Of a stretch of DNA of 64,000 nucleotides, positions 1 through 64,000 are shown in pieces. Under the pieces are notes generated by a model that searched no databases, was not told the DNA's origin, and worked only from the letters and a program-made list of their open reading frames with translations. A program made the translations under genes and the position numbers. Each line of letters starts with the position of its first letter. Positions within the stretch are counted from its first letter, which is position 1. Source of the stretch: a virus; IMG/VR virus record IMGVR_UViG_3300025436_000002, positions 106,201 through 170,200 of that record. One strand, given 5' to 3'.

Positions 1-89
1 CACATTGTTACGGTGATGACAAACTAATAGCCATAGCTGAATTTACAACGAGGTCAATTGGCAGTAATATTCTTTATAGGTATTGGTAC

Positions 90-281
90 ATGAGTAGTAA
101 CTTACTTAGTAATAATACTCTTAACACTTCATACCTTGAGAGAAGCGAGTATGGTCATTTATTGGATATTCAATCAGACTTTGAACAAGTTAGAAGCGAA
201 GTAGCTAGATACTCAGGGAGGTTGATAACTGATCAGAAAGCTCTAGATAAACATATGATGATGAGAGAGTTATTAAAATGA
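90..281 (+). CDS. C-terminal-tag family small protein (probably begins upstream of window)
   Basis: Ends LDKHMMMRELLK*; stop overlaps next ATG (ATGA). Confidence 0.75.
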   Translation: MSSNLLSNNTLNTSYLERSEYGHLLDIQSDFEQVRSEVARYSGRLITDQKALDKHMMMRELLK

Positions 282-619
282 AAATAAAAGAGTTATTACT
301 AGATTTTATAATACTACTTAATGTATTAGTACTGCCTACCCTGCTTCCAGAGATGTGTTGGATGAAAGTATGCTTTGAAGAATTCAATTATAGTCATCCC
401 TTAATATCATGGCTAACCATGATAATTCCAGTTGTCGTATATTTCAAGGTTGCCTCATTCCTACTCCCTAAATTTATACTGTACGTATTTCCGAAAAGAT
501 TTTTAGACTCTAATTTAGAAGCTAGATATGGAACTCTGACAGATGAACAAGCTACAGTATTTATAGTTTTACTTATAGGTATTGGACTCATATTTGCTTT
601 AATTAATTTATATATTTAA
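278..619 (+). CDS. Hypothetical membrane protein
   Basis: Three hydrophobic segments; ATGA-coupled to upstream tag gene. Confidence 0.7.
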   Translation: MKIKELLLDFIILLNVLVLPTLLPEMCWMKVCFEEFNYSHPLISWLTMIIPVVVYFKVASFLLPKFILYVFPKRFLDSNLEARYGTLTDEQATVFIVLLIGIGLIFALINLYI

Positions 620-631
620 GGAGTTACTAAT

Positions 632-871
632 ATGAAATGTAAAATTATCGCAATAGTTTTGATTAAGGAAAGTCGTAGAGTTACTAGACTATATTTTATG
701 GATGAAAATTCCACACTATGCTATGTACATCCATGGCTACCAACTCGATTTATAAGTGCATGTAGGGATTTAAAATCATTATCTAAGATCTTTCATAGTC
801 CAGACACGGAGTTAATTATAGATAAAAATAAAATTAACAAGTATATTATGGCACAGGGGTTATTGAAATGA
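632..871 (+). CDS. C-terminal-tag family small protein
   Basis: AGGAG RBS; ends INKYIMAQGLLK*. Confidence 0.85.
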   Translation: MKCKIIAIVLIKESRRVTRLYFMDENSTLCYVHPWLPTRFISACRDLKSLSKIFHSPDTELIIDKNKINKYIMAQGLLK

Positions 872-1101
872 TGGAATATGTAGCCCTAGTTCTTATAAAT
901 AATGTACTAGAATTAGGGTATTTTTATCAGGAAGATAGGCTTTGTTATAGTTACTTTAATGGTTGCGGTTTCTATTATATCAGTCGTCACATCACATTAG
1001 AGACGTGTCTAAAAAATAGTTCTAAATTTTTAGGGTACTCAGTAGTAACGGATATAAAATGCATGAATAAACATCTTATGGCACAGGAGTTATTGAAATG
1101 A
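868..1101 (+). CDS. C-terminal-tag family small protein
   Basis: Starts MMEYVAL; ends MNKHLMAQELLK*. Confidence 0.85.
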   Translation: MMEYVALVLINNVLELGYFYQEDRLCYSYFNGCGFYYISRHITLETCLKNSSKFLGYSVVTDIKCMNKHLMAQELLK

Positions 1102-1352
1102 TGGAATATGTAGCTCTTGAGATAACTAAATATGCATGGATTAAAAATTTGATAAGTTACTATGCATTAGACGTGAGTGGAGTATTGCATTTTAAACCTG
1201 ATGACTGGAATCTCTACAGACCGAGTAATCTAACTTTAGAAGAGTTATTAGAACTACATAAACCCGAGGGTATCAGATCAGAGTATTCTTACCTAATAAC
1301 TGATAAAAAAGAGATAGCTAAATACTTAATGACGAGAGAGTTATTGAAATGA
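1098..1352 (+). CDS. C-terminal-tag family small protein
   Basis: Starts MMEYVAL; ends IAKYLMTRELLK*. Confidence 0.85.
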   Translation: MMEYVALEITKYAWIKNLISYYALDVSGVLHFKPDDWNLYRPSNLTLEELLELHKPEGIRSEYSYLITDKKEIAKYLMTRELLK

Positions 1353-1771
1353 TGATTAGTTTTATAATAGGTTCCCTATGGCTTATATTTATATGGAAGA
1401 TTTGGACTCTGTTCCGAGATCAACCTGTTGAAGAGTCCGTTAGATTCCCTAAGGAAATTTGGAATTGGCAAGGGGGCTTTAGATCAGATTGTGGAGATAC
1501 TCCTTTCTGTATTGGATACCTAGATAAAGGTATTCTAGCTAATGGGGAGTGGAGTACTGCTGTGTTCTTTAAACTATGGTTCGAAGAAGGGACTAAAACG
1601 TATTGGGGCTCTTTCTTGCACATGGGACATCACATGATAGTTAGATCATTAACTGATGACTATAACGAAATACTCTTGGATGCTCGGAGTAAAGTGGGTT
1701 CTGATTTAAAGTTTGTTGAAGGTACCCGAGAAGTAGGTAGATTCTTAATGACACAGGAGTTACTTAGATGA
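1349..1771 (+). CDS. C-terminal-tag family protein with N-terminal TM anchor
   Basis: Hydrophobic N-terminus; ends VGRFLMTQELLR*. Confidence 0.85.
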   Translation: MMISFIIGSLWLIFIWKIWTLFRDQPVEESVRFPKEIWNWQGGFRSDCGDTPFCIGYLDKGILANGEWSTAVFFKLWFEEGTKTYWGSFLHMGHHMIVRSLTDDYNEILLDARSKVGSDLKFVEGTREVGRFLMTQELLR

Positions 1772-2013
1772 ATAGAGAATATATAGCTCTAAGCTATTCA
1801 GAAGATTCTAATCCATTCTTGATTAAATATTACTGGGATGGGGATACTCTTATGTTTGAATTAGGAAGAGATGACTCTATAAAAGAAATCTGGAAATCTA
1901 GGAGTAATAAACTAGATATTGAATTGTCTAGGGATACTGTGTCAGGTTATAAAACTATATGGAATCCTACAGAAGTGGCTAAGTACTTAATGACTCTGGA
2001 GTTACTAAAATGA
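1768..2013 (+). CDS. C-terminal-tag family small protein
   Basis: Starts MNREYIAL; ends VAKYLMTLELLK*; paralogue of 7510..7758. Confidence 0.85.
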   Translation: MNREYIALSYSEDSNPFLIKYYWDGDTLMFELGRDDSIKEIWKSRSNKLDIELSRDTVSGYKTIWNPTEVAKYLMTLELLK

Positions 2014-2312
2014 ATAAAAGATATGTAGCCCTTCGGGATACTGGTGCATCTCTTCACGAATATATTCGTGATGGAGTAGTCATTAGGACTTTCTATTACC
2101 AAGTCTCTCAAAAGCATATACTTCTTACTGATATCTACTACGGGGGAATACTTAAAACTGATGGGGAGATATTTACTGAATTGACAAAGGCACCTAAAAG
2201 TTGGTATGTATACCTTACAGATAAATACTATTGGGATGTTGAGACTATTATAAAAGTGTCCAGTAGCTTAGAAATTAATAAGTATCTAATGGTTAAGGAA
2301 TTATTACGATAA
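2010..2312 (+). CDS. C-terminal-tag family small protein
   Basis: Starts MNKRYVAL; ends INKYLMVKELLR*. Confidence 0.85.
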   Translation: MNKRYVALRDTGASLHEYIRDGVVIRTFYYQVSQKHILLTDIYYGGILKTDGEIFTELTKAPKSWYVYLTDKYYWDVETIIKVSSSLEINKYLMVKELLR

Positions 2313-2325
2313 TTTAACGCATCTA

Positions 2326-2354
2326 TTGACTTTATATTTATAAGATGCTATTAT
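2326..2354 (+). promoter_or_regulatory. sigma70-like promoter
   Basis: TTGACT-N17-TATTAT with TG extension, then GTAAGGTTAA and AAGGAG RBS. Confidence 0.75.
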
Positions 2355-2387
2355 TAATATGTAAGGTTAATTAAAGGAGATACAACT

Positions 2388-2864
2388 ATGTTAAGATTTA
2401 GATTAGACGGGGATATACTTATAACTACTGAATCTTCTGGAGGATTCTTTTATAGTGAACCTCGTAATTTTTATTGTGATATTAAAGAGTGGGTACGTTT
2501 TGAAGTCAACAGTAAAGATGGTAAACGATTTGCTATCCAAAAAGTTCGTGAGGATGATAAACCTAGATACTTAGCCAATGTTGAGAGAGCACATATTCAA
2601 GCTCGTGAGGATGCTGAGAGTGCAAGAATAGCTGAGATACGTACTAAAGAATTTGAAGCTCACGAAAGACTCTATAAGAATGTTAACAGGGAGCTTGAGA
2701 GTTATAAAGACAGTGTAGAACACTTAGACAATTATGGTGATCTAATTAATAAGAAGAACATAGAAGTTAATTGTAAATATGAAGTATACGGTTATAAATA
2801 TGTTGATGGAAGACCTTTTCATAATACCGAAAGAGGCATGAGTAACATAGCTAAATATTTTTAA
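2388..2864 (+). CDS. Hypothetical protein, paralogue of 16377..16865
   Basis: Shares YCD..W..FE and CKYE.YGY..V.G.PFHNT..G..NI motifs with 16377..16865. Confidence 0.8.
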   Translation: MLRFRLDGDILITTESSGGFFYSEPRNFYCDIKEWVRFEVNSKDGKRFAIQKVREDDKPRYLANVERAHIQAREDAESARIAEIRTKEFEAHERLYKNVNRELESYKDSVEHLDNYGDLINKKNIEVNCKYEVYGYKYVDGRPFHNTERGMSNIAKYF

Positions 2865-2876
2865 GGAGACGAAAAC

Positions 2877-3110
2877 ATGAACGCTTATAGTAAATATTGT
2901 ACTAACTGTTCTTATAAGAAAACTACGCCAGGTTTCGGAGACCCTCATGAATGTGCTACATGTCAAGTGAACATGCAGTACCCTAAAACAATTTTATGTG
3001 ATGAGTGTGGGAAAGCCATAACAAAGAATAATAAGAAGAATCTAACTGAATCCACCTGTGATGCTTGTATACCTGAGAAGTATCTAAAATTTTTAAAAAA
3101 AGTAGATTAA
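2877..3110 (+). CDS. Small Zn-finger-like protein
   Basis: Four CxxC pairs; AAGGAG RBS. Confidence 0.7.
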   Translation: MNAYSKYCTNCSYKKTTPGFGDPHECATCQVNMQYPKTILCDECGKAITKNNKKNLTESTCDACIPEKYLKFLKKVD

Positions 3111-3133
3111 TAAAATTATAAGGAGACAAAACA

Positions 3134-3346
3134 ATGGAAAGAATTCCTCAATCAGAAGTTGATAAGTTCCAGAGAGCTGGGAAGAAGTACCAAGTTGTAG
3201 TAAAGACTGAAAATGGTGTAGAGTCCCCAATAGAGAAACCATATCCAGATATGGATGGAGCTAGAGCATGTATAACCTTCATAGAGGATTACGCCAGAGA
3301 AAATAATCCTGATCGTGTATTATCATTTTATATTAAGGAGGTATAA
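3134..3346 (+). CDS. Hypothetical protein
   Basis: AGGAG RBS, clean ORF. Confidence 0.7.
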   Translation: MERIPQSEVDKFQRAGKKYQVVVKTENGVESPIEKPYPDMDGARACITFIEDYARENNPDRVLSFYIKEV

Positions 3347-3350
3347 TTAT

Positions 3351-3539
3351 ATGAATACATTAGTACACATATCCCTAATAGCATTAGCTATGATTTCTAT
3401 GACAGGACTTGGGGGTCTCATAAGCTTTCAATTAGGATACAATTATAGAAAACTCGGAATTCCTTTAACTTTCTTACTTTTTGGGGTAGATTTGTTTCTA
3501 CTTCTCACATCTTTACATTACATTGAAAGTTTAATTTAA
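3351..3539 (+). CDS. Small membrane protein
   Basis: AAGGAGG RBS before ATG 3351; two hydrophobic segments. Confidence 0.6.
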   Translation: MNTLVHISLIALAMISMTGLGGLISFQLGYNYRKLGIPLTFLLFGVDLFLLLTSLHYIESLI

Positions 3540-3550
3540 AGGAGACTTAT

Positions 3551-4894
3551 ATGAGTACAGATATTAAACCCTTAAACAGTGTTACTTATTTTACAAAAGA
3601 GTCTGAGGATAGAGCTTTGAAGACTCATTACGGAGTTTCCCTTATGGGTTACATCCTAAAACTATTAGGAAGAAATGCAAAGTATGTAAAGGCTAGGGCA
3701 TCTGAATTAGAACTTGATACTGGAATAAAATATGAACTAGAAATAGAAGATTATGCTAAGATAAAAAGCGTAAAACCTATGGGAACTTCCCTAGCTCCAT
3801 ACAAAGCATGCTTACCTGAACTTAGAACATCGTTACTATACGACGCTATCTGGAAGGTCCAGAATGACAGTATTCGAGATAAACTTCTTGAAGATATAAG
3901 GGAAGACCTTTACGGAGAATCTAAGTATGTAGGAGAAACTATTCCAGTTAAAGTTAATAAGGAGACAGAAGTGAACTATCAAGAAAAAGAAGACATACTT
4001 AATAAGTACCTAAGGGAAGTTATAAATAATCAAGATTCTGAGGTTTCTACACTAAAAGTTAAGGAGAATATTTACCTAAGTAGTAAGCCGACCCTTGAGC
4101 ATATCCAAGCTAAAATAATCTCTCAACTAAGTCTAGGGGGAGTACTGGCAGGAGTACTTCAAAGAAGTGTATGCGACAGAGCAGGATGCTCTAAAACAAG
4201 ATACTACATGGCGTTAAATGGCTTAGGCTCTCTGATAGTTAAGAAACTGAGCAAGTCTGGGAGTGTTAATGTAGTACTTATGAGAATGCCTTCCGTAGAA
4301 ACTTCGGGTAATGAGGAGAAAACAATGATTAAAGATATGGTAGAGGAACGTATTGAACGAGAGATACTAGAACAACTTAAACAAGGTGAGATGCTTTCTA
4401 GTACTTTAAGAGAGAAGGTAACTAAGAAATTAGATGTATCAGATCCTAGATTTTATGCATCTTTGAAAAATCTAGGCTTACTTGTCAGTGTGAGGCAAGA
4501 GGGGTCTAAAAAGTATAGATGTCTGTCCAGTGGTATTGAAGAGAAGGCTACGGAGCAACCTGTTATCTTTAAAATTGAAGAAGTTGTGAAACCTACGATC
4601 ATTAAGAGTTCTACAGTAAATCCTAACGAATATGGAGTAGAAGTCAGTATCATAGGATCAGACGTAGTCATTCAAAAATCTCCTACTGGGAGGGAACTTA
4701 CATCAGTAGAGGTAGCTCCTTCTCAAGCCCAAGTTACCACATATAAAGTAAAACAAGGAGACTTCCAAGCGTTTGCTCATGATAACTTAGAAGTGGCAAA
4801 AGGGTATGGAATGTGTTTAAGAGACCGAGGTTGGTCAGCAGTTCAGATATTCAAGGAAGTAGTTATCAAGACATCAGAAGTAGTAGAATTTTAG
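3551..4894 (+). CDS. Putative DNA-binding protein with two tandem winged-helix-like repeats
   Basis: Internal repeat IQAKIISQL..G.L...LQRSV....G.S..RYY.AL..LG / IEREILEQL..G.M....LREKV...L.VS..RFY.SL..LG. Confidence 0.5.
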   Translation: MSTDIKPLNSVTYFTKESEDRALKTHYGVSLMGYILKLLGRNAKYVKARASELELDTGIKYELEIEDYAKIKSVKPMGTSLAPYKACLPELRTSLLYDAIWKVQNDSIRDKLLEDIREDLYGESKYVGETIPVKVNKETEVNYQEKEDILNKYLREVINNQDSEVSTLKVKENIYLSSKPTLEHIQAKIISQLSLGGVLAGVLQRSVCDRAGCSKTRYYMALNGLGSLIVKKLSKSGSVNVVLMRMPSVETSGNEEKTMIKDMVEERIEREILEQLKQGEMLSSTLREKVTKKLDVSDPRFYASLKNLGLLVSVRQEGSKKYRCLSSGIEEKATEQPVIFKIEEVVKPTIIKSSTVNPNEYGVEVSIIGSDVVIQKSPTGRELTSVEVAPSQAQVTTYKVKQGDFQAFAHDNLEVAKGYGMCLRDRGWSAVQIFKEVVIKTSEVVEF

Positions 4895-4908
4895 AAAGGA
4901 CAGTAAGC

Positions 4909-5131
4909 ATGAACGACAAAATATTAGAAATGATAAAAATATTATCAGGGTATGTAACTCCCCCCATATGACTGTGTTGCAACGTCTTTTATACACCTAG
5001 AAGTAGACGGAGTTAGTGTACTCTTATCCGAAATGGATGTGACGTATTCTAAGGGGATACATATAACATTAAAGGGGCTGACTCCTAAGATTAGTAAGAA
5101 GAGTACAACTGTATTTATTGACAATGATTAA
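4909..5131 (+). pseudogene. Frameshifted small ORF
   Basis: RBS + ATG 4909; removing one C from the C6 run at 4960-4965 restores a 73-aa ORF ending at TAA 5129-5131. Confidence 0.5.
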
Positions 5132-5136
5132 AGACT

Positions 5137-5189
5137 TGTAACAATGCCTTAACACATGACTTGACTTAGCTTGAGTCATGTGTTACCAT
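5137..5189 (+). promoter_or_regulatory. sigma70-like promoter with upstream TGTAA box and inverted repeat
   Basis: TGTAA-N8-TAACA at 5137; TTGACT(5161)-N17-TACCAT; 12-bp IR taacacatgact/agtcatgtgtta. Confidence 0.75.
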
Positions 5190-5540
5190 ATACATGTAAG
5201 GTTAATTTATAAGGAGCTGTTGGCATGTGTAGATACAATTACAAAAGTGAGTTAACCACTGTAAAGTACTCTGGAGCTAAGAGTAGATCATATGGTGGGG
5301 AGAGAATCTTAATAAAAACTGAGTCATCTGAGAAAATAAACACGACTGGTATTAAGCTACCTTCGTTGAGTAAGCCTAAAGGAGTTTTATAATGTTTGAT
5401 ACAGAACTGGCTTGTCATTATTTAATGACTATGGGAATGGCAAGAGAGTGCCTAATGAATCTATCTGACCCAGACAATGTAACATTTATAAATGATAAAT
5501 TCTTTAATATTTATGTAGGGATGTTGGGGAGTGACTGTAT

Positions 5541-5810
5541 TTGAAGGATAAAGAATACTTATTTAAACAATACTTTCCTGCCCCCAAGTATACTACTTAC
5601 TATTTTGTATTAGGGGGTAAGCTTATGGCGGAGAGAAGATATGCTAGTAGACGAAGCCCTGAGACCTACGAGTGTGGTCTTAAGTTAAGCCAGTTATATT
5701 TTTGTGAGGGAGATACTAATTTATATTTTTGTGTGGGAGATATTAATTCCGAGATATTAAATGAATCTTTATTAAATAGATACCTAATGCTAGAGGAGTT
5801 GAGTAAGTGA
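5541..5810 (+). CDS. C-terminal-tag family small protein
   Basis: Ends LNRYLMLEELSK*. Confidence 0.85.
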   Translation: MKDKEYLFKQYFPAPKYTTYYFVLGGKLMAERRYASRRSPETYECGLKLSQLYFCEGDTNLYFCVGDINSEILNESLLNRYLMLEELSK

Positions 5811-6091
5811 ATCTTAAGTGTAATAACTTTTTAAAATATTTCGGAACTATCAAAAATTCAAGAATAGGTGACATTACTATACTCGGTTATGCGAGGAATC
5901 TTGGATGTCTCCATGGAAGTTTTTCCGAAATGTATCTGAGGAGATATGGGGATACTCTCCTTGATAGTAAGGAAGCACTTCCTGTATCTTTTAATGATGT
6001 AGAGGTACGTTCTTTCATGGGGGTCAGTTGTAATGATTTCGATATTCAAGAGGTTATGAAGTATTCAATTATGTTGGAGCTATTGAGATGA
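5807..6091 (+). CDS. C-terminal-tag family small protein
   Basis: GTGA-coupled; ends VMKYSIMLELLR*. Confidence 0.8.
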   Translation: MNLKCNNFLKYFGTIKNSRIGDITILGYARNLGCLHGSFSEMYLRRYGDTLLDSKEALPVSFNDVEVRSFMGVSCNDFDIQEVMKYSIMLELLR

Positions 6092-6196
6092 TTAAGAAGC
6101 ACCTATCCATGCAGACTGGGCAAGCTCCTAAGGATTCAAAGTTTACTTGGATAATTTATATAGCTCAACCTTTCATTCATGGAGAATATTTAATGG

Positions 6197-6418
6197 ATGT
6201 TTACGAAGAAAAGGTACTCAGGTATCTTAATTAACAAACTTGATGATTCCGACTTTGTGTACTGTATTTTCCATGGGGAGAGATTGTGCTACTATATAGG
6301 TAGCCATCTCTATAAGTCGGAAAGTACTCTTAAGAAGATGTTGAGTATTGGGGATTATAAGATACTAGAGGGTATGGAATTAGATAAGTACTTAATGACG
6401 GAGGAACTGTTGAAATGA
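6197..6418 (+). CDS. C-terminal-tag family small protein
   Basis: Ends LDKYLMTEELLK*; close paralogue of 6700..6921. Confidence 0.85.
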   Translation: MFTKKRYSGILINKLDDSDFVYCIFHGERLCYYIGSHLYKSESTLKKMLSIGDYKILEGMELDKYLMTEELLK

Positions 6419-6651
6419 GTTCTATAAAATATTTAGGCCTAGTGACCCATTTCCCTACAAATACTACTCTACTGTACTACAAACAAGACAGAATTAACTT
6501 AGTTAGAACTACTCAAGGAGAGCCATGGCCATCTGGCTACACTGAAACAGAGTTAGCTAGGGACATGGCGAAATATAATAAAGACTTTCTGTATGTTACG
6601 GACAGATTGGAGATATTAAAAACAATCATGACATGGGAGTTATTGAAATGA
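6415..6651 (+). CDS. C-terminal-tag family small protein
   Basis: Ends ILKTIMTWELLK*. Confidence 0.85.
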   Translation: MSSIKYLGLVTHFPTNTTLLYYKQDRINLVRTTQGEPWPSGYTETELARDMAKYNKDFLYVTDRLEILKTIMTWELLK

Positions 6652-6703
6652 AGAAAAGAGGATACTTAATAAATATCTAATGTGCGGAGAGTTATTAAAA
6701 TGA
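6648..6703 (+). pseudogene. Deleted tag-family cassette (orphan tag)
   Basis: ATG 6648 opens only 10 codons; another frame reads ILNKYLMCGELLK* whose TGA overlaps ATG 6700. Confidence 0.7.
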
Positions 6704-6921
6704 GTAGACTCACGAAAGGATATTCAGGACTCCTTATTAATAGGTTCGATGAGACTGATTATATCTACTGTATCCATGGCAATAGCCTTTGGTATTACAG
6801 AGATGGAAGTTTAATAAAATCATGTCTTAGTGTAACTGATAAAATGAATAGGGGCGGGTACAAAATATTAAAAGGAAAAGAACTTAATAAGTACCTAATG
6901 ATATCGGAGTTATTAAAATGA
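6700..6921 (+). CDS. C-terminal-tag family small protein
   Basis: Start at ATG 6700 (MSRLTKGYSG); ends LNKYLMISELLK*. Confidence 0.85.
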   Translation: MSRLTKGYSGLLINRFDETDYIYCIHGNSLWYYRDGSLIKSCLSVTDKMNRGGYKILKGKELNKYLMISELLK

Positions 6922-7214
6922 CGTATAAAGAATACAGTATCCCTATACACTATTTTAGGGAGGATAGCCCCAAGGATTATTTAAACAAAGTTATTCTAAT
7001 TATAGATAACGGAACGTATACTGTTAGATACTATTATTTGGACCATGTTCTAAAATATTATACTATGTATAAATGCGGTTCTAAATCATGGGGCAGAGTT
7101 GCTATAATACAAAACTTAGATGATATTAGATCTACTAGCCTCTCTCTAGGACATAAGGTACTCGAAGGTTTAGAGCTTGGTAAGTTTCTTATGATGGAGG
7201 AGTTACTAAAATGA
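6918..7214 (+). CDS. C-terminal-tag family small protein
   Basis: Ends LGKFLMMEELLK*. Confidence 0.85.
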   Translation: MTYKEYSIPIHYFREDSPKDYLNKVILIIDNGTYTVRYYYLDHVLKYYTMYKCGSKSWGRVAIIQNLDDIRSTSLSLGHKVLEGLELGKFLMMEELLK

Positions 7215-7513
7215 AATTAAGGGTAACTAAGGAAGGAGTGTCTCTGGATTCTCTTACAACTGTACTAGCTATTATTATATCTAACTACAACGGTAATATA
7301 GTATATAACTTCTATTATAAGATAACAAATTTTAATACTATACGTTTAAGTCCTGATCTGGCATTCGATGTCCAGTACGTTCTCAGATCCGATTTTAAGA
7401 GTGTAGAGGATATTGTAGCTAAATTTAAGACCTCTCCTGTAAAGATTGTTACGGGAGCCGACTTAGTCGGAGAGATTAATAAATATTTAATGATACATGA
7501 GTTGATGAAATGA
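7211..7513 (+). CDS. C-terminal-tag family small protein
   Basis: Ends INKYLMIHELMK*. Confidence 0.85.
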   Translation: MKLRVTKEGVSLDSLTTVLAIIISNYNGNIVYNFYYKITNFNTIRLSPDLAFDVQYVLRSDFKSVEDIVAKFKTSPVKIVTGADLVGEINKYLMIHELMK

Positions 7514-7758
7514 GTAGAGAATACGTAGCTATATCTATTAAGAATTACTCCGACAGGGATAGGTGCACTATAAAATATTACTGGGAGAGTTATAGCCTCT
7601 GCTACATAATCTCTGATGAATTTGGAACTGTTGAGGAGTATGCCGATACAAGTATATTAATGGAGGAATTAAATAAGGATAAGGAGTCTGGGTTTGAAGT
7701 TATATCTGGTAGGCTTGAGGTTGCAAAATACCTAATGATGCAGGAATTATTGAATTAA
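7510..7758 (+). CDS. C-terminal-tag family small protein
   Basis: Starts MSREYVAI; ends VAKYLMMQELLN*. Confidence 0.85.
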   Translation: MSREYVAISIKNYSDRDRCTIKYYWESYSLCYIISDEFGTVEEYADTSILMEELNKDKESGFEVISGRLEVAKYLMMQELLN

Positions 7759-7768
7759 CACTGGTTAG

Positions 7769-7779
7769 TTTATATTATA
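7769..7779 (+). promoter_or_regulatory. Putative late promoter TTTATATTHTA
   Basis: TTTATATTATA 40 nt before fibre-like gene; no -35. Confidence 0.7.
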
Positions 7780-7808
7780 AGAAGTATTCGTATAAAATTA
7801 TAGGAGGG

Positions 7809-9548
7809 ATGGACATGACATTAAAAATTGAAAATTTAGGGGATATTATTGAAGTTGTATCAGGACTTGGAAACTTTAAGATAGGTGCTCTACTTACGGT
7901 AGATGCTCCTTCAGGATATAGTGAAGATATTATACTCAATGCTATATCAACACATCCAAACTTAGTACTTATCGGAGGCACTATTCTAAATACATACACA
8001 TATGATATTAATAAGAATAACATAGTAGACCTAGTAGATGGTATGGATGGATTATCCGCAACCCTAGATGACTTATCTACAACTGTTGACGGCTTATCTA
8101 CAACTACGGATGGATTATCTACAACTGTTGATGGATTATCTACAACTGTTGACGGCTTATCTACAACTGTTGACGGCTTATCTACAACTGTTGACGGCTT
8201 AGTTAGTTTCAGTATACCTGGAACTGATAGGTATTATATTGATGGTAATCTAGGAGATGACTCCACCCCAGATGGAAGTTTATCAAAGCCTTATAAAACC
8301 ATTCAAGCATGTTTAGACATGATAGGGCAACCCGTTAACCACATTGATGCTATGAGAACTATCCATATATACGTATCAGGTAAAACTTCAGCTGTGGAAT
8401 CAATATCTGGGGGTCAAACTTTTAGTGGATGTTACTCTGAAAATTTAACAGTTCCGTCGAGAAGGATTACCATATTTGGCTATGGTGTTAAACTAGGTGA
8501 TAATGGAGCTGGCTCTGGCGGTGGAAATATATTAAAAGAGTATTCAACAGGTAGGAGATTTGGTGCAACATCCTCAGAGTTGAGACCGTGTCTTACTTTA
8601 GTCGGATTGGCAGAGGTTAGGGATAATCATCAAAGATTACGTAACGGTTTCCACGTCGGTGGAACTTGTAGAACATCGATTTTAACAAGGAGTTTTGACT
8701 CGATACAAGGTGATGGTAGCAATAAAATAACAGTACATGTAGCAGCAGGTCAATATGCATACCCAATAACTGTATCAAATTATCCAACTACCCCCTACAT
8801 AAGAATATCAGTCCAAAATTCATTGTACTATAGTGGTACTTATGATATAACTGAAAAAATAGATGACACAACTTTTGTTGCCACTAAAGTAAGTGGGACA
8901 AACTTACACACCGAAATTGAAACATCTGGTAGATTTTTTGAGTCAGATAGTGCTGGTGCTTCTGGTTTATCTCATGATTCTTGTTTTTTAAATACTTATA
9001 TGCAAGGTGCTTACACCTGTGATGATGGGACTGTTAACGGTGCAGCTCCAACAGCAGGGACGGAAGTTCTTTATAGTGAAGGTAGTAGATTTTATACAGG
9101 GGTTGAAGGTAGGAGTATTTTATTACAAAGATGGATTAACACTACTTTAGCTGGAGCAAGTATCATTAACTCGTCAGAAGGTATGAACAATTGTTCAATT
9201 AGCGGAACTTTAACCTTATCCACATTTACATATGCAACTGATGACATGGGCTTCATAGCAAATAGATTTAATAGTGCAGTTCCGATAACGGTAAGTAGTG
9301 CGGGTCAAACCGTAAGAATGGATGCAATAACTTACAAATCTTTCAGAGATGCTGGCTGTACATGGGTAACAAATACCCCTACAATAGATTTACTTGGTAG
9401 ATCATGGGATTCGGGAGTTTGGGCTTCTAGACCGACTACATGTTTACAAACTGGTCAAATGTATCTGGATACTGGATTGAAAAAACCTTATTGGTATAAC
9501 TCTGGGGATTCCAGTTGGTACGATGCTACGGGAGTAGTCCACATATAA
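7809..9548 (+). CDS. Putative virion fibre/decoration protein
   Basis: Heptad DGLSTTV coiled coil; G.D...DGS..KPYKTIQ motif; G/T/S-rich beta body; C-terminal RPT....GQMYLDT.L.KP.W....W.DATG fibre-type motif. Confidence 0.7.
   Translation: MDMTLKIENLGDIIEVVSGLGNFKIGALLTVDAPSGYSEDIILNAISTHPNLVLIGGTILNTYTYDINKNNIVDLVDGMDGLSATLDDLSTTVDGLSTTTDGLSTTVDGLSTTVDGLSTTVDGLSTTVDGLVSFSIPGTDRYYIDGNLGDDSTPDGSLSKPYKTIQACLDMIGQPVNHIDAMRTIHIYVSGKTSAVESISGGQTFSGCYSENLTVPSRRITIFGYGVKLGDNGAGSGGGNILKEYSTGRRFGATSSELRPCLTLVGLAEVRDNHQRLRNGFHVGGTCRTSILTRSFDSIQGDGSNKITVHVAAGQYAYPITVSNYPTTPYIRISVQNSLYYSGTYDITEKIDDTTFVATKVSGTNLHTEIETSGRFFESDSAGASGLSHDSCFLNTYMQGAYTCDDGTVNGAAPTAGTEVLYSEGSRFYTGVEGRSILLQRWINTTLAGASIINSSEGMNNCSISGTLTLSTFTYATDDMGFIANRFNSAVPITVSSAGQTVRMDAITYKSFRDAGCTWVTNTPTIDLLGRSWDSGVWASRPTTCLQTGQMYLDTGLKKPYWYNSGDSSWYDATGVVHI
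8046..8200 (+). repeat. 21-bp coding tandem repeat (about 7 units, DGLSTTV)
   Basis: gacggcttatctacaactgtt units. Confidence 0.9.
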
Positions 9549-9577
9549 CTGTTAACTAGTACACGTTACAAACGTCG

Positions 9578-9588
9578 TTTATATTATA
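9578..9588 (+). promoter_or_regulatory. Putative late promoter TTTATATTHTA
   Basis: TTTATATTATA upstream of 9635. Confidence 0.7.
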
Positions 9589-9634
9589 ACTAGGTATTCA
9601 GTGTAGAATACCACAATTTAGAAAGAGGTTAACC

Positions 9635-10222
9635 TTGGTATTACAAATCAAAAACACGAGTCTTTCAGAAGTTATTGTATCAGGTCTTAGTATTTCCATT
9701 GATGCAAGTGCTACAGTATCCGCTCCATTCTATGCACCTTATGTTAGAAAAACAGTTCAAGATGCCATAGTCGGCTATCCAACATTGTCTATGGTTGCAC
9801 TAGCAGCAGGTTCTCCGACTCAAATTAAAAACCATGACTTAGTACATGCGGTGACTGTTGTTGAACTTAACAATCTTGTTATAACTGCGGATACTACTGT
9901 TGTTGTTCCTTTGAGTGAGGTTGAACTTACTGAGTCTCAAATTGTAGCTGCTATCAGACCTTTCCCAGAGTTGGAACTATTAGGTAGCACTATGTTGACA
10001 GTTGAAATTCCAACACAAGCTTTTGACATCACTAACCCTGTTATCCTTGGCGACATGTTTGAGGATGTCAATACAATCTTAGAAACTATCGAAGCTAACG
10101 ATGCTGCTGCCACGGTAGCAATAGCAGATTGCCTAGTTAAAAATGGTTTCAATGATACATTCGTTACCGCTGGTGGAAAAACAGTTACAGTTGTTGATGG
10201 TCAAATAATCAGTATAATCTAA
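9635..10222 (+). CDS. Putative virion structural protein
   Basis: V/T/A-rich; N-terminal module resembles the N-terminus of 7809 (L.I.N....V.VSGL ... AI..YP.L); C-terminal TVTVVDGQI motif. Confidence 0.55.
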   Translation: MVLQIKNTSLSEVIVSGLSISIDASATVSAPFYAPYVRKTVQDAIVGYPTLSMVALAAGSPTQIKNHDLVHAVTVVELNNLVITADTTVVVPLSEVELTESQIVAAIRPFPELELLGSTMLTVEIPTQAFDITNPVILGDMFEDVNTILETIEANDAAATVAIADCLVKNGFNDTFVTAGGKTVTVVDGQIISII

Positions 10223-10224
10223 TC

Positions 10225-10288
10225 CGTAACAATAACTTAATAAACATTATAAAGGGGACTTGTAAAAGAGTCCTCTTTATGTTATACT
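10225..10288 (+). promoter_or_regulatory. sigma70-like promoter overlapping hairpin, with upstream box
   Basis: CGTAA-N8-TAATA at 10225; TTGTAA(10260)-N17-TATACT; hairpin ataaaggggact/agtcctctttat. Confidence 0.7.
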
Positions 10289-10323
10289 AAATTTGTAAAG
10301 TTATTTAAAAGAAGGGCTAAAAT

Positions 10324-10665
10324 ATGTTAGTAAAAGTAAAAGCACGTTTAAAAAAGAATCCTAAGTATAGAGTTGACGAACCTATATCATACTACGGATA
10401 TCCTCAGTACATCCAGATACTGTCCGATAGTGTTATAGATTCTGAGGAAACTACCAATATATTCAAAGCTGTTGATGACTTTATAAGTAGGGATGTGGCA
10501 CACGACCGAATATTGAACTACCTCAATCAAGAGGGGACTGATAACATATCTCGTTCAGTACTCTTAACTCTTGAAGTGTTTTACGTATATACTTCGGGTA
10601 CTCAGTATTACAAACCTCATGGAAGTATTGACGTAGTTAATATAAAAGATATTAAGTTAATTTAA
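10324..10665 (+). CDS. Hypothetical protein
   Basis: Clean ORF after promoter. Confidence 0.7.
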   Translation: MLVKVKARLKKNPKYRVDEPISYYGYPQYIQILSDSVIDSEETTNIFKAVDDFISRDVAHDRILNYLNQEGTDNISRSVLLTLEVFYVYTSGTQYYKPHGSIDVVNIKDIKLI

Positions 10666-10856
10666 GAAAGGTTTCTGAGATGGATTATGATTTAAAGAAA
10701 GCTAACGAACGGATAGTTGAACTCGAGAGTTTTATACGGGATTTAAAAAGGGCTATGTCTAATAGTTATTCAACATCTTATACAACTTGTAGTAAGTGTA
10801 GCAAACCTACCGAGAGGAGATATATTTGCTGTAACTACGGTTATGGGGGAGAATAG

Positions 10857-11105
10857 GTGTACATAATAGGTAAGGCTACAGTACTGAAGATAGCGATATG
10901 TAAAGATACAAAGGTAGCTTACATGATTAGAGGGTGGGGATGTCTATGTCAGTCTAATATAGATTATGATTGTGTAGAAACTACTACTGGGAGTGTAAGG
11001 CGTATTACTGAAAAAACTGCCTTCAATATAGACCTTGACAACTACGATGTTCTTGAAGGGACTGGTATGAATAAATATTTAATGGCATTGGAGTTAAGTA
11101 AGTGA
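10857..11105 (+). CDS. C-terminal-tag family small protein
   Basis: Ends MNKYLMALELSK*. Confidence 0.85.
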   Translation: MYIIGKATVLKIAICKDTKVAYMIRGWGCLCQSNIDYDCVETTTGSVRRITEKTAFNIDLDNYDVLEGTGMNKYLMALELSK

Positions 11106-11290
11106 GAATAGAAATTGGAAATAGGGTTAGACTTCTCTATCAATCTGGGTATTATGAAGTCCTAGGATACACAGTTGAAGGTTGTATTAGATGTAAGAAA
11201 ATAGCTAACGACGAGGGTCTTTGGGTAGCTCCAGAAATTGAGATAGTTAATCCTAGTCATCTAGGTAATGTGTTAGACATGTTAGGGTAG
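11102..11290 (+). CDS. Small hypothetical protein (SH3/KOW-like start IEIGNRV)
   Basis: GTGA-coupled ORF. Confidence 0.55.
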   Translation: MRIEIGNRVRLLYQSGYYEVLGYTVEGCIRCKKIANDEGLWVAPEIEIVNPSHLGNVLDMLG

Positions 11291-11307
11291 GGGGAGGTGA
11301 AAGTCTC

Positions 11308-11449
11308 ATGAGTTATGTAGAAGATGTCTTAGAGTTAGTAAGATTTACGGAGTTAGTTAACGATAATTCCATGGGGGGGTGGGTTGGATATTGAAATACT
11401 CTTGAAGGAATATAGGAAATATCTTATGATGAAGGAACTATTAAAATGA
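11308..11449 (+). pseudogene. Tag-family ORF frameshifted in a G7 run
   Basis: GGAGG RBS, ATG 11308; G7 at 11373-11379; G6 gives a continuous ORF ending YRKYLMMKELLK* overlapping ATG 11446. Confidence 0.7.
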
Positions 11450-11682
11450 AGATGGTAGCTGTAATGACAGATGTTCAGAATCCTGAGATAATTTGTTATT
11501 ATTTTGAAAAAGAAGGATACAAGTATCTATTACTTGAGGATAATGGGGAAAACTGGGTGCAGTACACGGGGCATACTCTAGAAACATTACTAGACACGGG
11601 AAGGTTGTCTAATAATTTTAATGTCACAACTGATTCCTTAGAAATTAACAAACATTCCATGCTGAGAGAGCTGTCGAAGTAG
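11446..11682 (+). CDS. C-terminal-tag family small protein
   Basis: Ends INKHSMLRELSK*. Confidence 0.85.
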   Translation: MKMVAVMTDVQNPEIICYYFEKEGYKYLLLEDNGENWVQYTGHTLETLLDTGRLSNNFNVTTDSLEINKHSMLRELSK

Positions 11683-11846
11683 AATTAAAAGAATACGGGA
11701 GGTAACCTTTGAACCAGTCCATGTTGTTTAAAATAAATATTATTTACATATCTCTGTACCTACTGATAGGTCCGTCCATGTTCACTATGCTAATTAGTTT
11801 GTACATTAGCATGTTGTTTATAGTATGCTATAAGGATTCAAAATAG

Positions 11847-12233
11847 ATGAAAAAAATTATAATATCTTTAGCATTGATGCTACTGACATGCATGCCCGTG
11901 TTAGCTCAGGATTGGCAAGAGGCAGGGTTCCAACAGTATACTAAGATAATAAAATATCATTTTCCGATAGTCGAATACTGGATGATGTCCTTCCCATTCG
12001 AACCTGAATTTATAGGGGATGTGCAGGTAGGCTCAAGGCTCATGTACACTAAGACAAATTGTGACGAAAGGAGTTTAGCAGTACTTAGATATATTATATA
12101 TGACTTAGATAGAAATATCATAGCTAACTATGAGGTATCCTCAGAGGAGAAACTAAATCCAAGTTATCAAGATCTTGTTGAAGGTTCTATCGGAGAGCAG
12201 GCATGGAAATCTGTTTGTGATGGAGAAGACTAG
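11847..12233 (+). CDS. Secreted protein, surface-adhesin protein E-like
   Basis: Signal peptide ending VLA; C..R......YD..G-like and EGSIGE..W..VC pattern. Confidence 0.5.
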   Translation: MKKIIISLALMLLTCMPVLAQDWQEAGFQQYTKIIKYHFPIVEYWMMSFPFEPEFIGDVQVGSRLMYTKTNCDERSLAVLRYIIYDLDRNIIANYEVSSEEKLNPSYQDLVEGSIGEQAWKSVCDGED

Positions 12234-12326
12234 TTGTAAAGTTTTATTTAGAATACTTGTAGTTAAGGTGTACAATTTTTAGTTAATATGATATGATGTT
12301 TGAGTAGATTATAAGGAGACAAGAAT

Positions 12327-12854
12327 ATGTTAAAGATTACCACAGTAGGTGAAGCACTTAAAGCAGTAGAGCATTGTTGTTTTGCTTTAGAATTTGTAGA
12401 GGACTCGTTGCAAACGTATGAGATGTGTTTATCCGCAGTCGATAGTGATGGATATAATATACAATGAGTAAAGGAAGAATTTAAAACGCATGAAATGTAC
12501 GTAACGGCTTTAAAGTCTCAAGGAGGAGCTATAGAATGTATAGATGATAAATTTATAACTGAGGAATTTTGTATCTTAGCGGTTCAGTATTGTGATCATG
12601 CTCTAAATCTTATAAGTAAGAAGAACCAAACTGAGAAAGTTTATATGGCAGCAGTTACGGAATATGGAGATTCCCTCGAATATGTAAAAAAGCAAACCTT
12701 AGAAATCTGTATTGAGGCAGTAAAACAAGATGAAGATGCTTTTGAGTATGTTGAAGCTAAATTCAAAAAGCCAGTGTCCAAGTTCCTAGAAACTTATGTT
12801 AGAAATAATAAACCTATTACTTATAGGCAATGTAAAGATATTTACATCTACTAG
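12327..12854 (+). pseudogene. DUF4116-like repeat protein interrupted by in-frame TGA
   Basis: AAGGAG RBS + ATG 12327 in frame with 12495 ORF; TGA at 12465-12467; repeats C..AV..DG.ALEYV...QT.E. Confidence 0.7.
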
Positions 12855-12887
12855 TAACAGTGTGCAGAATATAAGGAGACAACTAAT

Positions 12888-13157
12888 ATGAATGTTTTTG
12901 ATTTAATAGGCGGAGTCCCCCAAGATCCAAAACCTCCAGTTACCCACTTATCCATGTATACTGAAGAAACTGAGTCTATATTAACTTCAAGTACTGAAAC
13001 GTGGTATAAGCTTAAAGCAGGTAGCATGACGCTGTTCGAATCTCAGGATTTGAAAGAGGCCGAGGAATACGCTGAGTTCAATAAGAACGTACTCTTTATA
13101 GATAACGTAAAGCTGTATAAGAAAGTAACTACTAAGGAACTAATAAAAGAATACTAA
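12888..13157 (+). CDS. Hypothetical protein
   Basis: AAGGAG RBS. Confidence 0.7.
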   Translation: MNVFDLIGGVPQDPKPPVTHLSMYTEETESILTSSTETWYKLKAGSMTLFESQDLKEAEEYAEFNKNVLFIDNVKLYKKVTTKELIKEY

Positions 13158-13259
13158 ATACTAGGAAGATTCAGTGTATTTTATATTAAGAATATTAGGA
13201 ATAGCTATTATTAATAAAGATGATAATCTTGAGATAGGTACTAAGACTAAGAAAGGTTT

Positions 13260-13622
13260 TTGGTAAGCATGGCTAAAAAACTAGAAATAAGTATAGGGGA
13301 TATAATTACTATTGCTAGAGCTACTGGATATTTTAGATACGTAGCTAGTTTACCTAGAATAGGTTATCACGATGTAAAAGTATTTGTCAAAGAACTTGGA
13401 TCTGGAGGGAAAATTGACTCTTCTGATTATAAAGTGGAGAGGATCGGCTTTGTGGGGATAGCTAAAGTATCCAAAGAGTCTCTTGATGAGATGTATAATA
13501 AAGAATTAAAGAGTATTGAAGGACGTAAGATTAGACTCGAAGCTAAGAAAAAAATATTATCAAAATTGACTAAACCCTCTGAGATAGCTAAATTCTTAAT
13601 GACAAGGGAACTATTGAAATGA
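13260..13622 (+). CDS. C-terminal-tag protein with unrelated body (coiled coil)
   Basis: Ends IAKFLMTRELLK*. Confidence 0.85.
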   Translation: MVSMAKKLEISIGDIITIARATGYFRYVASLPRIGYHDVKVFVKELGSGGKIDSSDYKVERIGFVGIAKVSKESLDEMYNKELKSIEGRKIRLEAKKKILSKLTKPSEIAKFLMTRELLK

Positions 13623-13885
13623 AACACGAAGATTATCTTACGGATGATAAAGGACTTATATACTTAGACTCTCTCAAAGCTGAGGGTCTAACCTTTAAAT
13701 ATGTTCCTAAATGGACATCTAAATATAATAGTTATGTGGTATATGACTATGAACCTTTCTGTGCTGATGGATTCTATGTTTCAGTCGATCTTGAAGGGGA
13801 TGAATCCATGGTTAATTATGTAGTATATCTGTGTGATAAAAGAAAAGAAGGTATCGAGAATATCAAGAGGTGCTTTAATGAGTAA
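13619..13885 (+). CDS. Hypothetical protein
   Basis: ATGA-coupled; C-terminal NYVVYLCDKR resembles NYILYLCEKR of 26903..27196. Confidence 0.7.
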   Translation: MKHEDYLTDDKGLIYLDSLKAEGLTFKYVPKWTSKYNSYVVYDYEPFCADGFYVSVDLEGDESMVNYVVYLCDKRKEGIENIKRCFNE

Positions 13886-14123
13886 AGAGTACGTAATTAT
13901 CGCCAAATTTTTTGATGACGGGCCAACACTGGAGTATTTTAGATATCCAGATAATTCTAATGATATTTACTATATGTTTTCAAATTGTACTAATCTAGAA
14001 AGTAGACATCCTTATAGTGTTGATCGTATAGTATGTGATCTTAGTCAAAGGAATACTGTAATGTTGTTAACAAATAAAAAAGATATAGATAAATACCTAA
14101 TGACCAAAGAATTATTAAAATAG
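13878..14123 (+). CDS. C-terminal-tag family small protein
   Basis: Likely start MSKEYVII at 13878; ends IDKYLMTKELLK*. Confidence 0.85.
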   Translation: MSKEYVIIAKFFDDGPTLEYFRYPDNSNDIYYMFSNCTNLESRHPYSVDRIVCDLSQRNTVMLLTNKKDIDKYLMTKELLK

Positions 14124-14125
14124 AT

Positions 14126-14189
14126 TGTAAAGTTTCATTTCAATAACCTTACTGAGAGTCTTGACGACTCTCTTTTTTTATGCTATCAT
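14126..14189 (+). promoter_or_regulatory. sigma70-like promoter fused to terminator hairpin
   Basis: TGTAA at 14126; TTGACG(14161)-N17-TATCAT; -35 lies in the loop of gagagtc/gactctc followed by T7. Confidence 0.75.
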
Positions 14190-14219
14190 GTTCTTGTAAG
14201 GTTAAATAAGGAGTTAGTC

Positions 14220-14522
14220 ATGAAAGAATATACGGTAGAATTTATAGTCCTAGTAGGGGAAGGTGCAGGTCATGAACACAAGACTATAAGTATTAAAATA
14301 AATGCTGAGGATACGGAGTCTGCATTAGTGATAGCTAAAAGCATGCTATCCATAGAAATTCAATTCAAAGGGGAGTGTGGGTATTTAGCTCCCAATGCTG
14401 AAAAGCTCCATAAATATGAAATAGATTATGACGATTCAAACCCATGTAATGATTGTGAGTTATCTTCTTGTGTAGGCTGTGCTCATTCTGAAACTAATGA
14501 TGATTGGGAAGACTATGACTAA
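14220..14522 (+). CDS. Hypothetical protein
   Basis: AAGGAG RBS; Cys-rich acidic tail. Confidence 0.7.
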   Translation: MKEYTVEFIVLVGEGAGHEHKTISIKINAEDTESALVIAKSMLSIEIQFKGECGYLAPNAEKLHKYEIDYDDSNPCNDCELSSCVGCAHSETNDDWEDYD

Positions 14523-14556
14523 GAACTTTGATACATGTGTAAAAGGAGTTAACTGA

Positions 14557-14811
14557 GTGAGGGAATACATACTTTTTGAAAGGTATTGGAACTACGAACA
14601 TAAATACTACTACGTCGAAGATGAAGTTACCTATTGGGTATATTCTGGAGGAGGTCCTCCTGCTATTTCAGCATGGCAAGGCGAGGCGGATGTTAAAAGG
14701 TTAGTCCGTATTACTAAACTTGATAGTCTTGAAAAGGTACAACCTTATATATTAACTATTGGACATCGTGAAGTGGCTAAGTTATTAATGGAGATAGAAT
14801 TGCTAAAATGA
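14557..14811 (+). CDS. C-terminal-tag family small protein
   Basis: Starts MREYIL; ends VAKLLMEIELLK*. Confidence 0.85.
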   Translation: MREYILFERYWNYEHKYYYVEDEVTYWVYSGGGPPAISAWQGEADVKRLVRITKLDSLEKVQPYILTIGHREVAKLLMEIELLK

Positions 14812-15041
14812 AAAAAGTCTTAGCTCTTATACTTGATATGGAGTCTAATGAGATAATTTGTAGGATAGCTTGTGATACCTATGGAAATACGTTCACTTCG
14901 TTAGGCGGTGTTAATTGGAGATATGCTCAAAAACCTATGTCCTACTACATAAGTTCTGTTAACTTAGGAGAGGGTTATTACGCTGTAACATCTCCAGAGG
15001 GTGTTGATGAGTTACTTATGGTTGAGGAGCTATTAAAATGA
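14808..15041 (+). CDS. C-terminal-tag family small protein
   Basis: Ends VDELLMVEELLK*. Confidence 0.85.
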   Translation: MKKVLALILDMESNEIICRIACDTYGNTFTSLGGVNWRYAQKPMSYYISSVNLGEGYYAVTSPEGVDELLMVEELLK

Positions 15042-15307
15042 AAAGAAGGTTTATTTATTTAGGGCATTCCAATACCTACTACCCAGGTGGATCAGGTAAT
15101 ACATGTTACAATAGATATTATTACTTTAGAGACGAAGAGTATACAGTATATCTCTCGGATATTTGTTATCCTACTAAACATAGTCTATCCCGAATATCAT
15201 CAGATCGTCTGAAATGTAGGCTACACGGGGCAGGAGGACATGTCATGTGTAAACGGAGTAAAAAGAGTATATCTAAATTTTTAATGACTAAGGAGTTATC
15301 TAAATGA
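15038..15307 (+). CDS. C-terminal-tag family small protein
   Basis: Ends ISKFLMTKELSK*. Confidence 0.85.
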   Translation: MKRRFIYLGHSNTYYPGGSGNTCYNRYYYFRDEEYTVYLSDICYPTKHSLSRISSDRLKCRLHGAGGHVMCKRSKKSISKFLMTKELSK

Positions 15308-15600
15308 CTAAAAAGTATATAGGACTTATTCTAGGGAGGTACAGTAGGTGCGGAGATTTTAATTTCTATTCACCTTCCATGAAGATATACTATGTTGAAA
15401 ATAGAATTTGTTATCAAAGTGTTGTATTTGACGAGATTCCCGTCATGCCAAACCTTTATAATAAAACATTTACTATGGATACAAGTTATGCTAGAGTAGC
15501 ATTTGACTTAATTATAGCTAAAAGACATAGTTGTCTAACAGTCATTACAAACCATGCTGAGATTATAAAATATTTAATGACGGAGGAACTATTAAAGTGA
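15304..15600 (+). CDS. C-terminal-tag family small protein
   Basis: Ends IIKYLMTEELLK*. Confidence 0.85.
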   Translation: MTKKYIGLILGRYSRCGDFNFYSPSMKIYYVENRICYQSVVFDEIPVMPNLYNKTFTMDTSYARVAFDLIIAKRHSCLTVITNHAEIIKYLMTEELLK

Positions 15601-15641
15601 AGATTAATAAATTCTTAATGTTAAAGGAGTTATCTAAATGA
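15597..15641 (+). CDS. 14-aa tag-only micro-ORF MKINKFLMLKELSK
   Basis: GTG overlaps upstream stop (GGAGG RBS); TGA overlaps ATG 15638; entirely in frame. Confidence 0.65.
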   Translation: MKINKFLMLKELSK

Positions 15642-15826
15642 GGGATATAAATAGAATACCTAGAATACTTAAAAAATTAGAGGAGGTTTGGACAGCTTCT
15701 CCAGATTTGAGATTATTTCAACTACTGACATGGGTTGTTCGAGACTACAGAGGTGACTTATTCTACCTTGAAGACGACGTTGTAGAGGACAACCTTAATG
15801 AAGAGAAGATACGGAGGCAAGTATGA
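15638..15826 (+). CDS. Conserved phage hypothetical protein
   Basis: MRD..RI...L..L...W...PDLRL.QL motif. Confidence 0.7.
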   Translation: MRDINRIPRILKKLEEVWTASPDLRLFQLLTWVVRDYRGDLFYLEDDVVEDNLNEEKIRRQV

Positions 15827-16089
15827 GTTTATCTAAAGAATTCTTCATACAACTTAAAATTAACTTCGACGAAGTCTTTGGAGGTACTAGTCTCCTAGAC
15901 ATGGAACATATGATACATAGTGCGGGTACTATGGGTTTTGACAGGGCTCTTCTAAAGACTTGTAAAGAATTCAATGTGATGTCAACTTACCAAGAGTTTG
16001 AAGGTATGGATTGGTATGAGTATGATGTATCATGTTCTCTTCTAGTCGATGAAGTGGCTAATGCTTTGGAGAGAATACATGAAAGCTAA
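15823..16089 (+). CDS. Hypothetical protein
   Basis: GGAGG RBS, coupled ORF. Confidence 0.7.
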   Translation: MSLSKEFFIQLKINFDEVFGGTSLLDMEHMIHSAGTMGFDRALLKTCKEFNVMSTYQEFEGMDWYEYDVSCSLLVDEVANALERIHES

Positions 16090-16366
16090 AAGAGGAAATA
16101 GTGTTTATTTTAATGTTCAAGATATTAACTTTATTCTTATGGAGGAGGGACGTATACTATATGAGTATGTATGGAAAAACAATAATCTCTATGTTAGACA
16201 TAGGGATATGGAAGTTCACCTCATAGGTAACAAGTTGGGTTCTTCTTTAAGAGAGGTGGTAGCTTACTTTAAAGGAAAACATGCGGAGATATATCCGAAT
16301 CTCTTATTTTCAGATGATAAGATTCATATAGATAAATTGTTGGTGATAGAAGAGTTATTAAAATAG
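16079..16366 (+). CDS. C-terminal-tag family small protein
   Basis: Likely start 16079; ends IDKLLVIEELLK*. Confidence 0.8.
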   Translation: MKAKRGNSVYFNVQDINFILMEEGRILYEYVWKNNNLYVRHRDMEVHLIGNKLGSSLREVVAYFKGKHAEIYPNLLFSDDKIHIDKLLVIEELLK

Positions 16367-16376
16367 AGGAGGTCGT

Positions 16377-16865
16377 TTGGGTAAACTAAGTTATAGGTTA
16401 GAAGGAACCGTGTTAGTAACTACAGAAACTTTCGGATTCTCGACCAGAAGTGAATATTGTGATCTGGCTACATGGGAGACGTTTGAGATTGATAAGATGG
16501 GAGCTAGATTTTTGGTAACATCTTTAAAGTTTGAAGACAGGGGAGGTTACTTAGATAAGGTAGTCCAAGCTAGGGATCAGCTTGCCAAAGAACTCATGTA
16601 CGGAGAAGTTGTTTGGAAGAGTGCTAAAGAACAAGAAGCTCACCACTCTAAATGTGATAGAAGAAACAAGGAGCTTGAATACTTTAAAGAGGACTTAGCC
16701 CATGATGCGGGAGTCCCTTCTGAGGAAGAAAAAATTGATGCCGTTAACCGAAAGGCTGTAGAATTAGATTGTAAATATGAAATTTATGGGTATAGGTTTG
16801 TACTCGGAAAACCTTTTCACAACACTAAAAAAGGTAGAGACAACATAAATAGATTATTTAATTAG
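16377..16865 (+). CDS. Hypothetical protein, paralogue of 2388..2864
   Basis: Shared N- and C-terminal motifs. Confidence 0.8.
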   Translation: MGKLSYRLEGTVLVTTETFGFSTRSEYCDLATWETFEIDKMGARFLVTSLKFEDRGGYLDKVVQARDQLAKELMYGEVVWKSAKEQEAHHSKCDRRNKELEYFKEDLAHDAGVPSEEEKIDAVNRKAVELDCKYEIYGYRFVLGKPFHNTKKGRDNINRLFN

Positions 16866-17175
16866 GAGGTACGGTATATGGTCACACTACTGCTTATTAT
16901 AGCATTTAGCTCTCTAACTTTTAAAGGTCTAACCTTATCTATTTTATTTACATGGTTAAACCTACATCCATTTGTTACCTTATTTCTTATAGGAGAAATC
17001 ACTAGGGATGTGATTAAACTCGGGAGTAATAAGATTGGATAAGATCAACCTAAGGGTACTATTGGATGAGTGGGCTATGGAGCTTAAAGGAGACAGGGAT
17101 TAATAAAGCTCCAAGAGCTCGAGCAAAGATAGTAAGATACATACGAGTTGAGGAAAGTAACTCGCAATAATAAAG

Positions 17176-17186
17176 TTTATATTATA
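17176..17186 (+). promoter_or_regulatory. Putative late promoter TTTATATTHTA
   Basis: TTTATATTATA upstream of discoidin-like gene. Confidence 0.7.
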
Positions 17187-17233
17187 TACAGATTGCCTCT
17201 CATGGGGGGGTAACATTGTACGGAGAATATATA

Positions 17234-17721
17234 ATGTCAGATTAAAATTTAGTTCCAGTAATGACAAGTAGTACGGCTCCTAGTGGAGTAGCTAGTGCAA
17301 GTAGCGTGTATAGTTCTTCTTTTGCTGCATGGTATTCCTTTGATAACAATGTTAATACTTATTGGAGAAGTCTTTCTACCGTAAATAATAAATGGCTTCA
17401 ATATCAATTGACTAGCCAGAAGACGTTAACGGGTTATGCCATAACTGGGTACAATTCCTCCCACAATCCAGCATCATGGACTTTAAAAGGAAGTAATGAT
17501 GGTATAGGCTGGATAACATTGGATACTCAAACAGGTCAGAATACAGATAGAGGAGAGAGTATAGTATTTCTGGGATTAACAACTATACGTACGTCAAACT
17601 TGATAATTTAGTAGCTACTAATGGAGATATAGTATGGATACGTGAATTTGAAATTCTAGGTACTGACTATATAGCCCCTCCCTCAATAATACCTCGAGTG
17701 GTAAACTATTGGTCAATTTAA
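17234..17721 (+). pseudogene. Disrupted discoidin (F5/8 type C)-like virion protein
   Basis: MSD*NLVPVMTS..PSG (in-frame TAA); body homologous to 54053 and 54952 (W.L.GSNDG..W..LDTQT); frameshift near 17550 continues ...IREFEILGTDYIAPPSIIPRVVNYWSI*. Confidence 0.75.
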
Positions 17722-17741
17722 CATCCTAAGGAACCAAGATT

Positions 17742-17768
17742 AAAAGAGAGTTGTAAGACTCTCTTTTT
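17742..17768 (+). terminator. Intrinsic terminator
   Basis: aaaagagagt-tgtaag-actctcttttt. Confidence 0.8.
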
Positions 17769-17796
17769 GTATTTAAAATGGAATTACTCATCCTAC

Positions 17797-17859
17797 TGTA
17801 AAGAAAACTTAACATTTTAAAGTCTAAGGCTTGACAAATTAAAGAGGATAGTTTATACT
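17797..17859 (+). promoter_or_regulatory. sigma70-like promoter with upstream TGTAA box
   Basis: TGTAA-N8-TAACA at 17797; TTGACA(17831)-N17-TATACT. Confidence 0.75.
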
Positions 17860-18021
17860 AAATACATAAAGACAAGTATTTTATAACGAATGTAGGTTGT
17901 ATCATGAAAGGAAGGAAACGTATGTAGCTTAGGCTATACTAAATAGCATCTAGTGGACTATATTATATTTAAGAATGGTGCTACTCCTTCGTGGGTGGTG
18001 CCATTTTTGTTAACTTAGGGG

Positions 18022-18327
18022 TTGCACATGGAAAAAGATTATTTAGTTTTAATACTTATAGGGAATAACTATTTTTGTTACTATTATGACAAATCTAACT
18101 TTGAAGATAAGATATATCAAGACAGCAATTTTACTAGAATTTCTAATAGAAGTCAAGATTTCTTCATGAGGACTGATGATAGGATTTTAGCTCTGTCGGT
18201 TATATTCACCCACCATCAATTAGATATGATAGGTAAACGAGACTTCCCTAAAAAAGAAAAAGTTACCATTGTAACAGACCGTAATGAATTCGATAAGTAT
18301 TTAATGATATTTGAGTTACTTAAATAA
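18022..18327 (+). CDS. C-terminal-tag family small protein
   Basis: Ends FDKYLMIFELLK*. Confidence 0.85.
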   Translation: MHMEKDYLVLILIGNNYFCYYYDKSNFEDKIYQDSNFTRISNRSQDFFMRTDDRILALSVIFTHHQLDMIGKRDFPKKEKVTIVTDRNEFDKYLMIFELLK

Positions 18328-18342
18328 AACTTAACATTACTC

Positions 18343-18371
18343 TTGACAAACCACTCAGGTTCTGGTATTCT
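18343..18371 (+). promoter_or_regulatory. sigma70-like promoter
   Basis: TTGACA-N17-TATTCT. Confidence 0.65.
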
Positions 18372-18391
18372 TATTAAATAATGAGGTATCT

Positions 18392-18637
18392 ATGAAAGAA
18401 TATATAGCTGAATATTCAACAAATAGGCATATAAGAAGATACTATGTTCGAGAAGGGGAGTTATTCTACAATTTATATAGTCCTTTCTCAGACGGTAGCG
18501 AAGAGAAAAAAGACGTATACAATAACAGTGTTCATGCTCTATCCATTGGGATGTATTTTGTAAACGCATCTAAACTAGTAATACTAAATCAAGGTCTTGT
18601 TGATAAGTATCTTATGCTGGAGGAACTAATGCGGTGA
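18392..18637 (+). CDS. C-terminal-tag family small protein
   Basis: Starts MKEYIAE; ends VDKYLMLEELMR*. Confidence 0.85.
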   Translation: MKEYIAEYSTNRHIRRYYVREGELFYNLYSPFSDGSEEKKDVYNNSVHALSIGMYFVNASKLVILNQGLVDKYLMLEELMR

Positions 18638-18960
18638 GAGAGTACCCTGAAAAGAAAGAGACTGGCTTTGTCGAACAACACGTTTTTATGTGTCTCCATA
18701 ACCCAAATAGACTCCCTGAATATTATCATAAACCAGTAGAGTCCAAGTTTTATATATCTGAAGGACAGAGTTATTACTATTTATTTCAAAATCAATCTTT
18801 GAAGTTTTATACCTCCAATTCAGGCCTCTTAATAAAAGTTCACCACGGCAACCCCCAGAAATCCTTAAACCATTTTAAATATAATAGACTAAACTACGAT
18901 ATAATTACTAATAAAAAAGAAATAAGAAAACACTTAATGATGAAGGAGTTATTGAAATGA
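18634..18960 (+). CDS. C-terminal-tag family small protein
   Basis: Ends IRKHLMMKELLK*. Confidence 0.85.
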   Translation: MREYPEKKETGFVEQHVFMCLHNPNRLPEYYHKPVESKFYISEGQSYYYLFQNQSLKFYTSNSGLLIKVHHGNPQKSLNHFKYNRLNYDIITNKKEIRKHLMMKELLK

Positions 18961-19679
18961 AAAGATGGACTAAAGAAGAAACAGGATTGCTTAAACAAAA
19001 CATGGATGCTACACTGTTAAATTTAAAACAACTACTACCTGACAGAACCGAAGACATGATTATTGAGAAAATTAAAGTGCTCTATCGTCAAGTTGCCTTT
19101 GATAGATGGAACGAAGACGAGTTAAACATCATTAGAGCCAATCCTAATAGATCAGTATTTGAACTACTCAAGCTATTGCCTAATAGAACTTTTAGTGCTA
19201 TTGTGTCAAAGAGGGCTGAGATACGTGGAACTATGGGAGTATCCCGAGATAACAGAGTTGCATGGAGTACTGAAGATATATCTCAATTAAAATATCTCAA
19301 ATCAGAAGGTTACACGAATTACGAGATAGCCTTAACTTTAGGTAGACCTTTAAATTCAGTCATTGGAAGATTATCTACTGAGAGTCTGATGACTCGAAAA
19401 TCAAGGGGACATGCTTGGACACCTAAAGAACTTGAACTTGTACGGGAGAAGGTGGCTGGGAAAGTATCTATCGAAGCTATAGGTAGAGAGTTAAATTTAC
19501 CAACTAATAAAGTCTTCCAGAAAGCAATACACCTAGGATTTAGATCAGCTGAGATAGTAACAGCTAGTAGTCATACTCGTAAAGAGGCTTCAGTCCTTAG
19601 AGAACAGATAAAAGAACTAACCCGTAGAATAAAGATACAGGATAAGACTATAATTAAATTATCTAAAAAACAGGTTTAG
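18957..19679 (+). CDS. Myb/SANT-like HTH repeat DNA-binding protein
   Basis: Four W[TNS]xxE/D..LL repeats with LPxRT / IA..LGR helices. Confidence 0.7.
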   Translation: MKRWTKEETGLLKQNMDATLLNLKQLLPDRTEDMIIEKIKVLYRQVAFDRWNEDELNIIRANPNRSVFELLKLLPNRTFSAIVSKRAEIRGTMGVSRDNRVAWSTEDISQLKYLKSEGYTNYEIALTLGRPLNSVIGRLSTESLMTRKSRGHAWTPKELELVREKVAGKVSIEAIGRELNLPTNKVFQKAIHLGFRSAEIVTASSHTRKEASVLREQIKELTRRIKIQDKTIIKLSKKQV

Positions 19680-19745
19680 GTATTGACATTTAAGATAACA
19701 TCCTTTATACCGTGAGTATGTAGTAGACGATTAAGGAGATAAACC

Positions 19746-20126
19746 ATGAAATGTGAATTTTGTCATATACCTTTAGCTAACGAACCAACCCTTCAAGAGT
19801 ATTTCTACCAAAAGAAGAGAGAGTTCGTTCCAACTCTTCCGACTCTATTTGATGAGTGCCAAATAGAGATAGAACAAAAGTGTATTTGTCCTAAGTGTTT
19901 TATGGCAGGTAGAATCCAACCTGAAGATATATTTATTCAGACTTTTGGATTTGCCCAAAGTGACGTTACCTATGAGTCTATAAAAGAAAAAGTACTTACA
20001 GAAGTTAAGGATAGAATTAAATCAATGGGAGAAACTCAAAAACTTTTAAAGAGAGAGATTGACATATATAAAAAATATCTAATTCCTAAGAAAGAGAAGA
20101 AGACTAAGAAGGTAAAAGGTGTTTAA
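19746..20126 (+). CDS. Zn-binding hypothetical protein
   Basis: CEFC...CPKC; AAGGAG RBS; upstream TTGACA at 19683. Confidence 0.7.
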   Translation: MKCEFCHIPLANEPTLQEYFYQKKREFVPTLPTLFDECQIEIEQKCICPKCFMAGRIQPEDIFIQTFGFAQSDVTYESIKEKVLTEVKDRIKSMGETQKLLKREIDIYKKYLIPKKEKKTKKVKGV

Positions 20127-20358
20127 TGTGGAAGATTTCACAGCTAGGCAGGTATACGAAATAGCTTATAAACTACGAAGGCTTCCAGAGTGTACTGAGA
20201 AAATGCTTGATAGAAAAATAAAACCTTCAAAGCTTAACTCATGTAAGTGTGTAGTTTGTGATGTTATATTTATGTATACATCTGATCGAAAAAAGACTTG
20301 CTCAGTTAAACGTGGGGACGTATATACTGAAAGATTAGAGTCTGGGTTTTATGGATAG
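20119..20358 (+). CDS. Hypothetical protein (CxxC)
   Basis: Coupled ORF. Confidence 0.6.
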   Translation: MFNVEDFTARQVYEIAYKLRRLPECTEKMLDRKIKPSKLNSCKCVVCDVIFMYTSDRKKTCSVKRGDVYTERLESGFYG

Positions 20359-20584
20359 AGAGTACGTTGCTCTATCCGTAGGAAAGGAATATGGAACTAT
20401 ATCTTTGAAGTTCTTCTTTAAGGATGGAAGGCTTTATCATGAGACTAGGGCAGGCTCTACTCAGATGAGTCATCTTAGAACTTTAAGAGGTTTGCGTAAC
20501 GCATATAAAGGTGCATTGTATGTAGAAATAGTGACTGGCAAAGAAGTTGCTAAGTACTTGATGTTAGAGGAACTTAAGAAATGA
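20351..20584 (+). CDS. C-terminal-tag family small protein
   Basis: MDREYVALSV...; ends VAKYLMLEELKK*. Confidence 0.85.
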   Translation: MDREYVALSVGKEYGTISLKFFFKDGRLYHETRAGSTQMSHLRTLRGLRNAYKGALYVEIVTGKEVAKYLMLEELKK

Positions 20585-20817
20585 TAAAAGAGTATGTAGC
20601 ACTTTCCGTAGACAAAACTTGTAATTTTATCAATCTAAAATATTTTTTTAAGGACGGAGTTCTCTATTGCGAAACATATAAAAAGTACAGCATGATGATT
20701 AGTCAACATAAATCTTTGGAAGAACTTATTGAGGGGTTTACACACTCTAAATCAAATAAACTCATAGTGGGTAGGGAAATGGGTAAGTATCTTATGATAC
20801 TAGAGTTAATGAAATAA
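20581..20817 (+). CDS. C-terminal-tag family small protein (tandem paralogue of 20351)
   Basis: MIKEYVALSV...LKYFFKDG; ends MGKYLMILELMK*. Confidence 0.85.
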   Translation: MIKEYVALSVDKTCNFINLKYFFKDGVLYCETYKKYSMMISQHKSLEELIEGFTHSKSNKLIVGREMGKYLMILELMK

Positions 20818-20827
20818 GGAGATAAAC

Positions 20828-22000
20828 ATGGGAACTGAAATTAAAAGATCATTGGCAAGTATACAAGAGATACTAGACATTCAACCTATATACGGTGCTG
20901 ACATGATAGAAGTAGCAACAGTACTCGGCTGGAATGTTGTAGTAAAGAAAGGAGAGTTTAAAGTCTCTGACAAAGTTGCATACTTTGAAATAGACTCATG
21001 GATTCCAAATAGGGTTGCTCCCTTCCTTACAAAAGAGGGTAAAGAACCCAGTGTATACGAAAATACTAGAGGAGAGAGACTCAGGACTATTAAACTACGC
21101 AAACAGATAAGTCAAGGCTTGATACTCCCATTAGCAAATGTAGGAATGTTTGAACCTATAATAGGTGAGAAGTTACAAGTAGGTTTAGATATAACAGATA
21201 AACTTGGAATTAAACTCTATGAGAAAGAAGTAAAGACTTTCGTAGGAGGAGTCGCTGTAAGCACGGGTAAGTCGTTCCCTTCATTCATACCTAAGACCGA
21301 TCAAGCTCGTGTACAAAACATTTATAATAAATACTCAGAATCCTATGCTGAAGAGACCTTTGAAGAGAGCTTAAAAATGGATGGAAGTTCATGCACAATC
21401 TACTATAAAAGTGGAGTATTCGGAGTTTGTAGCAGAAATGTAGACTTAGAAGATCCAGATAGAGTTATCCCCGTAAGTAAGTTTAAAATATTTCTTAATA
21501 AAATACTTCCTTTCATCTTTAAAAAACCAGTTCAATTTAAAGTAGCTCCTAATAATTTCTGGAAAATAGCTAAGGAAGAAAGACTTCATGAAATACTTCC
21601 TCAAATTTGTAATATGGCTGGAGAAGACTATGCTATCCAAGGGGAACTTGTCGGAGACGGTATAAATGGGAATAGAGATAAGTTTAAAGGTCACTTCCTG
21701 TATGTCTTTGATATCTTTAATATAACTACTGGAAAGTACATGCTCCCAGCTGAACGAAGATCTCTTATAAATAATCTAAATATCACTTTTGGATGTACTC
21801 TAAAACATGTTCCTATAACAAACGAGTCCATTCAACCCTTTAAATTCTCCCTAAACGGGTTATTAATTGAGGCAGGAGGTTCTGCACTAAATACTAAAAA
21901 TAGGGAGGGAGTTGTTTACAAATCCAATAGATATATCGATGGAAATATCTTCTCTTTTAAAGTTATAAATAATAAGTACTTGCTTGAGGAGGAGGATTAA
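20828..22000 (+). CDS. RNA ligase, DRB0094 (Rnl2-like) family
   Basis: N-terminal LASIQ.I..I.PI.GAD.IE...GW.VVVKKGEF...YFEIDS; adenylation motif KMDGSS; QGELVG, YVFDI, REGVVYK, SFKVIN. Confidence 0.92.
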   Translation: MGTEIKRSLASIQEILDIQPIYGADMIEVATVLGWNVVVKKGEFKVSDKVAYFEIDSWIPNRVAPFLTKEGKEPSVYENTRGERLRTIKLRKQISQGLILPLANVGMFEPIIGEKLQVGLDITDKLGIKLYEKEVKTFVGGVAVSTGKSFPSFIPKTDQARVQNIYNKYSESYAEETFEESLKMDGSSCTIYYKSGVFGVCSRNVDLEDPDRVIPVSKFKIFLNKILPFIFKKPVQFKVAPNNFWKIAKEERLHEILPQICNMAGEDYAIQGELVGDGINGNRDKFKGHFLYVFDIFNITTGKYMLPAERRSLINNLNITFGCTLKHVPITNESIQPFKFSLNGLLIEAGGSALNTKNREGVVYKSNRYIDGNIFSFKVINNKYLLEEED

Positions 22001-22001
22001 C

Positions 22002-22244
22002 ATGGGTATCCTTAAAATAATTAAGAATTGGTTATTTCCTATTAAGAAAGTTAAAGTTTATAATAATACGTATACTATGTCTACATCCATGGCTAAAAGA
22101 CTTGACTTTAGAGGCATGCCTATAATGACATGTCATGTGTGCGGTAAAAAAACATATGAACATAACACAAAAACTTGGCTGAGGTACTGTTGGCAATGTG
22201 AAACTCAGCATGTAAAATATGATACCATGTCTAGATGGTGGTAA
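22002..22244 (+). CDS. Small Zn-finger hypothetical protein
   Basis: GGAGG RBS; CHVC...CWQC. Confidence 0.6.
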   Translation: MGILKIIKNWLFPIKKVKVYNNTYTMSTSMAKRLDFRGMPIMTCHVCGKKTYEHNTKTWLRYCWQCETQHVKYDTMSRWW

Positions 22245-22265
22245 GCAGTTGACAAACTTATAGAC

Positions 22266-22898
22266 ATGTGTCATAATGTATTCAAAGGAGATAGCTACTT
22301 GAAATTTAATATAATAACGGCAGATTGTCCATGGACATACTCTAATAAAAAGAATAACAATCCTAAAATGGGAGGCATTACTTATGATGTTATGAGTAAT
22401 GAAGATATTTGTAAAATTCCCGTAGGAGATCTAGCTGACAAAGATTGTCTTTTATTCATGTGGGCTACCATGCCTAAACTTCCAGAAGCTCTTGAAGTCA
22501 TGAAGGCTTGGGGTTTCAAGTATACAACTTGTCCAATCGTGTGGGTTAAGCTAAACCCTAAAGGTTCTATAACTAAGGACGGCAAAGATATAACTCTAGT
22601 TCGGGGGGTGTATAGTGGGATGGGACACTACACTAATGGAAATGCAGAAATACTGCTCATGGGTAAAAAAGGAACTCCTAAAAGATTCGAGAAGAATGTT
22701 AAACAGATTCAACTCCATGCTCGGGGGAAACATTCTGAAAAACCAAATGAAGTGTATGATGAAATTGTAAGATTTGCAGGGGACTTACCTCGAGTAGAAC
22801 TCTTTGCTAGGAAAGGTAGGGTAGGTTGGACGGCTCTTGGGGGAGACATTTCTGGAAACGACATAACTGAGGATATAAAGAGGATTATAAAAATATGA
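22266..22898 (+). CDS. MT-A70 family adenine methyltransferase (likely start TTG 22299)
   Basis: IITADCPW, LFMWAT, WGFKY, WVK, HSEKP, RVELFAR motifs. Confidence 0.9.
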   Translation: MCHNVFKGDSYLKFNIITADCPWTYSNKKNNNPKMGGITYDVMSNEDICKIPVGDLADKDCLLFMWATMPKLPEALEVMKAWGFKYTTCPIVWVKLNPKGSITKDGKDITLVRGVYSGMGHYTNGNAEILLMGKKGTPKRFEKNVKQIQLHARGKHSEKPNEVYDEIVRFAGDLPRVELFARKGRVGWTALGGDISGNDITEDIKRIIKI

Positions 22899-23248
22899 CA
22901 ATGATACAAAGAATGAGCATTGAACAACTTAGAAAAGAGCTAGATCTTATAGACCAGTCTATTCGGGATAAGGAACTGCAACGTAAGGAAGTAGATAAGG
23001 AACTCTACATGAAAGTGTACGGCTTTGAGGTTGGGGATATCGTAGTATATGAAGGTATTGAAGGCGTTATAGGTTTCGTATCTGAAGGTACTCGGGTATC
23101 CCCCGTACTCTATAAAAGGAATAAAAACGGAGAGTTCTCTAAAAAATACACTATCGTCTGTATATGTAATTGGGGTAATCGTAGGGATGATTCATTTAAA
23201 GTTATAGGCAAACAATTATCTCTCATAGGAGTAGATTATGGAAATTGA
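22895..23248 (+). CDS. Hypothetical protein (coiled coil + KOW/SH3-like)
   Basis: FEVGDIV; coupled ORF. Confidence 0.65.
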   Translation: MTMIQRMSIEQLRKELDLIDQSIRDKELQRKEVDKELYMKVYGFEVGDIVVYEGIEGVIGFVSEGTRVSPVLYKRNKNGEFSKKYTIVCICNWGNRRDDSFKVIGKQLSLIGVDYGN

Positions 23249-24194
23249 AACCTCCTCAAATTGTGGAATATATAAGATAACAAACCTACTGCCTGATGCT
23301 GAAACAGGCATTCTTAAAGTACATATTGGAAGTTCAATAGATTTACGTGGTAGGCGAAAATATCACTTTAGTAAATTGGACACCTGTAAACATAAGAATG
23401 CCTATCTACAAAATGCCTATAATAAGATTAAGGATAGCTACGGAGATGACAGAGTCAAAGAATATTTTAAATGGGAAATACTTGAGGAGATAGAAAGTAA
23501 CCCTTGTAAGTTAGAATTAAGGGAAACCATACTCTCCCTAGAACAATCTTACCTTGATAAATATATCTTGGAGGGCAGTCTAAATCTAGATCGAGATAGA
23601 TGTTATAACATGTGTCCTAACGCAAGTAATAGGCTAGGTCATATTGTCTCGGAAGAGACGAGATTAAAAATAGGTCTAAGTAGTCTTGGTAGAAAGTATC
23701 CTTTAAGACATAGAACTTACACCCCAGAGCATAGAAAGGCTATGAGTGATCTATTTAAGGGTAGAACGGTCAGTCCTGAGTGGAGGACTAAGATATCTAA
23801 AAGTCTCCTAGGTAGAAAACATTCTGAGGAGACTAAATTAAAAATGAGTTTAAATAACAGAAGTAAAGACACTGAAGTTCGAAATAAGATGAGTATGTCC
23901 GCTAAAAGAAATATGACGGAAGCTAAGAAGCAGTATTTAAGAGATATAAATGTGGGTAAAAAAGCTTCCGAAGAGGCTATTCTAAACATGAGACTATCTC
24001 ATAAAAATAAGAGGGGAGTTCTGAATCTAACAACTGGAGAATATTTCGAGAGTTTAGCTGATGCAGCTCGACATTACAATCTTAAACGACCCCACACTAT
24101 CTGTGAAGTATGTAAGAATAAGATTGGAAGGAAGACTTATGGGGGATTCAGATGGGCATACGCAGATATTTTAAAGGAGATTAACTATGGGTAA
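23238..24194 (+). CDS. GIY-YIG homing endonuclease with NUMOD3/NUMOD1 repeats
   Basis: GIYKITN...HIGSS; HSEETK repeats; C-terminal FESL.DAA...GGFRW.Y. Confidence 0.9.
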   Translation: MEIETSSNCGIYKITNLLPDAETGILKVHIGSSIDLRGRRKYHFSKLDTCKHKNAYLQNAYNKIKDSYGDDRVKEYFKWEILEEIESNPCKLELRETILSLEQSYLDKYILEGSLNLDRDRCYNMCPNASNRLGHIVSEETRLKIGLSSLGRKYPLRHRTYTPEHRKAMSDLFKGRTVSPEWRTKISKSLLGRKHSEETKLKMSLNNRSKDTEVRNKMSMSAKRNMTEAKKQYLRDINVGKKASEEAILNMRLSHKNKRGVLNLTTGEYFESLADAARHYNLKRPHTICEVCKNKIGRKTYGGFRWAYADILKEINYG

Positions 24195-24612
24195 GTGTGC
24201 AATTTTTGACATCGACATGACTATTATAGATTCGGCATGGGTGTGGAAATACTTAGCCGAATGTGGAACTTTTTCAAATGCGTATGACAAGTATGGAGAT
24301 CAAGATGTACCTATTCAGGGTACAATCGATTTAATTAAGAACTTAGACTTTTCGTGTGTAGAAATAATATTCCTTTCTGCAAGACCTGAAGAAGATAGAG
24401 CTAGGACTGAAAACTCCCTCAAAAAGCTATTCCCAAATATGATTTTTAATTTAATACTTGTGGGATATTCTGATGGGATAGCTGAAAGAAAAGAAACTGT
24501 ACTAAAAGACATCCAAGCTAACAAAGATATCATGTTCTTTATAGATGATGATAGAGAGAATTGTATTAGGGCAAATAGACTTGGAATAACTACATTTAAT
24601 ATATTAACATAA
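24187..24612 (+). CDS. HAD-family polynucleotide 3'-phosphatase-like protein
   Basis: AIFDIDMT, LSARPE, FFIDDD motifs (PseT phosphatase-like). Confidence 0.8.
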   Translation: MGKCAIFDIDMTIIDSAWVWKYLAECGTFSNAYDKYGDQDVPIQGTIDLIKNLDFSCVEIIFLSARPEEDRARTENSLKKLFPNMIFNLILVGYSDGIAERKETVLKDIQANKDIMFFIDDDRENCIRANRLGITTFNILT

Positions 24613-24614
24613 AA

Positions 24615-24677
24615 CGTAACATTAACTTAATAAACTATAGAAACAGACTTGTAATTGAGTCTGTTTTGTGTTATATT
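24615..24677 (+). promoter_or_regulatory. sigma70-like promoter in hairpin, with upstream box
   Basis: CGTAA-N8-TAATA at 24615; TTGTAA(24649)-N17-TATATT; IR aaacagact/agtctgttt. Confidence 0.7.
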
Positions 24678-24705
24678 GATAACGTAGGTTATATGAGGAC
24701 ACGTT

Positions 24706-24981
24706 TTGGGTATTCGTGATAGAGAAAATTTAATAGCTATTTGGGTTTGCTTAGAGGGTGAAGAAAAATATTTGGGAAGGTATATTAAATTTTTTCAGAC
24801 TGGAAATATAATCTACATGGGTGAGAGTAACCTACGCTCTGAGAGTACTAAGCTCCAGAGAACATCTTGGAAAAATAAAGAGACTTTACAAGACTGCTTA
24901 GGTGCCATGGAAGACTTTAAACTTATAGTAGATCACGGAACTTTAAATAGGTATTTGATGGTGGAGGAACTGGGAAGGTGA
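24706..24981 (+). CDS. C-terminal-tag family small protein
   Basis: Ends LNRYLMVEELGR*. Confidence 0.85.
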   Translation: MGIRDRENLIAIWVCLEGEEKYLGRYIKFFQTGNIIYMGESNLRSESTKLQRTSWKNKETLQDCLGAMEDFKLIVDHGTLNRYLMVEELGR

Positions 24982-25133
24982 ATGTAGATGTTAGAAGAGT
25001 CCTAGACGTTGTTCGATGTGAATTTGACGTAACTACCCATGAGTTTAGTTCCGAGTTCATGGATATATATAACTCATTAGTTAATCTTTCGGATGAGGAA
25101 TTGGATAGACTTTACGAGCTGTCAAATGACTAG
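24978..25133 (+). CDS. 51-aa ORF with degenerate tag
   Basis: GTGA-coupled; ends LDRLYELSND*; fills the gap in the array. Confidence 0.55.
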   Translation: MNVDVRRVLDVVRCEFDVTTHEFSSEFMDIYNSLVNLSDEELDRLYELSND

Positions 25134-25371
25134 AGACTATATAGCTATGATAATATTCTCAAAAAGTAATGAACCTGCTATAGGATATTTCTGGGGAATG
25201 GGCTGTCTACATCATGAGTACTTTATATATCGAGACAATGAACCTATGGTAGGAGTAGTTAACTTTAAGTTGGAGAACATACGTGAAGCATGTACGGATA
25301 GTCTTACTCTATATATGTTAGAAGGAAAAGAATTAGTTAAATACTCAATGACTAGAGAATTATTGAAATAA
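25126..25371 (+). CDS. C-terminal-tag family small protein
   Basis: Likely start MTRDYIAM; ends LVKYSMTRELLK*. Confidence 0.85.
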   Translation: MTRDYIAMIIFSKSNEPAIGYFWGMGCLHHEYFIYRDNEPMVGVVNFKLENIREACTDSLTLYMLEGKELVKYSMTRELLK

Positions 25372-25381
25372 GGAGAAAAAC

Positions 25382-25576
25382 ATGAAAGAACCTAAAGGGC
25401 TTGCACACTTGAGTGATAACTTAGAGAAGTTAAGGAATAGAATTATAGACCTTGCTAATCTTGAACAGAAGGCTATCAATGCACAGGATGTTAGACTCTT
25501 AAATGAAGTTGTTGAGAAACAAAATAGAATATATCTTGAGCTTGCTAAGACAAAACCTTTCCATATTGAGGAGTAG
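25382..25576 (+). CDS. Small coiled-coil protein
   Basis: AGGAG RBS. Confidence 0.65.
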   Translation: MKEPKGLAHLSDNLEKLRNRIIDLANLEQKAINAQDVRLLNEVVEKQNRIYLELAKTKPFHIEE

Positions 25577-25578
25577 CC

Positions 25579-25857
25579 ATGGATGAGACTAAGTATATCT
25601 TATTGGCTCTTTATGAAGATTATCTGGGAGAGACTTTCTATGAGAAGTATTACAAAACTTCTGGAGGAAGTATTGTCTTTTACAGCGTTGGGAAGAATAA
25701 CAGTTTTAGAGGTATTACTAAACTGCGTTCTTTAAAGTGGCTTATAAGACGTTTATCTAAAAGACAGTCTGTGAAAAATCATTGTACTCTTGTAAGATAT
25801 ACTATCGACCCTGGAGAGATAAGTAAGTTTTTAATGGTGGAGGAGCTGTTGAAATGA
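25579..25857 (+). CDS. C-terminal-tag family small protein
   Basis: Ends ISKFLMVEELLK*; shares SLKWLI.R with next gene. Confidence 0.85.
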   Translation: MDETKYILLALYEDYLGETFYEKYYKTSGGSIVFYSVGKNNSFRGITKLRSLKWLIRRLSKRQSVKNHCTLVRYTIDPGEISKFLMVEELLK

Positions 25858-26129
25858 TAAATAATAGAATAATACTTATAGTTATTTATGAGTCTGACTC
25901 TGATGTGATGAACTGTACTCAAATGTACTTTAGAGGAGATCGTGGCAAGGTATGTGGACGGGAGTATTATCATGGATCTCGGGATTATTTTGAATTTAAC
26001 ACGGGGCTATCCTCCCTCAAATGGTTGATAAAACGTATTAAAAAACAGTCTCTGTTGTTCAGTGAAACTATAATACAAGAACCACATAAGATAAATAAAT
26101 TTTTAATGACACAGGAGTTACTTAGATGA
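25854..26129 (+). CDS. C-terminal-tag family small protein
   Basis: Ends INKFLMTQELLR*. Confidence 0.85.
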   Translation: MINNRIILIVIYESDSDVMNCTQMYFRGDRGKVCGREYYHGSRDYFEFNTGLSSLKWLIKRIKKQSLLFSETIIQEPHKINKFLMTQELLR

Positions 26130-26395
26130 ATAGAGAATATATATCAGTCAGTTACTACCGTAGACGAAATGATTTAAAATATATAATTAAGATATATTTC
26201 TATTACGAAGGAATTATCTCCTACACGTATAATGATAATGTATACTCCACAGGTCGTAAGTATTTTAAAGCTTTTATCAATAGCGAACAAAAAAGTATCT
26301 TGCAAAATAAATATACAATGGGGTTTGATAGAGGCTTCGTACATGGAGTACAAGAAGTTAATAAATGTTTAATGATGTTGGAGTTATTGAAATGA
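26126..26395 (+). CDS. C-terminal-tag family small protein
   Basis: Starts MNREYIS; ends VNKCLMMLELLK*. Confidence 0.85.
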   Translation: MNREYISVSYYRRRNDLKYIIKIYFYYEGIISYTYNDNVYSTGRKYFKAFINSEQKSILQNKYTMGFDRGFVHGVQEVNKCLMMLELLK

Positions 26396-26619
26396 GAAGA
26401 TTTAATAGAAAAGAAGATGCTCCTTTTGGCTCGTCATGGATAAGAGTTGCTGGGAAGTTTAAATCTGAGACAACTAAAGCTCTTGGATTTGAGTATAAAG
26501 ATTATGGAACAGTTTGGCTTCCTAAATCTAAAATGTACTGTATTGACAATGGCGTTACTGAGATAAACTACTATGTCCAAAAATGGTGTCTTGCTAATAG
26601 TAAAATTAAAATTGTATAA
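26392..26619 (+). CDS. Hypothetical protein
   Basis: ATGA-coupled; ET.KA...VWLPKS motif. Confidence 0.65.
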   Translation: MRRFNRKEDAPFGSSWIRVAGKFKSETTKALGFEYKDYGTVWLPKSKMYCIDNGVTEINYYVQKWCLANSKIKIV

Positions 26620-26627
26620 GGGAATCG

Positions 26628-26843
26628 ATGAAAAATATTGACATAGCAAAAACAATTGATGGTGAAGGTACTTACTATTTAGATAGATATAGAGGAGGCA
26701 CTGTTTGGTTAAGCTATAAAGACTTATCTGGTCTGGTGTCCGACTCTTTGGAACTTTTTTTAAAATACCATAACGCAATAACTCTCCTAATCTCCGAGAA
26801 AGAATTAAACAATTTACTCATGGCAGAGGAACTTGGTAAGTAA
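26628..26843 (+). CDS. C-terminal-tag family small protein
   Basis: Ends LNNLLMAEELGK*. Confidence 0.8.
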   Translation: MKNIDIAKTIDGEGTYYLDRYRGGTVWLSYKDLSGLVSDSLELFLKYHNAITLLISEKELNNLLMAEELGK

Positions 26844-26848
26844 AGTAA

Positions 26849-26900
26849 AGTAACAAACATTCATACATGACTTGAATTATTTCTAATCATGTAGTATACT
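26849..26900 (+). promoter_or_regulatory. sigma70-like promoter
   Basis: AGTAAC box at 26849; TTGAAT(26872)-N17-TATACT; IR tacatga/tcatgta. Confidence 0.6.
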
Positions 26901-26902
26901 CA

Positions 26903-27196
26903 ATGAGTAGGGTTTTATTTAAGGATATTGTTATGAAAAAAAGCGACACTTTTAAAACAGATGACATGGAATTGATGTTCTTAGCAGATTTAAAGTCTAG
27001 TATCTCATTTAATACATGTTTAAGTTATCGATCAAAGATTAATCCTCTATTTATTTATGATAACGCTCCAGCTAATATGGAGAAATTTGATACGCTTATA
27101 CAATTTGAAGCCGAAGAATATGTTTTAAACTATATACTATATCTATGCGAGAAGAGACTAGAGGATATTGAAAAATTATCCCTATCCCTACTTTAA
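26903..27196 (+). CDS. Hypothetical protein
   Basis: Clean ORF; true start probably the internal MKKSD. Confidence 0.6.
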   Translation: MSRVLFKDIVMKKSDTFKTDDMELMFLADLKSSISFNTCLSYRSKINPLFIYDNAPANMEKFDTLIQFEAEEYVLNYILYLCEKRLEDIEKLSLSLL

Positions 27197-27211
27197 GTTT
27201 AAAATAGATAA

Positions 27212-27222
27212 TTTATATTCTA
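27212..27222 (+). promoter_or_regulatory. Putative late promoter TTTATATTHTA
   Basis: TTTATATTCTA 36 nt before 27248. Confidence 0.7.
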
Positions 27223-27247
27223 TGTAGGTAAGATTTGGGAAAAGATT

Positions 27248-28729
27248 ATGATTAACAGAATTAAAAATTTGATAAACGAGTTGGTTGGGGAAGTTACTCA
27301 ACCTATAGTAAACTCGGAAAACTTTAAAAAATGGTTTGACGATAGTAAAATTGTAGATGAGCATGGAGAACCTTTAGTCGTCTACCATGGTACTAATAAA
27401 AACTTTGTAGAGTTCTCTCATGAAGAGATAGGGAGTGGTTCTGGAAACAGGGGTCATTATGGGGAAGGCTTTTATTTCTCGTATGATATACGAGAAGCTA
27501 AGGGCTACGGTAAGAACTTACTAGAAGCTTATCTTAAAATAACTAACCCTTTTGATGCGGGTAATCCTAAAAACTTTGAAAAGTATGCTGAAGATTACGG
27601 ATTTAAAAAAGAAGATTTAGCTATTAACTTTGGATGGCTTATAAGTAGTATTAGGAAGACTGATAAGGTAGCTCATGAGTTAGCTCTGTTAGTAGATGGA
27701 TACGGATTTGAAAAAGGCTGGGAAGTATTCATAGAAAATCATGATGGAAAAGTTCCAGAATCTAAATTAGACTTAAATGAAGTATCTAACTGGATATCTG
27801 AATATTGTAACTCTGATTCTAAGTGGGCTGTTCCCGACTACATAAAAGAAGAATTAAAAGTACTTGGGGAAACTCCAGTATATGAACAAGGTTACGAAGC
27901 TGGTTCTGAACCAAATCTATTATATATGACTGACTATGGACAATCTGGAAGTATAACTAAAACCCTTAAAGAAGACGGATACGATGGAGTTCTTGCAGGA
28001 AGTGAAGTAGTTGCTTTCTATCCGAATCAAATTAAATCAGTTGATAACAAGGGTACTTTTAATCCTAACTCTAATAGTGTGTATGAAAGTGATGATAAGA
28101 CTGAAACAGATAGTTTCAAGACATGGTTCGACGGAAGTAGGGTTGTAGATGAACAAGGTAATCCTCTAGTTGTTTATCATGGAACTAGTGCATCTTTTGA
28201 TACTTTCTCATTAAAACACTTAGGTATCTCGACTAAGGCATCTTCTGCAAAGCAAGGATTCTTCTTCGCTTCTGATGAAGAAACTGCAAGAGGGTATGCT
28301 AATTTTGCTGGAGAACTAGCAGTCCAAGATCTTATAGATAAAGCGGGAAGGATGGAACGATTAAAGAAATGGGACATGGCTGTCTTATACACTAAAAAGG
28401 CTGAGGACTTAGAAGAGAGTGGCGAACATTTGAAGAACTCTACGGTAATGAAAGCTTATTTAAAACTAGAAAACCCTATCATAATTGATGCTGACGGAGA
28501 GTCTTTTGTGGATTTTGAAGATGAAATTCACAAAGCTATTGAAGACTCTAAACGAAGAGGTAGGGATGGAGTTATCATTAAGAACCTCGTAGACAATGCA
28601 GACTATAGTAGCTCTAGGATAGCTACTCACTATCTAGTATTTTCCCCTAATCAAATTAAATCTGTCAATAATAAAGGTACCTTTAGTTTAGATTCTGATA
28701 ATATATATGAACAAGAGGAGGGGATGTAA
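27248..28729 (+). CDS. Tandem ADP-ribosyltransferase-like (ART-PolyVal-like) domain protein with N-terminal leader
   Basis: Two copies of FK.WF..S..VDE.G.PLVVYHGT...F..FS...GF[YF]F...A.GY...AYLK..NP...DGV...PNQIKSV.NKGTF; leader MINRIKNLINE. Confidence 0.75.
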   Translation: MINRIKNLINELVGEVTQPIVNSENFKKWFDDSKIVDEHGEPLVVYHGTNKNFVEFSHEEIGSGSGNRGHYGEGFYFSYDIREAKGYGKNLLEAYLKITNPFDAGNPKNFEKYAEDYGFKKEDLAINFGWLISSIRKTDKVAHELALLVDGYGFEKGWEVFIENHDGKVPESKLDLNEVSNWISEYCNSDSKWAVPDYIKEELKVLGETPVYEQGYEAGSEPNLLYMTDYGQSGSITKTLKEDGYDGVLAGSEVVAFYPNQIKSVDNKGTFNPNSNSVYESDDKTETDSFKTWFDGSRVVDEQGNPLVVYHGTSASFDTFSLKHLGISTKASSAKQGFFFASDEETARGYANFAGELAVQDLIDKAGRMERLKKWDMAVLYTKKAEDLEESGEHLKNSTVMKAYLKLENPIIIDADGESFVDFEDEIHKAIEDSKRRGRDGVIIKNLVDNADYSSSRIATHYLVFSPNQIKSVNNKGTFSLDSDNIYEQEEGM

Positions 28730-29476
28730 TTGAGTATGAATACAAAATCAAGGTCTTCTACAATAAATTGTGAGGATTTAACGGGTAGGGTATTCCATAT
28801 GTTAAAGGTTGCAGGAATTTATAGTGTGGGTAGTGGCGGAGGAGTAGTTTGGGCTTGTGATTGTACTTGTGGTAATAGAAAAAATATAAGAACTCCTTAC
28901 CTTATTAGTGGGAGTTCTAAGTCTTGTGGCTGTCATAAGAGAAAGACCAATCTAATAGAGGCTTTCGAGGGTCATGCTGAGATAGTAATTAATAGTATTA
29001 AATTTGGAGAAATTCGAGCAATAATAGATCTAGAGGATGTAGCTAAGTGTAAAAATCATACTTGGTGCACTAGTAGCTGTACGGAAGACAAATATGGATT
29101 TTACATAAGAAGTCGGAATACTGAAATGAAGTCGCCCTACCTACACAGATTGGTAATGGGGTCTTCGTCTTCTCATGTGGATCATATTAACCATAATAAG
29201 CTAGATAACCGTAAGTGTAATCTACGTCTAGTAACTGCTGGGGAGAATGCTCAAAATAAGGTGGGTTGTCAATCCAACAATAAAACTAGTGGTATTAAAA
29301 ATATACATTATGATAAAAGTAGACAAAAATGGGGTGTTAGTATATCATTAGAAGGAAATAAAGTATTCTTCAAGAGGTATGATACTCTTGAAGAGGCTAA
29401 ACTAGCTTCTATAGAAGCTAGAAAGAAATTTCATCCTTTTTTTAGTCAGGAGTTTTTAAATGAACCTGAAAATTGA
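28730..29476 (+). CDS. HNH homing endonuclease with AP2 domain
   Basis: DLTG..F..L / W.C.C.CG / SKSCGC; LHRLVM...VDHINHNKLDNRK.NLR; C-terminal AP2-like SG.K.I..DK...KW. Confidence 0.9.
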   Translation: MSMNTKSRSSTINCEDLTGRVFHMLKVAGIYSVGSGGGVVWACDCTCGNRKNIRTPYLISGSSKSCGCHKRKTNLIEAFEGHAEIVINSIKFGEIRAIIDLEDVAKCKNHTWCTSSCTEDKYGFYIRSRNTEMKSPYLHRLVMGSSSSHVDHINHNKLDNRKCNLRLVTAGENAQNKVGCQSNNKTSGIKNIHYDKSRQKWGVSISLEGNKVFFKRYDTLEEAKLASIEARKKFHPFFSQEFLNEPEN

Positions 29477-30245
29477 AAGTGATCTTCACATAGAATTCAA
29501 GAATCATGAGCCTGACTTATCCGACGTGCAAGTATACGTTATTGCAGGAGATTTAGGTCTATTTAAGAATGAAAAAAAATGGCTTATTGATCTAACTAAC
29601 AAGTATCCAAACGTGGAGATGGTTGTGGTTTCAGGCAACCACTCATTCTATGACACTAATATCGAAAAAGTAGATAGAGAATCGAGAGAGCTTTCTAAGC
29701 AATATGAAAGAATACATTATCTTCAAAATGATTCTATAGTTCTTAACGGGTTTAGGTTTATAACTAGCACTTTATGGACCGACTTCAATAAAGGCAATCC
29801 TACTGCGATGTACCTAGCCCAAGCTAGAATGAATGATTATAAACAGATAAGATATCATGGAGGAGCTTCTAGACTTACTCCATATAGAGTCGCTATATTA
29901 CATAAACAATCTAAGGATTATATATTTAAGACCCTCAATACTAGTGAAGAACCTTGCTTTGTCATATCCCACCATCGTCCTTATATAGAAAGAAATCACA
30001 TGACCGATGAGTTATCCCCAGCTTATGAAGTTGATTTACTTAAAGAGCTTGATAAATGTAAAAAACTGCCTATAGCTTGGTTCCACGGACATGATCACGT
30101 CTCAAGCACTAAGATAATAGAGTATGGGCATGGCTCTGTAGAATTTATATCAAATCAAAAAGGGTATCCTAATGAAGAATCTGGTTTTGATCCGAACTTT
30201 ATTTATATTTTAAATGAGGATGTTTTGGGATTAAGTAATGATTAA
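29460..30245 (+). CDS. Calcineurin-like metallophosphoesterase
   Basis: SDLHIE, AGDLG, GNHSFY, TLWTD, HH.P, HGHDH, N.KGY motifs. Confidence 0.9.
   Translation: MNLKIESDLHIEFKNHEPDLSDVQVYVIAGDLGLFKNEKKWLIDLTNKYPNVEMVVVSGNHSFYDTNIEKVDRESRELSKQYERIHYLQNDSIVLNGFRFITSTLWTDFNKGNPTAMYLAQARMNDYKQIRYHGGASRLTPYRVAILHKQSKDYIFKTLNTSEEPCFVISHHRPYIERNHMTDELSPAYEVDLLKELDKCKKLPIAWFHGHDHVSSTKIIEYGHGSVEFISNQKGYPNEESGFDPNFIYILNEDVLGLSND
30202..30212 (+). promoter_or_regulatory. Putative late promoter inside 3' end of phosphoesterase gene
   Basis: TTTATATTTTA 36 nt before 30238. Confidence 0.65.
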
Positions 30246-32175
30246 TAGAATAAATGAACTAATACATAAGTTATGGACTAATGAGAAAGTTACTAGAGCT
30301 CAACTACACGAGATGAGTTTTGGGATAGAACTTGAGATGAAACATGAAGACATGGATATGTCTGATTTTGGAGTAATGAGGAGAGATGATAAGAAATTCT
30401 TCAATTTAACTAAAAATTGGGATATACACCATGATGGTTCTCTAAGTGGAAATGGTACTGAATTTGTATCCCCTCCTATGCCTTTTGAAGAATTTATAGA
30501 AAAAATCCCCCAAGTCATAACTTATCTTAGAGATGAAGGTTTTTATGGTGATGATGAGTGTGGATATCATATAGGAGTTTCGTCCTCTTCTTTAAATCTT
30601 TCTAAAAATATGAGAGACATGTATGAAAAACTTGAAGATGAATATTCTGAGCTAGTTGCTACTATTTTAGCGTATAATTTAAACTCTAAGGGTTTATTCG
30701 CCCTTGGAGACATTGATAGACAGTCTGGGGAGTATACACAAGACTTGGTAGATACTATTCATATAGACAAAGATGAAGTCGGAGATTTTCTAAAAGATGT
30801 TGAAAGGAATGAGCTGACTCTTGGAGATATTATATCTAACTCTGATAGATTTGTACATGGGGTTGCTCATTTTAGACAAAAAGTAGACCAGAATATACAT
30901 CATGTCTCTATGACAAGAAGGGAGGACTATGTAGAATTTAGAGGCTTAGGGGGTAAAAAAGCTTTTGACAGTCTTAGACTTCCAGACTTTGTTAGAAAAC
31001 TCTGTGTTATCTCAGCTTCTCAGGCTTTGGGCAATATTAAAACTGATTATACTGAACGGGAGCTGTATAAAATATTAAAACCTTACATGAAAGGCATACC
31101 CGAAGTAGCCCATATCTTCCAAACACAATCCAAAGAGACTGAAGGAGCTTCTGGACTTTTAGGGATAATTAATTACTTAAAAGATAAACCTAACTTGAGA
31201 AAAACTGCTTCTAGGATGTCCGACATGACTTTTTCTAAGATGTTTAGAGAATACTTAGGAACAGTTAGACCTAATTCTTTAGAGTTCAAAAAGTTGATGG
31301 TGAGATTTCCGATAGATACTATATACATGTTGCTTAGTTATACTAGAGATTTTAAAGATCTGCTAGGTACTATCTCTGGAGATAAATTTCCTTTAGATAA
31401 AATGCTAGAAGTCTTAGATAGAGAAGGATCTTCCGATTCTAGATTATTTGGAAATATCATGGAAGCTCTTACTAAACTAAAAATAGTAACCCTAACGGAT
31501 AAACAACAACTTGATGTGGTTGATAGATTAAAAGGCGTGTCTGGCATACTTAAATACTTACCTAATGTGGGTCTAAATACATTAGTTTATCTCTTTGGTT
31601 CGGATAATGCAAACGATAGGTTTAATGCGTATCAATATCTTGAATTAAATAATAAGTTAAATCTAATTCCTAAGGAAGAGTTGTTAAAATTCTGGGATAC
31701 TCTATACGAAAAGGGACAGTGGCTGTCATTTAGAGATGGGGCTAAGAAAATATTAACTCCTGAGGAATACCTTACCAGATATCCTAAAGCTCTTCAAGAT
31801 AGGCTACTTCTCAGTGAGCCTGATGTTCTTACCTACGTTTTAGACAACTATGACAAATATAAAAACATGGGTCTCCCTTTCACAGGTGTTATAGTTTGGC
31901 TTGCTAATGATGCTTTAAAGGACGAAGTAGCTGAGAAAAATTTTATAAGGCTAACTGTCTTGAAACCAGAGTTATTATCTCAAATAGATTATATAAGTAG
32001 AGAAGTACAACTAGAAATAGTTAAACAAAGACCTGATGCTATATTATCCATAAAATCTCCCTACAAGGCAACTCTGAATAAAGTAAGAGAGCTTGGTGGA
32101 AAAGATGCAGATAAGTGGATTGAGACTGCTGCGACAGACTTTGGGTATAGAGATGTTATGGATGGTTTATTGTAA
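30238..32175 (+). CDS. Putative amidoligase (COOH-NH2 ligase, Amidoligase_2-like) paralogue 1
   Basis: FGIELE, DGSL..GTEFVSPP, CGYHIGVS, YVEFRGLGG; leader MINRINELIHKLWTNE. Confidence 0.8.
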   Translation: MINRINELIHKLWTNEKVTRAQLHEMSFGIELEMKHEDMDMSDFGVMRRDDKKFFNLTKNWDIHHDGSLSGNGTEFVSPPMPFEEFIEKIPQVITYLRDEGFYGDDECGYHIGVSSSSLNLSKNMRDMYEKLEDEYSELVATILAYNLNSKGLFALGDIDRQSGEYTQDLVDTIHIDKDEVGDFLKDVERNELTLGDIISNSDRFVHGVAHFRQKVDQNIHHVSMTRREDYVEFRGLGGKKAFDSLRLPDFVRKLCVISASQALGNIKTDYTERELYKILKPYMKGIPEVAHIFQTQSKETEGASGLLGIINYLKDKPNLRKTASRMSDMTFSKMFREYLGTVRPNSLEFKKLMVRFPIDTIYMLLSYTRDFKDLLGTISGDKFPLDKMLEVLDREGSSDSRLFGNIMEALTKLKIVTLTDKQQLDVVDRLKGVSGILKYLPNVGLNTLVYLFGSDNANDRFNAYQYLELNNKLNLIPKEELLKFWDTLYEKGQWLSFRDGAKKILTPEEYLTRYPKALQDRLLLSEPDVLTYVLDNYDKYKNMGLPFTGVIVWLANDALKDEVAEKNFIRLTVLKPELLSQIDYISREVQLEIVKQRPDAILSIKSPYKATLNKVRELGGKDADKWIETAATDFGYRDVMDGLL

Positions 32176-32924
32176 TGCTAAAAAGAATAAAAGAACTTTT
32201 AAAATTGAATGAAGCTACCCTAGAACAAGTGTTAAGTGTTACAGATAGGGACAGGCTTATTAAAACATGTATAGCAAATCTTGAAGTGAGTGGTGAGAGT
32301 CTTAGTCATTTCTATATGTATATTGATTCGGATACTGCTGAGGAGATAGCTGATGAATTAGGAGATTCCGAAGATGTCCATTCACTAGATGACCTGCTTA
32401 ACAAGTATAGTGATGACGAAGTAGTAAACACGAATGCCTTTAAACAGTTCGTATATACCAATACCGAAGCTAAACTTGATAGTGTAGTAGATGAGTTGGA
32501 GGATACTTTAGATTGGCGTAGAGATCATAGTTTCGTAAATCTGTATAGAGCTATTGGATTTTCTAGCTCTGGTAAATTTAATCGACTTACGGGTGAGCAT
32601 GGGGCTACTAACTTATCTTCTTGGTTAGAACATCTTTACGTCAAAGGTAAGCATGTAGGCATCTTCTGGGCTGATTCTTTTGATAAGGCTAAGGAGTTTG
32701 GAAACTTGAATGTTAGCGGAGATTTCTATATTCTAAAAACCAATGTTGAAAATAGATATATTGATTGGTATGAAACTATAAAACTTAGGATGGATTTAAC
32801 TCTTGGGGAGGAAAACGAGATAAGATTATTCAAAGGAACTCCTTTAACAATAGAAACTATATATGACGAAACTGGGGACGAAATAGATATATCCATATTA
32901 GAAGGGAAGAAACTGTATGCTTAG
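32175..32924 (+). CDS. ADP-ribosyltransferase-like protein with leader
   Basis: LYRAI...HVGIFWADS...EENEIRL (R...ExE pattern); leader MLKRIKELLKLNE. Confidence 0.55.
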   Translation: MLKRIKELLKLNEATLEQVLSVTDRDRLIKTCIANLEVSGESLSHFYMYIDSDTAEEIADELGDSEDVHSLDDLLNKYSDDEVVNTNAFKQFVYTNTEAKLDSVVDELEDTLDWRRDHSFVNLYRAIGFSSSGKFNRLTGEHGATNLSSWLEHLYVKGKHVGIFWADSFDKAKEFGNLNVSGDFYILKTNVENRYIDWYETIKLRMDLTLGEENEIRLFKGTPLTIETIYDETGDEIDISILEGKKLYA

Positions 32925-33291
32925 AAGAATTAAAGAAATACTAGATTACATTAAAGGGGACGTACATAAACAAGATTTAGAAGATATATTTCCCATGGTT
33001 AATAACGTATACTACCTAGATTATAACGGGGACTCTGAGTTTATATATGTACGTAAAGATGATGATACTTTTCATGTGGCTAAACATTTGGGAGGCATGC
33101 AAATGAGGGGAAGACACGGAGAGCTTGTTCCTCATGAAGTAAATGCTGACGAATTACTCTTGACAATACAACAATCTGATGCAAGTTTAGACCCTAGAAA
33201 TGGTGATAGGGAAGTCAGGATACAAGATACTCCCAAAGGTTATGACGTTACTCTTATAGAAATAGATAATGATATCTGGGAGCCTTTGTAG
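32917..33291 (+). CDS. Hypothetical protein with leader
   Basis: Leader MLRRIKEILDY. Confidence 0.7.
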   Translation: MLRRIKEILDYIKGDVHKQDLEDIFPMVNNVYYLDYNGDSEFIYVRKDDDTFHVAKHLGGMQMRGRHGELVPHEVNADELLLTIQQSDASLDPRNGDREVRIQDTPKGYDVTLIEIDNDIWEPL

Positions 33292-33292
33292 T

Positions 33293-33967
33293 ATGCTTAG
33301 AAGAATAAAAGAACTTTTAAAATTAAACGAAAAACAACAGACTCTCGACGGTTTTTGGGAAAATATAGATTGGTATAAGTTTGCTGAATGGACTAAAAGC
33401 AATATACCCGACTATATGTATGAAAACGAGAATCCCTTAGACTCTTTTGCGGAAGCGTATGTGGAAGACCACGATATCGACTTAAACGACTTAGATGATA
33501 ATGAGGATTATCAAAGTTGGTTAACGGGTGAATTAGCTTACGCATTAGAAGAAACTTATAGACTTGTAGATCATGCTGTGGGGAGTTCAAATCCTATATC
33601 TATTTACAGAGCTCTTAGAATATCAGGAGACTACTTAGAACATCTTAAAAACCAAGGTAAACATTTAGGTATCTACTGGACATGGGAAGAAAGTCTTGCT
33701 ACTGACTATGAAGGCTCCGAGTCAAGTAGGAATAGCTCTGGTGACTTCTACTTAATTGAGACGGAAGTCCCTCAGACCAATATAAATTGGAGAAATACCC
33801 TACTACAGAATTTTGTATCCCAAGGGGAGAGTGAAATTCAGTTATATAAAGGAGTCCCAATCAAAATTAAACGGATGTGGAAAGCTCCTAATAACTTAAC
33901 TGCTGTACCCAATAGGAAGGAATTAGAAGTTCCTGAAGAGATTAAGAATAAAGTATTTTTTGCCTAA
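33293..33967 (+). CDS. ADP-ribosyltransferase-like protein with leader (paralogue of 32175)
   Basis: IYRAL...HLGIYWTW...GESEIQLYKG; leader MLRRIKELLKLNE at ATG 33293. Confidence 0.55.
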   Translation: MLRRIKELLKLNEKQQTLDGFWENIDWYKFAEWTKSNIPDYMYENENPLDSFAEAYVEDHDIDLNDLDDNEDYQSWLTGELAYALEETYRLVDHAVGSSNPISIYRALRISGDYLEHLKNQGKHLGIYWTWEESLATDYEGSESSRNSSGDFYLIETEVPQTNINWRNTLLQNFVSQGESEIQLYKGVPIKIKRMWKAPNNLTAVPNRKELEVPEEIKNKVFFA

Positions 33968-33970
33968 CAC

Positions 33971-33999
33971 TTGACATACTAGTAAAAGTATGCTATCAT
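33971..33999 (+). promoter_or_regulatory. sigma70-like promoter for ncRNA
   Basis: TTGACA-N17-TATCAT with TG extension. Confidence 0.75.
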
Positions 34000-34005
34000 G
34001 TAATT

Positions 34006-34210
34006 ATTGGAGACGTTTTCTTAAGTTCTCGGTAGGAGGTAGCTACCATTAAGAGAGCAGAAGCGTTTCGGGATAAAATTAAGAAGAACGGTCACTATTC
34101 GCACCACTACCGACTGTATCTTGTATAAATACCTGATGTACCTTGTAGGGGCTGGCTGTCCTACTACATCCGCCTAGGGGCTAAAGAGAGGTTGTGCGAC
34201 CTCTCTTTTT
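34006..34210 (+). ncRNA. Putative structured small RNA of unknown family
   Basis: Bounded by promoter and terminator; no ORF of 60 aa or more; GC-richer than flanks; several complementary segments. Confidence 0.6.
34183..34210 (+). terminator. Intrinsic terminator
   Basis: aaagagaggt-loop-acctctcttttt. Confidence 0.85.
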
Positions 34211-34213
34211 ATT

Positions 34214-34266
34214 TGTAACAAATTATTAACGTACCCCTTGACTTGTACTAAACTACATGGTATACT
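34214..34266 (+). promoter_or_regulatory. sigma70-like promoter with TGTAA box
   Basis: TGTAA-N8-TAACG at 34214; TTGACT(34238)-N17-TATACT. Confidence 0.75.
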
Positions 34267-34291
34267 TCTAATTATAAAGGAGTTTTAGAAC

Positions 34292-34576
34292 ATGATTATA
34301 TTTCCTAAGTTAGATACTTTTTTAGTTGAAAATTCCACAAGAAAACATTTAACCTTATTCTCAAACATTAGAACTCACTCTAGGAAATATTGGGCTCTGG
34401 AGATGTACGATAGATTTATAGTATATGACTTTGAAGATTTTGAGGAATACCACTTCATTGCCTTAGACGATGGAAGATGTACAGCATCCGTATCCGTAAA
34501 GAATATATACTCCTCAATGAAGCAGTCCTTCAATAGCTCAGATAATTTAAAATGTATAGAGATAACTGAAAAATAA
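34292..34576 (+). CDS. Hypothetical protein whose C-terminal tag is cut off by a stop
   Basis: In-frame continuation after TAA reads LKKMLMCREMMK* (to 34615). Confidence 0.7.
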   Translation: MIIFPKLDTFLVENSTRKHLTLFSNIRTHSRKYWALEMYDRFIVYDFEDFEEYHFIALDDGRCTASVSVKNIYSSMKQSFNSSDNLKCIEITEK

Positions 34577-34782
34577 TTAAAAAAGATGTTAATGTGTAGA
34601 GAAATGATGAAATAGGAGATTAATTATGCCAGATATCGAAGATTGTGCTAATAGAGCATTCCTGTATAGTAAGAGGGTAAACCTCACTTCTAGTGAAAAA
34701 CGTATATGTAGATTAGAAGATGAAGTCAAGGTACTCAAGGAGTGTATCGAAGCCTTACTAACTGACAGAATAGGGGATTAAT

Positions 34783-35034
34783 ATGGGTAATGAGAGTCTT
34801 ATTGAAGAAGTACAGAATATTGTTTGGGGACTAAAAGAATCTTTCGGTAAAGGATGTTCGGATTATTTTGAAAGTATTGAAGAATCTCTTATTGGAAAGT
34901 TAGACTCCTTAGATTTTCTTATAGCTAACGATCCTTGGATGGATTCAGATAGACGAGAAACTGGGAGGACTCTCTTTAAAAATCTCAGGACTTTCCTCGT
35001 GGAAATTAGGGAACGTCTCGACTCCAGACAGTAA
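34783..35034 (+). CDS. Hypothetical protein
   Basis: Clean ORF with RBS. Confidence 0.65.
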   Translation: MGNESLIEEVQNIVWGLKESFGKGCSDYFESIEESLIGKLDSLDFLIANDPWMDSDRRETGRTLFKNLRTFLVEIRERLDSRQ

Positions 35035-35088
35035 TCTCGTTCTCCATAAAGATAAGAATAACCAATTGATTCTAAATACATGCCCTAG

Positions 35089-35099
35089 TTTATATTTTA
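35089..35099 (+). promoter_or_regulatory. Putative late promoter TTTATATTHTA
   Basis: ctagtttatattttaaatagga, identical to the site at 43048. Confidence 0.7.
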
Positions 35100-35128
35100 A
35101 ATAGGAAAAGATATGTAAGGATTAAATT

Positions 35129-35752
35129 ATGGATAGGGCACTAGGTAGGATTAAAAAGCTATGCGAGGATCTATCCTCTGATTTGGCTAACCATTATTTA
35201 TGGTATCGAAGTGTAGATCGAATCCCTAAGGACATTTACAGCTACATTATAGGTGCTGCTAGGAGTTTAACTTATGATATGATAGACGAACCCGAAGTAG
35301 CTGAAATATTAAAAAATGATGAGAGTCTTAGGGCTGTAAAGCTCATGGATTATCCTTTTAAGATAAAAAAAGAAAATACAGGTATGCAGAATTTTGGATA
35401 CGGTATCTACTTTGCCAGTAATTACAAGTGGGCTAGTCGGTATGGAAGTTTTACTTTCGTATCTCGAGTTATGCCTAAAGAGATAGCCGTAATAAAAGAC
35501 TTTCAATCCGAATGGGTTAAACTTTCTGGAGGATTAGGTACAGACATTGCTAACTACTTTCAAGAGATGGGAATTGACCTCCATAGTGAACAAGCTCCTT
35601 TATTTCCTAAACTTATTAAGAAGTTCGCAGGTAAGGATAAAAAAGCGTTACTAGTTAATAACTCATCTGACAGTATTGATGCACAACTTTGTGTATACAA
35701 TACGAGTGCGATATATACTAAATATCTTATATATAAAAACGGAGACTTATAA
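35129..35752 (+). CDS. ADP-ribosyltransferase-like protein with leader
   Basis: WYRSV...FGYGIYFASN...ASRYG...QLCVYN; leader LGRIKKLCE. Confidence 0.55.
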   Translation: MDRALGRIKKLCEDLSSDLANHYLWYRSVDRIPKDIYSYIIGAARSLTYDMIDEPEVAEILKNDESLRAVKLMDYPFKIKKENTGMQNFGYGIYFASNYKWASRYGSFTFVSRVMPKEIAVIKDFQSEWVKLSGGLGTDIANYFQEMGIDLHSEQAPLFPKLIKKFAGKDKKALLVNNSSDSIDAQLCVYNTSAIYTKYLIYKNGDL

Positions 35753-36264
35753 TGGAGGATAATTTCGTGGGACTTAATGACTTAAAAAGATTATTAAACA
35801 AAAGTAAAATAAATGAAGCTTCAACACTCAAAGTCTCTTTCAATTTAACAGACTTAGAAAATGTGGTATTAAAATTTGAAACAGGGGTTCTTCCAGTCGA
35901 ACGTCTTATAGAATTTCTAAGAAAAGAAATGGACGAAGCTCTCGAGAAAAGACAAGTCAAGGATAACCATAAGACAAGAGAAGATCAAAAGTTGGCTGAG
36001 GGCATGAAAACACATGCTCGTATTCTTTTTGCAGATGCTTTTGAAACTTTAGGATATGATGCAAATGACTCTTCCATAGTTAGTATGGTTGAGAATTTAA
36101 CCATACACTTTATAAAATTAAAAGTTAAATATAAAGATGCCGATGATACTACTACTGCAACTTCTGCTATTGAGGCAACATGGCATGCATCCTCAAATGA
36201 GTGGAGAGAAGTCTTAGATAGACTTAAAGCTACATTCGAGGGTGAGGTTACTAATGTTGAATAG
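35752..36264 (+). CDS. Hypothetical protein with leader
   Basis: Leader LNDLKRLLNKSKINE. Confidence 0.7.
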   Translation: MEDNFVGLNDLKRLLNKSKINEASTLKVSFNLTDLENVVLKFETGVLPVERLIEFLRKEMDEALEKRQVKDNHKTREDQKLAEGMKTHARILFADAFETLGYDANDSSIVSMVENLTIHFIKLKVKYKDADDTTTATSAIEATWHASSNEWREVLDRLKATFEGEVTNVE

Positions 36265-36325
36265 GCTTAACCAGTGCCATTGACTTATTACTAATAATAT
36301 GATATACTCATGTTAAGTATTAATT

Positions 36326-36574
36326 ATGGAGGGAAATACTTTGGGTACCAAGAATTGTAAAATTAAAACTGAAATTGATTCTGAATTTGTAAAGCATATC
36401 ATTACTGCAATTGCTTGTAGTCATGATTGTGATGAATTAAAAGTCCTCACTCAAGTGTTACAAGATTTATTAGACGACGGTAGAATATCACAAGTCATCT
36501 GGTTTGAGGCTACTAATGCATGGGCATGGGCTAGAAAAATAATAGAAGAATCTGAAGATGAGGACGAGGATTAA
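36326..36574 (+). CDS. Hypothetical protein
   Basis: Downstream of TTGACT-N17-TATACT at 36280. Confidence 0.6.
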   Translation: MEGNTLGTKNCKIKTEIDSEFVKHIITAIACSHDCDELKVLTQVLQDLLDDGRISQVIWFEATNAWAWARKIIEESEDEDED

Positions 36575-36849
36575 TGGATTTACAATATTTAGGCATAGCT
36601 TTTTATTTATATCTTATAGTTGGAATGCTCTTATACTGGAGCATTATAAATATTTTTAAAATATCAAGTAATACCAATGAACTTAGGGAAGTACTATCTG
36701 AGCATAATAAGAATAATGGATTCCATATGACCGAAGATACTATATGGACACTTATAAAATCTCCTAGAGTAATGACTTTATTTATAATTGGATATCCTCT
36801 ACTTGCATTACACTTAATAATTAAATTATTTTTTAAAAAAGTAATATGA
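36574..36849 (+). CDS. Small membrane protein
   Basis: Two hydrophobic segments. Confidence 0.65.
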   Translation: MDLQYLGIAFYLYLIVGMLLYWSIINIFKISSNTNELREVLSEHNKNNGFHMTEDTIWTLIKSPRVMTLFIIGYPLLALHLIIKLFFKKVI

Positions 36850-37172
36850 GGGTATATTTTGATCCTACTATAAACTTAACATACTTAACGGGTGTAGATT
36901 CCTACGGACTCTTAAAAGCTGGAGTTGACTTAGAACTTAAAGAATATACTAATAAACTTCGTAACTACGTTAACACAGGTAGTTGGAAACTTGTAGATCA
37001 TACTTTTATCTCCGAGCGTGAAAGATCCAGATTTATTATTGTGAATAAGCACAATGTATTGTCGCATGCAGGTAGCCTTCCGGAAGTTGTATTTGGGGTA
37101 CTCTCTCACTATGAAGCTATAGATAAGAATCTATATTTTAAATTATCCATGATGACTGAGCTGTTAAAATAG
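36846..37172 (+). CDS. C-terminal-tag protein
   Basis: Ends YFKLSMMTELLK*. Confidence 0.8.
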   Translation: MRVYFDPTINLTYLTGVDSYGLLKAGVDLELKEYTNKLRNYVNTGSWKLVDHTFISERERSRFIIVNKHNVLSHAGSLPEVVFGVLSHYEAIDKNLYFKLSMMTELLK

Positions 37173-37178
37173 AATAAT

Positions 37179-37189
37179 TTTATATTTTA
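37179..37189 (+). promoter_or_regulatory. Putative late promoter TTTATATTHTA
   Basis: TTTATATTTTA 39 nt before 37218. Confidence 0.7.
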
Positions 37190-37217
37190 ATTAGAGATTA
37201 TTATATAGGAGTTTTCT

Positions 37218-39743
37218 ATGCCTTTAGGTAATATAAAAAGATTTTTAAATAAAATTGGTAATATAAACGAAGTTCTTCCAAAAAAAGAAATGGCTCCGAT
37301 ACTTAAAAGTATCAAACTTGGTACTGAACTTGAAGTAATCCATGAAGGTGAAGAGCTTACTATAGAAGATTGGGTTGGTACTTTTCAGAATATGGAAGCT
37401 GGTGAGTCTGAATCTGTCGATAAGTATTCTGACATGAAAGATTATATGGAGCAAACCTATAATATATATAATTCCAGTAGGGTGGCTTCTAGGGCTAATG
37501 ATGAATGGGTTGTTCTAAAAGATTTTGGAAGTGAGCATGTTCATAGGAATGATGTAGTGTCATCATGGTACATTAGCCTTAATATAGAAGAGGGTAGGGG
37601 GAATCAATCTACAAGTAGTAGTATGAAACTGTATAACGATAAAACTAACTCTCTATATAAACTTAGAGATGGCTGGGCTAAAGTATTTGAAGACCCTAAA
37701 AATGAACACACTCTTTTAAGTCTTAACGATGTCATACACATGGAACATGGGGACCTTGATAAGATACTTGACTGGATAGAAGAGAATGTTACTAGCAAGT
37801 TCGATGAATTAGAGTATGATACTGTATTTGAAGAAGTGACTCTAGACGATGTACAAGATTACGAAAGTGAAGATGACGACGAATATCCAGAAGCTGACGA
37901 AGATATTGAAGATTTTCTCAGATATCTCGAAAATAATGGAGGAGTTAATGTCTCAGGTAGCTATCATGGTGCGGTATCTTCAAGTGGTTGGAGAATTGAA
38001 CCTGACAGTTCGTTGGGACATTATGGTATTGAAGTTATATCCCCACCCATGGAATATAAAAAGTTTATTCAGTTAGTTCCTAAGGTAATAGAAAGACTTA
38101 AAGATTTAGGATACGGAGCAACCTCTCTCTGCGGTTATCATATAGGTGTATCTTCTGACGAATTTAACATTTCTGAAGTTATAAGAGATAACTTCTATCA
38201 TTTCAGACATGAGGGTTGGAGTTCCTTAGTATCCGCTGTACTTGCAATGGGTCAAGAGTCTAAAGGTCTATTCTCTAAGGGAGATCCTAATAGATCAACT
38301 GGAAACTGGTCTGAAGATATCATGTCTCACTTACGAGGTGTTCACAAAGAGAGTACAACTGTTGACGATATTCTATATACAGATAAAATTAACATGAAGG
38401 ATTACATTAATAGTGTATTCTCTAAGAGTAGCCCTACTCATGCTAAAAACGTATCTTTAAGAAAAGATTATGTAGAGCTACGCTCTCTCGGAGGAACTAG
38501 TGGTTTTGAGTCCTTAAGCTCTTTATCCTCTCTTAAAGATATTGTCAACATAGCTATATCCCAGTTATTCCAAAAACCTAAAGATTATTCTAAGAGAGAG
38601 GTTTTAAAAATAATGAGACCTTACCTAGATAAACTTCTAGGTGAAGACGAGGAGGATGCTAAAGTAGAAAGTATGCTAGAGCTACTCAAACAACCTGATC
38701 CTTGGGAAAATAGAAAGATAATAAAACTTTGTAAGAAATACCCTAAAAAATATCTACAACCCGTCTTCAATTACATAAGAAAGAACTTTCAAGCTTCTAA
38801 TGTCATGAGCTTCCTATACTGGGTAACAAATAGATGGGATAATATAGATGACTACGAAGATGAGAGAGTTATAAAAAACTTCTTACAAGACAAGCTGGAA
38901 TTTATCATGAGTAATGTATCCTCAGATACTCCTAAAGCTAACTTATCCATTTTTAACTTCCTAACGTCAAATCTAGTAGTTAGTGGTAAAATTGAATCTC
39001 AGATATTGGAAAATCTAGTATCTTACATAGAAACTGCCAGAAATTCATGGGATGTGGCAGACGCCTGTGTGGTATTAAGAAACCTACCTATTATGTACAA
39101 ACCTGAAGGAGATAAAATATTTTCAGACCTAGTGGGTGATTATAGTTTCCCAATAAAAGCTAAGTTATACCTCATATCTTCTGATGAACATGGAAGACTT
39201 GAGAAATTAGGAGAAGGTCGAGCGAGTGTATTACTTGCAGAGATGCGACGTAACCTAGAACAAATTCATGCTACCTCCGTGTTTGATTACCCTAGAGATA
39301 CTAAAGCCATCTTACAAAGACTGCTATCCAATTTTGATAGTTGGAATACTGATATCTTATCAGATATATTGGTACTATCTGAAGAGTTTAATTTACAAGA
39401 TAGTATAGTTTCCCTAGTAGATAGCTTACCTAACTTAGAAAATGCCTTATCCAAACTAATGGACATTGACCAATCTAACAAGGAGAGAATTTTTGCTGTA
39501 TTTTTCAAACACTACTATGGAGGAGCTAATCAAGATATCATAGAAAAATATAAAGATATATTCCATACTGATCTTTATAAAGATGCAATCAAGAATCCGA
39601 GGGAAGTTGCTAGTATGGGACCTTTGCAGGTAGGGGATATGACTAACTACGGAAAGATTAAAGATATGTATGGGACTGGGAATTCAGTATCTTATTTAAT
39701 AGACGGTCAAATATATCATCATTCTAAAGTCCAAAGAATATGA
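37218..39743 (+). CDS. Putative amidoligase paralogue 2
   Basis: LGTELE, WRIEPDSSL..GIEVISPP, CGYHIGVS, YVELRSLGG; leader MPLGNIKRFLNKIGNINE. Confidence 0.8.
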   Translation: MPLGNIKRFLNKIGNINEVLPKKEMAPILKSIKLGTELEVIHEGEELTIEDWVGTFQNMEAGESESVDKYSDMKDYMEQTYNIYNSSRVASRANDEWVVLKDFGSEHVHRNDVVSSWYISLNIEEGRGNQSTSSSMKLYNDKTNSLYKLRDGWAKVFEDPKNEHTLLSLNDVIHMEHGDLDKILDWIEENVTSKFDELEYDTVFEEVTLDDVQDYESEDDDEYPEADEDIEDFLRYLENNGGVNVSGSYHGAVSSSGWRIEPDSSLGHYGIEVISPPMEYKKFIQLVPKVIERLKDLGYGATSLCGYHIGVSSDEFNISEVIRDNFYHFRHEGWSSLVSAVLAMGQESKGLFSKGDPNRSTGNWSEDIMSHLRGVHKESTTVDDILYTDKINMKDYINSVFSKSSPTHAKNVSLRKDYVELRSLGGTSGFESLSSLSSLKDIVNIAISQLFQKPKDYSKREVLKIMRPYLDKLLGEDEEDAKVESMLELLKQPDPWENRKIIKLCKKYPKKYLQPVFNYIRKNFQASNVMSFLYWVTNRWDNIDDYEDERVIKNFLQDKLEFIMSNVSSDTPKANLSIFNFLTSNLVVSGKIESQILENLVSYIETARNSWDVADACVVLRNLPIMYKPEGDKIFSDLVGDYSFPIKAKLYLISSDEHGRLEKLGEGRASVLLAEMRRNLEQIHATSVFDYPRDTKAILQRLLSNFDSWNTDILSDILVLSEEFNLQDSIVSLVDSLPNLENALSKLMDIDQSNKERIFAVFFKHYYGGANQDIIEKYKDIFHTDLYKDAIKNPREVASMGPLQVGDMTNYGKIKDMYGTGNSVSYLIDGQIYHHSKVQRI

Positions 39744-39752
39744 TACTAGCTA

Positions 39753-39799
39753 TTGACAAATAATAAAACTCATGCTAAACTAAGGGCATGAGTTTTATT
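39753..39799 (+). promoter_or_regulatory. sigma70-like promoter with -10 in hairpin loop
   Basis: TTGACA-N17-TAAACT; 14-bp perfect IR aataaaactcatgc/gcatgagttttatt. Confidence 0.65.
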
Positions 39800-39962
39800 T
39801 ATAGAAAAGGGTATTCATGATTATACTTAACAAACCTAACATTTGGGGATTCATCTGGGATTTAAGCGAGACACTTCATATAGGACTGGGAAAACATGCC
39901 CCTTACGTTTTTCATAAGATGATGGGGATTGAAGAGAGCCAAATTAAGAAAGTAGATGAGTA

Positions 39963-40286
39963 ATGGACGATAGACTGAAAGATGGAGTTATCCTCGTGTA
40001 TAAGTCCGAGTACGCTAGGAGCTATGTACCTAAGGAAGTATTTGATAAATATAAAGGCATGCCTTTTGTTGTAAAAGAAATAGATAACATATTCTATCTT
40101 TATTGGAAAGATCACAAAGTAAAAACTAAATTAGATTTTAATGATCCTATTACAAAGTCTACTTATTCTAAGGATAGGTACAAGGTTATCGGAAATATAG
40201 GAATGCCTCGTAAGAAATATAGAGAACTCTCAGGGTATAATTTGGTTAACAGTTTGGAAGATTTCAATAATCATACTGGAGTTTAG
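39963..40286 (+). CDS. Hypothetical protein
   Basis: Clean ORF. Confidence 0.65.
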   Translation: MDDRLKDGVILVYKSEYARSYVPKEVFDKYKGMPFVVKEIDNIFYLYWKDHKVKTKLDFNDPITKSTYSKDRYKVIGNIGMPRKKYRELSGYNLVNSLEDFNNHTGV

Positions 40287-40299
40287 TTAAAATAGCCCT

Positions 40300-40310
40300 T
40301 TTATATTATA
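40300..40310 (+). promoter_or_regulatory. Putative late promoter TTTATATTHTA
   Basis: TTTATATTATA 32 nt before patatin. Confidence 0.7.
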
Positions 40311-40331
40311 AATAATGTAGGAGGGATTTTT

Positions 40332-41255
40332 ATGGAAACTAAAAAAAATATTAGAATTTTAAGTTTAGACGGAGGAGGATGCAGAGGTTTGTTATCAGCT
40401 GTTCTTCTCAAAGAGATAGAGACTAGGACAGGCAAACCTATCTCTGAACTATTCGATTTTTTCATTGGAAGCTCTACTGGAGCTATTATGTCCCTACTTA
40501 TAAATAAACATGATAATAATATACCTACTTATACTATGACAGATATTGTGGAGTTCTATACAGGATGCAGTTGTAAAACAATATTCAAAAAGAAATTCTT
40601 CAAGATGCCCTTAAATGCTGTTAGGTATCCTAGTTCTCAGATAGAGGGAGTTCTTAAAGGGTCCCTAGGTGATTCTAAAATGAAAGACTCTTTGAATCCA
40701 GTAGTGGTTACAACCTATGATACTGTGTCAAGAAACTCATTATTCCTAAATTCAGAGGATACAAAATATAATAATTTGGGTATGTGGGAATGTGCTAGAG
40801 CTTCCTCAGCAGCCCCCACTTTCTTTGAACCTTTTTCTATGGGAGATATCTGTGCTGTAGATGGGGGAGTTGTTGCAAATAATCCCGCACTTTTCGGGTA
40901 CATTGAAGCTAAGAAACTATTTCCAGACTCGGATGTTACGGTCGTGTCTTTAGGTACTGGATCCAGTGTCTCTTCTCTAAGTAAGAAAGATATGGATAAG
41001 TTTAATCTACTAACATGGGCATCTAATATTTTTGATTTTACATCGGATGCTCAATCCGATACAGTTTCATATGCTATGGGTAAACTACATGATGTATCAG
41101 ATTATTATAGATTTCAAGTTAAGTTAAATACCAAGGATGCTTCAATAGATGATACTTCGAATGCAAACTTAAATAACTTAATTAGGATAGCTAGGACTGC
41201 TATTATAACAGAATGGGCTACTGAACTTGATAGACTCATTGTATCTTTAACTTAA
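40332..41255 (+). CDS. Patatin-like phospholipase
   Basis: LSLDGGGCRG, GSSTG nucleophile elbow, ASSAAPTFF, DGGVVANNP. Confidence 0.93.
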   Translation: METKKNIRILSLDGGGCRGLLSAVLLKEIETRTGKPISELFDFFIGSSTGAIMSLLINKHDNNIPTYTMTDIVEFYTGCSCKTIFKKKFFKMPLNAVRYPSSQIEGVLKGSLGDSKMKDSLNPVVVTTYDTVSRNSLFLNSEDTKYNNLGMWECARASSAAPTFFEPFSMGDICAVDGGVVANNPALFGYIEAKKLFPDSDVTVVSLGTGSSVSSLSKKDMDKFNLLTWASNIFDFTSDAQSDTVSYAMGKLHDVSDYYRFQVKLNTKDASIDDTSNANLNNLIRIARTAIITEWATELDRLIVSLT

Positions 41256-41330
41256 CAATACTAAACTAAACACTAGACTTAATAATCTCTATGTGTTATA
41301 TTAATAGAATAATACGTAAAGGAGATAAAC

Positions 41331-41708
41331 ATGGGAACTTTTAAAAAGAATAGAAGAATAACTGATCCTACAAGCATGGAAGATTTCTTAACCGAATGTG
41401 CCTTAAAAGGTCTTACTAATACAGAGATTGAGAACGAACTACAAATAATACTGGATAGTGATAGGCAAGGTCATGCTAATAGGTATACTCCAGAGAATAT
41501 GTCAGATCTTGTAAAACATCTTCCTAAAAAGTTAGAAGGAGTTTTAGATAAATTTAAGAGCATAAGTTCTTCTGGAAATGCAAGAGGCATGGAACATGAA
41601 GTCGATAGATACAGGTCTGGATTCTTTTCTGCATTCATGAACTTGAATTCATTCTTAGATAGCCTGTTAAAAAGTGTTGAAGAGGAGGGGTTGGGTTTAA
41701 ACGGATAA
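41331..41708 (+). CDS. Hypothetical protein
   Basis: AAGGAG RBS. Confidence 0.7.
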   Translation: MGTFKKNRRITDPTSMEDFLTECALKGLTNTEIENELQIILDSDRQGHANRYTPENMSDLVKHLPKKLEGVLDKFKSISSSGNARGMEHEVDRYRSGFFSAFMNLNSFLDSLLKSVEEEGLGLNG

Positions 41709-42019
41709 TGGCTAATAAAGAATTACTTGAATATTTATTTAGTACCGAAGACGGGGCTGCTCTGATAGCTAAATCTCTTGAAGATTACGAAGAGGAAACT
41801 ATTAATCTTGTAGATGCATCTAAAAATATGATATCATCAATAGCTTACGATTCATTTACGAATAGCTACAAGGGATTACTAGATGCAGATACTGGAATGT
41901 CTAGTCAAGATCTTTGTAAGTTGGCGATTGAGTCTGCTTGTACTACATTTATGATATACGGTTTCATAGTAAAAGAACAACTTACTAGATTAGAGTTAGA
42001 GAAATTAATGAATGCGTAA
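41708..42019 (+). CDS. Hypothetical protein
   Basis: Coupled ORF. Confidence 0.7.
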   Translation: MANKELLEYLFSTEDGAALIAKSLEDYEEETINLVDASKNMISSIAYDSFTNSYKGLLDADTGMSSQDLCKLAIESACTTFMIYGFIVKEQLTRLELEKLMNA

Positions 42020-42028
42020 GGAGATATT

Positions 42029-42439
42029 ATGGGCATGTTTATACCAGAAGTTGAGGGTAAATTAAAAGTATTCAAATATCTACAAGATATTGTTAAATTT
42101 AATGAGGACGTGAAATTTTCTCAGATAGCCACTTCGGATGAGATGGATTTTTACGGTATGAGTAAGATTAAAAGTTCTGCCACTCTTATGATGTTTGTAA
42201 GAAGTCCTGATGTTAAATACAACCATGAAATATCGGTTTCTTTAGAAACTAATATGGAGAGTGAGATAAATAAGTTCCTTCATGAAGTCTTTAAAAAGGT
42301 AGGTAATATTGAAAGTATAGATTTTGAACTCATGCAATCCTTGTATAAGAAAGCTAAACTAGATTATAAGAAGTTCGAGAAAGGGAAGTTTAATAAAGAT
42401 TACAAGAAGGCTTTAATGGCTAAAGAATTATCTAAATAG
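42029..42439 (+). CDS. C-terminal-tag protein with unrelated body
   Basis: Ends YKKALMAKELSK*. Confidence 0.8.
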   Translation: MGMFIPEVEGKLKVFKYLQDIVKFNEDVKFSQIATSDEMDFYGMSKIKSSATLMMFVRSPDVKYNHEISVSLETNMESEINKFLHEVFKKVGNIESIDFELMQSLYKKAKLDYKKFEKGKFNKDYKKALMAKELSK

Positions 42440-42447
42440 GAGAAGAC

Positions 42448-43008
42448 ATGCTTAATTTTTTTAAGAGAATGGCTAGTGCTAGACTGACAAGGAGGCTTGA
42501 GATAGCTTTAGGAGAACTAAAGGAGTTTAATATGATACATGACACTTTTATTTGGGACGTTATTTGTTTCTTTAGGAAGCAGGGTAGGTTTATAGTTAGA
42601 ATGTTCCAGTGGATTCCTATACTTTATAATGATGAAGATTGGGACTTCAATTACTTTCTTTATATAGTTAGATTCAAATTAACTAAGATTAAAAAATGTC
42701 TTTCTGAAGACGACATGCATGTAAATGCCAATAGGAGAGCTAGGGAAGTTGGGGTAGTTATAGCACATCTGGATAGGTATTTTGATATTGGAAAATACAC
42801 TATTGACGTAGACACAGATGAGTACTTAAATAATAGTTCTTGGTTAAGTACTGAGAGATTAGACGGTAGTGTTCGACACTCCTACAAAGATAGTCAGATG
42901 GCTAAGAGACATCGAAGGATTCATGATAGACAAAACTACTTAACAGAGTTCCATTTCTCAGAAGCTATGAGAAAGTTAAAATTATACGGACGGGCATGGT
43001 GGGTATGA
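42448..43008 (+). CDS. Conserved phage hypothetical protein
   Basis: W.P.LY.D.DWDF.Y...FKL motif; ends WWV. Confidence 0.7.
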   Translation: MLNFFKRMASARLTRRLEIALGELKEFNMIHDTFIWDVICFFRKQGRFIVRMFQWIPILYNDEDWDFNYFLYIVRFKLTKIKKCLSEDDMHVNANRRAREVGVVIAHLDRYFDIGKYTIDVDTDEYLNNSSWLSTERLDGSVRHSYKDSQMAKRHRRIHDRQNYLTEFHFSEAMRKLKLYGRAWWV

Positions 43009-43047
43009 CGACTTAATATATAATAATCCTATTTAGAAGTTAACTAG

Positions 43048-43058
43048 TTTATATTTTA
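43048..43058 (+). promoter_or_regulatory. Putative late promoter TTTATATTHTA
   Basis: TTTATATTTTA 42 nt before 43090. Confidence 0.7.
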
Positions 43059-43089
43059 AATAGGATTTAACATTTATTGGGAAAAATAT

Positions 43090-45633
43090 ATGATTAATAA
43101 AATTAAAAATATACTAAATGAGTTAGCTCATCGTAACTCTATAAACGAGATACTTCCTAAAAAACAACTTGATAAAATACTTCCTAATCTTATACTAGGT
43201 ATTGAGATAGAAGTAATACATGAGAGTGGGGAGAATGTTTGGGAAGCTGAGGACTCGAACACAGTATCTAGAAGGATTCAGAGATATCAAAATGACATTG
43301 GAGAGTACAAATCAGATATCAAGGATCTAGAACGTACTGCAACTCCCATTGGAGCTGAACTCTATGAGGAGGACAGTGAAGTTTGGATGGATGCTATCTT
43401 AACTAAGCAGGATACACTCATAGATGAAATTGCATACAACGAGAGGAAGATAGACGAGACCCGAGCTGACACTTCAAAACTTCAAAGAGAGATTGCTATG
43501 CAAGGAACTCCTATCACCCCAGATGAAATAAAAACTAGAAAATGGTATATGTCTCGTATAGAGTATCTCGATAAATTTATTGATGGTTTAGAGAATGAAA
43601 TATATGTTAAGAAACAAGATTATAAACGCCTAGATGCTGACTACACTGTTGTTCAGAATATTAAACGTCTGGAGAAAAAAATAGCTGAATATACTCAAAA
43701 GATTAAAGATATTGAAACTGAGGAAGAGTCTGATAATTCTATTGAAAGTCTAGTAAAGAACTCTAGCATTGCCTCTATACTTGATGAGTCCAGTCCTATC
43801 GGATGGGAAATATTTCATGGGTACCATCATGGTAGAGACTTTAGAGGTTGGAGGATTGAACCTGACGGTTCTCTAGGTAATTCGGGTGTTGAATTTATCT
43901 CTCCTAAGATGCCTTATGGAGATTTCATAGAGTATATTCCAAAAGTAGCTACTGCCTTAAACGATAACGGATTTCTTGCTGAGGATGGGAGAACTGGACT
44001 ACACATAGGAGTCTCATCTAAGAAACTACATATAGTTCGTAAGATAGAAGATGATTTTGCTTTTTATAGGGGAAAAGGTCTTTCTCAACTTATGGCTTTA
44101 CTCTTAACGACTCAGAAAGAGCAGAGAGGACTCTTTGTAAAAGGAGAGCCTAGTAGAGAGTCTTCTGGATATTCTAAATCCATTACAGATATTATTGGTA
44201 AAGCATTAGGTCATTTGACTCCAGAAGATGATTATACCCTAGAAGACTTAATATATACAGATAAGTTTGAATCCAATAAATCTTTGAGTAGTCTTAAAGA
44301 GAGTGTCTCAGGTTTCGTTCGTGAAATGTTCAATAAGTCTCACTATACTAATGTGTCTATTCGAGATGAGTATGTTGAAGTTAGATCACTTGGAGGCGTT
44401 AATGGGTATCTAGCAATTCAAAGTGAGTCTTCCCTCAGAGAGATAATAGCCATGATTACTACTCAACTATTTTCTGAGGCTGAGATGCCGTCAACTAAAG
44501 AACTTGTAAGTATAGTTCGTTCTTTTCTACCTAAGAGCAGTCGAGGTAATAAAGATAGTCTTTCTCAGGAGTTTAATTTCTTAAAAGCAAACTCAGACAG
44601 TGACGGATCCAACACTGTCTCTGAAATACTTAAAATATTTAAAAACAAGAGTCCTAATCTATTAGTAAAACTCCTCAATAAGATAAAATTAGGGGATGGG
44701 ATCGTTACAGCTCTCTTTGAGTATAATAAATTTGGTACTCTGCTAGAATCTCCAGAATTTGTAGATCATCTTTTAGAGTATCCAAAAAACTATAATCGTA
44801 CTCAAGCATTCCCTTGGAGCAAACTCGATATGGATAATTTTGTCGCTTTAATGAAGAATAATAAGATATTCGGAGAAATCTATCCTAAAGATCAAGAGTA
44901 TTTAATAACTAGGTTACTAGGTAGTACTTATTTTTTGGGAGAACTGGGAGATAATCCTAACCTTACTCAATACATTTCTAATACCAAGAATGGAGATAGA
45001 CTTAATAATATAATTGTCAAGCTGGGAGGATTTGGAAATAGTAAGCTATATGAAGTAAAAGATATATATGACGTACTACCTAAAAGTAGTAAAATTAATG
45101 TACTAGGCGATTTATTCTTTAGTCGTCAATATAATTCTGAGATTAAAAATGACAGTGAGGCTATGGACATTATTTTAGACCCATCCAACGAGAGGTCTAT
45201 CCTTATGAAAATAAATAGATCCGCAACCTTTGAAGTTGTGGAAGCTGCTAAAGATGTTGATATTTTATTCAAATTTTCTGACGAGGTAAAAGATAGAATA
45301 CTTCTTAAAGTGTGGGAAGGTCTAGCAGTCGAGTCAGTGCCTCCCGTATTTATAGAAAATTTAGATAGTAAAATAAAAGATTATCTTTTAAGAAATAAAA
45401 GTGACTTCTTTGAAGGAAAACCTGTATATCTATCTAGGCTAGTAAGTTATGGAGAACTTACAGACTATCAACTTAAAAAGGTTCTAGATACTATAGATAG
45501 GTATGAAACCTCTGAGAATATATACTTAGTTCCAAGCTTAAAGAGGGCTTTGAAAAAAGTACTCAATGAAGTTGGAGATTTAAGTGGAAGTAACATTCGT
45601 AAAATAAAAGCTTTGTTAGATATGGAGGTATAG
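43090..45633 (+). CDS. Putative amidoligase paralogue 3
   Basis: LGIEIE, WRIEPDGSL..GVEFISP, TGLHIGVS, YVEVRSLGG; coiled-coil insert; leader MINKIKNILNE..SINE. Confidence 0.8.
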   Translation: MINKIKNILNELAHRNSINEILPKKQLDKILPNLILGIEIEVIHESGENVWEAEDSNTVSRRIQRYQNDIGEYKSDIKDLERTATPIGAELYEEDSEVWMDAILTKQDTLIDEIAYNERKIDETRADTSKLQREIAMQGTPITPDEIKTRKWYMSRIEYLDKFIDGLENEIYVKKQDYKRLDADYTVVQNIKRLEKKIAEYTQKIKDIETEEESDNSIESLVKNSSIASILDESSPIGWEIFHGYHHGRDFRGWRIEPDGSLGNSGVEFISPKMPYGDFIEYIPKVATALNDNGFLAEDGRTGLHIGVSSKKLHIVRKIEDDFAFYRGKGLSQLMALLLTTQKEQRGLFVKGEPSRESSGYSKSITDIIGKALGHLTPEDDYTLEDLIYTDKFESNKSLSSLKESVSGFVREMFNKSHYTNVSIRDEYVEVRSLGGVNGYLAIQSESSLREIIAMITTQLFSEAEMPSTKELVSIVRSFLPKSSRGNKDSLSQEFNFLKANSDSDGSNTVSEILKIFKNKSPNLLVKLLNKIKLGDGIVTALFEYNKFGTLLESPEFVDHLLEYPKNYNRTQAFPWSKLDMDNFVALMKNNKIFGEIYPKDQEYLITRLLGSTYFLGELGDNPNLTQYISNTKNGDRLNNIIVKLGGFGNSKLYEVKDIYDVLPKSSKINVLGDLFFSRQYNSEIKNDSEAMDIILDPSNERSILMKINRSATFEVVEAAKDVDILFKFSDEVKDRILLKVWEGLAVESVPPVFIENLDSKIKDYLLRNKSDFFEGKPVYLSRLVSYGELTDYQLKKVLDTIDRYETSENIYLVPSLKRALKKVLNEVGDLSGSNIRKIKALLDMEV

Positions 45634-45636
45634 AGA

Positions 45637-47385
45637 ATGAGTTTAGAAAATATTAGACAACTTAGTAAAGGACTTTTAAATGAAGGTCTTAATAGAAATG
45701 TATATCAAAAGATTATTAAAGATATCGAACTAGGTATTGAGCTTGAGGTTATTTATAATGGGGATAACATTTATAGACATGGCGGAGACTCTGATGAGCA
45801 AGATGCTGTGATAGATTTCAGTTCTGACCTGTCTTACTTCAAAGGTCAACTTAAAGCTTTTGAGGAGATAGCTGATTTCTTCTATGACATGTTAAAGCCA
45901 GATACTTTTAAATATCTGAGATCTAAGGGCGAGAAGTATGTCCCACATATTACAGAGTTTAGTTCAAATTTTGAAGGTTCTTTATATCGTCTTAAGAATG
46001 ACGTTGAATCTGAGCTTGACGAACGTATACAAGAGTGTGAAGACATCTATGATACATATGAAAGATATATACCAGAGATTGAAGATATGCCCAACAAATA
46101 TTTTCTTGAATATACTGAAGTGCCTTATGGTGAAGGACATGGAAACTTTACCTATCCAGAGGATGCGGAAGTTACTTATGAAAAAGAGATAACTGAGGCT
46201 AAGGGTAAGTTGTTAGATGTACTGGGAGATCGTCTTATTGAATTATATAATCAAAAATATGAACTAGACCCTGCTAAAAAGAATACTCTTCATGCTGTCG
46301 AATTAACTATAGATGACTATTCTGGAGGAGGTAGTGAGGTAGGTAGTGAGGTAGGTAGTGAAGGAGGTGTTGATCCTGATGACGTAAGACGTTATCTTGA
46401 AGATACTACTGCTGGAGAACTCATGACTGAATTTGAGGTTGAAGGTTTAGGTCAATGGAGTTATGAAACAGATAGTTCCCTTAATGAGGGAGGGGTTGAA
46501 TTGGTATCCCCTGTTGTAGGTTTTGATGATTTCGTAAATTTAATACCTCAACTCTGTAATGCTCTGAATGCAGAATCTTTTGAATCTGATGAATCTTGTG
46601 GTTATCATATAGGCTTGTCTAGTTACAACTTTAATATCCAAGATATGATTAAACAGATTATGGATTACTATAAAGCTAAAGGTTATAACTTATTAACTTC
46701 TTACATAATAGCTACTCAACAAGGGTATAAAGCTACTTATAGACATAATGATAAGTATAGTAGGGACGAAACTACTTCCTATGCAGAATCATTGATGAGT
46801 TGGGTAGGTGGCCATCGTCTAAGAAGTAAGAGTTTTGATGAGATACTACACTCTAATGAATTTGATACAGAAGTGCTTAAATTTATGAACAGTAAGTATT
46901 CAAATACAAACTTATTGCATAAAAACTATGTAGAACTTAGGGTTCTGGGGGGCGGAAAAGGTTTTAGAGTTCTTAGAAATGAAAGTATGCTAAGAAAATA
47001 CCTATATGATGCTATCTCACAAGTTTATGGAGGTATTGATTTTGATTCCGAAGGTAAAGTTATTGTCAAAGAAGTGTCTGCTAAAGAAATAGTTAAGCTA
47101 GTTGACTTTTATGTTAGGGGTATTAATTATAAAGGAGCTCCTTCTAGTAATCCTACTTCTCAAAGTCACTTGGATAAGTCTAAAGAATATAAAGAGAAGA
47201 GAAAGACTGCTCAATGGAATAAGGGAGTTGAAAAAGCTAAAGAATCTACCCCTATAAAAGTTGGAGATATAACTAATCTAGGAAAAGTCACGGAGATTCT
47301 TAAAGGTGGAGAACAGTACGTAATCAATGGTGTAATACATAGTGCACGTAATGTACGTAGTTTAGAAGACGAGGTTCCATTTTAG
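45637..47385 (+). CDS. Putative amidoligase paralogue 4
   Basis: LGIELE, TDSSL..GVELVSP, CGYHIGLS, YVELRVLGG; leader MSLENIRQLSKGLLNE. Confidence 0.8.
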   Translation: MSLENIRQLSKGLLNEGLNRNVYQKIIKDIELGIELEVIYNGDNIYRHGGDSDEQDAVIDFSSDLSYFKGQLKAFEEIADFFYDMLKPDTFKYLRSKGEKYVPHITEFSSNFEGSLYRLKNDVESELDERIQECEDIYDTYERYIPEIEDMPNKYFLEYTEVPYGEGHGNFTYPEDAEVTYEKEITEAKGKLLDVLGDRLIELYNQKYELDPAKKNTLHAVELTIDDYSGGGSEVGSEVGSEGGVDPDDVRRYLEDTTAGELMTEFEVEGLGQWSYETDSSLNEGGVELVSPVVGFDDFVNLIPQLCNALNAESFESDESCGYHIGLSSYNFNIQDMIKQIMDYYKAKGYNLLTSYIIATQQGYKATYRHNDKYSRDETTSYAESLMSWVGGHRLRSKSFDEILHSNEFDTEVLKFMNSKYSNTNLLHKNYVELRVLGGGKGFRVLRNESMLRKYLYDAISQVYGGIDFDSEGKVIVKEVSAKEIVKLVDFYVRGINYKGAPSSNPTSQSHLDKSKEYKEKRKTAQWNKGVEKAKESTPIKVGDITNLGKVTEILKGGEQYVINGVIHSARNVRSLEDEVPF

Positions 47386-47386
47386 A

Positions 47387-48955
47387 ATGAGTTTAGAGAA
47401 TATAAGACAACTTGGAAAAGGACTTTTAAACGAAGGTCTTAATAGAAATGTTTATCAAAGAATCATTAAAGATATAGAACTCGTTATTGAACTTGAAGTT
47501 ATTTATGAGAACGATTTGATGGGTGGGGATGATTTATCCTCTGGGCAGGATTCTTATTTGGACGACATCTATATTGGGGATGATGCAGACTCTTTCAATG
47601 CTAAAATAGTAGAGTTTAACGATTATATAGATACTATTTACCATATTCTAGGAAACCAATGTTTTGACTACTTACACGAGAAAACTAACATATACCTTCC
47701 TAATGATGTAGAGGAACTAGATACTAATATTAGTGGAGATAGTCATAGCCTTCTAAATGAACAAAAATCTGAAATAGATAAGAGACTTAATGAATGTGAA
47801 ACCATAATAGAAGACTATAATAAATACTTAAAAATATTTAAAGATATACCTGACGAAGCTTGGATTGACGACACTGGATTAGAAGGCGAAGAGCTCCTAG
47901 AGGCTAAACAAAAAGACTTTGAAGATTTCCTACTATATGTGCATAATTTAAGTAATATTTTAGATACCCTCAAATCCCTAAAGGCAGAGTTATTAATGGG
48001 TATTGAAATGATAATTGAGCAACCAGTTTCTGATAACATCGGGAATGGGAGTGGGCGTGACTCTGACGAATCTCAAGCTGATCTTGTAATGAATGATATA
48101 GAACATACTGGACCTGTAAGACTTATGAGGGAAATGGATGAATTTGATATTAGTGGTAAGAGATCATGGGAATTCGTAGATGACGGTTCTTTGAGTTCTG
48201 GAGGGGTCGAGATGGTATCCCCAGTAGTATCCTATAAAAATTTTATTGATTATATTCCTAGAATATGTACGTCTTTAGCTGAGAATGGATTCCATGCTGA
48301 TAAATCTTGCGGTTATCATATAGGATTGTCCAGTAGTTCCTTTAGTCTCCCAAGCCTTATAAGCGATACAATAGAACATTATGGAAAGCTCGGATACAAC
48401 AAATTAACATCTACTATCATAGCTACTCAACAAGGTTATAAAACTGTCTTTAGACACAACAATCCAGAACGAGATGAAAGTTATAGGTACACTATATCTC
48501 TTTTAGACCATGTTATCTTTGCTACTTCATATCAGGATAGTATGACGGGAGATACTCTTGATGCTATTAAGAATTCCAGTCTTGATGATCTACTCCACTC
48601 TAATAAATTCGATGCCTCTGTTGCTAAGTTCCGTATCGAAAAATTTACAAACGTAAATAGACTCCACAATAATAAATATATTGAGCTCAGAGTACTTGGA
48701 GGTGTTGAGGGATTCGAGATTCTCAAAGATGAGAATAAACTAAAGAGATATTTATATGATGCTATCTCTCAAGTCTATGGAGCGGTTGATTTTGATAAGG
48801 CTACTGGAGAAGCTAAAATTAAAGAGATGTCTGCTAACGAGATAGTTAAGCTTATGGATTTCTATTTAAGAAAAGTGAGACAGGAGAGAGAGCCTGATAA
48901 TGTTTATAAACAAAATAGGGAAGCTATTAAACTTAGAAATAATGGAGGATTGTGA
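47387..48955 (+). CDS. Putative amidoligase paralogue 5 (recent duplicate of paralogue 4)
   Basis: LVIELE, DDGSL..GVEMVSP, CGYHIGLS, YIELRVLGG; leader MSLENIRQLGKGLLNE. Confidence 0.8.
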   Translation: MSLENIRQLGKGLLNEGLNRNVYQRIIKDIELVIELEVIYENDLMGGDDLSSGQDSYLDDIYIGDDADSFNAKIVEFNDYIDTIYHILGNQCFDYLHEKTNIYLPNDVEELDTNISGDSHSLLNEQKSEIDKRLNECETIIEDYNKYLKIFKDIPDEAWIDDTGLEGEELLEAKQKDFEDFLLYVHNLSNILDTLKSLKAELLMGIEMIIEQPVSDNIGNGSGRDSDESQADLVMNDIEHTGPVRLMREMDEFDISGKRSWEFVDDGSLSSGGVEMVSPVVSYKNFIDYIPRICTSLAENGFHADKSCGYHIGLSSSSFSLPSLISDTIEHYGKLGYNKLTSTIIATQQGYKTVFRHNNPERDESYRYTISLLDHVIFATSYQDSMTGDTLDAIKNSSLDDLLHSNKFDASVAKFRIEKFTNVNRLHNNKYIELRVLGGVEGFEILKDENKLKRYLYDAISQVYGAVDFDKATGEAKIKEMSANEIVKLMDFYLRKVRQEREPDNVYKQNREAIKLRNNGGL

Positions 48956-49494
48956 TCATGACAGGAAGACGTATAATAAATCATTGGTCTGTTTCAGGGT
49001 ATACCCCTAACGCTACTGACTTTGAACATTACCATTTTATAATAGCTGGAAACGGGGATGTGTATCATGGAGATCATAAAATAGAAGCTAATGATAATAC
49101 ATCGGATGATGACTATGCTCAACATACTGGTGGAGGCAATACCAAGAGTATTGGAGTGGCTGTATCGGCTATGCTGGGGTATGAGTCTCCTAAGAAAGTA
49201 GGTAAATATCCTATAACTAAAGTTCAAATAGAAAAACTATTTGAATTAAATGCTAAGTTATTATTTAACGAGGGTTTTACTAAAGTAACTATCGAAAATT
49301 TAAAAACACATTATCAGTTTGGAAAAGAAAACCCTAAAACTTCAAGTGTTGGAAAGATCGATATCTGCTTCATCCCATACTATCCTAAGATAAAACCAGA
49401 CGACTGTGCTGACTTCATAAGGGAAAAAACCCAATGGTACTTAAATAAGATAGTTACTGGGGAATTAAATCCCAGGGTAACTCTAAAAAATTAA
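48952..49494 (+). CDS. N-acetylmuramoyl-L-alanine amidase (Amidase_2-like), possible endolysin
   Basis: RIINHWS, HYHFII.G.G, AQHT.G.N..SIGV, THY..., KIDI motifs. Confidence 0.8.
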   Translation: MIMTGRRIINHWSVSGYTPNATDFEHYHFIIAGNGDVYHGDHKIEANDNTSDDDYAQHTGGGNTKSIGVAVSAMLGYESPKKVGKYPITKVQIEKLFELNAKLLFNEGFTKVTIENLKTHYQFGKENPKTSSVGKIDICFIPYYPKIKPDDCADFIREKTQWYLNKIVTGELNPRVTLKN

Positions 49495-49502
49495 ATACTA
49501 AT

Positions 49503-49531
49503 AAAAGGATGAGGTTACTTATCCTTTTTTT
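49503..49531 (+). terminator. Intrinsic terminator
   Basis: aaaaggatga-loop-ttatccttttttt. Confidence 0.75.
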
Positions 49532-49648
49532 GTTTAACATATCTTAATAATTAGCCTCACCTACTTGAATTATCCTTAACACTATGTTATACTATTTGTA
49601 AGTAGTCAATCAAGGGATTAGTGGAAAGGAAACATTATTAATTAACTT

Positions 49649-49966
49649 ATGGAATTAATAAATTGGAGAAATCTAAGTACAGTTATTCGAGACGGTTGTA
49701 AAAAGCGTACTGTCTCCGAGGTTAGAAACATGGTAAGTTATTTAGGATACCATGAAAATAAAATAATAGGGGCATATTTAAGTATGGAATTCGAAGAAGG
49801 ATACCTTAATGACTTAGCTAAAGATATTGGTAACTTAGAAAGTTATCTAGCTAAGGGAAAATACTCCGAAGACGACACTTTTATAATAGAATTAAAAAGA
49901 CAACGAGATGAATTAAAGAAAATACTTGAGATAGGAATGAGGGGGTATAAGACCAATGAAATGTAA
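49649..49966 (+). CDS. Hypothetical protein
   Basis: Downstream of TTGAAT-N17-TATACT at 49565. Confidence 0.65.
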   Translation: MELINWRNLSTVIRDGCKKRTVSEVRNMVSYLGYHENKIIGAYLSMEFEEGYLNDLAKDIGNLESYLAKGKYSEDDTFIIELKRQRDELKKILEIGMRGYKTNEM

Positions 49967-50243
49967 AGAATGTGGGAAAGAGATTATTCCCAATTACCTA
50001 GGTACATGTTCTAGTTGTATTCTAGTTGAAACTATGGATATATCCGTAAAAGAAGATTGTAAGTGTGAAGATAGATACCATAAAAAGTATGTAGGTTTCT
50101 TTAAAAATAGAATTGAATGTATTAAATGCGGTAAAGTTATCCAAGGAGATATTCCTAAATCTGAAGAAGAGTTGGAAGCCTCTAAAGGATGTTCTCCTAA
50201 CTTTATAATTCCAGTAGTGGTAGATATGGATAGAGATTGGTAG
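49956..50243 (+). CDS. Zn-finger-like hypothetical protein
   Basis: Multiple CxxC. Confidence 0.65.
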   Translation: MKCKECGKEIIPNYLGTCSSCILVETMDISVKEDCKCEDRYHKKYVGFFKNRIECIKCGKVIQGDIPKSEEELEASKGCSPNFIIPVVVDMDRDW

Positions 50244-50250
50244 GTAAATC

Positions 50251-50922
50251 ATGGGGAACTATAAGAAGAAACCCGTAAAAAAGTCTGCAAAATCCATAAA
50301 GAAACAGTTGAAAGAGTATGCTATCAAAGCTAGGGTAGCCTGTGCGTACTGTGGAAATCATTATTCTGAGAAAAGAAAGATGAGTGTAGATCACGTAGTT
50401 CCTAAATCTTCTGAGGGGATAGCTTCTCTTGATAATCTTATCATCGCCTGTACTTTTTGTAACAGTGGGAAGAAGTGTAGTCTTCCTATGGGAGAATTTT
50501 TAGAGTTAAATCCTAAAGCTAAGGTTTTCTTAGGCAGGTACCTTGAGAAGATGAAGAAATGTGTTATAAACGGTAAAAATTATTTTAAAGAAATATCATG
50601 GGTACTTGACCCTCTTTATATTCTAAATGAGGATATAAAAAGAGAGGTGGATTCCATGAGTCTAGGTAAACTTAAAAAGATAATAAAAGAAAATAAAGAA
50701 CCTAGTGATGAAATTCAGGAGTATTTGGATAAGCTAGGATTTAGACACTATTCTGAGGATGAAGTAAAACCTGATCCAGAACAATTAGCCATGGGTATTA
50801 AAGTTGAAATGGAGCATACTACAAATAAAGAAGTGGCTAAACTTATAGCACTAGCTCATCTTTCGGAGATTCCCCTTTATTATACTTATCTTAAAAAAAT
50901 GGAATCTGAACATGGTGGTTAG
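50251..50922 (+). CDS. HNH endonuclease read in frame into a DUF5661-like domain
   Basis: CAYCG..SVDHVVPKS..G...NL..AC..CNS.K; C-terminal QL.MGIKVEMEHT....A..IA.AHL.E.P.YY..L. Confidence 0.8.
   Translation: MGNYKKKPVKKSAKSIKKQLKEYAIKARVACAYCGNHYSEKRKMSVDHVVPKSSEGIASLDNLIIACTFCNSGKKCSLPMGEFLELNPKAKVFLGRYLEKMKKCVINGKNYFKEISWVLDPLYILNEDIKREVDSMSLGKLKKIIKENKEPSDEIQEYLDKLGFRHYSEDEVKPDPEQLAMGIKVEMEHTTNKEVAKLIALAHLSEIPLYYTYLKKMESEHGG
50615..50625 (+). promoter_or_regulatory. Putative late promoter inside HNH ORF
   Basis: TTTATATTCTA 41 nt before in-frame ATG 50656 with GAGGTG RBS. Confidence 0.65.
50656..50922 (+). CDS. Nested late gene: DUF5661-like protein with leader
   Basis: Own promoter motif and RBS; leader MSLGKLKKIIKE. 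Confidence 0.6.
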   Translation: MSLGKLKKIIKENKEPSDEIQEYLDKLGFRHYSEDEVKPDPEQLAMGIKVEMEHTTNKEVAKLIALAHLSEIPLYYTYLKKMESEHGG

Positions 50923-50924
50923 AT

Positions 50925-50987
50925 TGTAACATTAAGTTTACATGTCTAGTAGATGACATTGACTTTGTATTCAATGTCATCTATAAT
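50925..50987 (+). promoter_or_regulatory. sigma70-like promoter with palindromic box and 13-bp IR
   Basis: TGTAA-N8-TTACA at 50925; TTGACT(50959)-N17-TATAAT; IR tagatgacattga/tcaatgtcatcta. Confidence 0.8.
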
Positions 50988-51023
50988 TATAAAGTGATTA
51001 AATTTATGAAGGAGCTGGAAGAT

Positions 51024-51461
51024 ATGAATAAACAGAGAGGTAGGCTGCCTGAGTATAAAAATCCTGCGTTAGTGTTTGTATATGGAAGTCTTAAAAAAGG
51101 ATTTAGAAATAACAAAGTTTTAGGAGACTCTAAGTATGTTGGAACATTTAAAACTACTACTAAATTTAAGATGTTGGACTTAGGATACTACCCTGCACTT
51201 ATGTTGGATGATGTGGGTGGTAACGTAGTCCTTGGCGAACTTTATGAAGTCTCTGGGGATACCTTTGAAAGATTAGACCAGCTTGAGGGGTACCCTCATA
51301 TGTATGATAGAGATATCATAACATTGAGTAATGGAAGTAAGGCATGGGTATACTTCATGAAGAAAGATAACTATAATGCAACGGCAGACTTGGTAGAGCC
51401 AAATAAGGGAGGTCTATTAATTTGGACTGAGAAGCCTCTTCAGAATAGGAGGACTATCTGA
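51024..51461 (+). CDS. Gamma-glutamylcyclotransferase (AIG2/GGACT-like)
   Basis: VFVYGSLKKG..N, YPAL, GELYEV, LDQLEGYP..Y.R motifs. Confidence 0.9.
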   Translation: MNKQRGRLPEYKNPALVFVYGSLKKGFRNNKVLGDSKYVGTFKTTTKFKMLDLGYYPALMLDDVGGNVVLGELYEVSGDTFERLDQLEGYPHMYDRDIITLSNGSKAWVYFMKKDNYNATADLVEPNKGGLLIWTEKPLQNRRTI

Positions 51462-51502
51462 ATCTTCATCTAGGACTAATATTCAAAGCAGACACTTCTG
51501 GA

Positions 51503-51739
51503 GTGTACACTTTAGTAAGTCATAGGAGTCTACTTAAAATAATAATAAATCCAATACTACGTCAATTTGGTTTTTATATAAACTCAACTACCAATGAATC
51601 CAGAAATGATATCATTGGACTGAAGTTATGTAAACTCCCTAAAGGACTACGTATAAATATAATAGATGGGTATAAGGATTCCCTATATTACTTAATAACA
51701 AGTAGGCACATGGTAGTTAAAAAAAGAATATTTTTTTAA
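51503..51739 (+). CDS. Hypothetical protein
   Basis: ORF only. Confidence 0.45.
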   Translation: MYTLVSHRSLLKIIINPILRQFGFYINSTTNESRNDIIGLKLCKLPKGLRINIIDGYKDSLYYLITSRHMVVKKRIFF

Positions 51740-51817
51740 TATACTGTTACATAGACTTGCAATTATATCAAAGATAGTGTATACTAGTTAAGTAAGGTTA
51801 ATTAAGAGGACTATTTT

Positions 51818-52087
51818 ATGAAAGTATCAGAAGTTAACGGAACTCTAAAAGTACATCGTATTGCAAGTAGAAATAAAACTATTCAAAAGTACTTAGTAAC
51901 TTTGTTCAGAGGTTCTGAAGAAAAACTTCTAGCTAAACTCGATGGAGATATTTCAAACTTAGTTACATTCTGTGATAATAATTATTCGTTCGAAAATCTA
52001 GACCGTATTTGTCATTACGGTGGATGTGTTACCACAGCTACTTTTGAGGGTCTTACTACTTTCACGGTGGAGGTGTTTGTTGACTAG
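51818..52087 (+). CDS. Hypothetical protein
   Basis: After TTGCAA-N17-TATACT (51757) and GTAAGGTTAA. Confidence 0.7.
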   Translation: MKVSEVNGTLKVHRIASRNKTIQKYLVTLFRGSEEKLLAKLDGDISNLVTFCDNNYSFENLDRICHYGGCVTTATFEGLTTFTVEVFVD

Positions 52088-52216
52088 TTGGAAATTATTT
52101 GATAAAAGGATTAACTCCCTATGTGCTAGATTAAGGATAACTAAGCAAGAGTTAATGACATGGAAATTTATAGACGTACAAAAAGCATTAGAATTAATGA
52201 ATTAAGGAGACAAGGC

Positions 52217-52930
52217 ATGGAAAAGTACATACAATCATTTAAAGATCAATTAAAAATACTTCCTGAGAGTGGCTATAAAAAGCAATTGGCTAAATACGGT
52301 GAAAGAGTTGCTAGAAATATTTACAATAGTAGTATTGTTAGTTTAGTTTCTCAAATATCTTTAACCGATAAGGATATAGAATTTAGCGTAGACGAGCTGA
52401 GTGGAAATATACCCGTAGAGAAGATTAAGCCAGTCTATATTCAATATGGGCATGATCTTGGAGTTGTTCGAGAACTTATATATGATGAGCCTTCTGATAT
52501 GAATACTATAGATAAGGCTGTCATGAAGTCATCTTCTGATATAAATAATCATTTCATGAACTACGTTTTAACGGATAGTCTCAAGAGTGTTCATATTGAG
52601 TTAGGTTCTTTAAAATATCTCTTAGAGAAACAAGTTGACAAACGTATTCTTATTGTAGGAAACGGGACTTTAGATAACTTGTTAAAATTAAAATATGCTA
52701 TAGACTCTACGGATTTAAAATACGCAGGTAATACTCCAGCTGGAGATTTGGTATACCACTCTAAGCATATCCCAACACAAACTATATTTATAATAGAACT
52801 TAAAAATGGAGTTAAATTATTAGAATATGTGGTTAAGAATCCATTAACTATCGTAGGATCTAATTACATGCATAAGGCTGGTATCATTCTAAAAAATCAC
52901 AATATTATAACTAAATATTCATTAATCTAA
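52217..52930 (+). CDS. Hypothetical protein
   Basis: AAGGAG RBS before ATG 52217. Confidence 0.7.
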   Translation: MEKYIQSFKDQLKILPESGYKKQLAKYGERVARNIYNSSIVSLVSQISLTDKDIEFSVDELSGNIPVEKIKPVYIQYGHDLGVVRELIYDEPSDMNTIDKAVMKSSSDINNHFMNYVLTDSLKSVHIELGSLKYLLEKQVDKRILIVGNGTLDNLLKLKYAIDSTDLKYAGNTPAGDLVYHSKHIPTQTIFIIELKNGVKLLEYVVKNPLTIVGSNYMHKAGIILKNHNIITKYSLI

Positions 52931-52966
52931 TGACCGAATAACATATTCTAGAGTTGATAACTCCCT

Positions 52967-52977
52967 TTTATATTATA
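52967..52977 (+). promoter_or_regulatory. Putative late promoter TTTATATTHTA
   Basis: TTTATATTATA 34 nt before 53001. Confidence 0.65.
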
Positions 52978-53000
52978 AGTATGAAGGGGAGGTTCTTCGT

Positions 53001-53291
53001 TTGGAAAGGTTTGAGGCATATATCTCTAATTTAAGTCCGTTAGAATTTGATATTCTTGAAGAACTTTGTCAAGAGTTTGATATTATCTTGACAAACCCCA
53101 CTACTTGCTTTAAAGATAGCAGTAGTCCTATTAGGTTTAATAAACACGATAAGAGAGAAACCGTTACTAGAGTATTACTTGTAAGTAATGATTTGAATAG
53201 CATAAAATTTATAAAGTATCTTATTAAGCATAGGAGAGATTCAATAGAGTGCTTAGAAAGTAATTTAGGTTATGAAATACCTACTATATAA
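53001..53291 (+). CDS. Hypothetical protein
   Basis: GGAGG RBS, TTG start. Confidence 0.65.
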   Translation: MERFEAYISNLSPLEFDILEELCQEFDIILTNPTTCFKDSSSPIRFNKHDKRETVTRVLLVSNDLNSIKFIKYLIKHRRDSIECLESNLGYEIPTI

Positions 53292-53896
53292 TTAGCAACC
53301 CTTCTTCCGCCACCAAATCTCATCTTGCTTTCGTATTTAAGAGTGCTTGAGCTTCCACCATCCATGTTTATTGATCTAATACATCCTAGTTTCTTCATGA
53401 TACTTGAAGCCTTAGTTAGATTTGCATTTGATATAGTAACTAATAGCACATTTCCCTCTTTATCCATACCAAAGCATGTCCTAGGAACTCTTGCATTTTT
53501 AAATTGTTTGCTAAATTTATCTTGTGTTGAATATTGTACGCTGTCCTTAACGAGCCATGACCCTGCTGAAACTGGAGAGTCTCCTTCTAGCACGTCTTTC
53601 TTATCGTCTGTTATTAATATAGTTTTATCTTTCTTAAAAACTATGAAAGGTCTGCGGTAGTCTCCATATTTTATAGTTTTCCGAGTATTAACATTGAAGT
53701 ATGAAGCATTTATTCCAGACGTATAACCTTTTAAAGTATTGGATTCTTTAATGTTCGAGGGTTTAGTGGTTATAACTTTAACAATTACACCCCCTACTGT
53801 AACTGATTTAAAAGAACTGTTAGTATTCTTACTGAATGCTGGAATTGCGTTAACAAAGATAGTTATTAGTATGACTGATATAATTCTTTTAATCAT
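53270..53896 (-). CDS. Secreted phosphodiester glycosidase (NAGPA/DUF2233-like)
   Basis: Signal peptide; INASYF, PRTCFG, SINMDGGSSS motifs. Confidence 0.85.
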   Translation of the reverse strand: MIKRIISVILITIFVNAIPAFSKNTNSSFKSVTVGGVIVKVITTKPSNIKESNTLKGYTSGINASYFNVNTRKTIKYGDYRRPFIVFKKDKTILITDDKKDVLEGDSPVSAGSWLVKDSVQYSTQDKFSKQFKNARVPRTCFGMDKEGNVLLVTISNANLTKASSIMKKLGCIRSINMDGGSSSTLKYESKMRFGGGRRVANYIVGIS

Positions 53897-53926
53897 ATAC
53901 TCACTCTACCTTTTCTTTATTATATC

Positions 53927-53937
53927 TATAATATAAA
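53927..53937 (-). promoter_or_regulatory. Putative late promoter TTTATATTHTA (minus strand)
   Basis: Reverse complement reads TTTATATTATA 41 nt before 53896. Confidence 0.7.
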
Positions 53938-54007
53938 AGGCTATGATACAGATATACGTAGTAATCCAAGTGTTTAATAAACACTTGTTGATATTGTCTT
54001 GATTTAG

Positions 54008-54018
54008 TTTATATTATA
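54008..54018 (+). promoter_or_regulatory. Putative late promoter TTTATATTHTA
   Basis: TTTATATTATA 45 nt before 54053. Confidence 0.7.
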
Positions 54019-54052
54019 AATATAGCTAACACTGTGTGAAGGGGGAAAATAT

Positions 54053-54955
54053 ATGACATCTAGTTTCGTTCCAGTTATGACAAGTAATACCACGCCTAGT
54101 GGATTAGCTTTTTCAAGTTCTTCCCAGTTTAGTGGGAGTATTTGGTATCATCCATGGATGGCTTTTGAACCTCTTACTGGATACGGTCATACATGGATAG
54201 CTGGCTCGGGGGATACCCCTCAATATATAGGATATAAAACTACTGGGAATTATAAACTCGATTCCATTAAGTATACTGCGGTAGTCCATAAGGGTATGCC
54301 TTTCCCCCCACCTGGAATAAACACTATTGAAGGAGCCCCTACTAATTTTAAAGTCCAAGGTTCTAACAACACAACTGATGGATCTAATGGAACTTGGATA
54401 GACCTAGCTACTTTTACAAATGTAACTTGGAATGTAGACAGTCCAACACAGACTTTTAATGTGGCTAGTAACACTTCATATTCTTCTTTTAGAATATACA
54501 TGACATCTATAAATACTAATTGGGCTCAGTGTGAATATTTAGAATTAATACAGTCGCCTGTAATTCGAAAACCTTATACATTTACTCCAGATACCGAAGC
54601 TTCTGCTGGTGAAGTTAATGCTGATTTCGATACCTTATACACATACTTAAATAACCCTCTTTCTAGCATATCCGATAAAACAGATAGTTATACTTTATTA
54701 GACTTGGATAACACTTCTATAATAAGAATAGACTCTGCCTTAGATGTCACTTTAAATGTTCCAAATACTTTAAGTGTCGGTTTTTCTTGCTTAGTTAAAC
54801 AGGTAGGGGTTGGAAAAATTACAATTGTGGGTACTGGAGGCATGGTAGTCCAAAGTTACAGTCTCCATACTAAGACTGCTGGAGTTAATGCTATAGCTTC
54901 TCTTCTTGTAGATGCTGTAAACTGTGTAACGCTTGCTGGGGAGTGTACGGTATGA
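54053..54955 (+). CDS. Discoidin-like carbohydrate-binding virion protein
   Basis: VPVMTSNTTPSG, W.AF, F.VQGSN...W.DL, YSSFRI; C-terminal fibre-type beta domain. Confidence 0.65.
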   Translation: MTSSFVPVMTSNTTPSGLAFSSSSQFSGSIWYHPWMAFEPLTGYGHTWIAGSGDTPQYIGYKTTGNYKLDSIKYTAVVHKGMPFPPPGINTIEGAPTNFKVQGSNNTTDGSNGTWIDLATFTNVTWNVDSPTQTFNVASNTSYSSFRIYMTSINTNWAQCEYLELIQSPVIRKPYTFTPDTEASAGEVNADFDTLYTYLNNPLSSISDKTDSYTLLDLDNTSIIRIDSALDVTLNVPNTLSVGFSCLVKQVGVGKITIVGTGGMVVQSYSLHTKTAGVNAIASLLVDAVNCVTLAGECTV

Positions 54956-55470
54956 TTAAACCTAGTTTATTTGGATTTCTTTCTAAAATGACCGAGATAG
55001 TCCAGAATCCTATAAATCAGGTGCCTATAATGACAAGTTATATTCTACCCAGTGGTGAAGTTAATGCTAGTTCTACTAATTATGGTATGGGTTCTCGTGC
55101 ATGGATGGCTTTTAATCGTAATTTTGATGACTCTTGGTTTTCCAACCCTTCGTCTAGTACACCTCAATGGCTACAGTATCAGTTCAGTTCACCGAAATCA
55201 ATAAGTTCTTATACATTATTCATGGGCGGTGGTATTGTTAGTGTAGTATTTCCGAAGGCATGGACGTTTGAAGGAAGTAATAATGGAACTATCTGGACAA
55301 TACTAGATACTCAAACTAATCAGGTACTTAACTCTCAAGTTAAACAAGACTTTGATCTTCCCAATAACGCAAATTATAGCTATTTTAGAATAAATAATAT
55401 GGTGGGATCTTGCAGTAATATCTACTACGTCACTATAACTGAGATGGAGATAATAGGAACTGACATATAA
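54952..55470 (+). CDS. Discoidin (F5/8 type C)-like virion protein
   Basis: VPIMTS..PSG, AWMAF, PQWLQYQF, PKAWTFEGSNNG..W..LDTQT. Confidence 0.7.
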   Translation: MIKPSLFGFLSKMTEIVQNPINQVPIMTSYILPSGEVNASSTNYGMGSRAWMAFNRNFDDSWFSNPSSSTPQWLQYQFSSPKSISSYTLFMGGGIVSVVFPKAWTFEGSNNGTIWTILDTQTNQVLNSQVKQDFDLPNNANYSYFRINNMVGSCSNIYYVTITEMEIIGTDI

Positions 55471-55474
55471 CCTC

Positions 55475-55503
55475 TTGAAATCCTCTCTTATATATGTTAT
55501 AAT
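55475..55503 (+). promoter_or_regulatory. sigma70-like promoter
   Basis: TTGAAA-N17-TATAAT with TG extension. Confidence 0.7.
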
Positions 55504-55659
55504 AAATGGGAGAGGAGATTTTCATGAAAAATTGTAAACATAGGTATCTTATTAGACATATAAGAAAGATAGTAGACTCTGTTGGAGTCTACGTAGTTGT
55601 TTTTCATGAATGTGTTGTTTGTAAAATTCTATCCATTCAGGTAGTTACTAGGAGTCCCA

Positions 55660-56043
55660 ATGAGAAAGATTAGATCGGATTATCTATTAAAGAATTGGAA
55701 AAAATTAAATATATCCGAGCTACAAGCTATAAGAAATAAAGTAGACTGGCATTATATATCCAACAATAAACATGTCATAGATTTAGAATTCTTAGACATG
55801 TTTAATAATAACGTAGTTTGGGAACTTATCTCTTATCATAAATTAAGTGATGAAATAATTAGTAAACACTTTAAGCTATTAAGCCAATCTTTAGTCATAT
55901 ACAATAATGTACTGAGTGAGGAATTTATATTAAAGAATATAGATAAATTTATGGAGTATGTGGACTTAATAAAAGCTTATCAGAAGCATATTCCAGAAAA
56001 AACCTTGAATAAGATAATGATGATTAAAGAGATGAGTAGATAA
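55660..56043 (+). CDS. Trp-repeat protein with C-terminal tag
   Basis: VDW..IS / V.W.LIS..LS.E.I repeats; ends LNKIMMIKEMSR*. Confidence 0.75.
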   Translation: MRKIRSDYLLKNWKKLNISELQAIRNKVDWHYISNNKHVIDLEFLDMFNNNVVWELISYHKLSDEIISKHFKLLSQSLVIYNNVLSEEFILKNIDKFMEYVDLIKAYQKHIPEKTLNKIMMIKEMSR

Positions 56044-56066
56044 CCCATTGACATGCCTTTAATTAT

Positions 56067-57986
56067 GTGGTAAGATTAGTATACATAAATATCAGGGAGT
56101 TTGGATTGTCAAAAGAATTTATAAAAGCTAAGGACGGTAAATTATACTCTAAGACCGATAAAGAAGATTGGCTAGGTATTTATGCTGAGTATTTAGGTGG
56201 GAAATCTTTTGTAGAACTATCCAGCATGCATGGAATTTGTAGAAACATTTTAAAAAAATATTTTACTAATTTTAATATGCACATTCGTGATAGATCAGCC
56301 GTCCTAAAATTAATAGTTAGGGAAAGAATGCCTGTAAAACTTAATCCCCATTTCGGTTGTATCAAAGCTAAGAATGGAATATGGTATTCTAAAACTGATA
56401 GAGAAGATTGGTTGGATATCCACGAAGATTATAAAAGTGGGAAATCCTTCGTAGAACTAGCAACTATTTGGGGAATAAGTGATATAACTCTTAAAAAATA
56501 TTTCTTATTATTTAACTTTAATCTTAGAAGTTCGTCCGAAGTAAAAAGACTTGCACATGTTAAAAACGAAAAAGTTAACATTGGAAAATATGGAGTTCCC
56601 TATACCCTCCAAGTCTCTAAATTTAGAGATAAAGGTAAGAATACTAATATGTTGAAATACGGGTATGAATATCCTAATCAATCTCCAGAGATAAAAGATA
56701 AGATTAAGAAAACAAATATTCTCAAATATGGGTATCCTTGTTCTCTCCAGAATATAGATATAATTCAGCAGGGGCGAGATACAAACATTCTTAAATACGG
56801 GTATCCGTCTCCTAATCAAAATGAGGATGTGAAAAATAAACAGAGGAGTACAACTTTTAGAAGGTACGGAGTCTATCATGCTATGAGGTGTTCAAAGATA
56901 TCTAAACAGAGTATCTCGAAACGCATGGGTGCCGTAGAACATTTATGGAACATCCGATTGAAGAATAAAGGGTATACTCTTCTAGGAGACTACACGGGTG
57001 TTTTTAATAGAAGTAGTACTGGGGATTATTTAAGTTGGTCTAACTATAGTATAGAACATGAGGCTTGTGGAACTATCTTCAAACATGCCCTATGTGGAGT
57101 TATAAAGTGTCCTAAATGTTTTCCTGCTAAATTTGGGGCTTCCCAGAAAGTTCTATCTGATTTAATAGAATCTTTAGGTTTTGTGATAACATTAAATGAT
57201 AGAAGGATAATAACTCCTAAAGAGATTGACATACTGACTCTAGAATTAAATATTGGATTTGAATATAATGGAACTTACCACCATAGCTCTAAATATAAAG
57301 ATAAACACTATCATAAAATGAAATCAGACTTAGCTTTAGAAAAAGGGATTAAGCTATATCATGTTTGGGAACATGACAATTTAGATATTGTTAAGTCCAT
57401 GATCAAGTCATGTCTGGGAAAATCTGAAATTAGATATCAAGCTAGAAAACTTAAAGTTAAAGAAGTCTCTATAAAAGAAAGAAGAGATTTCTTTGATAAC
57501 AATCATCTACATGGGGATGTTAATAGTAACTTTGCTTTAGGGCTATATGAAGGTTCTAAGTTAGTTTCATGTATTTCTTTTCGTAAACATAAAGAAGGCA
57601 TAGAAATAGCTAGATTTGCTACACTACTAAACTCTTCATGTGTTGGAGGTTTCTCAAAACTATTGAAACATAGTATTAATAGGTGTAGGCTACAAGATTA
57701 TACAAAAATAATAACATATTGTGATAGGGACTGGACCCCTAACTACAAAGATTCAGTATATTTTAAAAACGGATTCAAGTTTGTTAAGGATACTGGAGTA
57801 CAACTTAAATATATGAAGACTGGGAAGCATGCCATATACTCGAGAGAGACATACCAAAAACATAAACTGAAAGAAATGTTTCCAAAGTCGTATTCAGATG
57901 ATAAAACAGCAGATCAAATATTAGAAGAAAATAATATTTATTCAATTCATAATAGTGGTAACTGGAAATTCGAGATGAGTTTGTAA
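56067..57986 (+). CDS. Putative homing endonuclease (KYG repeats, Zn ribbon, PD-(D/E)XK nuclease, C-terminal GNAT-like domain)
   Basis: Duplicated N-terminal HTH-like module; TN..KYG repeats; CPKC; EIDI...GFEYNGTYHHS; ARK...NHL.G; EIARFA; GGFSKLLK; TYCDR. Confidence 0.75.
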   Translation: MVRLVYINIREFGLSKEFIKAKDGKLYSKTDKEDWLGIYAEYLGGKSFVELSSMHGICRNILKKYFTNFNMHIRDRSAVLKLIVRERMPVKLNPHFGCIKAKNGIWYSKTDREDWLDIHEDYKSGKSFVELATIWGISDITLKKYFLLFNFNLRSSSEVKRLAHVKNEKVNIGKYGVPYTLQVSKFRDKGKNTNMLKYGYEYPNQSPEIKDKIKKTNILKYGYPCSLQNIDIIQQGRDTNILKYGYPSPNQNEDVKNKQRSTTFRRYGVYHAMRCSKISKQSISKRMGAVEHLWNIRLKNKGYTLLGDYTGVFNRSSTGDYLSWSNYSIEHEACGTIFKHALCGVIKCPKCFPAKFGASQKVLSDLIESLGFVITLNDRRIITPKEIDILTLELNIGFEYNGTYHHSSKYKDKHYHKMKSDLALEKGIKLYHVWEHDNLDIVKSMIKSCLGKSEIRYQARKLKVKEVSIKERRDFFDNNHLHGDVNSNFALGLYEGSKLVSCISFRKHKEGIEIARFATLLNSSCVGGFSKLLKHSINRCRLQDYTKIITYCDRDWTPNYKDSVYFKNGFKFVKDTGVQLKYMKTGKHAIYSRETYQKHKLKEMFPKSYSDDKTADQILEENNIYSIHNSGNWKFEMSL

Positions 57987-58044
57987 CAATAACTTAGTAA
58001 ATAAGGATTAGCATGTTGACATTAGCTTGTTTATATGCTAATCT
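57982..58044 (+). promoter_or_regulatory. sigma70-like promoter with TGTAA box
   Basis: TGTAA-N8-TAGTA at 57982; TTGACA(58016)-N17-TAATCT; IR gattagcat/atgctaatc. Confidence 0.7.
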
Positions 58045-58076
58045 TTATTTGTAGGGTAAATTTAAAGGAGACACAC

Positions 58077-59309
58077 ATGGCTTCCGATTTAAAACAATTG
58101 CAACGTAAGGTATTTTTAGCTCAGAGTAAGCTTATGCATAAAGAGTTTTGTTTCTTTGGATGTTTGAGTCTTTGGCTGAAGTATCGTATTGACGATTCCA
58201 TTGAAACGGCTGCTACTAATGGGAGTGAGATAATATTCAATTCTGAATTCCTTGATAAAATGAACATGGGAGAATTAAAATGGGTTATGGCTCACGAAAT
58301 TATGCATATTGCATTGGGTCATATTAGAAGAAAAGGTACAAGAGATCACATGGTTTTCAACTATGCAAGTGATTTCGCCATACACTCTATTCTTAAAGAA
58401 TTTGAAGCTGATACATTCAAGATGCCTGAGGGTTGTTTATATGATAAAAAGTATGACGGCATGTGTTCCGAAGCTATTTATAATGACATAGCCCAACAAA
58501 TTAGTGAAGGCAAGGGCAAAGCTATGAAAACATTAGATGACCATGGTCAATGGGGCAAGGATCCTGCCAAAGGTCAAGGTGATCCAGATGATAAAGATGG
58601 TGAAGGCTGTGAGATGGGTGAAGTCTCTGAGGACGAGTGGAAACAAAGGATGGAAGATGCAGCAAAGTTAGCTGCTGGAAAGATGGAGGGGAAAACTCCT
58701 TCATTCCTTAAGGATTTATTAGCTAATCTTCAACCTCCTAAAAAGGATTGGAGACAGTTGCTCTCTGAATTTATCCAACCTGAGGTAGCAGACTACTCTT
58801 TTAACCCTCCAGATAAGAGATTATATTCCATGTCTGAATGCCTGCTACCTGATTTTAATGATGAAGAAGAGACTGTTAAAAATATAGCATTCTTTATAGA
58901 TATCTCAGGATCTATGAGTGAGCAAGATATTTCAGATGCGTATTCTGAAATTGTGGGAGCTATCAATCAATTTGGATCCATGAGTGGGTATTTGGGATAC
59001 TTCGATACAGCTATACACAACTTTGAAAAATTTGAGGATGTCAAGGATGTTATAAAAAATAAACCTCATTCTGGAGGAGGAACTGACTTCGAAGCATGTT
59101 TTAGATTTCTTAAAGATACCGATGTCGTAGACATGCAGGGTATCGTTGGAATTGTTATTTTATCCGATGGGGAGTGTGGGTTTGGAAATTCATATAAACT
59201 TTCTGAGGGAATTCCCACTCTTTTCTTGTTTACCGATGATCATATTCCTAAAGCACCTTTCGGTACCACATCTTATCTAAGATATAGGAAGAGCCTGAAC
59301 TCACATTAA
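58077..59309 (+). CDS. DUF2201-like metallopeptidase + vWA domain protein
   Basis: TAATNG, HEIMH zincin motif, N.A.D.AI; MIDAS DISGSM, GGGTDF, LSDGE. Confidence 0.9.
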   Translation: MASDLKQLQRKVFLAQSKLMHKEFCFFGCLSLWLKYRIDDSIETAATNGSEIIFNSEFLDKMNMGELKWVMAHEIMHIALGHIRRKGTRDHMVFNYASDFAIHSILKEFEADTFKMPEGCLYDKKYDGMCSEAIYNDIAQQISEGKGKAMKTLDDHGQWGKDPAKGQGDPDDKDGEGCEMGEVSEDEWKQRMEDAAKLAAGKMEGKTPSFLKDLLANLQPPKKDWRQLLSEFIQPEVADYSFNPPDKRLYSMSECLLPDFNDEEETVKNIAFFIDISGSMSEQDISDAYSEIVGAINQFGSMSGYLGYFDTAIHNFEKFEDVKDVIKNKPHSGGGTDFEACFRFLKDTDVVDMQGIVGIVILSDGECGFGNSYKLSEGIPTLFLFTDDHIPKAPFGTTSYLRYRKSLNSH

Positions 59310-59327
59310 ATTAAGAGAGGTCTAGTA

Positions 59328-60194
59328 TTGTCTAATAAAGTAGGAATATATCAAATACGGAATACTATAAACGGGAAGGTTTATGTAGGAAGTTCAATAC
59401 GCATGAATCATAGAAAATACGAGCATTTCTGTGACCTCAATAAGGGGAAACATCATAGTATTAAACTCCAGAGGGCTTACAATAAGTATGGGAAAGATAG
59501 TTTTATATTTGAAGTTATAGAATGTATCCAACTAACTGAGGACTTGGGTATCAACTCAAAATTAATAACGGCTAGGGAGCAATTTTACATAGATTCTAAA
59601 AATTCATATACACTTGGTTACAACAGTAGACCTCTAGCTGAAACTAACTTAGGATGTAAACGCTCGGAGGATGTAAAAAGAAAAATGAGTATATCCTTCA
59701 GAGGGTCTCTTAATCCTAACTTCGGTAAAACAATGCCTGACAATATTAAAAAGAGGATAAGTGATGCCAAAATGGGTAGAAAAAATCCACATACTTCAGA
59801 ACAAGATAGACGAATAGGAGAATCTAATCCTAATAAGAGAAAAGTTATAAATTTAACAACTTTGGAAGTATACGTTAGTGTATCTAAAGCTTCTTCTGAA
59901 ACAGGTGTTGATAGAGTTAGTCTTTATAGATGTTGTCAAGGTAAGTACGGGAGTGCTGGAGATTTTATATGGGCTTACTATAATGAAAGTATAAGCTATT
60001 CCAAGATACTTCCCTCTCCCGTTTCCACTAGACCTAAAAAAGTTATTAATTTGACCAAGGGCATTATATACGAAAGTTTAAATCAAGCTTCCTTGGATGT
60101 AGGTTCATCATGTTCATGTATTAGGAGATGTTGTAAAGGTAAACGTAAAACTTCTGGCGGATTTGAGTGGGCTTACTATACAGAAAAAGTTTAA
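59328..60194 (+). CDS. GIY-YIG homing endonuclease with NUMOD repeats
   Basis: GIYQIRN..NGKVYVGSS; NPNFGK; two NUMOD1-like C-terminal repeats. Confidence 0.9.
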   Translation: MSNKVGIYQIRNTINGKVYVGSSIRMNHRKYEHFCDLNKGKHHSIKLQRAYNKYGKDSFIFEVIECIQLTEDLGINSKLITAREQFYIDSKNSYTLGYNSRPLAETNLGCKRSEDVKRKMSISFRGSLNPNFGKTMPDNIKKRISDAKMGRKNPHTSEQDRRIGESNPNKRKVINLTTLEVYVSVSKASSETGVDRVSLYRCCQGKYGSAGDFIWAYYNESISYSKILPSPVSTRPKKVINLTKGIIYESLNQASLDVGSSCSCIRRCCKGKRKTSGGFEWAYYTEKV

Positions 60195-60227
60195 ATTCAC
60201 ATTAGTTTACAATTGAGAATCCAAGTA

Positions 60228-60256
60228 TTGACTTATTAAAAATAATCTGCTATTCT
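60228..60256 (+). promoter_or_regulatory. sigma70-like promoter
   Basis: TTGACT-N17-TATTCT with TG extension, then GTAAGGTT. Confidence 0.7.
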
Positions 60257-60317
60257 AATTAGGTAAGGTTTTAAAAAAAGTTTAAGTTTAATTATTATGT
60301 AGAAAAAGGGGAAAAAC

Positions 60318-61394
60318 ATGGCTAACATTTCAAGTAAAATCAGGGTTAATGAATTAATTAATTTAATGGCAGACTATTGTACTTCTGCTACATCACCTAA
60401 GGATGTTGAACCAATAATGCTTTGGGGATCTCCAGGGGTAGGGAAGTCTCAAGCCATGAAGCAAGTAGGAGAAACTTTAGAGAAAAGGCTAGGTAAGAAA
60501 GTAAAAGTTACTGACATAAGACTTGTAAATTACAGTCCAGTAGATTTGAGAGGTATCCCAGTTCCGAATGATGACAAAACTTTAGCAATATGGTTAAAAC
60601 CTTTGGTATTCCAAATGGATGACAGTCCTGATGTTATAAATATCCTAATCCTAGATGAAATATCAGCAGCTGCTCCAAGCATTCAAGCGTCTGCTTATCA
60701 AATAGTCCTAGATAGAAGACTCGGAGAACACTTAATTCCAGACAACTGTTTAATAATGTGTGCAGGTAATAGAGTCACAGATAAGTCAGTAGCTTACAAG
60801 ATGTCTAAAGCGTTAGGAAATAGACTTGTCCACTTAGACGTATCCGTAGATTTCGATGACTGGAAAACATGGGCACTTCCTAGAGGATTTGACAGTAGGA
60901 TTATGGGATTCTTAAACTGGAGGCAAGGTGCCGACCTCCACAAGTTTGACCCTTCCAATGATGAAAATTCTTTTTGTACTCCTAGAACATGGGAGAAGGT
61001 TAACAGTATCCTGAGTGTCTTGGATTTAGAACGAGCCATGAGTCTCATTTCAGGTACTATCGGAGACAGTACAGCTCATGAGTTTTACACGTATACTCGA
61101 TTGTATGGAGAGCTTCCGAATATGGAAACAATCTTAGCAGGGAAGTGTACTAAAGTTCCTACAAAACCTGATGTAAGTTTTGCATTAGTCTCCGCCTTAG
61201 TATGTCAAGCGTTAAAATCTAATGATGTTCAATTAACAAATATCCTAGAATACTCTTTCAAACTCAAAGATGAATTCAAAATATTACTACTCAAGGATTT
61301 AATAAAGTCATCTAAGGACATGTTACTTAAAATAGTTAATCATCCTAAATTTGAGAAATTTACAGAAGAGAATATGGACTTGTTGAGGGATTAA
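60318..61394 (+). CDS. MoxR-like AAA+ ATPase
   Basis: Walker A GSPGVGKS, DLRGIP, Walker B LILDE, AGNR, AL.NR, TPRTW. Confidence 0.92.
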   Translation: MANISSKIRVNELINLMADYCTSATSPKDVEPIMLWGSPGVGKSQAMKQVGETLEKRLGKKVKVTDIRLVNYSPVDLRGIPVPNDDKTLAIWLKPLVFQMDDSPDVINILILDEISAAAPSIQASAYQIVLDRRLGEHLIPDNCLIMCAGNRVTDKSVAYKMSKALGNRLVHLDVSVDFDDWKTWALPRGFDSRIMGFLNWRQGADLHKFDPSNDENSFCTPRTWEKVNSILSVLDLERAMSLISGTIGDSTAHEFYTYTRLYGELPNMETILAGKCTKVPTKPDVSFALVSALVCQALKSNDVQLTNILEYSFKLKDEFKILLLKDLIKSSKDMLLKIVNHPKFEKFTEENMDLLRD

Positions 61395-61395
61395 T

Positions 61396-61602
61396 ATGGC
61401 AAAGGTTATCTGGGGGAGACGTAATAGAAACACTCCCCCTTCCAAGATATCTATCTGGACTCCTCTTATGAGTGACGGAGAAGTATTAGAAAAACTTAAT
61501 GATTTTAGTGTCCAAGATATCGAATACCTTTTGAGGTATCAGTTACAGATATCTAAAATACTCCAAGGTAAGTTACGTATGTTATTAGAAATGTTAAAAT
61601 AG
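61396..61602 (+). CDS. Small protein with C-terminal tag variant
   Basis: Ends QGKLRMLLEMLK*. Confidence 0.7.
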   Translation: MAKVIWGRRNRNTPPSKISIWTPLMSDGEVLEKLNDFSVQDIEYLLRYQLQISKILQGKLRMLLEMLK

Positions 61603-61610
61603 GAGCAGAC

Positions 61611-61883
61611 ATGTTAATACGAGCTAAGAATTACTTAATAAATACTAAGGATTTCATGAGTATCAGTGCTCATGACGACGGAAATTGTATAAACATTAAT
61701 TTTGATATCTTTGCATATATCATAAAACTTAAACCTGATGCTGACGGTTCAGTAGTTCTAGACTTTATAATCTCAGAGTTGGCTGAGGGGAAGCCTATGG
61801 TAACTATGAGTGATTTTATAGTAGAGAGGGTAGACATGTCATGTTATATGTCAGAAGGTGATGGTTCTGATTTCCCAGATTAA
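61611..61883 (+). CDS. Hypothetical protein
   Basis: AGGAG RBS. Confidence 0.7.
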   Translation: MLIRAKNYLINTKDFMSISAHDDGNCININFDIFAYIIKLKPDADGSVVLDFIISELAEGKPMVTMSDFIVERVDMSCYMSEGDGSDFPD

Positions 61884-61912
61884 GTATTTGTAGTTAGAAG
61901 AAGGGTTGGGTA

Positions 61913-62200
61913 ATGTTTCAAGCACTGTCTGAATGTGATGATTATCTGGGAGACTCTCCAGATACCAGTTTATACGAACATGGAATTGCACGGAACTCGG
62001 ATACAGGGGTTAGCTTTTTATACAATTTCGACTCTGGAGAGGTTATAGAAAGAATAATAACCTTAGATGACGTATTTTATGTTTTAGATATTCTAGAACT
62101 TAGTTCCTTTGATGAAGAGTTAGGATGTTTACATGAGGAACATCTCTCGTCAGTTATAAAATGTATTAATGAAAATAGTGATTTCTTTTTGAAGGTGTAA
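61913..62200 (+). CDS. Hypothetical acidic protein
   Basis: Clean ORF. Confidence 0.65.
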   Translation: MFQALSECDDYLGDSPDTSLYEHGIARNSDTGVSFLYNFDSGEVIERIITLDDVFYVLDILELSSFDEELGCLHEEHLSSVIKCINENSDFFLKV

Positions 62201-62202
62201 CA

Positions 62203-62634
62203 ATGACCTACAATCTAGATAATTTAAAATTCATATCAGAAAACGAAGGAGTTTCATTTCCAGTATTCCTGTATTGCAACATGAAAAAGAATTTCATGCT
62301 TCATGATATGATAGACAAGCCAGAAGTCATTTATAAGGGAGAATTTACTACTGAGGATGCCTTTATAATGTACCATATGGGTAAATTTCCCCTAGTATCT
62401 GATTTAGGTGAAGGTACTGGTAGTGTGTTAGGAGAGCTCTATTACGTAGATGCCCCTACCTTGATATACTTAGATGAGTATTTTAACACGCTTCATAGGA
62501 TAGATGTAAAATTAGTACATAAGTCTCAAATATCCTTAGGAGTTCATGGATTTATGTACGTTGGATCTCTAAGGTTTAACACTAAGAAAATAGAATTAGA
62601 CATCAATAACAATTTAGTTTGGAAAGGAAAATAG
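62203..62634 (+). CDS. Degenerate gamma-glutamylcyclotransferase-like protein
   Basis: VFLYCNMKK, G.FP, VLGELY.VD..TL..LD aligned with 51024; lacks YGSL and catalytic LEG. Confidence 0.65.
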   Translation: MTYNLDNLKFISENEGVSFPVFLYCNMKKNFMLHDMIDKPEVIYKGEFTTEDAFIMYHMGKFPLVSDLGEGTGSVLGELYYVDAPTLIYLDEYFNTLHRIDVKLVHKSQISLGVHGFMYVGSLRFNTKKIELDINNNLVWKGK

Positions 62635-62635
62635 C

Positions 62636-63004
62636 ATGATTATAAATTTAGAAAAAAATACAATTTTTGTAACGAATAAAGAACAGAAGCCTTGTGTTAG
62701 AGCGTCTCTTAACTTTGAAAAGATGGTTGACCCTACTGAGTTTAATAGTGAAGTTGTGATAGCTCCAGTGTACTCTATATACGTATACGGTATCGATGAT
62801 ACTGATGAAATTAAAGCTTTGTATAAGGAGTACTATAAACAAGTTGTAGCTCTCATGTCTGTACTTTATACAGGACCTGTCTATTACATAAATACTTTTG
62901 AATCTGGAGAAGTAATTAACTGTTTAACAGACTCTATTATAGAGACAGGTAAATCTCCTGTTAAAGTTCCGCATAAGACTGCCCTTAAGATATATAGGGG
63001 TTAA
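62636..63004 (+). CDS. Hypothetical protein
   Basis: Clean ORF. Confidence 0.65.
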   Translation: MIINLEKNTIFVTNKEQKPCVRASLNFEKMVDPTEFNSEVVIAPVYSIYVYGIDDTDEIKALYKEYYKQVVALMSVLYTGPVYYINTFESGEVINCLTDSIIETGKSPVKVPHKTALKIYRG

Positions 63005-63024
63005 CTCTTTTCTTCATAATTTTT

Positions 63025-63053
63025 TAGAGGCTTTTTAAGCCTCTATTTTTTTT
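63025..63053 (+). terminator. Intrinsic terminator
   Basis: tagaggct-loop-agcctcta + T run. Confidence 0.8.
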
Positions 63054-63057
63054 AATT

Positions 63058-63068
63058 TTTATATTATA
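63058..63068 (+). promoter_or_regulatory. Putative late promoter TTTATATTHTA
   Basis: TTTATATTATA 61 nt before 63119. Confidence 0.7.
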
Positions 63069-63118
63069 TTTAGCGTTACTTCCTTGTGGGGGTAACTATA
63101 ATTTAAGGAGATTAAATA

Positions 63119-63436
63119 ATGGCATATTCATGGACAGCTGTAACACCGAATACTCAAACTTGGGGATCAAGCTACTTTAATTTCTGTATTACGGGGGATG
63201 TGAGATCTCAAATACCTGCACATTCTATTGTCAAGATGCAGGGAGGTTCTGGGACAGAGTACACTGTAACTGCTACTTTTGAATCTATGTTTGGGGATAC
63301 AACATGGGTACGTAGTGATGATAACCAAGAAATAGACCCCGTAGATCGAGCTCTCTACGGAGGGGGTACTTTGTTAGTAAGAGGTGCTGAGATTCCGTCA
63401 ATCATACCTAGGATAGTAAACTTCTGGACTATATAG
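63119..63436 (+). CDS. Putative virion protein with C-terminal PSIIPRIVNFWTI motif
   Basis: AAGGAG RBS; tail shared with the 17234 locus. Confidence 0.7.
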   Translation: MAYSWTAVTPNTQTWGSSYFNFCITGDVRSQIPAHSIVKMQGGSGTEYTVTATFESMFGDTTWVRSDDNQEIDPVDRALYGGGTLLVRGAEIPSIIPRIVNFWTI

Positions 63437-63447
63437 TAAGGAGGGTA

Positions 63448-64000
63448 ATGATGTTACCTAATATAAATAGACTAATTCATGAGATAAAAGGGATTGAGTA
63501 TCATAAGGTACTCAATCCTAAACTCTGGAATAATTTCATATTAAAGAAAGAGGTTAGAGATAAGTTATTAGAAATAGCTGATCTCTTTATAGGTTTCTTA
63601 GATGTAGACTTAGACAAACATGATGTTTCAGATATAGTCTTTACTGGTTCCTCGGCTAACTTTAACTATACAAAGTATTCAGATGTTGATTTACACGTTA
63701 TAGTCGATTATGACAGAATACATAAAAATTGTCCTATTGTTGGAGAATTCTTAGATGCTAAGAAGTCGCTATTTAATAAAAAACATGAGTTATCTTTATT
63801 TGGACACCCTGTTGAGGTATATGTAGAAGATTTAGACAATCCTGCAACGTCTAGCGGAGTATATTCAATACTTAAAGACACTTGGGTAACTAAACCTACC
63901 TATGCAAATATAAAGATTGACGATCGTTCTGTGCAAGCTAAATACAACCATCTAAAAAGTATAATAATTGACATTATTAAAAATGATGACAACTTAGACG
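63448..64000 (+). CDS. Phage nucleotidyltransferase (Pol-beta superfamily), truncated by window end
   Basis: Manual translation MMLPNINRLIHE...LNPKLW...DIVFTGSSANFNYTKYSDVDLHVIVD...PVEVYVED; not in ORF track because it has no stop in the window. Confidence 0.85.
   Translation, partial: MMLPNINRLIHEIKGIEYHKVLNPKLWNNFILKKEVRDKLLEIADLFIGFLDVDLDKHDVSDIVFTGSSANFNYTKYSDVDLHVIVDYDRIHKNCPIVGEFLDAKKSLFNKKHELSLFGHPVEVYVEDLDNPATSSGVYSILKDTWVTKPTYANIKIDDRSVQAKYNHLKSIIIDIIKNDDNLD

Follow-up and report, generated by a model that had tools for sequence, protein, structure and literature searches.

Tag-bearing genes in the window

The window analyzed here, 64,000 nucleotides in length, spans bases 106201 to 170200 of the 170.2-kb record of an uncultured freshwater phage. 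On its plus strand, 36 open reading frames (ORFs) ended in a short C-terminal motif, here called the tag, as detected with the regular expression [LMI]M..E[LMI].[KRQNE] anchored at the stop codon; the minus strand of the window yielded no ORF matching that expression. The same search over the whole 170.2-kb record returned 65 ORFs, and 65 of the 66 matches in all three plus-strand frames of the record were in register with the stop. The original prediction for this DNA had counted 39 carriers and four cryptic copies, and both numbers were reproduced once degenerate tags, detected via a body-only profile or a C-terminal PSSM, were added to the regex set. The carriers added in this way were 632-871, 5807-6091, 11446-11682, 16079-16366, 25126-25371, 36846-37172, and 61396-61602, and the body-less copies were 6647-6703, 11357-11449, 15597-15641, and 34577-34615. 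Likewise borne out were a common first strand (M.[RK]EY[IV]AL) and a YY strand among the carriers, synonymous codon variation within the tag, and the presence of the tag without downstream coupling in genes ending at 2312, 7758, 11682, 14123, 37172, and 56043.

All tag genes listed here lie on the plus strand. A family gene truncated by the start of the window (1 to 281, its start codon 27 bases upstream) ends in the tag DQKALDKHMMMRELLK and is ATGA-coupled. One run of six ATGA-overlapping family genes occupies 632 to 2312, comprising 632-871, with a degenerate tag in which E is replaced by G; 868-1101 and 1098-1352; 1349-1771, with an N-terminal transmembrane (TM) extension; 1768-2013, the member used for structure modeling; and 2010-2312, which has a TAA stop and is uncoupled. 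In the region 5541 to 6091, the family gene 5541-5810 comes first, followed by 5807-6091, whose protein is missed by the family profile and has a significant tag variant, KYSIMLELLR, at its end. Six more family genes lie between 6197 and 7758 (6197-6418, 6415-6651, 6700-6921, 6918-7214, 7211-7513, and 7510-7758), and among them a tag remnant without a body (6647-6703) supplies the Shine-Dalgarno (SD) sequence and ATGA to 6700-6921. The family gene at 10857 to 11105 bears the tag NKYLMALELSK and is GTGA-coupled. A second body-less remnant, 11357-11449, is followed by the family gene 11446-11682, with the degenerate tag INKHSMLRELSK.

The carrier at 13269 to 13622 is atypical, a 117-aa database orphan with four predicted strands, a long helix, and a canonical tag. 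The family gene at 13878 to 14123 ends in TAG, and 3' of it stands a repeated terminator/promoter stem-loop (14150-14189). The region 14557 to 15641 contains four family genes (14557-14811, 14808-15041, 15038-15307, and 15304-15600) and a 14-codon mini-ORF that consists of the tag only (15597-15641), which overlaps its upstream neighbor through GTGA and its downstream one through ATGA. Further along are a family gene at 16079 to 16366 with a degenerate tag in which M is replaced by V (IDKLLVIEELLK), an uncoupled one with a TAA stop (18028 to 18327), two overlapping ones within 18392 to 18960 (18392-18637 and 18634-18960), and a recent paralogue pair within 20351 to 20817 (20351-20584 and 20581-20817). 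The last part of the array holds a family gene at 24706 to 24981 (tag NRYLMVEELGR), one at 25126 to 25371 (degenerate tag VKYSMTRELLK), three with ATGA overlaps within 25579 to 26395 (25579-25857, 25854-26129, and 26126-26395), and the final family gene at 26628 to 26843 (tag NNLLMAEELGK). A cryptic tag-like short ORF at 34577 to 34615 (MLMCREMMK) is a weak match.

The carriers as one divergent domain family

By alignment and profile comparisons, about 62 tag carriers of 57 to 145 aa form a single divergent domain family. Some 62 complete copies, together with remnants, are spread over 89.4 to 133.0 kb of the phage genome and take up 17.3 kb, or ~10%, of it. A MAFFT alignment revealed an architecture common to the members. 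A leave-one-out profile built from bodies only, with the last 14 aa removed from each of 54 bodies, recovered 40 of the 54 at an E value of ≤1 and 28 at ≤0.1, against 0 of 54 shuffled and 1 of 54 reversed controls; the 14 bodies that were missed count against a one-family reading. The idea of a tag that serves chiefly as a portable label for otherwise unrelated proteins is thus not upheld. Two genes put forward as unrelated bodies also resemble the family: the "TM-anchored" 1349-1771 aligns over its full length with a family member, and in the "coiled-coil" protein starting at 13260 (here 13269-13622) residues 29 to 117 align with family members, so that it is probably a divergent member.

When 1.84 billion representatives were searched exhaustively with a family profile, 87 matches emerged, of which 39 came from this phage. 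The other 48, all foreign, were 72 to 125 aa long, mostly aligned near full length, and had the tag at the end. Among full-length ORFs searched with the body-only profile, none had a family-like body in an intact frame without a tag-like C terminus; helix and body therefore travel together. Ortholog dN/dS of the bodies was ~0.4 in a small sample, which argues that they are functional. No Pfam or PHROG family matched the family proteins, in agreement with the earlier claim that no such system had been described. This is a new family of unusual size, whose copies are diverging fast.

Predicted structure and the place of the tag helix

The AlphaFold (AF2) model of member 1768-2013 (pLDDT 92.3, pTM 0.81) is a compact domain of ~80 aa with the order β1-β2-β3-β4-α1-β5-α2 (β4-α-β-α), with the tag as helix α2 (residues 67 to 80, pLDDT ~92). 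Fold matches covered model residues 5-79/81, α2 included. These model scores and the span of the fold alignments argue for integration of α2, and we infer that the tag is a C-terminal helix belonging to the compact domain. Conserved positions (A7, Y21, Y22, L28, L49, I64, D66, M75, E78, and L79) fall in every secondary-structure element. The modeled fold is WGR-like. In the PDB, it matched 2ra8_A (Z 6.6, 70 aa aligned) and the WGR domains of PARP1/PARP3 (Z ~4.5), the best BFVD match was an annotated WGR-domain protein (prob 1.0), and four of eight ESM-Atlas rows carried PF05406 (TM 0.61 to 0.68). The likeness lies in structure alone: the Pfam WGR model matched none of the 54 members even at an E value of ≤10, and hhalign of the family against the WGR protein of Agrobacterium phage Atu_ph07 gave no match.

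The reading that we favor, and consider reasonably probable, is that the tag belongs, as helix α2, to a single small domain that has been massively expanded in this phage lineage, not a label on unrelated proteins. The constant scaffold would consist of β1 (EYVAL), the YY strand, a Leu pair in α1, and helix α2 (D.KEI.KYLMxxELLK), with free variation in the β1-β2 loop and the β3-β4 hairpin, and the family would therefore resemble a binder library on one frame. Such binders would engage many different host or defense targets. The original prediction had named as evidence against itself that all members might fold as one domain with the last helix in the core; the results lean toward that outcome, with one family and a tag that is predicted to be α2 of a compact model.

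Tags outside the family and a possible docking role

An alternative that we consider possible but distinctly less probable is that α2 is a constant docking helix that connects all carriers, a few unrelated bodies among them, to a single hub. Candidates for that hub would be a protease, a receptor for sorting or packaging, or a machine of the phage or its host, with the variable hairpin picking the cargo or target, which would make the family an adaptor or effector library. M75, E78, and L79 are invariant in 93 of 93 sequences; no core position is conserved to that degree, a pattern that is unusual if a helix has a structural role alone and that speaks against the favored reading. Judged from its sequence, the helix has hydrophobic residues on at least two faces. 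The MxxEL core also persists in distant lineages despite changed terminal residues and SD position.

Tags on proteins outside the family point the same way. Scored with a C terminus-anchored PSSM, for which 43,257 internal windows of non-family proteins gave a maximum of 2.5, four non-family proteins had significant degenerate tags (7 to 20) at their exact C termini, with MxxEL mostly kept: 5807-6091, 36846-37172, 42029-42439, and 55660-56043. The 136-aa protein at 42029 to 42439 ends in KDYKKALMAKELSK (PSSM 20.0), and its tag matches the one of a family gene (genome positions 93984-94337) at 10 of 13 residues, although the bodies do not align. The Trp-repeat protein at 55660 to 56043 (phrog_3532) ends in LNKIMMIKEMSR (PSSM 16.4) and had a tblastn match to a "tryptophan repeat gene family protein" of Bacillus phage BpSp. 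The 108-aa protein at 36846 to 37172 ends in KLSMMTELLK (PSSM 7.2); its gene adjoins, on the upstream side, that of an 841-aa amidoligase-domain protein. By comparison, the 68-aa protein at 61396 to 61602, ending in KLRMLLEMLK, is borderline (PSSM 0.2, chance expectation 0.02). The four non-family carriers make some portability of the tag possible, and they weigh against the favored reading, as unselected by-products of recombination would be expected to decay.

However, no hub partner of the helix was identified, ~90% of the carriers are one domain with the helix modeled inside a compact fold, and every family-like body that the body-only profile finds among intact full-length ORFs comes with a tag-like C terminus. 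Moreover, the tags on foreign bodies are more degenerate (7 to 20 bits, against a family median of 33), which decay after recombination fits better.

Selection on the peptide and overlay of coupling signals

In 47 of 65 cases the tag ends in ATGA or GTGA, with GGAG, formed by codons xxG-GAG, 8 nucleotides upstream. GAG (Fisher P = 0.03) and the preceding G (4e-5) are enriched only before ATGA/GTGA, in agreement with the earlier proposal that this part of the tag doubles as the SD of the next gene. The ribosome-binding overlay on the tag DNA is real. It would be very improbable, however, that the conserved stretch is a DNA or RNA element only, for coupling, as a recombination junction, or both, with the peptide incidental, even though body-less remnants retain just the tag and its coupling signals, breakpoints between relatives fall inside tag DNA, and contigs from public runs break at tags because some of these have 31-mers or longer stretches in common. 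Codons for Leu at -8 (P = 0.25) and Tyr at -9 (P = 0.96) match genome usage. Conservation at the amino acid level extends over 16 to 18 codons at gene ends, reaching 8 codons upstream of the SD, also in genes without an ATGA/GTGA overlap. In the 18 tags lacking that overlap, M, E, and the -3 residue (Leu, or Met in two) are kept in 18 of 18, and Glu is GAA in half; these uncoupled tags have TAA or TAG stops, a few with a TAATG start next, and are as conserved as the coupled ones. In L033 and L032, two distant relatives, M-x(1,2)-E-L persists with different terminal residues (TA, IS, TI, and VDA), and L032 retains E-L even where the SD is encoded after EL. Codon usage, uncoupled tags, and distant relatives thus agree with the earlier argument for selection on the peptide beyond the RBS/ATGA nucleotides, and nucleotide-only conservation is largely refuted by the codon data.

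The last four or five codons encode both the SD of the next gene and its ATGA/GTGA start, which overlaps the tag, so that translation would be coupled along the array. Under the favored reading of one expanded domain, the gene ends (the tag plus the MN[RK]EYVAL of the next gene) would act as short homologies at which unequal recombination adds, deletes, and reorders cassettes, which would explain the expansion and the body-less remnants and probably also the degenerate tags on a few non-family proteins. Relative L022 has an altered gene order and one replaced cassette, with all breakpoints inside tag DNA, which suggests cassette shuffling. The array contains three PeSL-like terminator/promoter stem-loops, and promoter-like sites (99) are slightly above the shuffled expectation (84 ± 8). 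The family is probably made from host-type promoters, and its expression may be early.

That α2 is instead a C-terminal degron or membrane-targeting helix, for timed destruction of early proteins or for membrane delivery, is highly doubtful: it lies at the very C terminus, forms a helix, and has many Leu, Met, and Lys residues, and one member (1349-1771) has an added TM segment, but the helix lacks clean amphipathicity, is a high-confidence part of a compact model and no floppy tail, and to our knowledge does not resemble ssrA- or MuA-type C-terminal degrons.

Comparison with known systems

The closest structural likeness is to stand-alone WGR proteins (PF05406; the 99-aa protein of Atu_ph07, the N-terminal part of 2ra8, and the domains of PARP1 and PARP3), which are the best or recurrent matches in PDB, BFVD, and ESM Atlas. 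Both groups are ~80 to 100 aa and have an antiparallel sheet followed by a helix, a strand, and a C-terminal helix. A G-Y pair ahead of the last strand occurs in about one-third of the family and in the Atu_ph07 protein (...KDGYTE...), whose C terminus is likewise a helix rich in Leu. However, there is no sequence-level match, the W-G-R triad is not conserved, and the invariant M..EL helix is specific to the tag family. We know of no 60-copy arrays of WGR proteins. The "tryptophan repeat gene family" of Bacillus phage vB_BpuM-BpSp is likewise a lineage-specific expansion of small proteins in a large phage, but the tag family differs in fold, in its much higher copy number (~62, 10% of the genome), and in its head-to-tail copies with dual-coding junctions.

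In T4-type hyperplastic regions, conserved junction elements (PeSLs) mediate modular shuffling. The tag array shares with them dense, small, fast-evolving genes, conserved boundaries as recombination points, and PeSL-like stem-loops (three here), but its junction is coding (last helix plus next first strand) where the PeSL is an intergenic promoter stem-loop. T4 internal proteins have diverse bodies with a common short capsid-targeting sequence, and thus also a terminal peptide common to divergent proteins; the tag, by contrast, is C-terminal with no sign of a cleavage or packaging role, and most of its bodies are homologous. Translationally coupled overlapping genes have the same ATGA/GTGA overlap with the SD inside the upstream ORF, as at 47 of 65 junctions here, but ordinary coupling constrains ~10 nucleotides and the tag array 16 to 18 codons at the amino acid level. 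In polymorphic toxin and cassette systems (PMC3482391), conserved junction motifs permit recombinational replacement of variable modules. The tag array resembles them in conserved ends around variable cores, stand-alone or remnant cassettes, and replacement at junctions. It differs from them in having no toxin, immunity, or trafficking domains, and in that the variable part is a hairpin inside a small domain, whereas in polymorphic toxins it is a swapped C-terminal domain.

A tandem gene array in an uncultured freshwater phage

The window is the final 64 kb (bases 106201 to 170200) of a 170.2-kb viral record. The record is about 90% complete by CheckV's estimate, encodes about 290 proteins in all, carries all of its long ORFs on the plus strand, and includes genes for a terminase, a portal, a prohead protease, a tail fibre, a helicase, and a DNA polymerase. 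No cultured phage has a polymerase more than 25% identical to this one, and when 8 kb and 10 kb of the window were compared by megablast with 50,697 phage records, nothing matched. The phage sequence is present in public freshwater metagenome runs. Together these results point to an uncultured freshwater phage from a lineage without a studied member. Given the divergent polymerase and the blank megablast search, there was no annotated relative for guidance, and the public runs listed as carrying the phage sequence include no RNA runs. Elsewhere in the record, a 1323-aa ORF (genome 10554-14525) has a weak terminase-large-subunit match and an HNH endonuclease segment at residues 964 to 1053, possibly an intein or a homing-endonuclease domain inserted there. 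Here and below, coordinates are those of the window unless marked as genome.

A stop-anchored pattern for the core of the C-terminal tag found 65 ORFs in the genome, 36 of them in the window, and none on the minus strand. In the three plus-strand frames the pattern matches 66 times, and 65 of these matches abut a stop codon. Once degenerate tags are added, the count for the window comes to 39 full-length carriers plus 4 copies without a body, in agreement with the original count. At E<1e-3, a family profile matched 62 genes in the genome, encoding proteins of 57 to 145 aa (median, 89) and spread over a stretch from 89.4 to 133.0 kb of the genome that has 122 called genes. The family genes total 17.3 kb, about 10% of the genome. 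Neither Pfam nor PHROG has an entry for the family, in agreement with the earlier view that it is undescribed, and a literature search on phage WGR proteins and similar tandem families found nothing pertinent. A scan of IMG/VR with the back-translated tag gave no matches beyond the phage's own record. Three candidates from the pattern scan of metagenomes (L020, L024, and L025) were rejected as chance matches positioned within large unrelated ORFs. Two metagenome contigs from more distant phages, L032 (ENA LIAN20-1 scaffold_6888, 4.9 kb) and L033 (JGI 3300047200, 1.5 kb), carry arrays of the small-domain family with the variant endings ...LMxxELTA, ...MxELID, and ...LMMTELVDA.

Most tagged proteins belong to one domain family

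BLASTP of the bodies without their last 20 aa linked just eight small clusters, and by that measure the bodies seem unrelated. A leave-one-out profile search was then made with bodies lacking their last 14 aa and with paralogues of more than 35% identity left out. With a cutoff of E<=1 the search recovered 40 of the 54 bodies, and with one of E<=0.1 it recovered 28, versus none of 54 shuffled bodies and 1 of 54 reversed bodies. An exhaustive profile search of 1.84 billion representatives returned 87 matches, comprising 39 of the phage's own proteins and 48 foreign relatives of 72 to 125 aa, most of which match over nearly their full length and end in the tag; fused or longer forms were absent among the 87. 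Members with damaged tags (E to G, L to S, or M to V) were still recognized via their bodies, and a body-only profile found, among full-length ORFs, none with a family-like body and an intact frame that lacked a tag-like C terminus.

The structure of one member (1768-2010), predicted by AlphaFold2 with 54 paralogues as the alignment, reached a pLDDT of 92.3 and a pTM of 0.81. Its topology is β(5-10)-β(17-24)-β(27-34)-β(37-43)-α(49-58)-β(62-64)-α(67-80), in which the tag is the last helix, α2. Among 93 aligned sequences, conserved columns occur in every secondary-structure element: Y5, V6, A7, and L8 in β1; Y21, Y22, and Y23 in β2; G26, L28, and Y30; L49 and L53 in α1; G60, Y61, and I64; a capping-box pattern with D66 as the helix N-cap and E69; and I70, K72, Y73, L74, M75, E78, L79, L80, and K81 in α2. 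Almost no information lies in residues 31 to 47, which form the β3-β4 hairpin, or in the β1-β2 loop. A homodimer prediction for a typical member, with two copies and the family alignment, scored 0.00, a value that says nothing either way.

About 62 carriers are therefore one domain family. The original prediction of a portable tag that docks unrelated bodies to a hub is not supported for about 90% of the carriers, on the profile and model results, and may hold for a few, as four nonfamily proteins have significant but degenerate tags. Two of the supposedly unrelated bodies align with the family. In the gene described as TM-anchored (1349-1771), residues 33 to 140 align with a family member, and in the one described as coiled-coil and placed at 13260 (13269-13622), residues 29 to 117 align with family members. 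The latter is atypical and probably a divergent member. A homologue search with it returned the query alone, and an AlphaFold2 model built with the family alignment had a pLDDT of 61, with the body below 55.

A few tags occur outside the family

A position-specific scoring matrix (PSSM) built from the last 14 residues was applied to the C termini of 226 nonfamily proteins and, for comparison, to their 43,257 internal windows. The internal maximum was 2.5 and the family median 33 bits. Six nonfamily C termini stand out: 42029-42439 (20.0), 5807-6091 (16.5), 55660-56043 (16.4), genome 100962-101252 (13.6), 36846-37172 (7.2), and 61396-61602 (0.2). In 55660-56043 the body is of a Trp-repeat family (phrog_3532; tblastn to the BpSp "tryptophan repeat gene family protein"), and a homologue search with it returned the query alone. 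The tag of 42029-42439 is identical at 10 of 13 positions to that of one family gene, and the two bodies do not align. Both proteins had been put forward as tagged unrelated bodies. Their bodies do lie outside the family and their tags are significant, but those tags are far weaker than the family median. By these scores, a few unrelated bodies really do appear to end in the helix, with tags much weaker than those of the family. We favor capture of these tags via junction recombination, followed by decay. The alternative, a docking element under selection, comparable to the T4 CTS or to clamp-binding tails, is kept alive by the retention of MxxEL.

Selection on the peptide and on the nucleotides

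The tag DNA also encodes signals for the next gene. At 47 of the 65 junctions the stop codon overlaps the next start as ATGA or GTGA, and a ribosome-binding site lies inside the upstream ORF at a functional spacing, as expected for translational coupling. Glu at position -4, counted back from the stop, is encoded by GAG in 37 of 47 coupled genes versus 9 of 18 others (Fisher p 0.03), and a G directly precedes the Glu codon in 41 of 47 versus 6 of 18 (Fisher p 4e-5). Together these form GGAG, ending 8 nt before the next ATG, and both are enriched only in coupled genes, which bears out the proposed overlay of a ribosome-binding site on the tag. Upstream of that site codon choice is free: codons for Leu at -8 and Tyr at -9 follow genome usage (p 0.25 and 0.96, respectively).

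The peptide is kept where coupling is absent. All 18 tags without an ATGA or GTGA overlap retain M and E, and position -3 is Leu in them, or Met in two. The distant arrays keep E-L despite altered endings, which are ...DPEEIDKxLMxxEL[TI][AISV]-stop in L033 and M-x(1,2)-E-L-[IV]-x(1-3)-stop in L032. Indeed, in one L032 gene the ribosome-binding site lies after EL, encoded by Ile-Gly-Gly codons, and E-L is still kept. The free codons upstream and the intact uncoupled tags point to selection on the protein, as originally proposed, and the distant relatives decide the matter: the M..EL helix is selected as protein. The final Leu-Lys and the choice of GAG are shaped by the downstream translation-initiation region. 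Selection on peptide and on nucleotides thus both act, in separable layers.

Probable cassette exchange at the junctions

Gene ends in the array are similar as DNA; for example, 48 nt across a tag and the next start (1738-1785) are 96% identical to genome 132296-132343. A 2-kb metagenome contig of a related phage (L022) has the gene order 12213/10906/11561-like/10532, where the phage studied here has 12213/11863/11561/11196/10906/10532. A novel 82-aa ORF stands in place of one cassette, two genes are missing, and two are swapped. Every breakpoint falls within tag DNA, with about 22 nt common to both flanks. Gain, loss, and reordering of cassettes with breakpoints at junctions, in the style of T4 hyperplastic regions, were all seen, in the small sample of this single contig. 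Three of the body-less copies in the window (15597-15641, 6647-6703, and 11357-11449) consist only of the tag and coupling signals; the first is a 14-codon ORF that overlaps both neighbors, and the other two are remnants. In a broken member (genome 101249-101483) the body is read in one frame and the tag in another, a break also present in a 98%-identical metagenome contig (L023). Ortholog dN/dS was about 0.42 for bodies and 0.30 for tags, from a small sample in which tags are partly nonorthologous because the breakpoints lie in tag DNA.

Other features of the gene ends were also observed. In L032, the 3' ends of two adjacent genes and the sequences downstream of them are identical, suggestive of a recent junction duplication. 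Four mapped freshwater DNA runs gave many "joints" at tags, with sides of only 23 to 46 nt; these were rejected as structural variants and are repeat artefacts, as contigs break at 31-mers shared among tags. A G+C-rich stem-loop with a T-run occurs in three copies (14150-14189, genome 89675-89714, and genome 90627-90664), with a -35 TTGAC in the loop and TGCTAT(T/C)(C/A)T 17 nt downstream. One copy shows compensatory stem changes (GAGAGTC/GACTCTC versus GAGAGCC/GGCTCTC), and two of the copies lie in about 95 nt of identical sequence that takes in the end of the preceding tag. The three resemble T4 PeSL terminator/promoter cassettes. Directly after one family gene's TAA stop comes a run of nine G's (genome 92845-92853), the genome as a whole being 34% G+C.

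Neighboring genes and proposed function

At least 10 proteins encoded between 27248 and 64000 share an N-terminal helix, M[IL][NKR]RIK[EN]L[IL]..[EK]L (MINRIKNLINEL, MLRRIKELLKLNE, MINKIKNILNEL, and others); examples start at 27248, 30238, 32175, 32917, 33293, 35129, 37218, 43090, 45637, 47387, and 63448. They include four Amidoligase_2-domain proteins and one ART-PolyVal protein, and many of the genes have a TTTATATT[TA]TAAAT motif upstream. They make up a second "shared terminus" set of this phage, an N-terminal one. Large enzymes form a cluster (27248-28729, 30238-32175, 37218-39743, 45637-47385, 47387-48955, and 58035-59309) that comprises the ART-PolyVal protein (E 5e-47), the four Amidoligase_2-domain proteins, and a DUF2201 metallopeptidase/VWA-like protein. 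ART-PolyVal, Amidoligase_2, and DUF2201 are domains characteristically found in "polyvalent" conflict proteins.

Small orphan genes are numerous in large phages, and the origin and diversification of such repertoires are poorly understood. The family described here is new and exceptionally expanded, and its junction has an unusual triple use: the last helix serves at once as a conserved peptide, as the site where ribosomes bind and start on the next gene, and as a joint at which cassettes recombine. It lets one mechanism of repertoire growth be seen plainly, in which about 62 copies have come from a single mini-domain, their ends constant and their hairpin variable.

The mechanism that we propose builds on four results: there is one domain family, its terminal helix is selected as a peptide, its junction is dual coding, with tag DNA that also supplies the next gene's ribosome-binding site and start, and in one relative the breakpoints fall at that junction. 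Beyond this, the members would be binders made of a scaffold and a variable hairpin, produced from host-type promoters, and their diversity would serve host takeover or counter-defence. Good TTGACA-17-TATACT-type sites lie in several intergenic gaps, with a slight overall excess. A more elaborate scheme, which we regard as rather unlikely, would make the M..EL helix a constant region docking about 65 hairpin-diversified mini-domains, and a few unrelated helix-capturing proteins, onto one hub, with the same-window proteins bearing the N-terminal helix M[IL]xRIKxL[IL] as the candidate; the outcome would be a combinatorial adaptor/anti-defence repertoire renewed by recombination at dual-coding junctions. 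Should the members bind proteins of the host or of its defences, the array would amount to a natural scaffold library, rich in candidates for counter-defence. A docking role of the helix would give phages a new way to organize effectors.

Comparison with WGR domains

At the sequence level the family did not match WGR domains. The Pfam WGR profile (PF05406; gathering score, 22 bits) matched none of 54 members at E<=10, and a six-frame search of the whole phage with it gave a sole match, of 14.6 bits at 29.6 kb, outside the family. A PDB profile search likewise gave no family match to WGR, and hhalign of the family alignment gave a probability of 1% against the WGR sequence of Agrobacterium phage Atu_ph07, a comparison with a single WGR sequence, as only two homologues toward a WGR profile were found. 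The Trp-Gly-Arg signature is absent from the central strand, where the consensus is Y-Y-[YWF]-x-[DG]-G-x-L; the Gly of this consensus occurs in 36 of 80 sequences, and Arg is not conserved.

Structure comparisons gave a different picture. Foldseek against the PDB found no match below E 1e-3, and an ESM-Atlas feature search gave no usable match, the Atlas's own model of a family protein being poor. The first rank by VIA-align was 2ra8_A (residues 1 to 78; Z 6.6; 3.2 Å over 70 aa), and the PARP3 and PARP1 WGR domains were also matched (Z 4.5 to 4.6). ESM-Atlas carried PF05406 on 4 of 8 rows, with TM of 0.61 to 0.68 over residues 5 to 81. The model has the WGR-type fold, an antiparallel sheet packed by helices in about 80 aa, with moderate scores and convergence of three independent libraries, and the alignments to WGR-type structures take in α2. 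We describe the predicted fold as WGR-like but keep the family apart from WGR, since the structural matches converge and none exists at the sequence level. This modeled fold suggests a possible nucleic-acid-binding role; we know of no function for stand-alone WGR domains. The best match in BFVD was the "WGR domain-containing protein" of Atu_ph07 (E 8e-3, prob 1.0), followed by other WGR, PARP, and ligase proteins. The Atu_ph07 protein itself has a G-Y motif and then a terminal Leu-rich helix.

Follow-up and report, generated by a model that had tools for sequence, protein, structure and literature searches.

Bacterial and phage operons are known to couple the translation of neighbouring genes where a stop codon overlaps the next start (ATGA or GTGA). 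Gene remnants occur at the module boundaries of mosaic phage genomes, and the ssrA-type degrons exemplify portable C-terminal tags that target proteins through a dedicated receptor. In T4-type phages, the hyperplastic regions of the genome undergo modular shuffling at short conserved intergenic cassettes, the promoter-early stem-loops or PeSLs (Arbiol et al. 2010, PMC2839356; PMC4122927). The locus described here is a 14-codon open reading frame (the micro-ORF) that lies between two phage genes and consists entirely of the conserved tail of a gene family. By analogy, PeSL modular shuffling appears to be the closest known process and an ordinary gene remnant the closest known object. On balance, the micro-ORF is probably a by-product of cassette turnover, kept as the translation-initiation region of the following gene (gene C), rather than a decoy peptide.

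The window, that is, the whole 64-kb stretch of DNA analysed, is the right-hand part of a virus record of 170,200 bp with 34% GC. The record is rated about 90% complete and contains a match to the T4-type major capsid protein (Gp23); the genome is that of an uncultured T4-type phage. Between 89 and 134 kb of the genome about 70 + strand open reading frames end in the same ten-residue motif, the tag, in register with the stop codon. About 63 of these are full-length family members of 71-145 amino acids. A nucleotide position matrix was trained on the 63 full-length tags, which score 17.6 bits at the minimum and 34.9 bits at the median. At a threshold of 14 bits it finds 71 tag matches on the + strand of the 170-kb genome and 0 on the - strand, and a degenerate tag pattern has 31 matches in the window against 2.4 expected. 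With a score of 30.3 bits, and given this strand bias and excess over expectation, the tag match of the micro-ORF cannot be attributed to chance.

Codon usage in 69 tags shows that the tag is under two constraints. Five different codons are used at each of the two Leu positions (-8 and -3), and Lys at -10 is encoded by AAG in 32 tags and by AAA in 28. This synonymous spread indicates selection on the tag as protein. The variable codon at -5, just before the invariant Glu, has G as its last base in 51 of the 69 tags compared with 16% in gene bodies and thereby builds a GGAG, and 50 of the 69 tags end in ATGA or GTGA. These two features indicate selection on the Shine-Dalgarno (SD) motif and on the overlapped start codon. 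The tag thus serves both as the predicted terminal helix of a domain and as the source of translation signals for the next gene.

The protein side of this assignment draws on 31 family members that align as one small domain. An AlphaFold (AF2) model of gene B, a full-length member, built from this 31-sequence alignment (pLDDT 77.8, pTM 0.66) consists of four strands, a helix, a strand and the tag as terminal helix at residues 84-97 (pLDDT about 90). On this prediction the tag forms the final helix of a small beta/alpha domain common to the aligned paralogues. It resembles the ssrA-type tags as a short motif that many proteins carry in register with their stop codon, but differs from them in that the model makes it the structured terminal helix of a single homologous domain. 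Foldseek returned no match for the gene B model in the PDB at E<=0.001, and Pfam returned nothing for the family members. A HMMER search of 1.84 billion representatives found only 67 family proteins, about half of them from this genome. The 34 found on other metagenome contigs are all tagged, with the exception of one truncated variant of a window gene.

The micro-ORF and its immediate surroundings comprise the following features (window coordinates here and below, unless marked as genome positions):

14808..15041, + strand: gene Y
15038..15307, + strand: gene A, an 89-aa family member
15304..15600, + strand: gene B, a 98-aa full-length family member
15582..15586, + strand: GGAGG Shine-Dalgarno motif, 10 nt before the micro-ORF GTG
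15597..15641, + strand: micro-ORF, 14 codons plus stop (GTG, 13 sense codons, TGA)
15609..15641, + strand: orphan 33-nt copy of the tag DNA, 30.3 bits
15624..15629, + strand: AAGGAG Shine-Dalgarno motif for gene C, 8 nt before the gene C ATG
15638..15826, + strand: gene C, 62 aa, untagged and outside the tag family
15823..16089, + strand: gene D, forming a conserved block together with gene C

Read directly from the sequence, the GTG of the micro-ORF (15597-15599) shares its TG with the TGA of gene B (15598-15600), and its own TGA (15639-15641) overlaps the ATG of gene C (15638). The original prediction had described an intact, tag-only 45-nt frame with a GTG on the upstream stop, a GGAGG ribosome-binding site and a TGA on the next ATG, and every element of this description is confirmed. 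The tag of gene B (15568..15600) carries both the SD and the GTGA overlap with which the micro-ORF begins. A full-length family gene at 18634..18960 has the same GTGA overlap with identical SD spacing; the start signals of the micro-ORF are therefore of the type used by real genes. The geometry is that of a coupled frame, with its start on the upstream stop, its stop on the downstream start and an SD at working distance. As in known coupled operons, there is a 4-nt overlap at either end and the upstream SD lies inside the preceding coding sequence, here that of gene B; the differences are that the unit is only 14 codons long and wholly family tail, and that coupling is suggested here by geometry. 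With signals equal to those of real genes, the micro-ORF is probably translated by reinitiation. The period of the unit is 41 nt (15597 to 15638), which preserves the -1 frame step of every cassette in the array.

All 14 codons belong to the conserved family tail. The micro tag is identical to the family consensus at 33 of 39 nucleotides and ranks third among the 69 tags in likeness to it. Like the tags of full-length members it supplies a GGAG (within the AAGGAG at 15624-15629) and an overlapped start (ATGA, 15638-15641), and its C-terminal motif is in register with the stop codon. It lacks the body domain of the family, that is, the N-terminal strand, the Tyr-rich hairpin, the middle helix and the strand before the tag. 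The micro-ORF is a fragment of a family member, not a member, and the AAGGAG is the portion with an evident job.

The position of the micro-ORF in the -1 frame of gene B also allows a reading as a frameshift extension, in which the Lys tRNA, slipping by -1 on A-AAG beside the gene B stop, would give gene B a second tag in tandem. The slip would move the tRNA from AAG to AAA, where it can re-pair, and the GGAGG lies 8-10 nt upstream; an SD-like GGAGG upstream of a slip site is comparable to the dnaX-type stimulator. There is, however, neither a full slippery heptamer nor a downstream structure, and most junctions in the array have the same geometry, where reinitiation is the simpler account. 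An extension of this kind is extremely improbable. A structured RNA or a leader-peptide attenuator uORF was considered and rejected, since no Rfam match at E<=1 was found in 13000..18000 and the micro unit has no stable or unusual RNA fold (fold z = +0.84).

Two hairpins, both from a consensus scan only, bracket the operon that contains the micro-ORF:

14154..14189, + strand: hairpin overlapping a promoter-like site, TTGACG-17-TATCAT
17742..17767: second hairpin

In the region 17742..17859 the hairpin adjoins or overlaps a sigma-70-like site (TTGACA-17-TATACT), and the hairpin and promoter sites at 14154..14189 and 17742..17859 look like T4-type promoter-early stem-loop cassettes. The likeness to PeSL shuffling has several parts. 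Both cases concern T4-type phages with arrays of small, non-essential, fast-changing early genes. In both, short repeated boundaries are the only DNA common to the cassettes, and whole-cassette gain and loss separates close relatives. A PeSL-like hairpin with promoter does flank the operon of the micro-ORF. In contrast to a PeSL, the boundary in this array is not a promoter-terminator hairpin but coding and translational, being made of a C-terminal helix, an SD and an overlapped start. The micro unit itself carries no hairpin or strong promoter within 15597..15641 according to the consensus scan, and so is not a PeSL cassette. Recombination at the tags would be the counterpart of recombination at PeSLs.

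The exact gene C product is found on ten contigs. Five of these (from ENA, JGI and Logan, and from five samples) can be aligned across the micro unit, which is unchanged in them letter for letter. This agreement among five independent assemblies rejects an assembly artefact. The contigs that keep the unit (five to six assemblies) match the window at 99.98-100% identity along as much as 10 kb, and are therefore uninformative on selection or conservation. The one diverged relative read at the B/C locus is L011, a 1-kb ENA contig (sample ERZ27250570) with the gene order X'-B'-C'-D'. In L011 the tag of B' overlaps the ATG of C' directly through an ATGA; the micro unit is absent, as are counterparts of genes Y (14808) and A (15038). 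The original prediction had named conservation of the empty unit in relatives as a check, and this one diverged relative, where B' joins C' without it, speaks against conservation of the unit as an ORF.

Gene C and its L011 counterpart are 89% identical at the nucleotide level, and the proteins agree at about 53 of 61 residues to 91%. At third codon positions the identity between window and L011 is 69% in gene C and 65% in gene D, compared with 49% in gene B and 51% in the tail of X. The similarity changes at a seam on the gene C ATG, and the micro unit lies exactly on the border between a conserved block and a shuffled array. Given the drop in identity at this ATG, B and B' may be exchanged alleles and not strict orthologues. 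Gene C has only a weak sub-threshold match to DUF1040 in Pfam.

Megablast of the 6-kb region against phage records gave no match. Scans of IMG/VR and JGI with gene C found 25 loci at 42-65% identity, none within a tag array and hence uninformative on the junction. Gene B retrieved only the window's own protein in the IMG/VR scan and in a word-based protein search, and exact look-ups of B' and D' returned only L011. One exact junction pattern had 0 matches in IMG/VR, and the other had 10 single chance matches and no arrays. A 97-kb JGI contig carries a near-identical family paralogue (P0057) and may be a relative. According to their gene tables, one of three contigs with family arrays has a 45-nt gap, in which a similar stub could lie.

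The micro-ORF is not the only place where tag DNA has come apart from a gene body. Further stubs and broken copies are present in this genome and in L035, a contig of a related phage (sample ERZ27271935) that matches this genome only over islands the size of a junction, 28-60 nt long and 80-97% identical:

6648..6703, + strand: second empty unit, with a coupled ATG leading into a 10-codon head that stops at 6680
11308..11449, + strand: split tagged copy in two frames, broken at a run of seven G (11373..11379)
genome 102609..102692 (window -3591..-3508): in-frame head-plus-tail of 27 codons, a typical family N-terminal strand fused to the tag
genome about 101250..101483 and about 100286..100430: tagged copies, each broken by one frameshift
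L035:750-794: tag severed from its family gene body by an in-frame TAG exactly before the tag
L035:1032-1055: 7-codon ORF corresponding to the second tag half, between two ATGA overlaps
L035:1343-1371: tag-like stretch in a 5' leader, before the first gene past an intergenic gap

In the unit at 6648..6703 the tag (6671..6703) lies in another frame and has no start, but the gene at 6700 still draws on its GGAG and ATGA. A strain variant, L005 (sample ERZ27271935), has a 266-nt partial tandem duplication (L005:1776-2209, corresponding to window 11566..11831) made of the tail of gene 11446..11682 and the spacer that follows it. In the first copy 22 positions differ from the window, and the duplication yields an orphan tail of 39 residues with the tag at its end. 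The array thus holds a graded series of decayed units. Every stub ends on the ATG of the next gene, and the constant portion is the SD, spacer and ATG and not the frame. The original prediction had taken the micro-ORF to define the minimal unit. The 7-codon half-tag of L035, with an ATGA at both ends, is smaller, and other stubs lack a start altogether, so that the claim does not hold.

Some of these units have peculiarities of their own. The join in genome 102609..102692 lies at a Tyr-Lys-Phe stretch resembling both the second strand of the family and the start of the tag. The start codon of L035:1032-1055 is the invariant Met codon of the tag. A one-base change in the G run at 11373..11379 would join the ATG-started head of 11308..11449 to its tag. 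Recent pseudogene formation, a sequencing error or a slippage-prone tract could each account for the split. A further candidate, a 7-codon half-tag at genome 105468..105491, was dropped as it lies inside a longer open frame.

The comparison of stubs bears on two functional readings of the micro-ORF. In the first, the frame and not the peptide is under selection, and the micro-ORF acts as a relay in which ribosomes finishing gene B restart at the GTG and are delivered to the ATG of gene C. The 4-nt overlaps at both ends, the 41-nt period that maintains the -1 step, the ATGA or GTGA at 50 of 69 junctions and an SD spacing as in the real gene at 18634 are what such a relay would need, and two of the three head-plus-tail stubs are in frame. 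Two of three is nevertheless compatible with the chance rate of one third. The stub at 6648..6703 is tolerated although its translation ends 20 nt short of the next ATG, gene C has a strong SD of its own at ideal spacing, and L011 does without the relay. A selected relay is accordingly doubtful, if still worth keeping in mind.

In the second functional reading, which the original prediction had put forward, the free 14-mer would compete with the tagged proteins for a common partner, the supposed tag receptor, or would cap the interface of the tail helix. The selection on the tag as protein in about 70 paralogues and in the 34 proteins from other contigs implies that something recognises or needs the tail helix, and the ORF is intact, in frame, consensus-like and provided with good start signals. 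The notion of a competing peptide is nonetheless unsupported. L011 lacks the unit, other stubs have their tag DNA in a frame from which the peptide could not be made, and in the model the tag belongs to a folded domain instead of being a detachable signal. The contigs that do keep the unit are too close to the window to give a signal of conservation. A free-tag peptide is very unlikely, and the same low likelihood applies to the specific idea that a copy of the helix, made in step with gene B, modulates whatever the helix of the about 70 paralogues binds, be it a partner or each other. Should the peptide prove to have a function, this would be a rare example of a phage encoding a competitor or cap for its own protein family. 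An intact tag-only frame is not automatically a designed peptide.

The relation of the micro tag to the other tags gives some indication of its origin. It agrees with the adjacent gene B tag at 26 of 39 nucleotides, close to the family average of 24.9 (sd 3.1), and therefore does not look like a recent tandem copy of the gene B tail. Its nearest neighbour is the tag of gene A, 334 nt upstream, with 32 of 39 nucleotides identical, and the Ser codon TCT is used by these two tags alone. The match to gene A is about 2 sd above the mean of the micro tag over 68 comparisons, which is what is expected of the best of 68, because a consensus-like tag is close to all tags. Duplication of a tail, either as a 41-nt tandem copy from gene B or as a copy from gene A, would replace the separate body-less cassette as the source of the unit. 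The variant L005 demonstrates that partial duplications creating orphan tails do happen, and the TCT and the 32 matching nucleotides point towards gene A. As the gene B match is no better than average and the gene A match no better than the best of 68 comparisons with a tag that resembles everything, a duplicated tail remains unlikely.

Most likely the unit is a cassette tail that is without its body, or an imprecise join made during cassette exchange to the left of gene C. The sequence of the stub at genome 102609..102692 suggests that this one arose by microhomology-guided deletion. The original prediction had offered a precise deletion of the gene body between two junctions. Loss of the body is supported by the graded series of decayed units and by the location of the micro unit where the similarity to L011 changes, whereas "precise" is too strong, since the same product would arise if a tail were partly duplicated or if recombination joined the ends imprecisely.

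In the favoured reading, the micro-ORF as a turnover by-product, a body-less cassette tail or an imprecise join formed when cassettes upstream of the C-D block are exchanged would leave the 41-nt unit. The unit would persist because its 3' half is the translation-initiation region of gene C (AAGGAG, 8 nt, ATG), which explains why the stub is retained. As the stub is in frame behind the GTGA and the SD of gene B, ribosomes leaving gene B probably restart and read the 14 codons. They would then stop on the ATG of gene C, and translation would pass to gene C as at other junctions of the array. The 14-residue product would be a lone amphipathic helix cut from its domain, for which no role of its own is expected. 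The observations beneath this explanation are the anatomy of the locus, the two constraints on the tag, the absence of the unit in one relative and the presence of similar stubs elsewhere; to these it adds, by reasoning, the originating event, translation and the absence of a peptide function.

Two observations run against a remnant. The stub is undecayed, being in frame with a start, an SD and 33 of 39 consensus nucleotides, and must be either young or maintained. Its 5' half (15600..15620) is not required for the SD of gene C, and the retention of this half fits only a recent unit.

The stubs of this array differ from the gene remnants of mosaic phage genomes in that each also carries the ribosome-binding site of the next gene, which provides a concrete reason for retention. 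Tag DNA can thus be kept even without a protein body, because it holds the ribosome-binding site and start of the gene that follows. The micro-ORF is small when taken alone. Its value is that of a fossil, which marks the seam between a hypervariable cassette array and a conserved gene block. Together the stubs support a view of the tag as a dual-purpose junction that combines protein helix, translation signal and recombination seam.

Two further features recur in the tags. At most junctions, for example 15592..15600, an A-AAA-TGA or A-AAG-TGA follows a GGAG at 8-11 nt, a geometry that could permit a -1 slip fusing neighbouring cassettes. The Met of the tag is nearly invariant, being present in 66 of 69 copies, even though a single base change would give Leu, Ile or Val. 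It occurs in the context TTAATGA (e.g., 15574..15580 and 15615..15621), which is similar to the terminal ATGA junction and in the +1 frame has a TAA followed directly by a TGA.

Follow-up and report, generated by a model that had tools for sequence, protein, structure and literature searches.

In phage T4, Alt (an ADP-ribosyltransferase, ART) and the internal proteins are loaded by means of an N-terminal sequence of 7–20 residues, which is removed by gp21. In IPII and IPIII this sequence is MKTYQEFIAE, and the first 10 residues suffice. The major capsid protein of T4, gp23, loses a 65-residue propeptide (PMC9026906). In giant phages, propeptides have been proposed as signals that bring proteins into the prohead, and paralogues with conserved N-termini have been described (PMC5694885). 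Polyvalent proteins are predicted to be packaged and injected (Iyer, Burroughs, Anand, de Souza and Aravind 2017, PMC5512222), and no shared N-terminal leader is described for them in that paper.

Here we consider an uncultured phage (contig of ~170 kb, 34% G+C) in which many proteins share a short N-terminal leader. We read this shared N-terminus as a T4-like capsid-targeting propeptide, with a probability of roughly 0.7, and most likely as a known mechanism in a new case, T4 capsid loading with an unusual cargo. The same capsid-targeting proposal had been made in an earlier sequence-only reading, and it is supported by the prohead protease gene, the motif in the major capsid protein, the leaders of the head module, the common promoter, the leaders of homologues and the proteome of phage Atu_ph07. 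The window (the whole stretch of 64,000 nucleotides that was analysed) encodes 13 leader proteins:

27248..28729, + strand: leader protein 1, predicted ADP-ribosyltransferase, 493 aa; M-I-N-R-I-K-N-L-I-N-E, then two tandem ART-PolyVal domains
30238..32175, + strand: leader protein 2, Amidoligase_2 enzyme, 645 aa; leader end ...W-T-N-E; PF12224 at 28.5 bits (cut-off 22)
32175..32924, + strand: leader protein 3, 249 aa; leader end K-L-N-E; paralogue of 33293
32917..33291, + strand: leader protein 4, 124 aa; leader core present, no N-E end
33293..33967, + strand: leader protein 5, 224 aa; paralogue of 32175
35129..35752, + strand: leader protein 6, probable PARP-like ADP-ribosyltransferase fold, 207 aa; leader end L-C-E
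35752..36264, + strand: leader protein 7, 170 aa (165 aa if translation starts at the GTG at 35767); leader end K-I-N-E
37218..39743, + strand: leader protein 8, Amidoligase_2 enzyme, 841 aa; leader end N-I-N-E
43090..45633, + strand: leader protein 9, amidoligase paralogue, 847 aa
45637..47385, + strand: leader protein 10, Amidoligase_2 enzyme, 582 aa; leader end L-L-N-E
47387..48955, + strand: leader protein 11, Amidoligase_2 enzyme, 522 aa; leader end L-L-N-E
50656..50922, + strand: leader protein 12, DUF5661 (PF18905), 88 aa; leader end I-I-K-E
63448..63999, + strand: leader protein 13, NTP_transf_2 nucleotidyltransferase, cut by the window/contig end; leader end L-I-H-E

The leader follows the consensus M-[IL]-x-[RK]-I-[KN]-x-L-...-[LI]-N-E, is often longer than that of T4 (11–20 residues), and sometimes offers two candidate cut sites, as in the protein at 43090 (I-L-N-E at residue 11 and S-I-N-E at residue 20). 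The sequence-only reading had described 13 basic, amphipathic N-termini, usually ending in [LI]xE, and each of them is present where it was placed, four with some qualification. The amphipathic character is borne out, with a helical hydrophobic moment within the top 10% of shuffles for 17 of 22 leaders, and most endings are [LIV]-N-E or [LI]-x-E, i.e. hydrophobic-x-Glu. The basic character is mild, as net charge ranges from -1 to +3 (only the protein at genome position 27916 is at -1). Leaders lacking a clean N-E end are those of 32917, 35129 (L-C-E) and 50656 (I-K-E). The start at 33293 is an internal ATG of an ORF that opens at 33269 and lies one base past the stop of the upstream gene, while that at 50656 is the ATG of residue 136 within the HNH ORF 50251–50922, with its own ribosome-binding site. 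In the protein at 35752 the leader begins at residue 8, and translation may actually begin at the GTG at 35767, which has a GGAGGA site of its own. The gene at 63448 opens with two Met codons, and its frame crosses the contig junction to a stop at ~203 aa.

Inside the region of the 13 leaders, a core search pattern taken from the leaders of the sequence-only reading, [RKN][IL][KRN]x[LIFM][LIMCSF], had 11 matches within the first 20 residues of proteins, where 1.0 would be expected. Among N-termini of the remaining genome, which are independent of that reading, it was found 10 times against 2.2 expected (p = 9e-5), with one core-pattern match being a homing endonuclease, so that the pattern yields false positives. 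The ending [LIVM]-N-E occurs at residues 6–30 18 times, against 5.2 expected (p = 8e-6). A genome-wide scan for the leader, suggested along with the original proposal, found at least eight more leader proteins beyond the window, of which three belong to the head-assembly module, and the carriers in the whole genome amount to at least 21 proteins in ~18 homology groups.

Paralogy as the source of the shared leader is ruled out by the unrelated remainders of these proteins. Without their first 25 residues the 13 window proteins form eight unrelated groups (the five amidoligases, the pair 32175/33293 and six singletons), and 10 leader proteins from beyond the window are all singletons once the leader is removed. 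A DNA repeat as its source is likewise ruled out, by codon variation at identical residues.

The late motif of this phage, TTTATATT[ATC]TA (= TTTATATTHTA), occurs 34 times on the + strand of the genome and once on the - strand, and precedes the portal, core, major capsid, sheath and baseplate/tail genes. The leader genes stand behind the same motif, as had been noticed earlier: of the 13 in the window, six start 36–42 nt downstream of it and seven follow further along in the same units, while interleaved sigma-70-type units encode no leader proteins. The signals in the window are:

27212..27222, + strand: late motif TTTATATTCTA, 36 nt before the ART gene at 27248
30202..30212, + strand: late motif within the end of the upstream gene, 36 nt before 30238
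34183..34208, + strand: intrinsic-terminator-like hairpin, closing the late unit 27248–33967
35089..35099, + strand: late motif, 40 nt before 35129
37179..37189, + strand: late motif, 39 nt before 37218
43048..43058, + strand: late motif, 42 nt before 43090
50615..50625, + strand: late motif within the HNH ORF, 41 nt upstream of the start at 50656
63058..63068, + strand: late motif, opening the unit 63119–63999

This arrangement predicts that the cargo genes are expressed late, together with the head genes. The gene at genome position 99031 has a strong leader, yet no strict late motif nearby.

The nearly constant spacing from promoter to start would also be expected if the leader were a by-product of gene shuffling, with promoter, ribosome-binding site and first codons copied as a cassette and the peptide having no sorting role. 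The leader DNA of 32175 and 33293 is nearly identical, and identical leader residues use the same codon somewhat more often than expected (265 of 503, against 206), both of which suit such copying. We nevertheless consider it quite unlikely, as nearly half of the identical residues use differing codons and seven leader genes lie inside operons, with no promoter of their own. Moreover, M1, I5, N15 and E16 are invariant across five amidoligase paralogues that are only 26–31% identical, so that the N-E end has persisted, related phages keep the leader despite drift in its sequence, and unrelated phages put different leaders of like build on homologous enzymes. What is conserved in the leader is the protein sequence.

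In an AT-rich genome, selection acting on the initiation of translation could in principle give Lys/Ile/Asn-rich N-termini through A-rich, unstructured first codons, again with no role for the peptide. The leaders are indeed rich in AAA, AAT, ATA and ATT codons, in keeping with a genome of 34% G+C, and the slight excess of identical codons points the same way, but the leader is missing from the late proteins with the highest expression (capsid, portal, sheath and tube). The helical spacing of residues also beats shuffles of the same composition, the specific hydrophobic-N-E end is conserved, and the same build is found in GC-richer phages, which together make this explanation very improbable.

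If the leader is a capsid-targeting propeptide, a protease that removes it is expected among the head genes. The genome has a T4-type portal gene (PF07230), and its head module includes the prohead protease gene that the sequence-only reading had proposed to look for, of the gp21/S77 type (Peptidase_S77, PF03420, E 6e-9; phrog_207, E 1.7e-26). His90 and Ser149 of this protease are invariant in relatives, and in the alignment with T4 gp21 (5JBL) they fall on its two mutated positions, which we take to be its catalytic residues. The protease carries Y-L-N-E at residues 24–27 of its own N-terminus. In the major capsid protein M-V-N-E stands at residues 62–65 and is probably the maturation site of this protein. 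The corresponding residues in relatives are M-V-S-E or M-L-E, and the mature start that comes next is conserved. Leader proteins are also encoded in the head module, at genome positions 17235 (adjoining the protease), 27916, 28968 and 35186. Their leaders are kept, with drifting sequence, in phages whose capsid protein is 74–77% or 38–39% identical. The leader is absent from the capsid, portal, sheath, tube, tail and baseplate proteins of this genome.

Homologues of the ART, amidoligase and DUF5661 proteins in other phages have different, phage-specific short leaders before the conserved domain, ending in hydrophobic-x-E. Such a leader is present in 48 of 69 amidoligase homologues, the remaining 21 being those with almost no N-terminal extension. 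The DUF5661 homologues of 50656 are standalone proteins of 57–147 aa, several with their own leaders, and in three other phage contigs neighbouring genes share a leader of their own. In phage Atu_ph07, virions yielded 14 unique peptides of gp196, covering 30% of it, and gp200, gp206 and gp213 are also in the virion proteome (Attai et al. 2018, PMC6102473), in a list that includes likely contaminants (ribonucleotide reductase, a RecA-like protein and an ssDNA-binding protein), so that presence is no proof of a head-internal location and is silent on cleavage or ejection. The paper does not remark on leaders or processing (PMC6102473). By our comparisons gp196 is an Amidoligase_2 protein (Pfam 5e-7; hhalign 95% to the window family), and the N-termini of gp200, gp206 and gp213 end in ...I-N-E.

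An amphipathic helix would also suit membrane binding or protein docking, and detection in Atu_ph07 virions cannot tell head from tail. The leader might accordingly be a helix that sorts or docks its protein somewhere else than in the capsid interior (at the cell membrane, the tail or baseplate, or a shared chaperone or other partner), its Glu ending being a coincidence. This is unlikely given that the head module is where leader genes from beyond the window gather, next to the protease gene and in the interval from portal to capsid, and that the leader ending matches both the propeptide boundary of the capsid protein and the N-terminus of the protease. The tail and baseplate proteins of this genome are without the leader, and the helix is too charged for a signal peptide or membrane anchor.

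We therefore return to capsid targeting. With the same tag, ending in a head-protease cut motif, on more than 20 unrelated late proteins, the enzymes are most likely loaded into the capsid. We infer the following course for packaging, leader docking, cleavage, head retention, ejection or injection, and the action on enzyme targets. The proteins would be made late, from the promoter type of the head and tail genes, and an amphipathic, mildly basic helix of 10–20 residues would dock each of them onto the prohead scaffolding core. Among the components of this core would be two proteins encoded between the portal and the protease, one of them very acidic and the other with a leader. Once the shell has closed, the gp21/S77-type protease would cut after the Glu of hydrophobic-x-Glu, mostly [LIV]-N-E, and the mature enzymes, freed of their leaders, would stay inside the capsid. 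In the next infection they would exit with the DNA and be active on host targets from the outset. By extrapolation from T4 they would be injected and would act "before transcription", as first proposed.

The cargo would comprise five Amidoligase_2 paralogues, a double ART-PolyVal protein, a probable PARP-like ART, a nucleotidyltransferase, a DUF5661 protein and several others. The sequence-only reading had counted five amidoligases, one nucleotidyltransferase and four ART-like enzymes. Its amidoligases are confirmed by matches to PF12224 above the Pfam gathering score (25–31 bits, cut-off 22) for 30238, 37218, 45637 and 47387, and by 43090, which scores 15.8 bits yet is a clear paralogue of 37218 (BLASTP E 6e-46); the conserved amidoligase core is visible in an alignment of the five. 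The nucleotidyltransferase at 63448 also matches PF01909 above the gathering score (24.6 bits, cut-off 21, E 3.3e-5). The ART count is only partly upheld. The protein at 27248 is firmly predicted to be an ADP-ribosyltransferase, the sole firm ART of the cargo, with a two-domain match to PF18760 (ART-PolyVal) above the gathering score (E 4.7e-47) and a conserved domain that starts at residue ~24, past the leader. The protein at 35129 is probably a PARP-like ART. It has a PARP profile match below the cut-off (E 0.034), its structural neighbours in the Atlas are PARP/ART-PolyVal (TM about 0.5), and hhalign aligns the G-x-G-I-Y-F-A motif over 21 columns. Neither of the other two, 32175 and 33293, matches the ART-PolyVal profile above the gathering score, and their ART assignment is not borne out.

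Among known systems, phiKZ, 201phi2-1 and SPN3US are alike in that many of their head-internal proteins are cut after Glu by a gp21-related protease (PMC5694885). However, most propeptides there exceed 100 residues, and cleavage takes place at S/A/G-x-E or A-x-E, whereas the present phage has short leaders of T4 length and a T4-type head module, and shows no sign of a virion RNA polymerase. Polyvalent proteins draw on the same domain families (ART-PolyVal, Amidoligase_2 and nucleotidyltransferase modules) (Iyer et al. 2017, PMC5512222), and other phages fuse such modules, e.g. SLT, LysM and Amidoligase_2 in one protein of 2288 aa, with many ART homologues of 2000–4700 aa. In the present phage each module has a gene and a leader to itself and is not part of a giant polypeptide. 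The leader proteins are not themselves polyvalent proteins, which have 2–15 disparate domains per polypeptide, as each has one domain type, present twice in 27248. Atu_ph07 shares T4-core head genes, an amidoligase gene (gp196) two genes before the portal, and head-module N-termini ending in ...I-I-N-E or ...L-I-N-E on proteins detected in virions, but it is a distant phage of 490 kb whose amidoligase aligns over the catalytic core only.

The T4 system is known from experiment and this phage from sequence alone. Its leader has no sequence similarity to MKTYQEFIAE, being alike only in length, build and ending; its protease has a coiled-coil C-terminal half of ~270 residues; its ART belongs to the ART-PolyVal clade and not to the Alt/Mod clade; and its cargo would run to at least 20 proteins, many of them enzymes of 500–850 aa, where T4 has three small basic proteins and Alt. 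The likeness to the capsid-targeting sequence of IPI–III and Alt nevertheless extends to a short N-terminal segment on otherwise unrelated proteins that ends in hydrophobic-x-Glu, a gp21-family (S77) protease gene adjoining the portal and capsid genes, a capsid protein with the same motif at residue 65, late expression signals, and an ART among the cargo, as with Alt.

The 13 N-termini that the sequence-only reading had listed as sharing a leader are all present in the sequence as written (proteins are named here by their start in the window). Two of these leaders, 33293 and 50656, depend on start codons inside longer ORFs, each of them well supported. 33293 starts one base past the stop of the preceding gene, and 50656 starts inside an HNH-endonuclease ORF with its own ribosome-binding site and its own late promoter-like motif 41 nt upstream; the DUF5661 homologues of 50656 are standalone proteins of 57-147 aa. 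The HNH ORF (window 50251-50922) is in frame with the DUF5661 gene without an intervening stop, and a Y-I-L-N-E site lies 9 residues ahead of the internal Met. The leader of 35752 does not start until residue 8; an alternative GTG start at 35767, which has a GGAGGA site of its own, would give a leader of the usual form.

A core pattern derived from the finding itself matches 11 times within the first 20 residues of proteins in the same region (1.0 expected). Elsewhere in the genome, in sequence that played no part in the finding, there are 10 matches against 2.2 expected (p = 9e-5), and [LIVM]-N-E occurs 18 times at residues 6-30 against 5.2 expected. When 23 leader proteins were compared without their first 25 residues they fell into about 18 unrelated groups, comprising the five amidoligase paralogues, one pair and singletons. 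Codons match at 265 of 503 identical leader residues, where 206 are expected, so it is the peptide that is conserved and not a DNA repeat. Unbiased all-against-all comparison of N-terminal windows gave 161 pairs against 76-111 in controls, an excess that is only moderate because the controls are inflated by paralogue families; leader proteins were its top-ranked nodes. The helical hydrophobic moment falls in the top 10% of shuffles for 17 of 22 leaders, and net charge ranges from -1 to +3. A signal peptide was rejected since the leaders are charged.

The leader genes had also been placed behind a late-type motif, and this holds: six copies in the window lie 36-42 nt upstream of leader genes, with the other seven genes downstream in those units. 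The motif, TTTATATT[ATC]TA, has 34 copies on the + strand and one on the - strand, and the structural region has 18, upstream of portal, core, capsid, sheath and baseplate genes. Across window 27000-50000, units behind this motif (TTTATATTHTA) alternate with short units behind sigma-70-like promoters. A patatin-like phospholipase (window 40300-41255; PF01734, E 9e-25) stands behind a late motif of its own but lacks a leader; it could contribute to lysis, or enter the virion by a different route. One exception to the rule is a 90-aa protein at genome 99031-99303 (L008:4031-4303, a genome segment) with a textbook leader, M-I-N-K-I-R-E-L-I-...-S-L-E, whose neighbours are early-type small genes and which has no strict late motif nearby.

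Features between the late units
Window 33971, 34238, 36280 and 39753: units behind sigma-70-like promoters, encoding small proteins without leaders
Window 34183-34208: strong terminator between late units

A scan of the genome for further leaders and for the prohead protease, which the sequence-only reading had proposed, found both, the protease lying at genome 17937-19331 within a T4-type head module.

Head module and leader proteins outside the window
Genome 10545-14525: large terminase, apparently with inteins
Genome 14563-16338: portal, T4-type (PF07230)
Genome 16536-17225: very acidic protein, 90 Asp+Glu in 224 residues
Genome 17235-17933: leader protein, M-I-K-N-I-K-R-L-M-E-Y-L-V-S-E
Genome 17937-19331: prohead protease, 464 aa (Peptidase_S77 / phrog_207)
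Genome 19413-20828: major capsid protein (phrog_138)
Genome 3865, 5114, 5989, 27916, 28968, 35186 and 105418: more leader proteins in late units

When the protease is aligned to T4 gp21 (5JBL), His90 and Ser149 fall on that chain's two Ala positions, which by offset are residues 85 and 140. These we take to be the catalytic pair of gp21, mutated for crystallisation of 5JBL. His90 and Ser149 are invariant in relatives, and the protease itself has Y-L-N-E at residues 24-27. In the capsid protein, M-V-N-E ends exactly at residue 65, and at this site relatives have M-V-S-E or M-L-E, directly before the conserved predicted mature start; a 65-residue propeptide is removed from T4 gp23 (PMC9026906). 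The C-terminal half of the protease (L007:1937-3331 in genome-segment numbering), about 270 residues, is coiled-coil and rich in hydrophobic-x-E sites, which points to a fusion of protease and scaffold, and no gene for a separate gp22-like scaffold was recognised. The terminase (L001:10545-14525, 1326 codons) has Hint/intein and HNH or LAGLIDADG-type homing endonuclease domains, its insertions apparently being two inteins, and the head module is interrupted by several free-standing homing endonucleases.

Capsid proteins 74-77% identical to this one are encoded on related metagenome contigs up to 190 kb long, Ga0209727_1000031 and Ga0209417_1000206 among them, and more distant contigs have ones that are 38-39% identical. 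The orthologous head-module proteins of these relatives retain leaders of the same build with drifting sequence, ending for example in ...R-I-I-C-E|G-G-G, ...N-I-I-N-E|Q and ...I-I-E-E-L-D-E|G, or in ...L-R-L-V-N-E|S in a distant relative. The leader protein at genome 17235-17933 is one gene here and two in relatives, each with its own leader (contigs L089:835-1588 and L093:7746-8490). The ART-PolyVal homologues of 27248 have a common domain from about residue 24 on, preceded by different short segments, many of which end in L-N-E. In three other viral contigs, an ART and unrelated neighbour genes share a leader of the contig's own, such as M-K-I-K-L-L-K-Q-M-I-M-E in L014 and M-K-I-S-x-L-L-x-E in L039.

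The proposed cargo stands in part. Profile matches and alignment of the paralogues bear out the five amidoligases, and 63448 is indeed a nucleotidyltransferase, its frame reaching about 203 aa over the contig junction. Four ART-like enzymes had been named; 27248 is firm, with two domains, and 35129 is a probable PARP-like ART, and 32175 and 33293 have no ART assignment. Single-sequence AlphaFold models of 35129 and 32175 were too poor for use (pLDDT 33 and 34). In 27248 (window 27248-28729) the linker between the two ART-PolyVal domains comes after ...S-V-Y-E, and the equivalent ...I-Y-E is where homologues with one domain terminate; the head protease might thus split the tandem protein into two ARTs. 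Elsewhere in the window (58035-61394) a DUF2201 metallopeptidase/VWA protein, a GIY-YIG-like ORF and a MoxR-type AAA ATPase are grouped, and the N-terminus of the ATPase (...I-R-V-N-E) has a weak likeness to a leader.

An exhaustive search with amidoligase 30238 returned 116 matches. In 69 of these homologues the first catalytic strand is close to the N-terminus. Of the 69, 48 show hydrophobic-x-E at residues 5-26, directly before the conserved predicted mature start, and the other 21 are precisely the ones that have hardly any N-terminal extension. Several leaders in this set are very similar to MKTYQEFIAE of T4, e.g. M-K-F-Y-H-Y-L-T-E|K. In some cases the homologue is one module of a giant protein, such as one of 2288 aa with SLT, LysM and Amidoligase_2 domains, and this connects the cargo with the polyvalent proteins, for which injection has been predicted (PMC5512222).

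Among cultured jumbo phages, Atu_ph07 and RsoM2USA have members of the amidoligase family. Gene numbering in Atu_ph07 was calibrated on the portal (gp198), protease (gp204) and capsid protein (gp215), which identifies AUZ94978 as gp196; a mass of 57.94 kDa is consistent with its 500 residues. This protein aligns to the window amidoligase profile with a probability of 95%, and it is listed in the published virion proteome (PMC6102473, Supplementary Table S5), where 14 unique peptides cover 30.2% of it. The virion-detected gp199, gp200, gp205, gp206 and gp213 of the same head region have leaders including ...H-I-I-N-E|E, ...N-I-I-N-E|S and ...L-L-I-N-E|D. These data are support and not proof, because the virion preparation also holds likely contaminants. 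In the gel, gp196 (L099, 57.9 kDa) is most abundant in band 2 beside proteins of 117-137 kDa, well above its expected size (PMC6102473, Supplementary Table S5).

The window is the final 64 kb of one 170,200-bp contig with a G+C content of 34% and almost all genes on the + strand. The contig ends without a terminal repeat. The nucleotidyltransferase frame (window 63448-63999) runs on into genome 1-101 and stops about 20 codons later, just ahead of the ribosome-binding site of the first gene (total about 203 aa), so the contig resembles an assembly that is circularly closed or permuted. The portal of this phage shares no more than 32% identity with those of Rhizobium T4-like phages. No close relatives were found among cultured phages by megablast with the amidoligase region or tblastn with 43090; IMG/VR scans using the protease and the amidoligase alignment yielded no relatives, and a word-indexed protein search with 37218 matched only the query. 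A phage nucleus / virion RNA polymerase system was rejected, as the head module is T4-type and no such genes were seen in the annotated parts.

The most interesting part of the case is the amidoligases, a recurrent class of leader-tagged enzymes that are probably packaged; no description of them as such was found in the searchable literature. The broader reading, to which we give roughly one chance in three, is that Amidoligase_2 proteins are widespread, hitherto unrecognised capsid-packaged and injected effectors with lineage-specific capsid-targeting leaders across many T4-core phages, the five here being unbundled polyvalent effectors. These glutamine-synthetase-like carboxylate-amine ligases, as five diverged paralogues, would be delivered along with the phage DNA and would join amino acids or peptides to proteins or nucleic acids of the host within seconds of the start of infection, each module being separately addressed, as an unbundled counterpart of polyvalent proteins. 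Should the capsid-targeting reading hold, the set of proteins that uncultured T4-core phages inject could be read from sequence alone by a simple rule, namely a shared short N-terminal helix ending in the head-protease motif, with genes behind late promoters. Enzymes without a known role in infection, amidoligases above all, would gain a time and place of action, delivered with the DNA ahead of any phage gene expression, and their targets would thereby become experimentally approachable. The polyvalent-protein prediction would also be linked to a concrete loading mechanism, and related phages could be engineered with the leader as their packaging tag, a use to which the T4 sequence is already put.

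In T-even phages, the loading of diverse proteins by a conserved tag is established (PMC3012670, PMC9026906). The predicted anatomy described here matches the T4 system feature by feature: the tags agree in length, build and ending, the systems agree in protease family, capsid-protein site and late expression (here from sequence signals), and both have an ART in the cargo. It differs in the sequence of the tag, in how many cargo proteins there are and how large they are, and in the enzyme families to which they belong.
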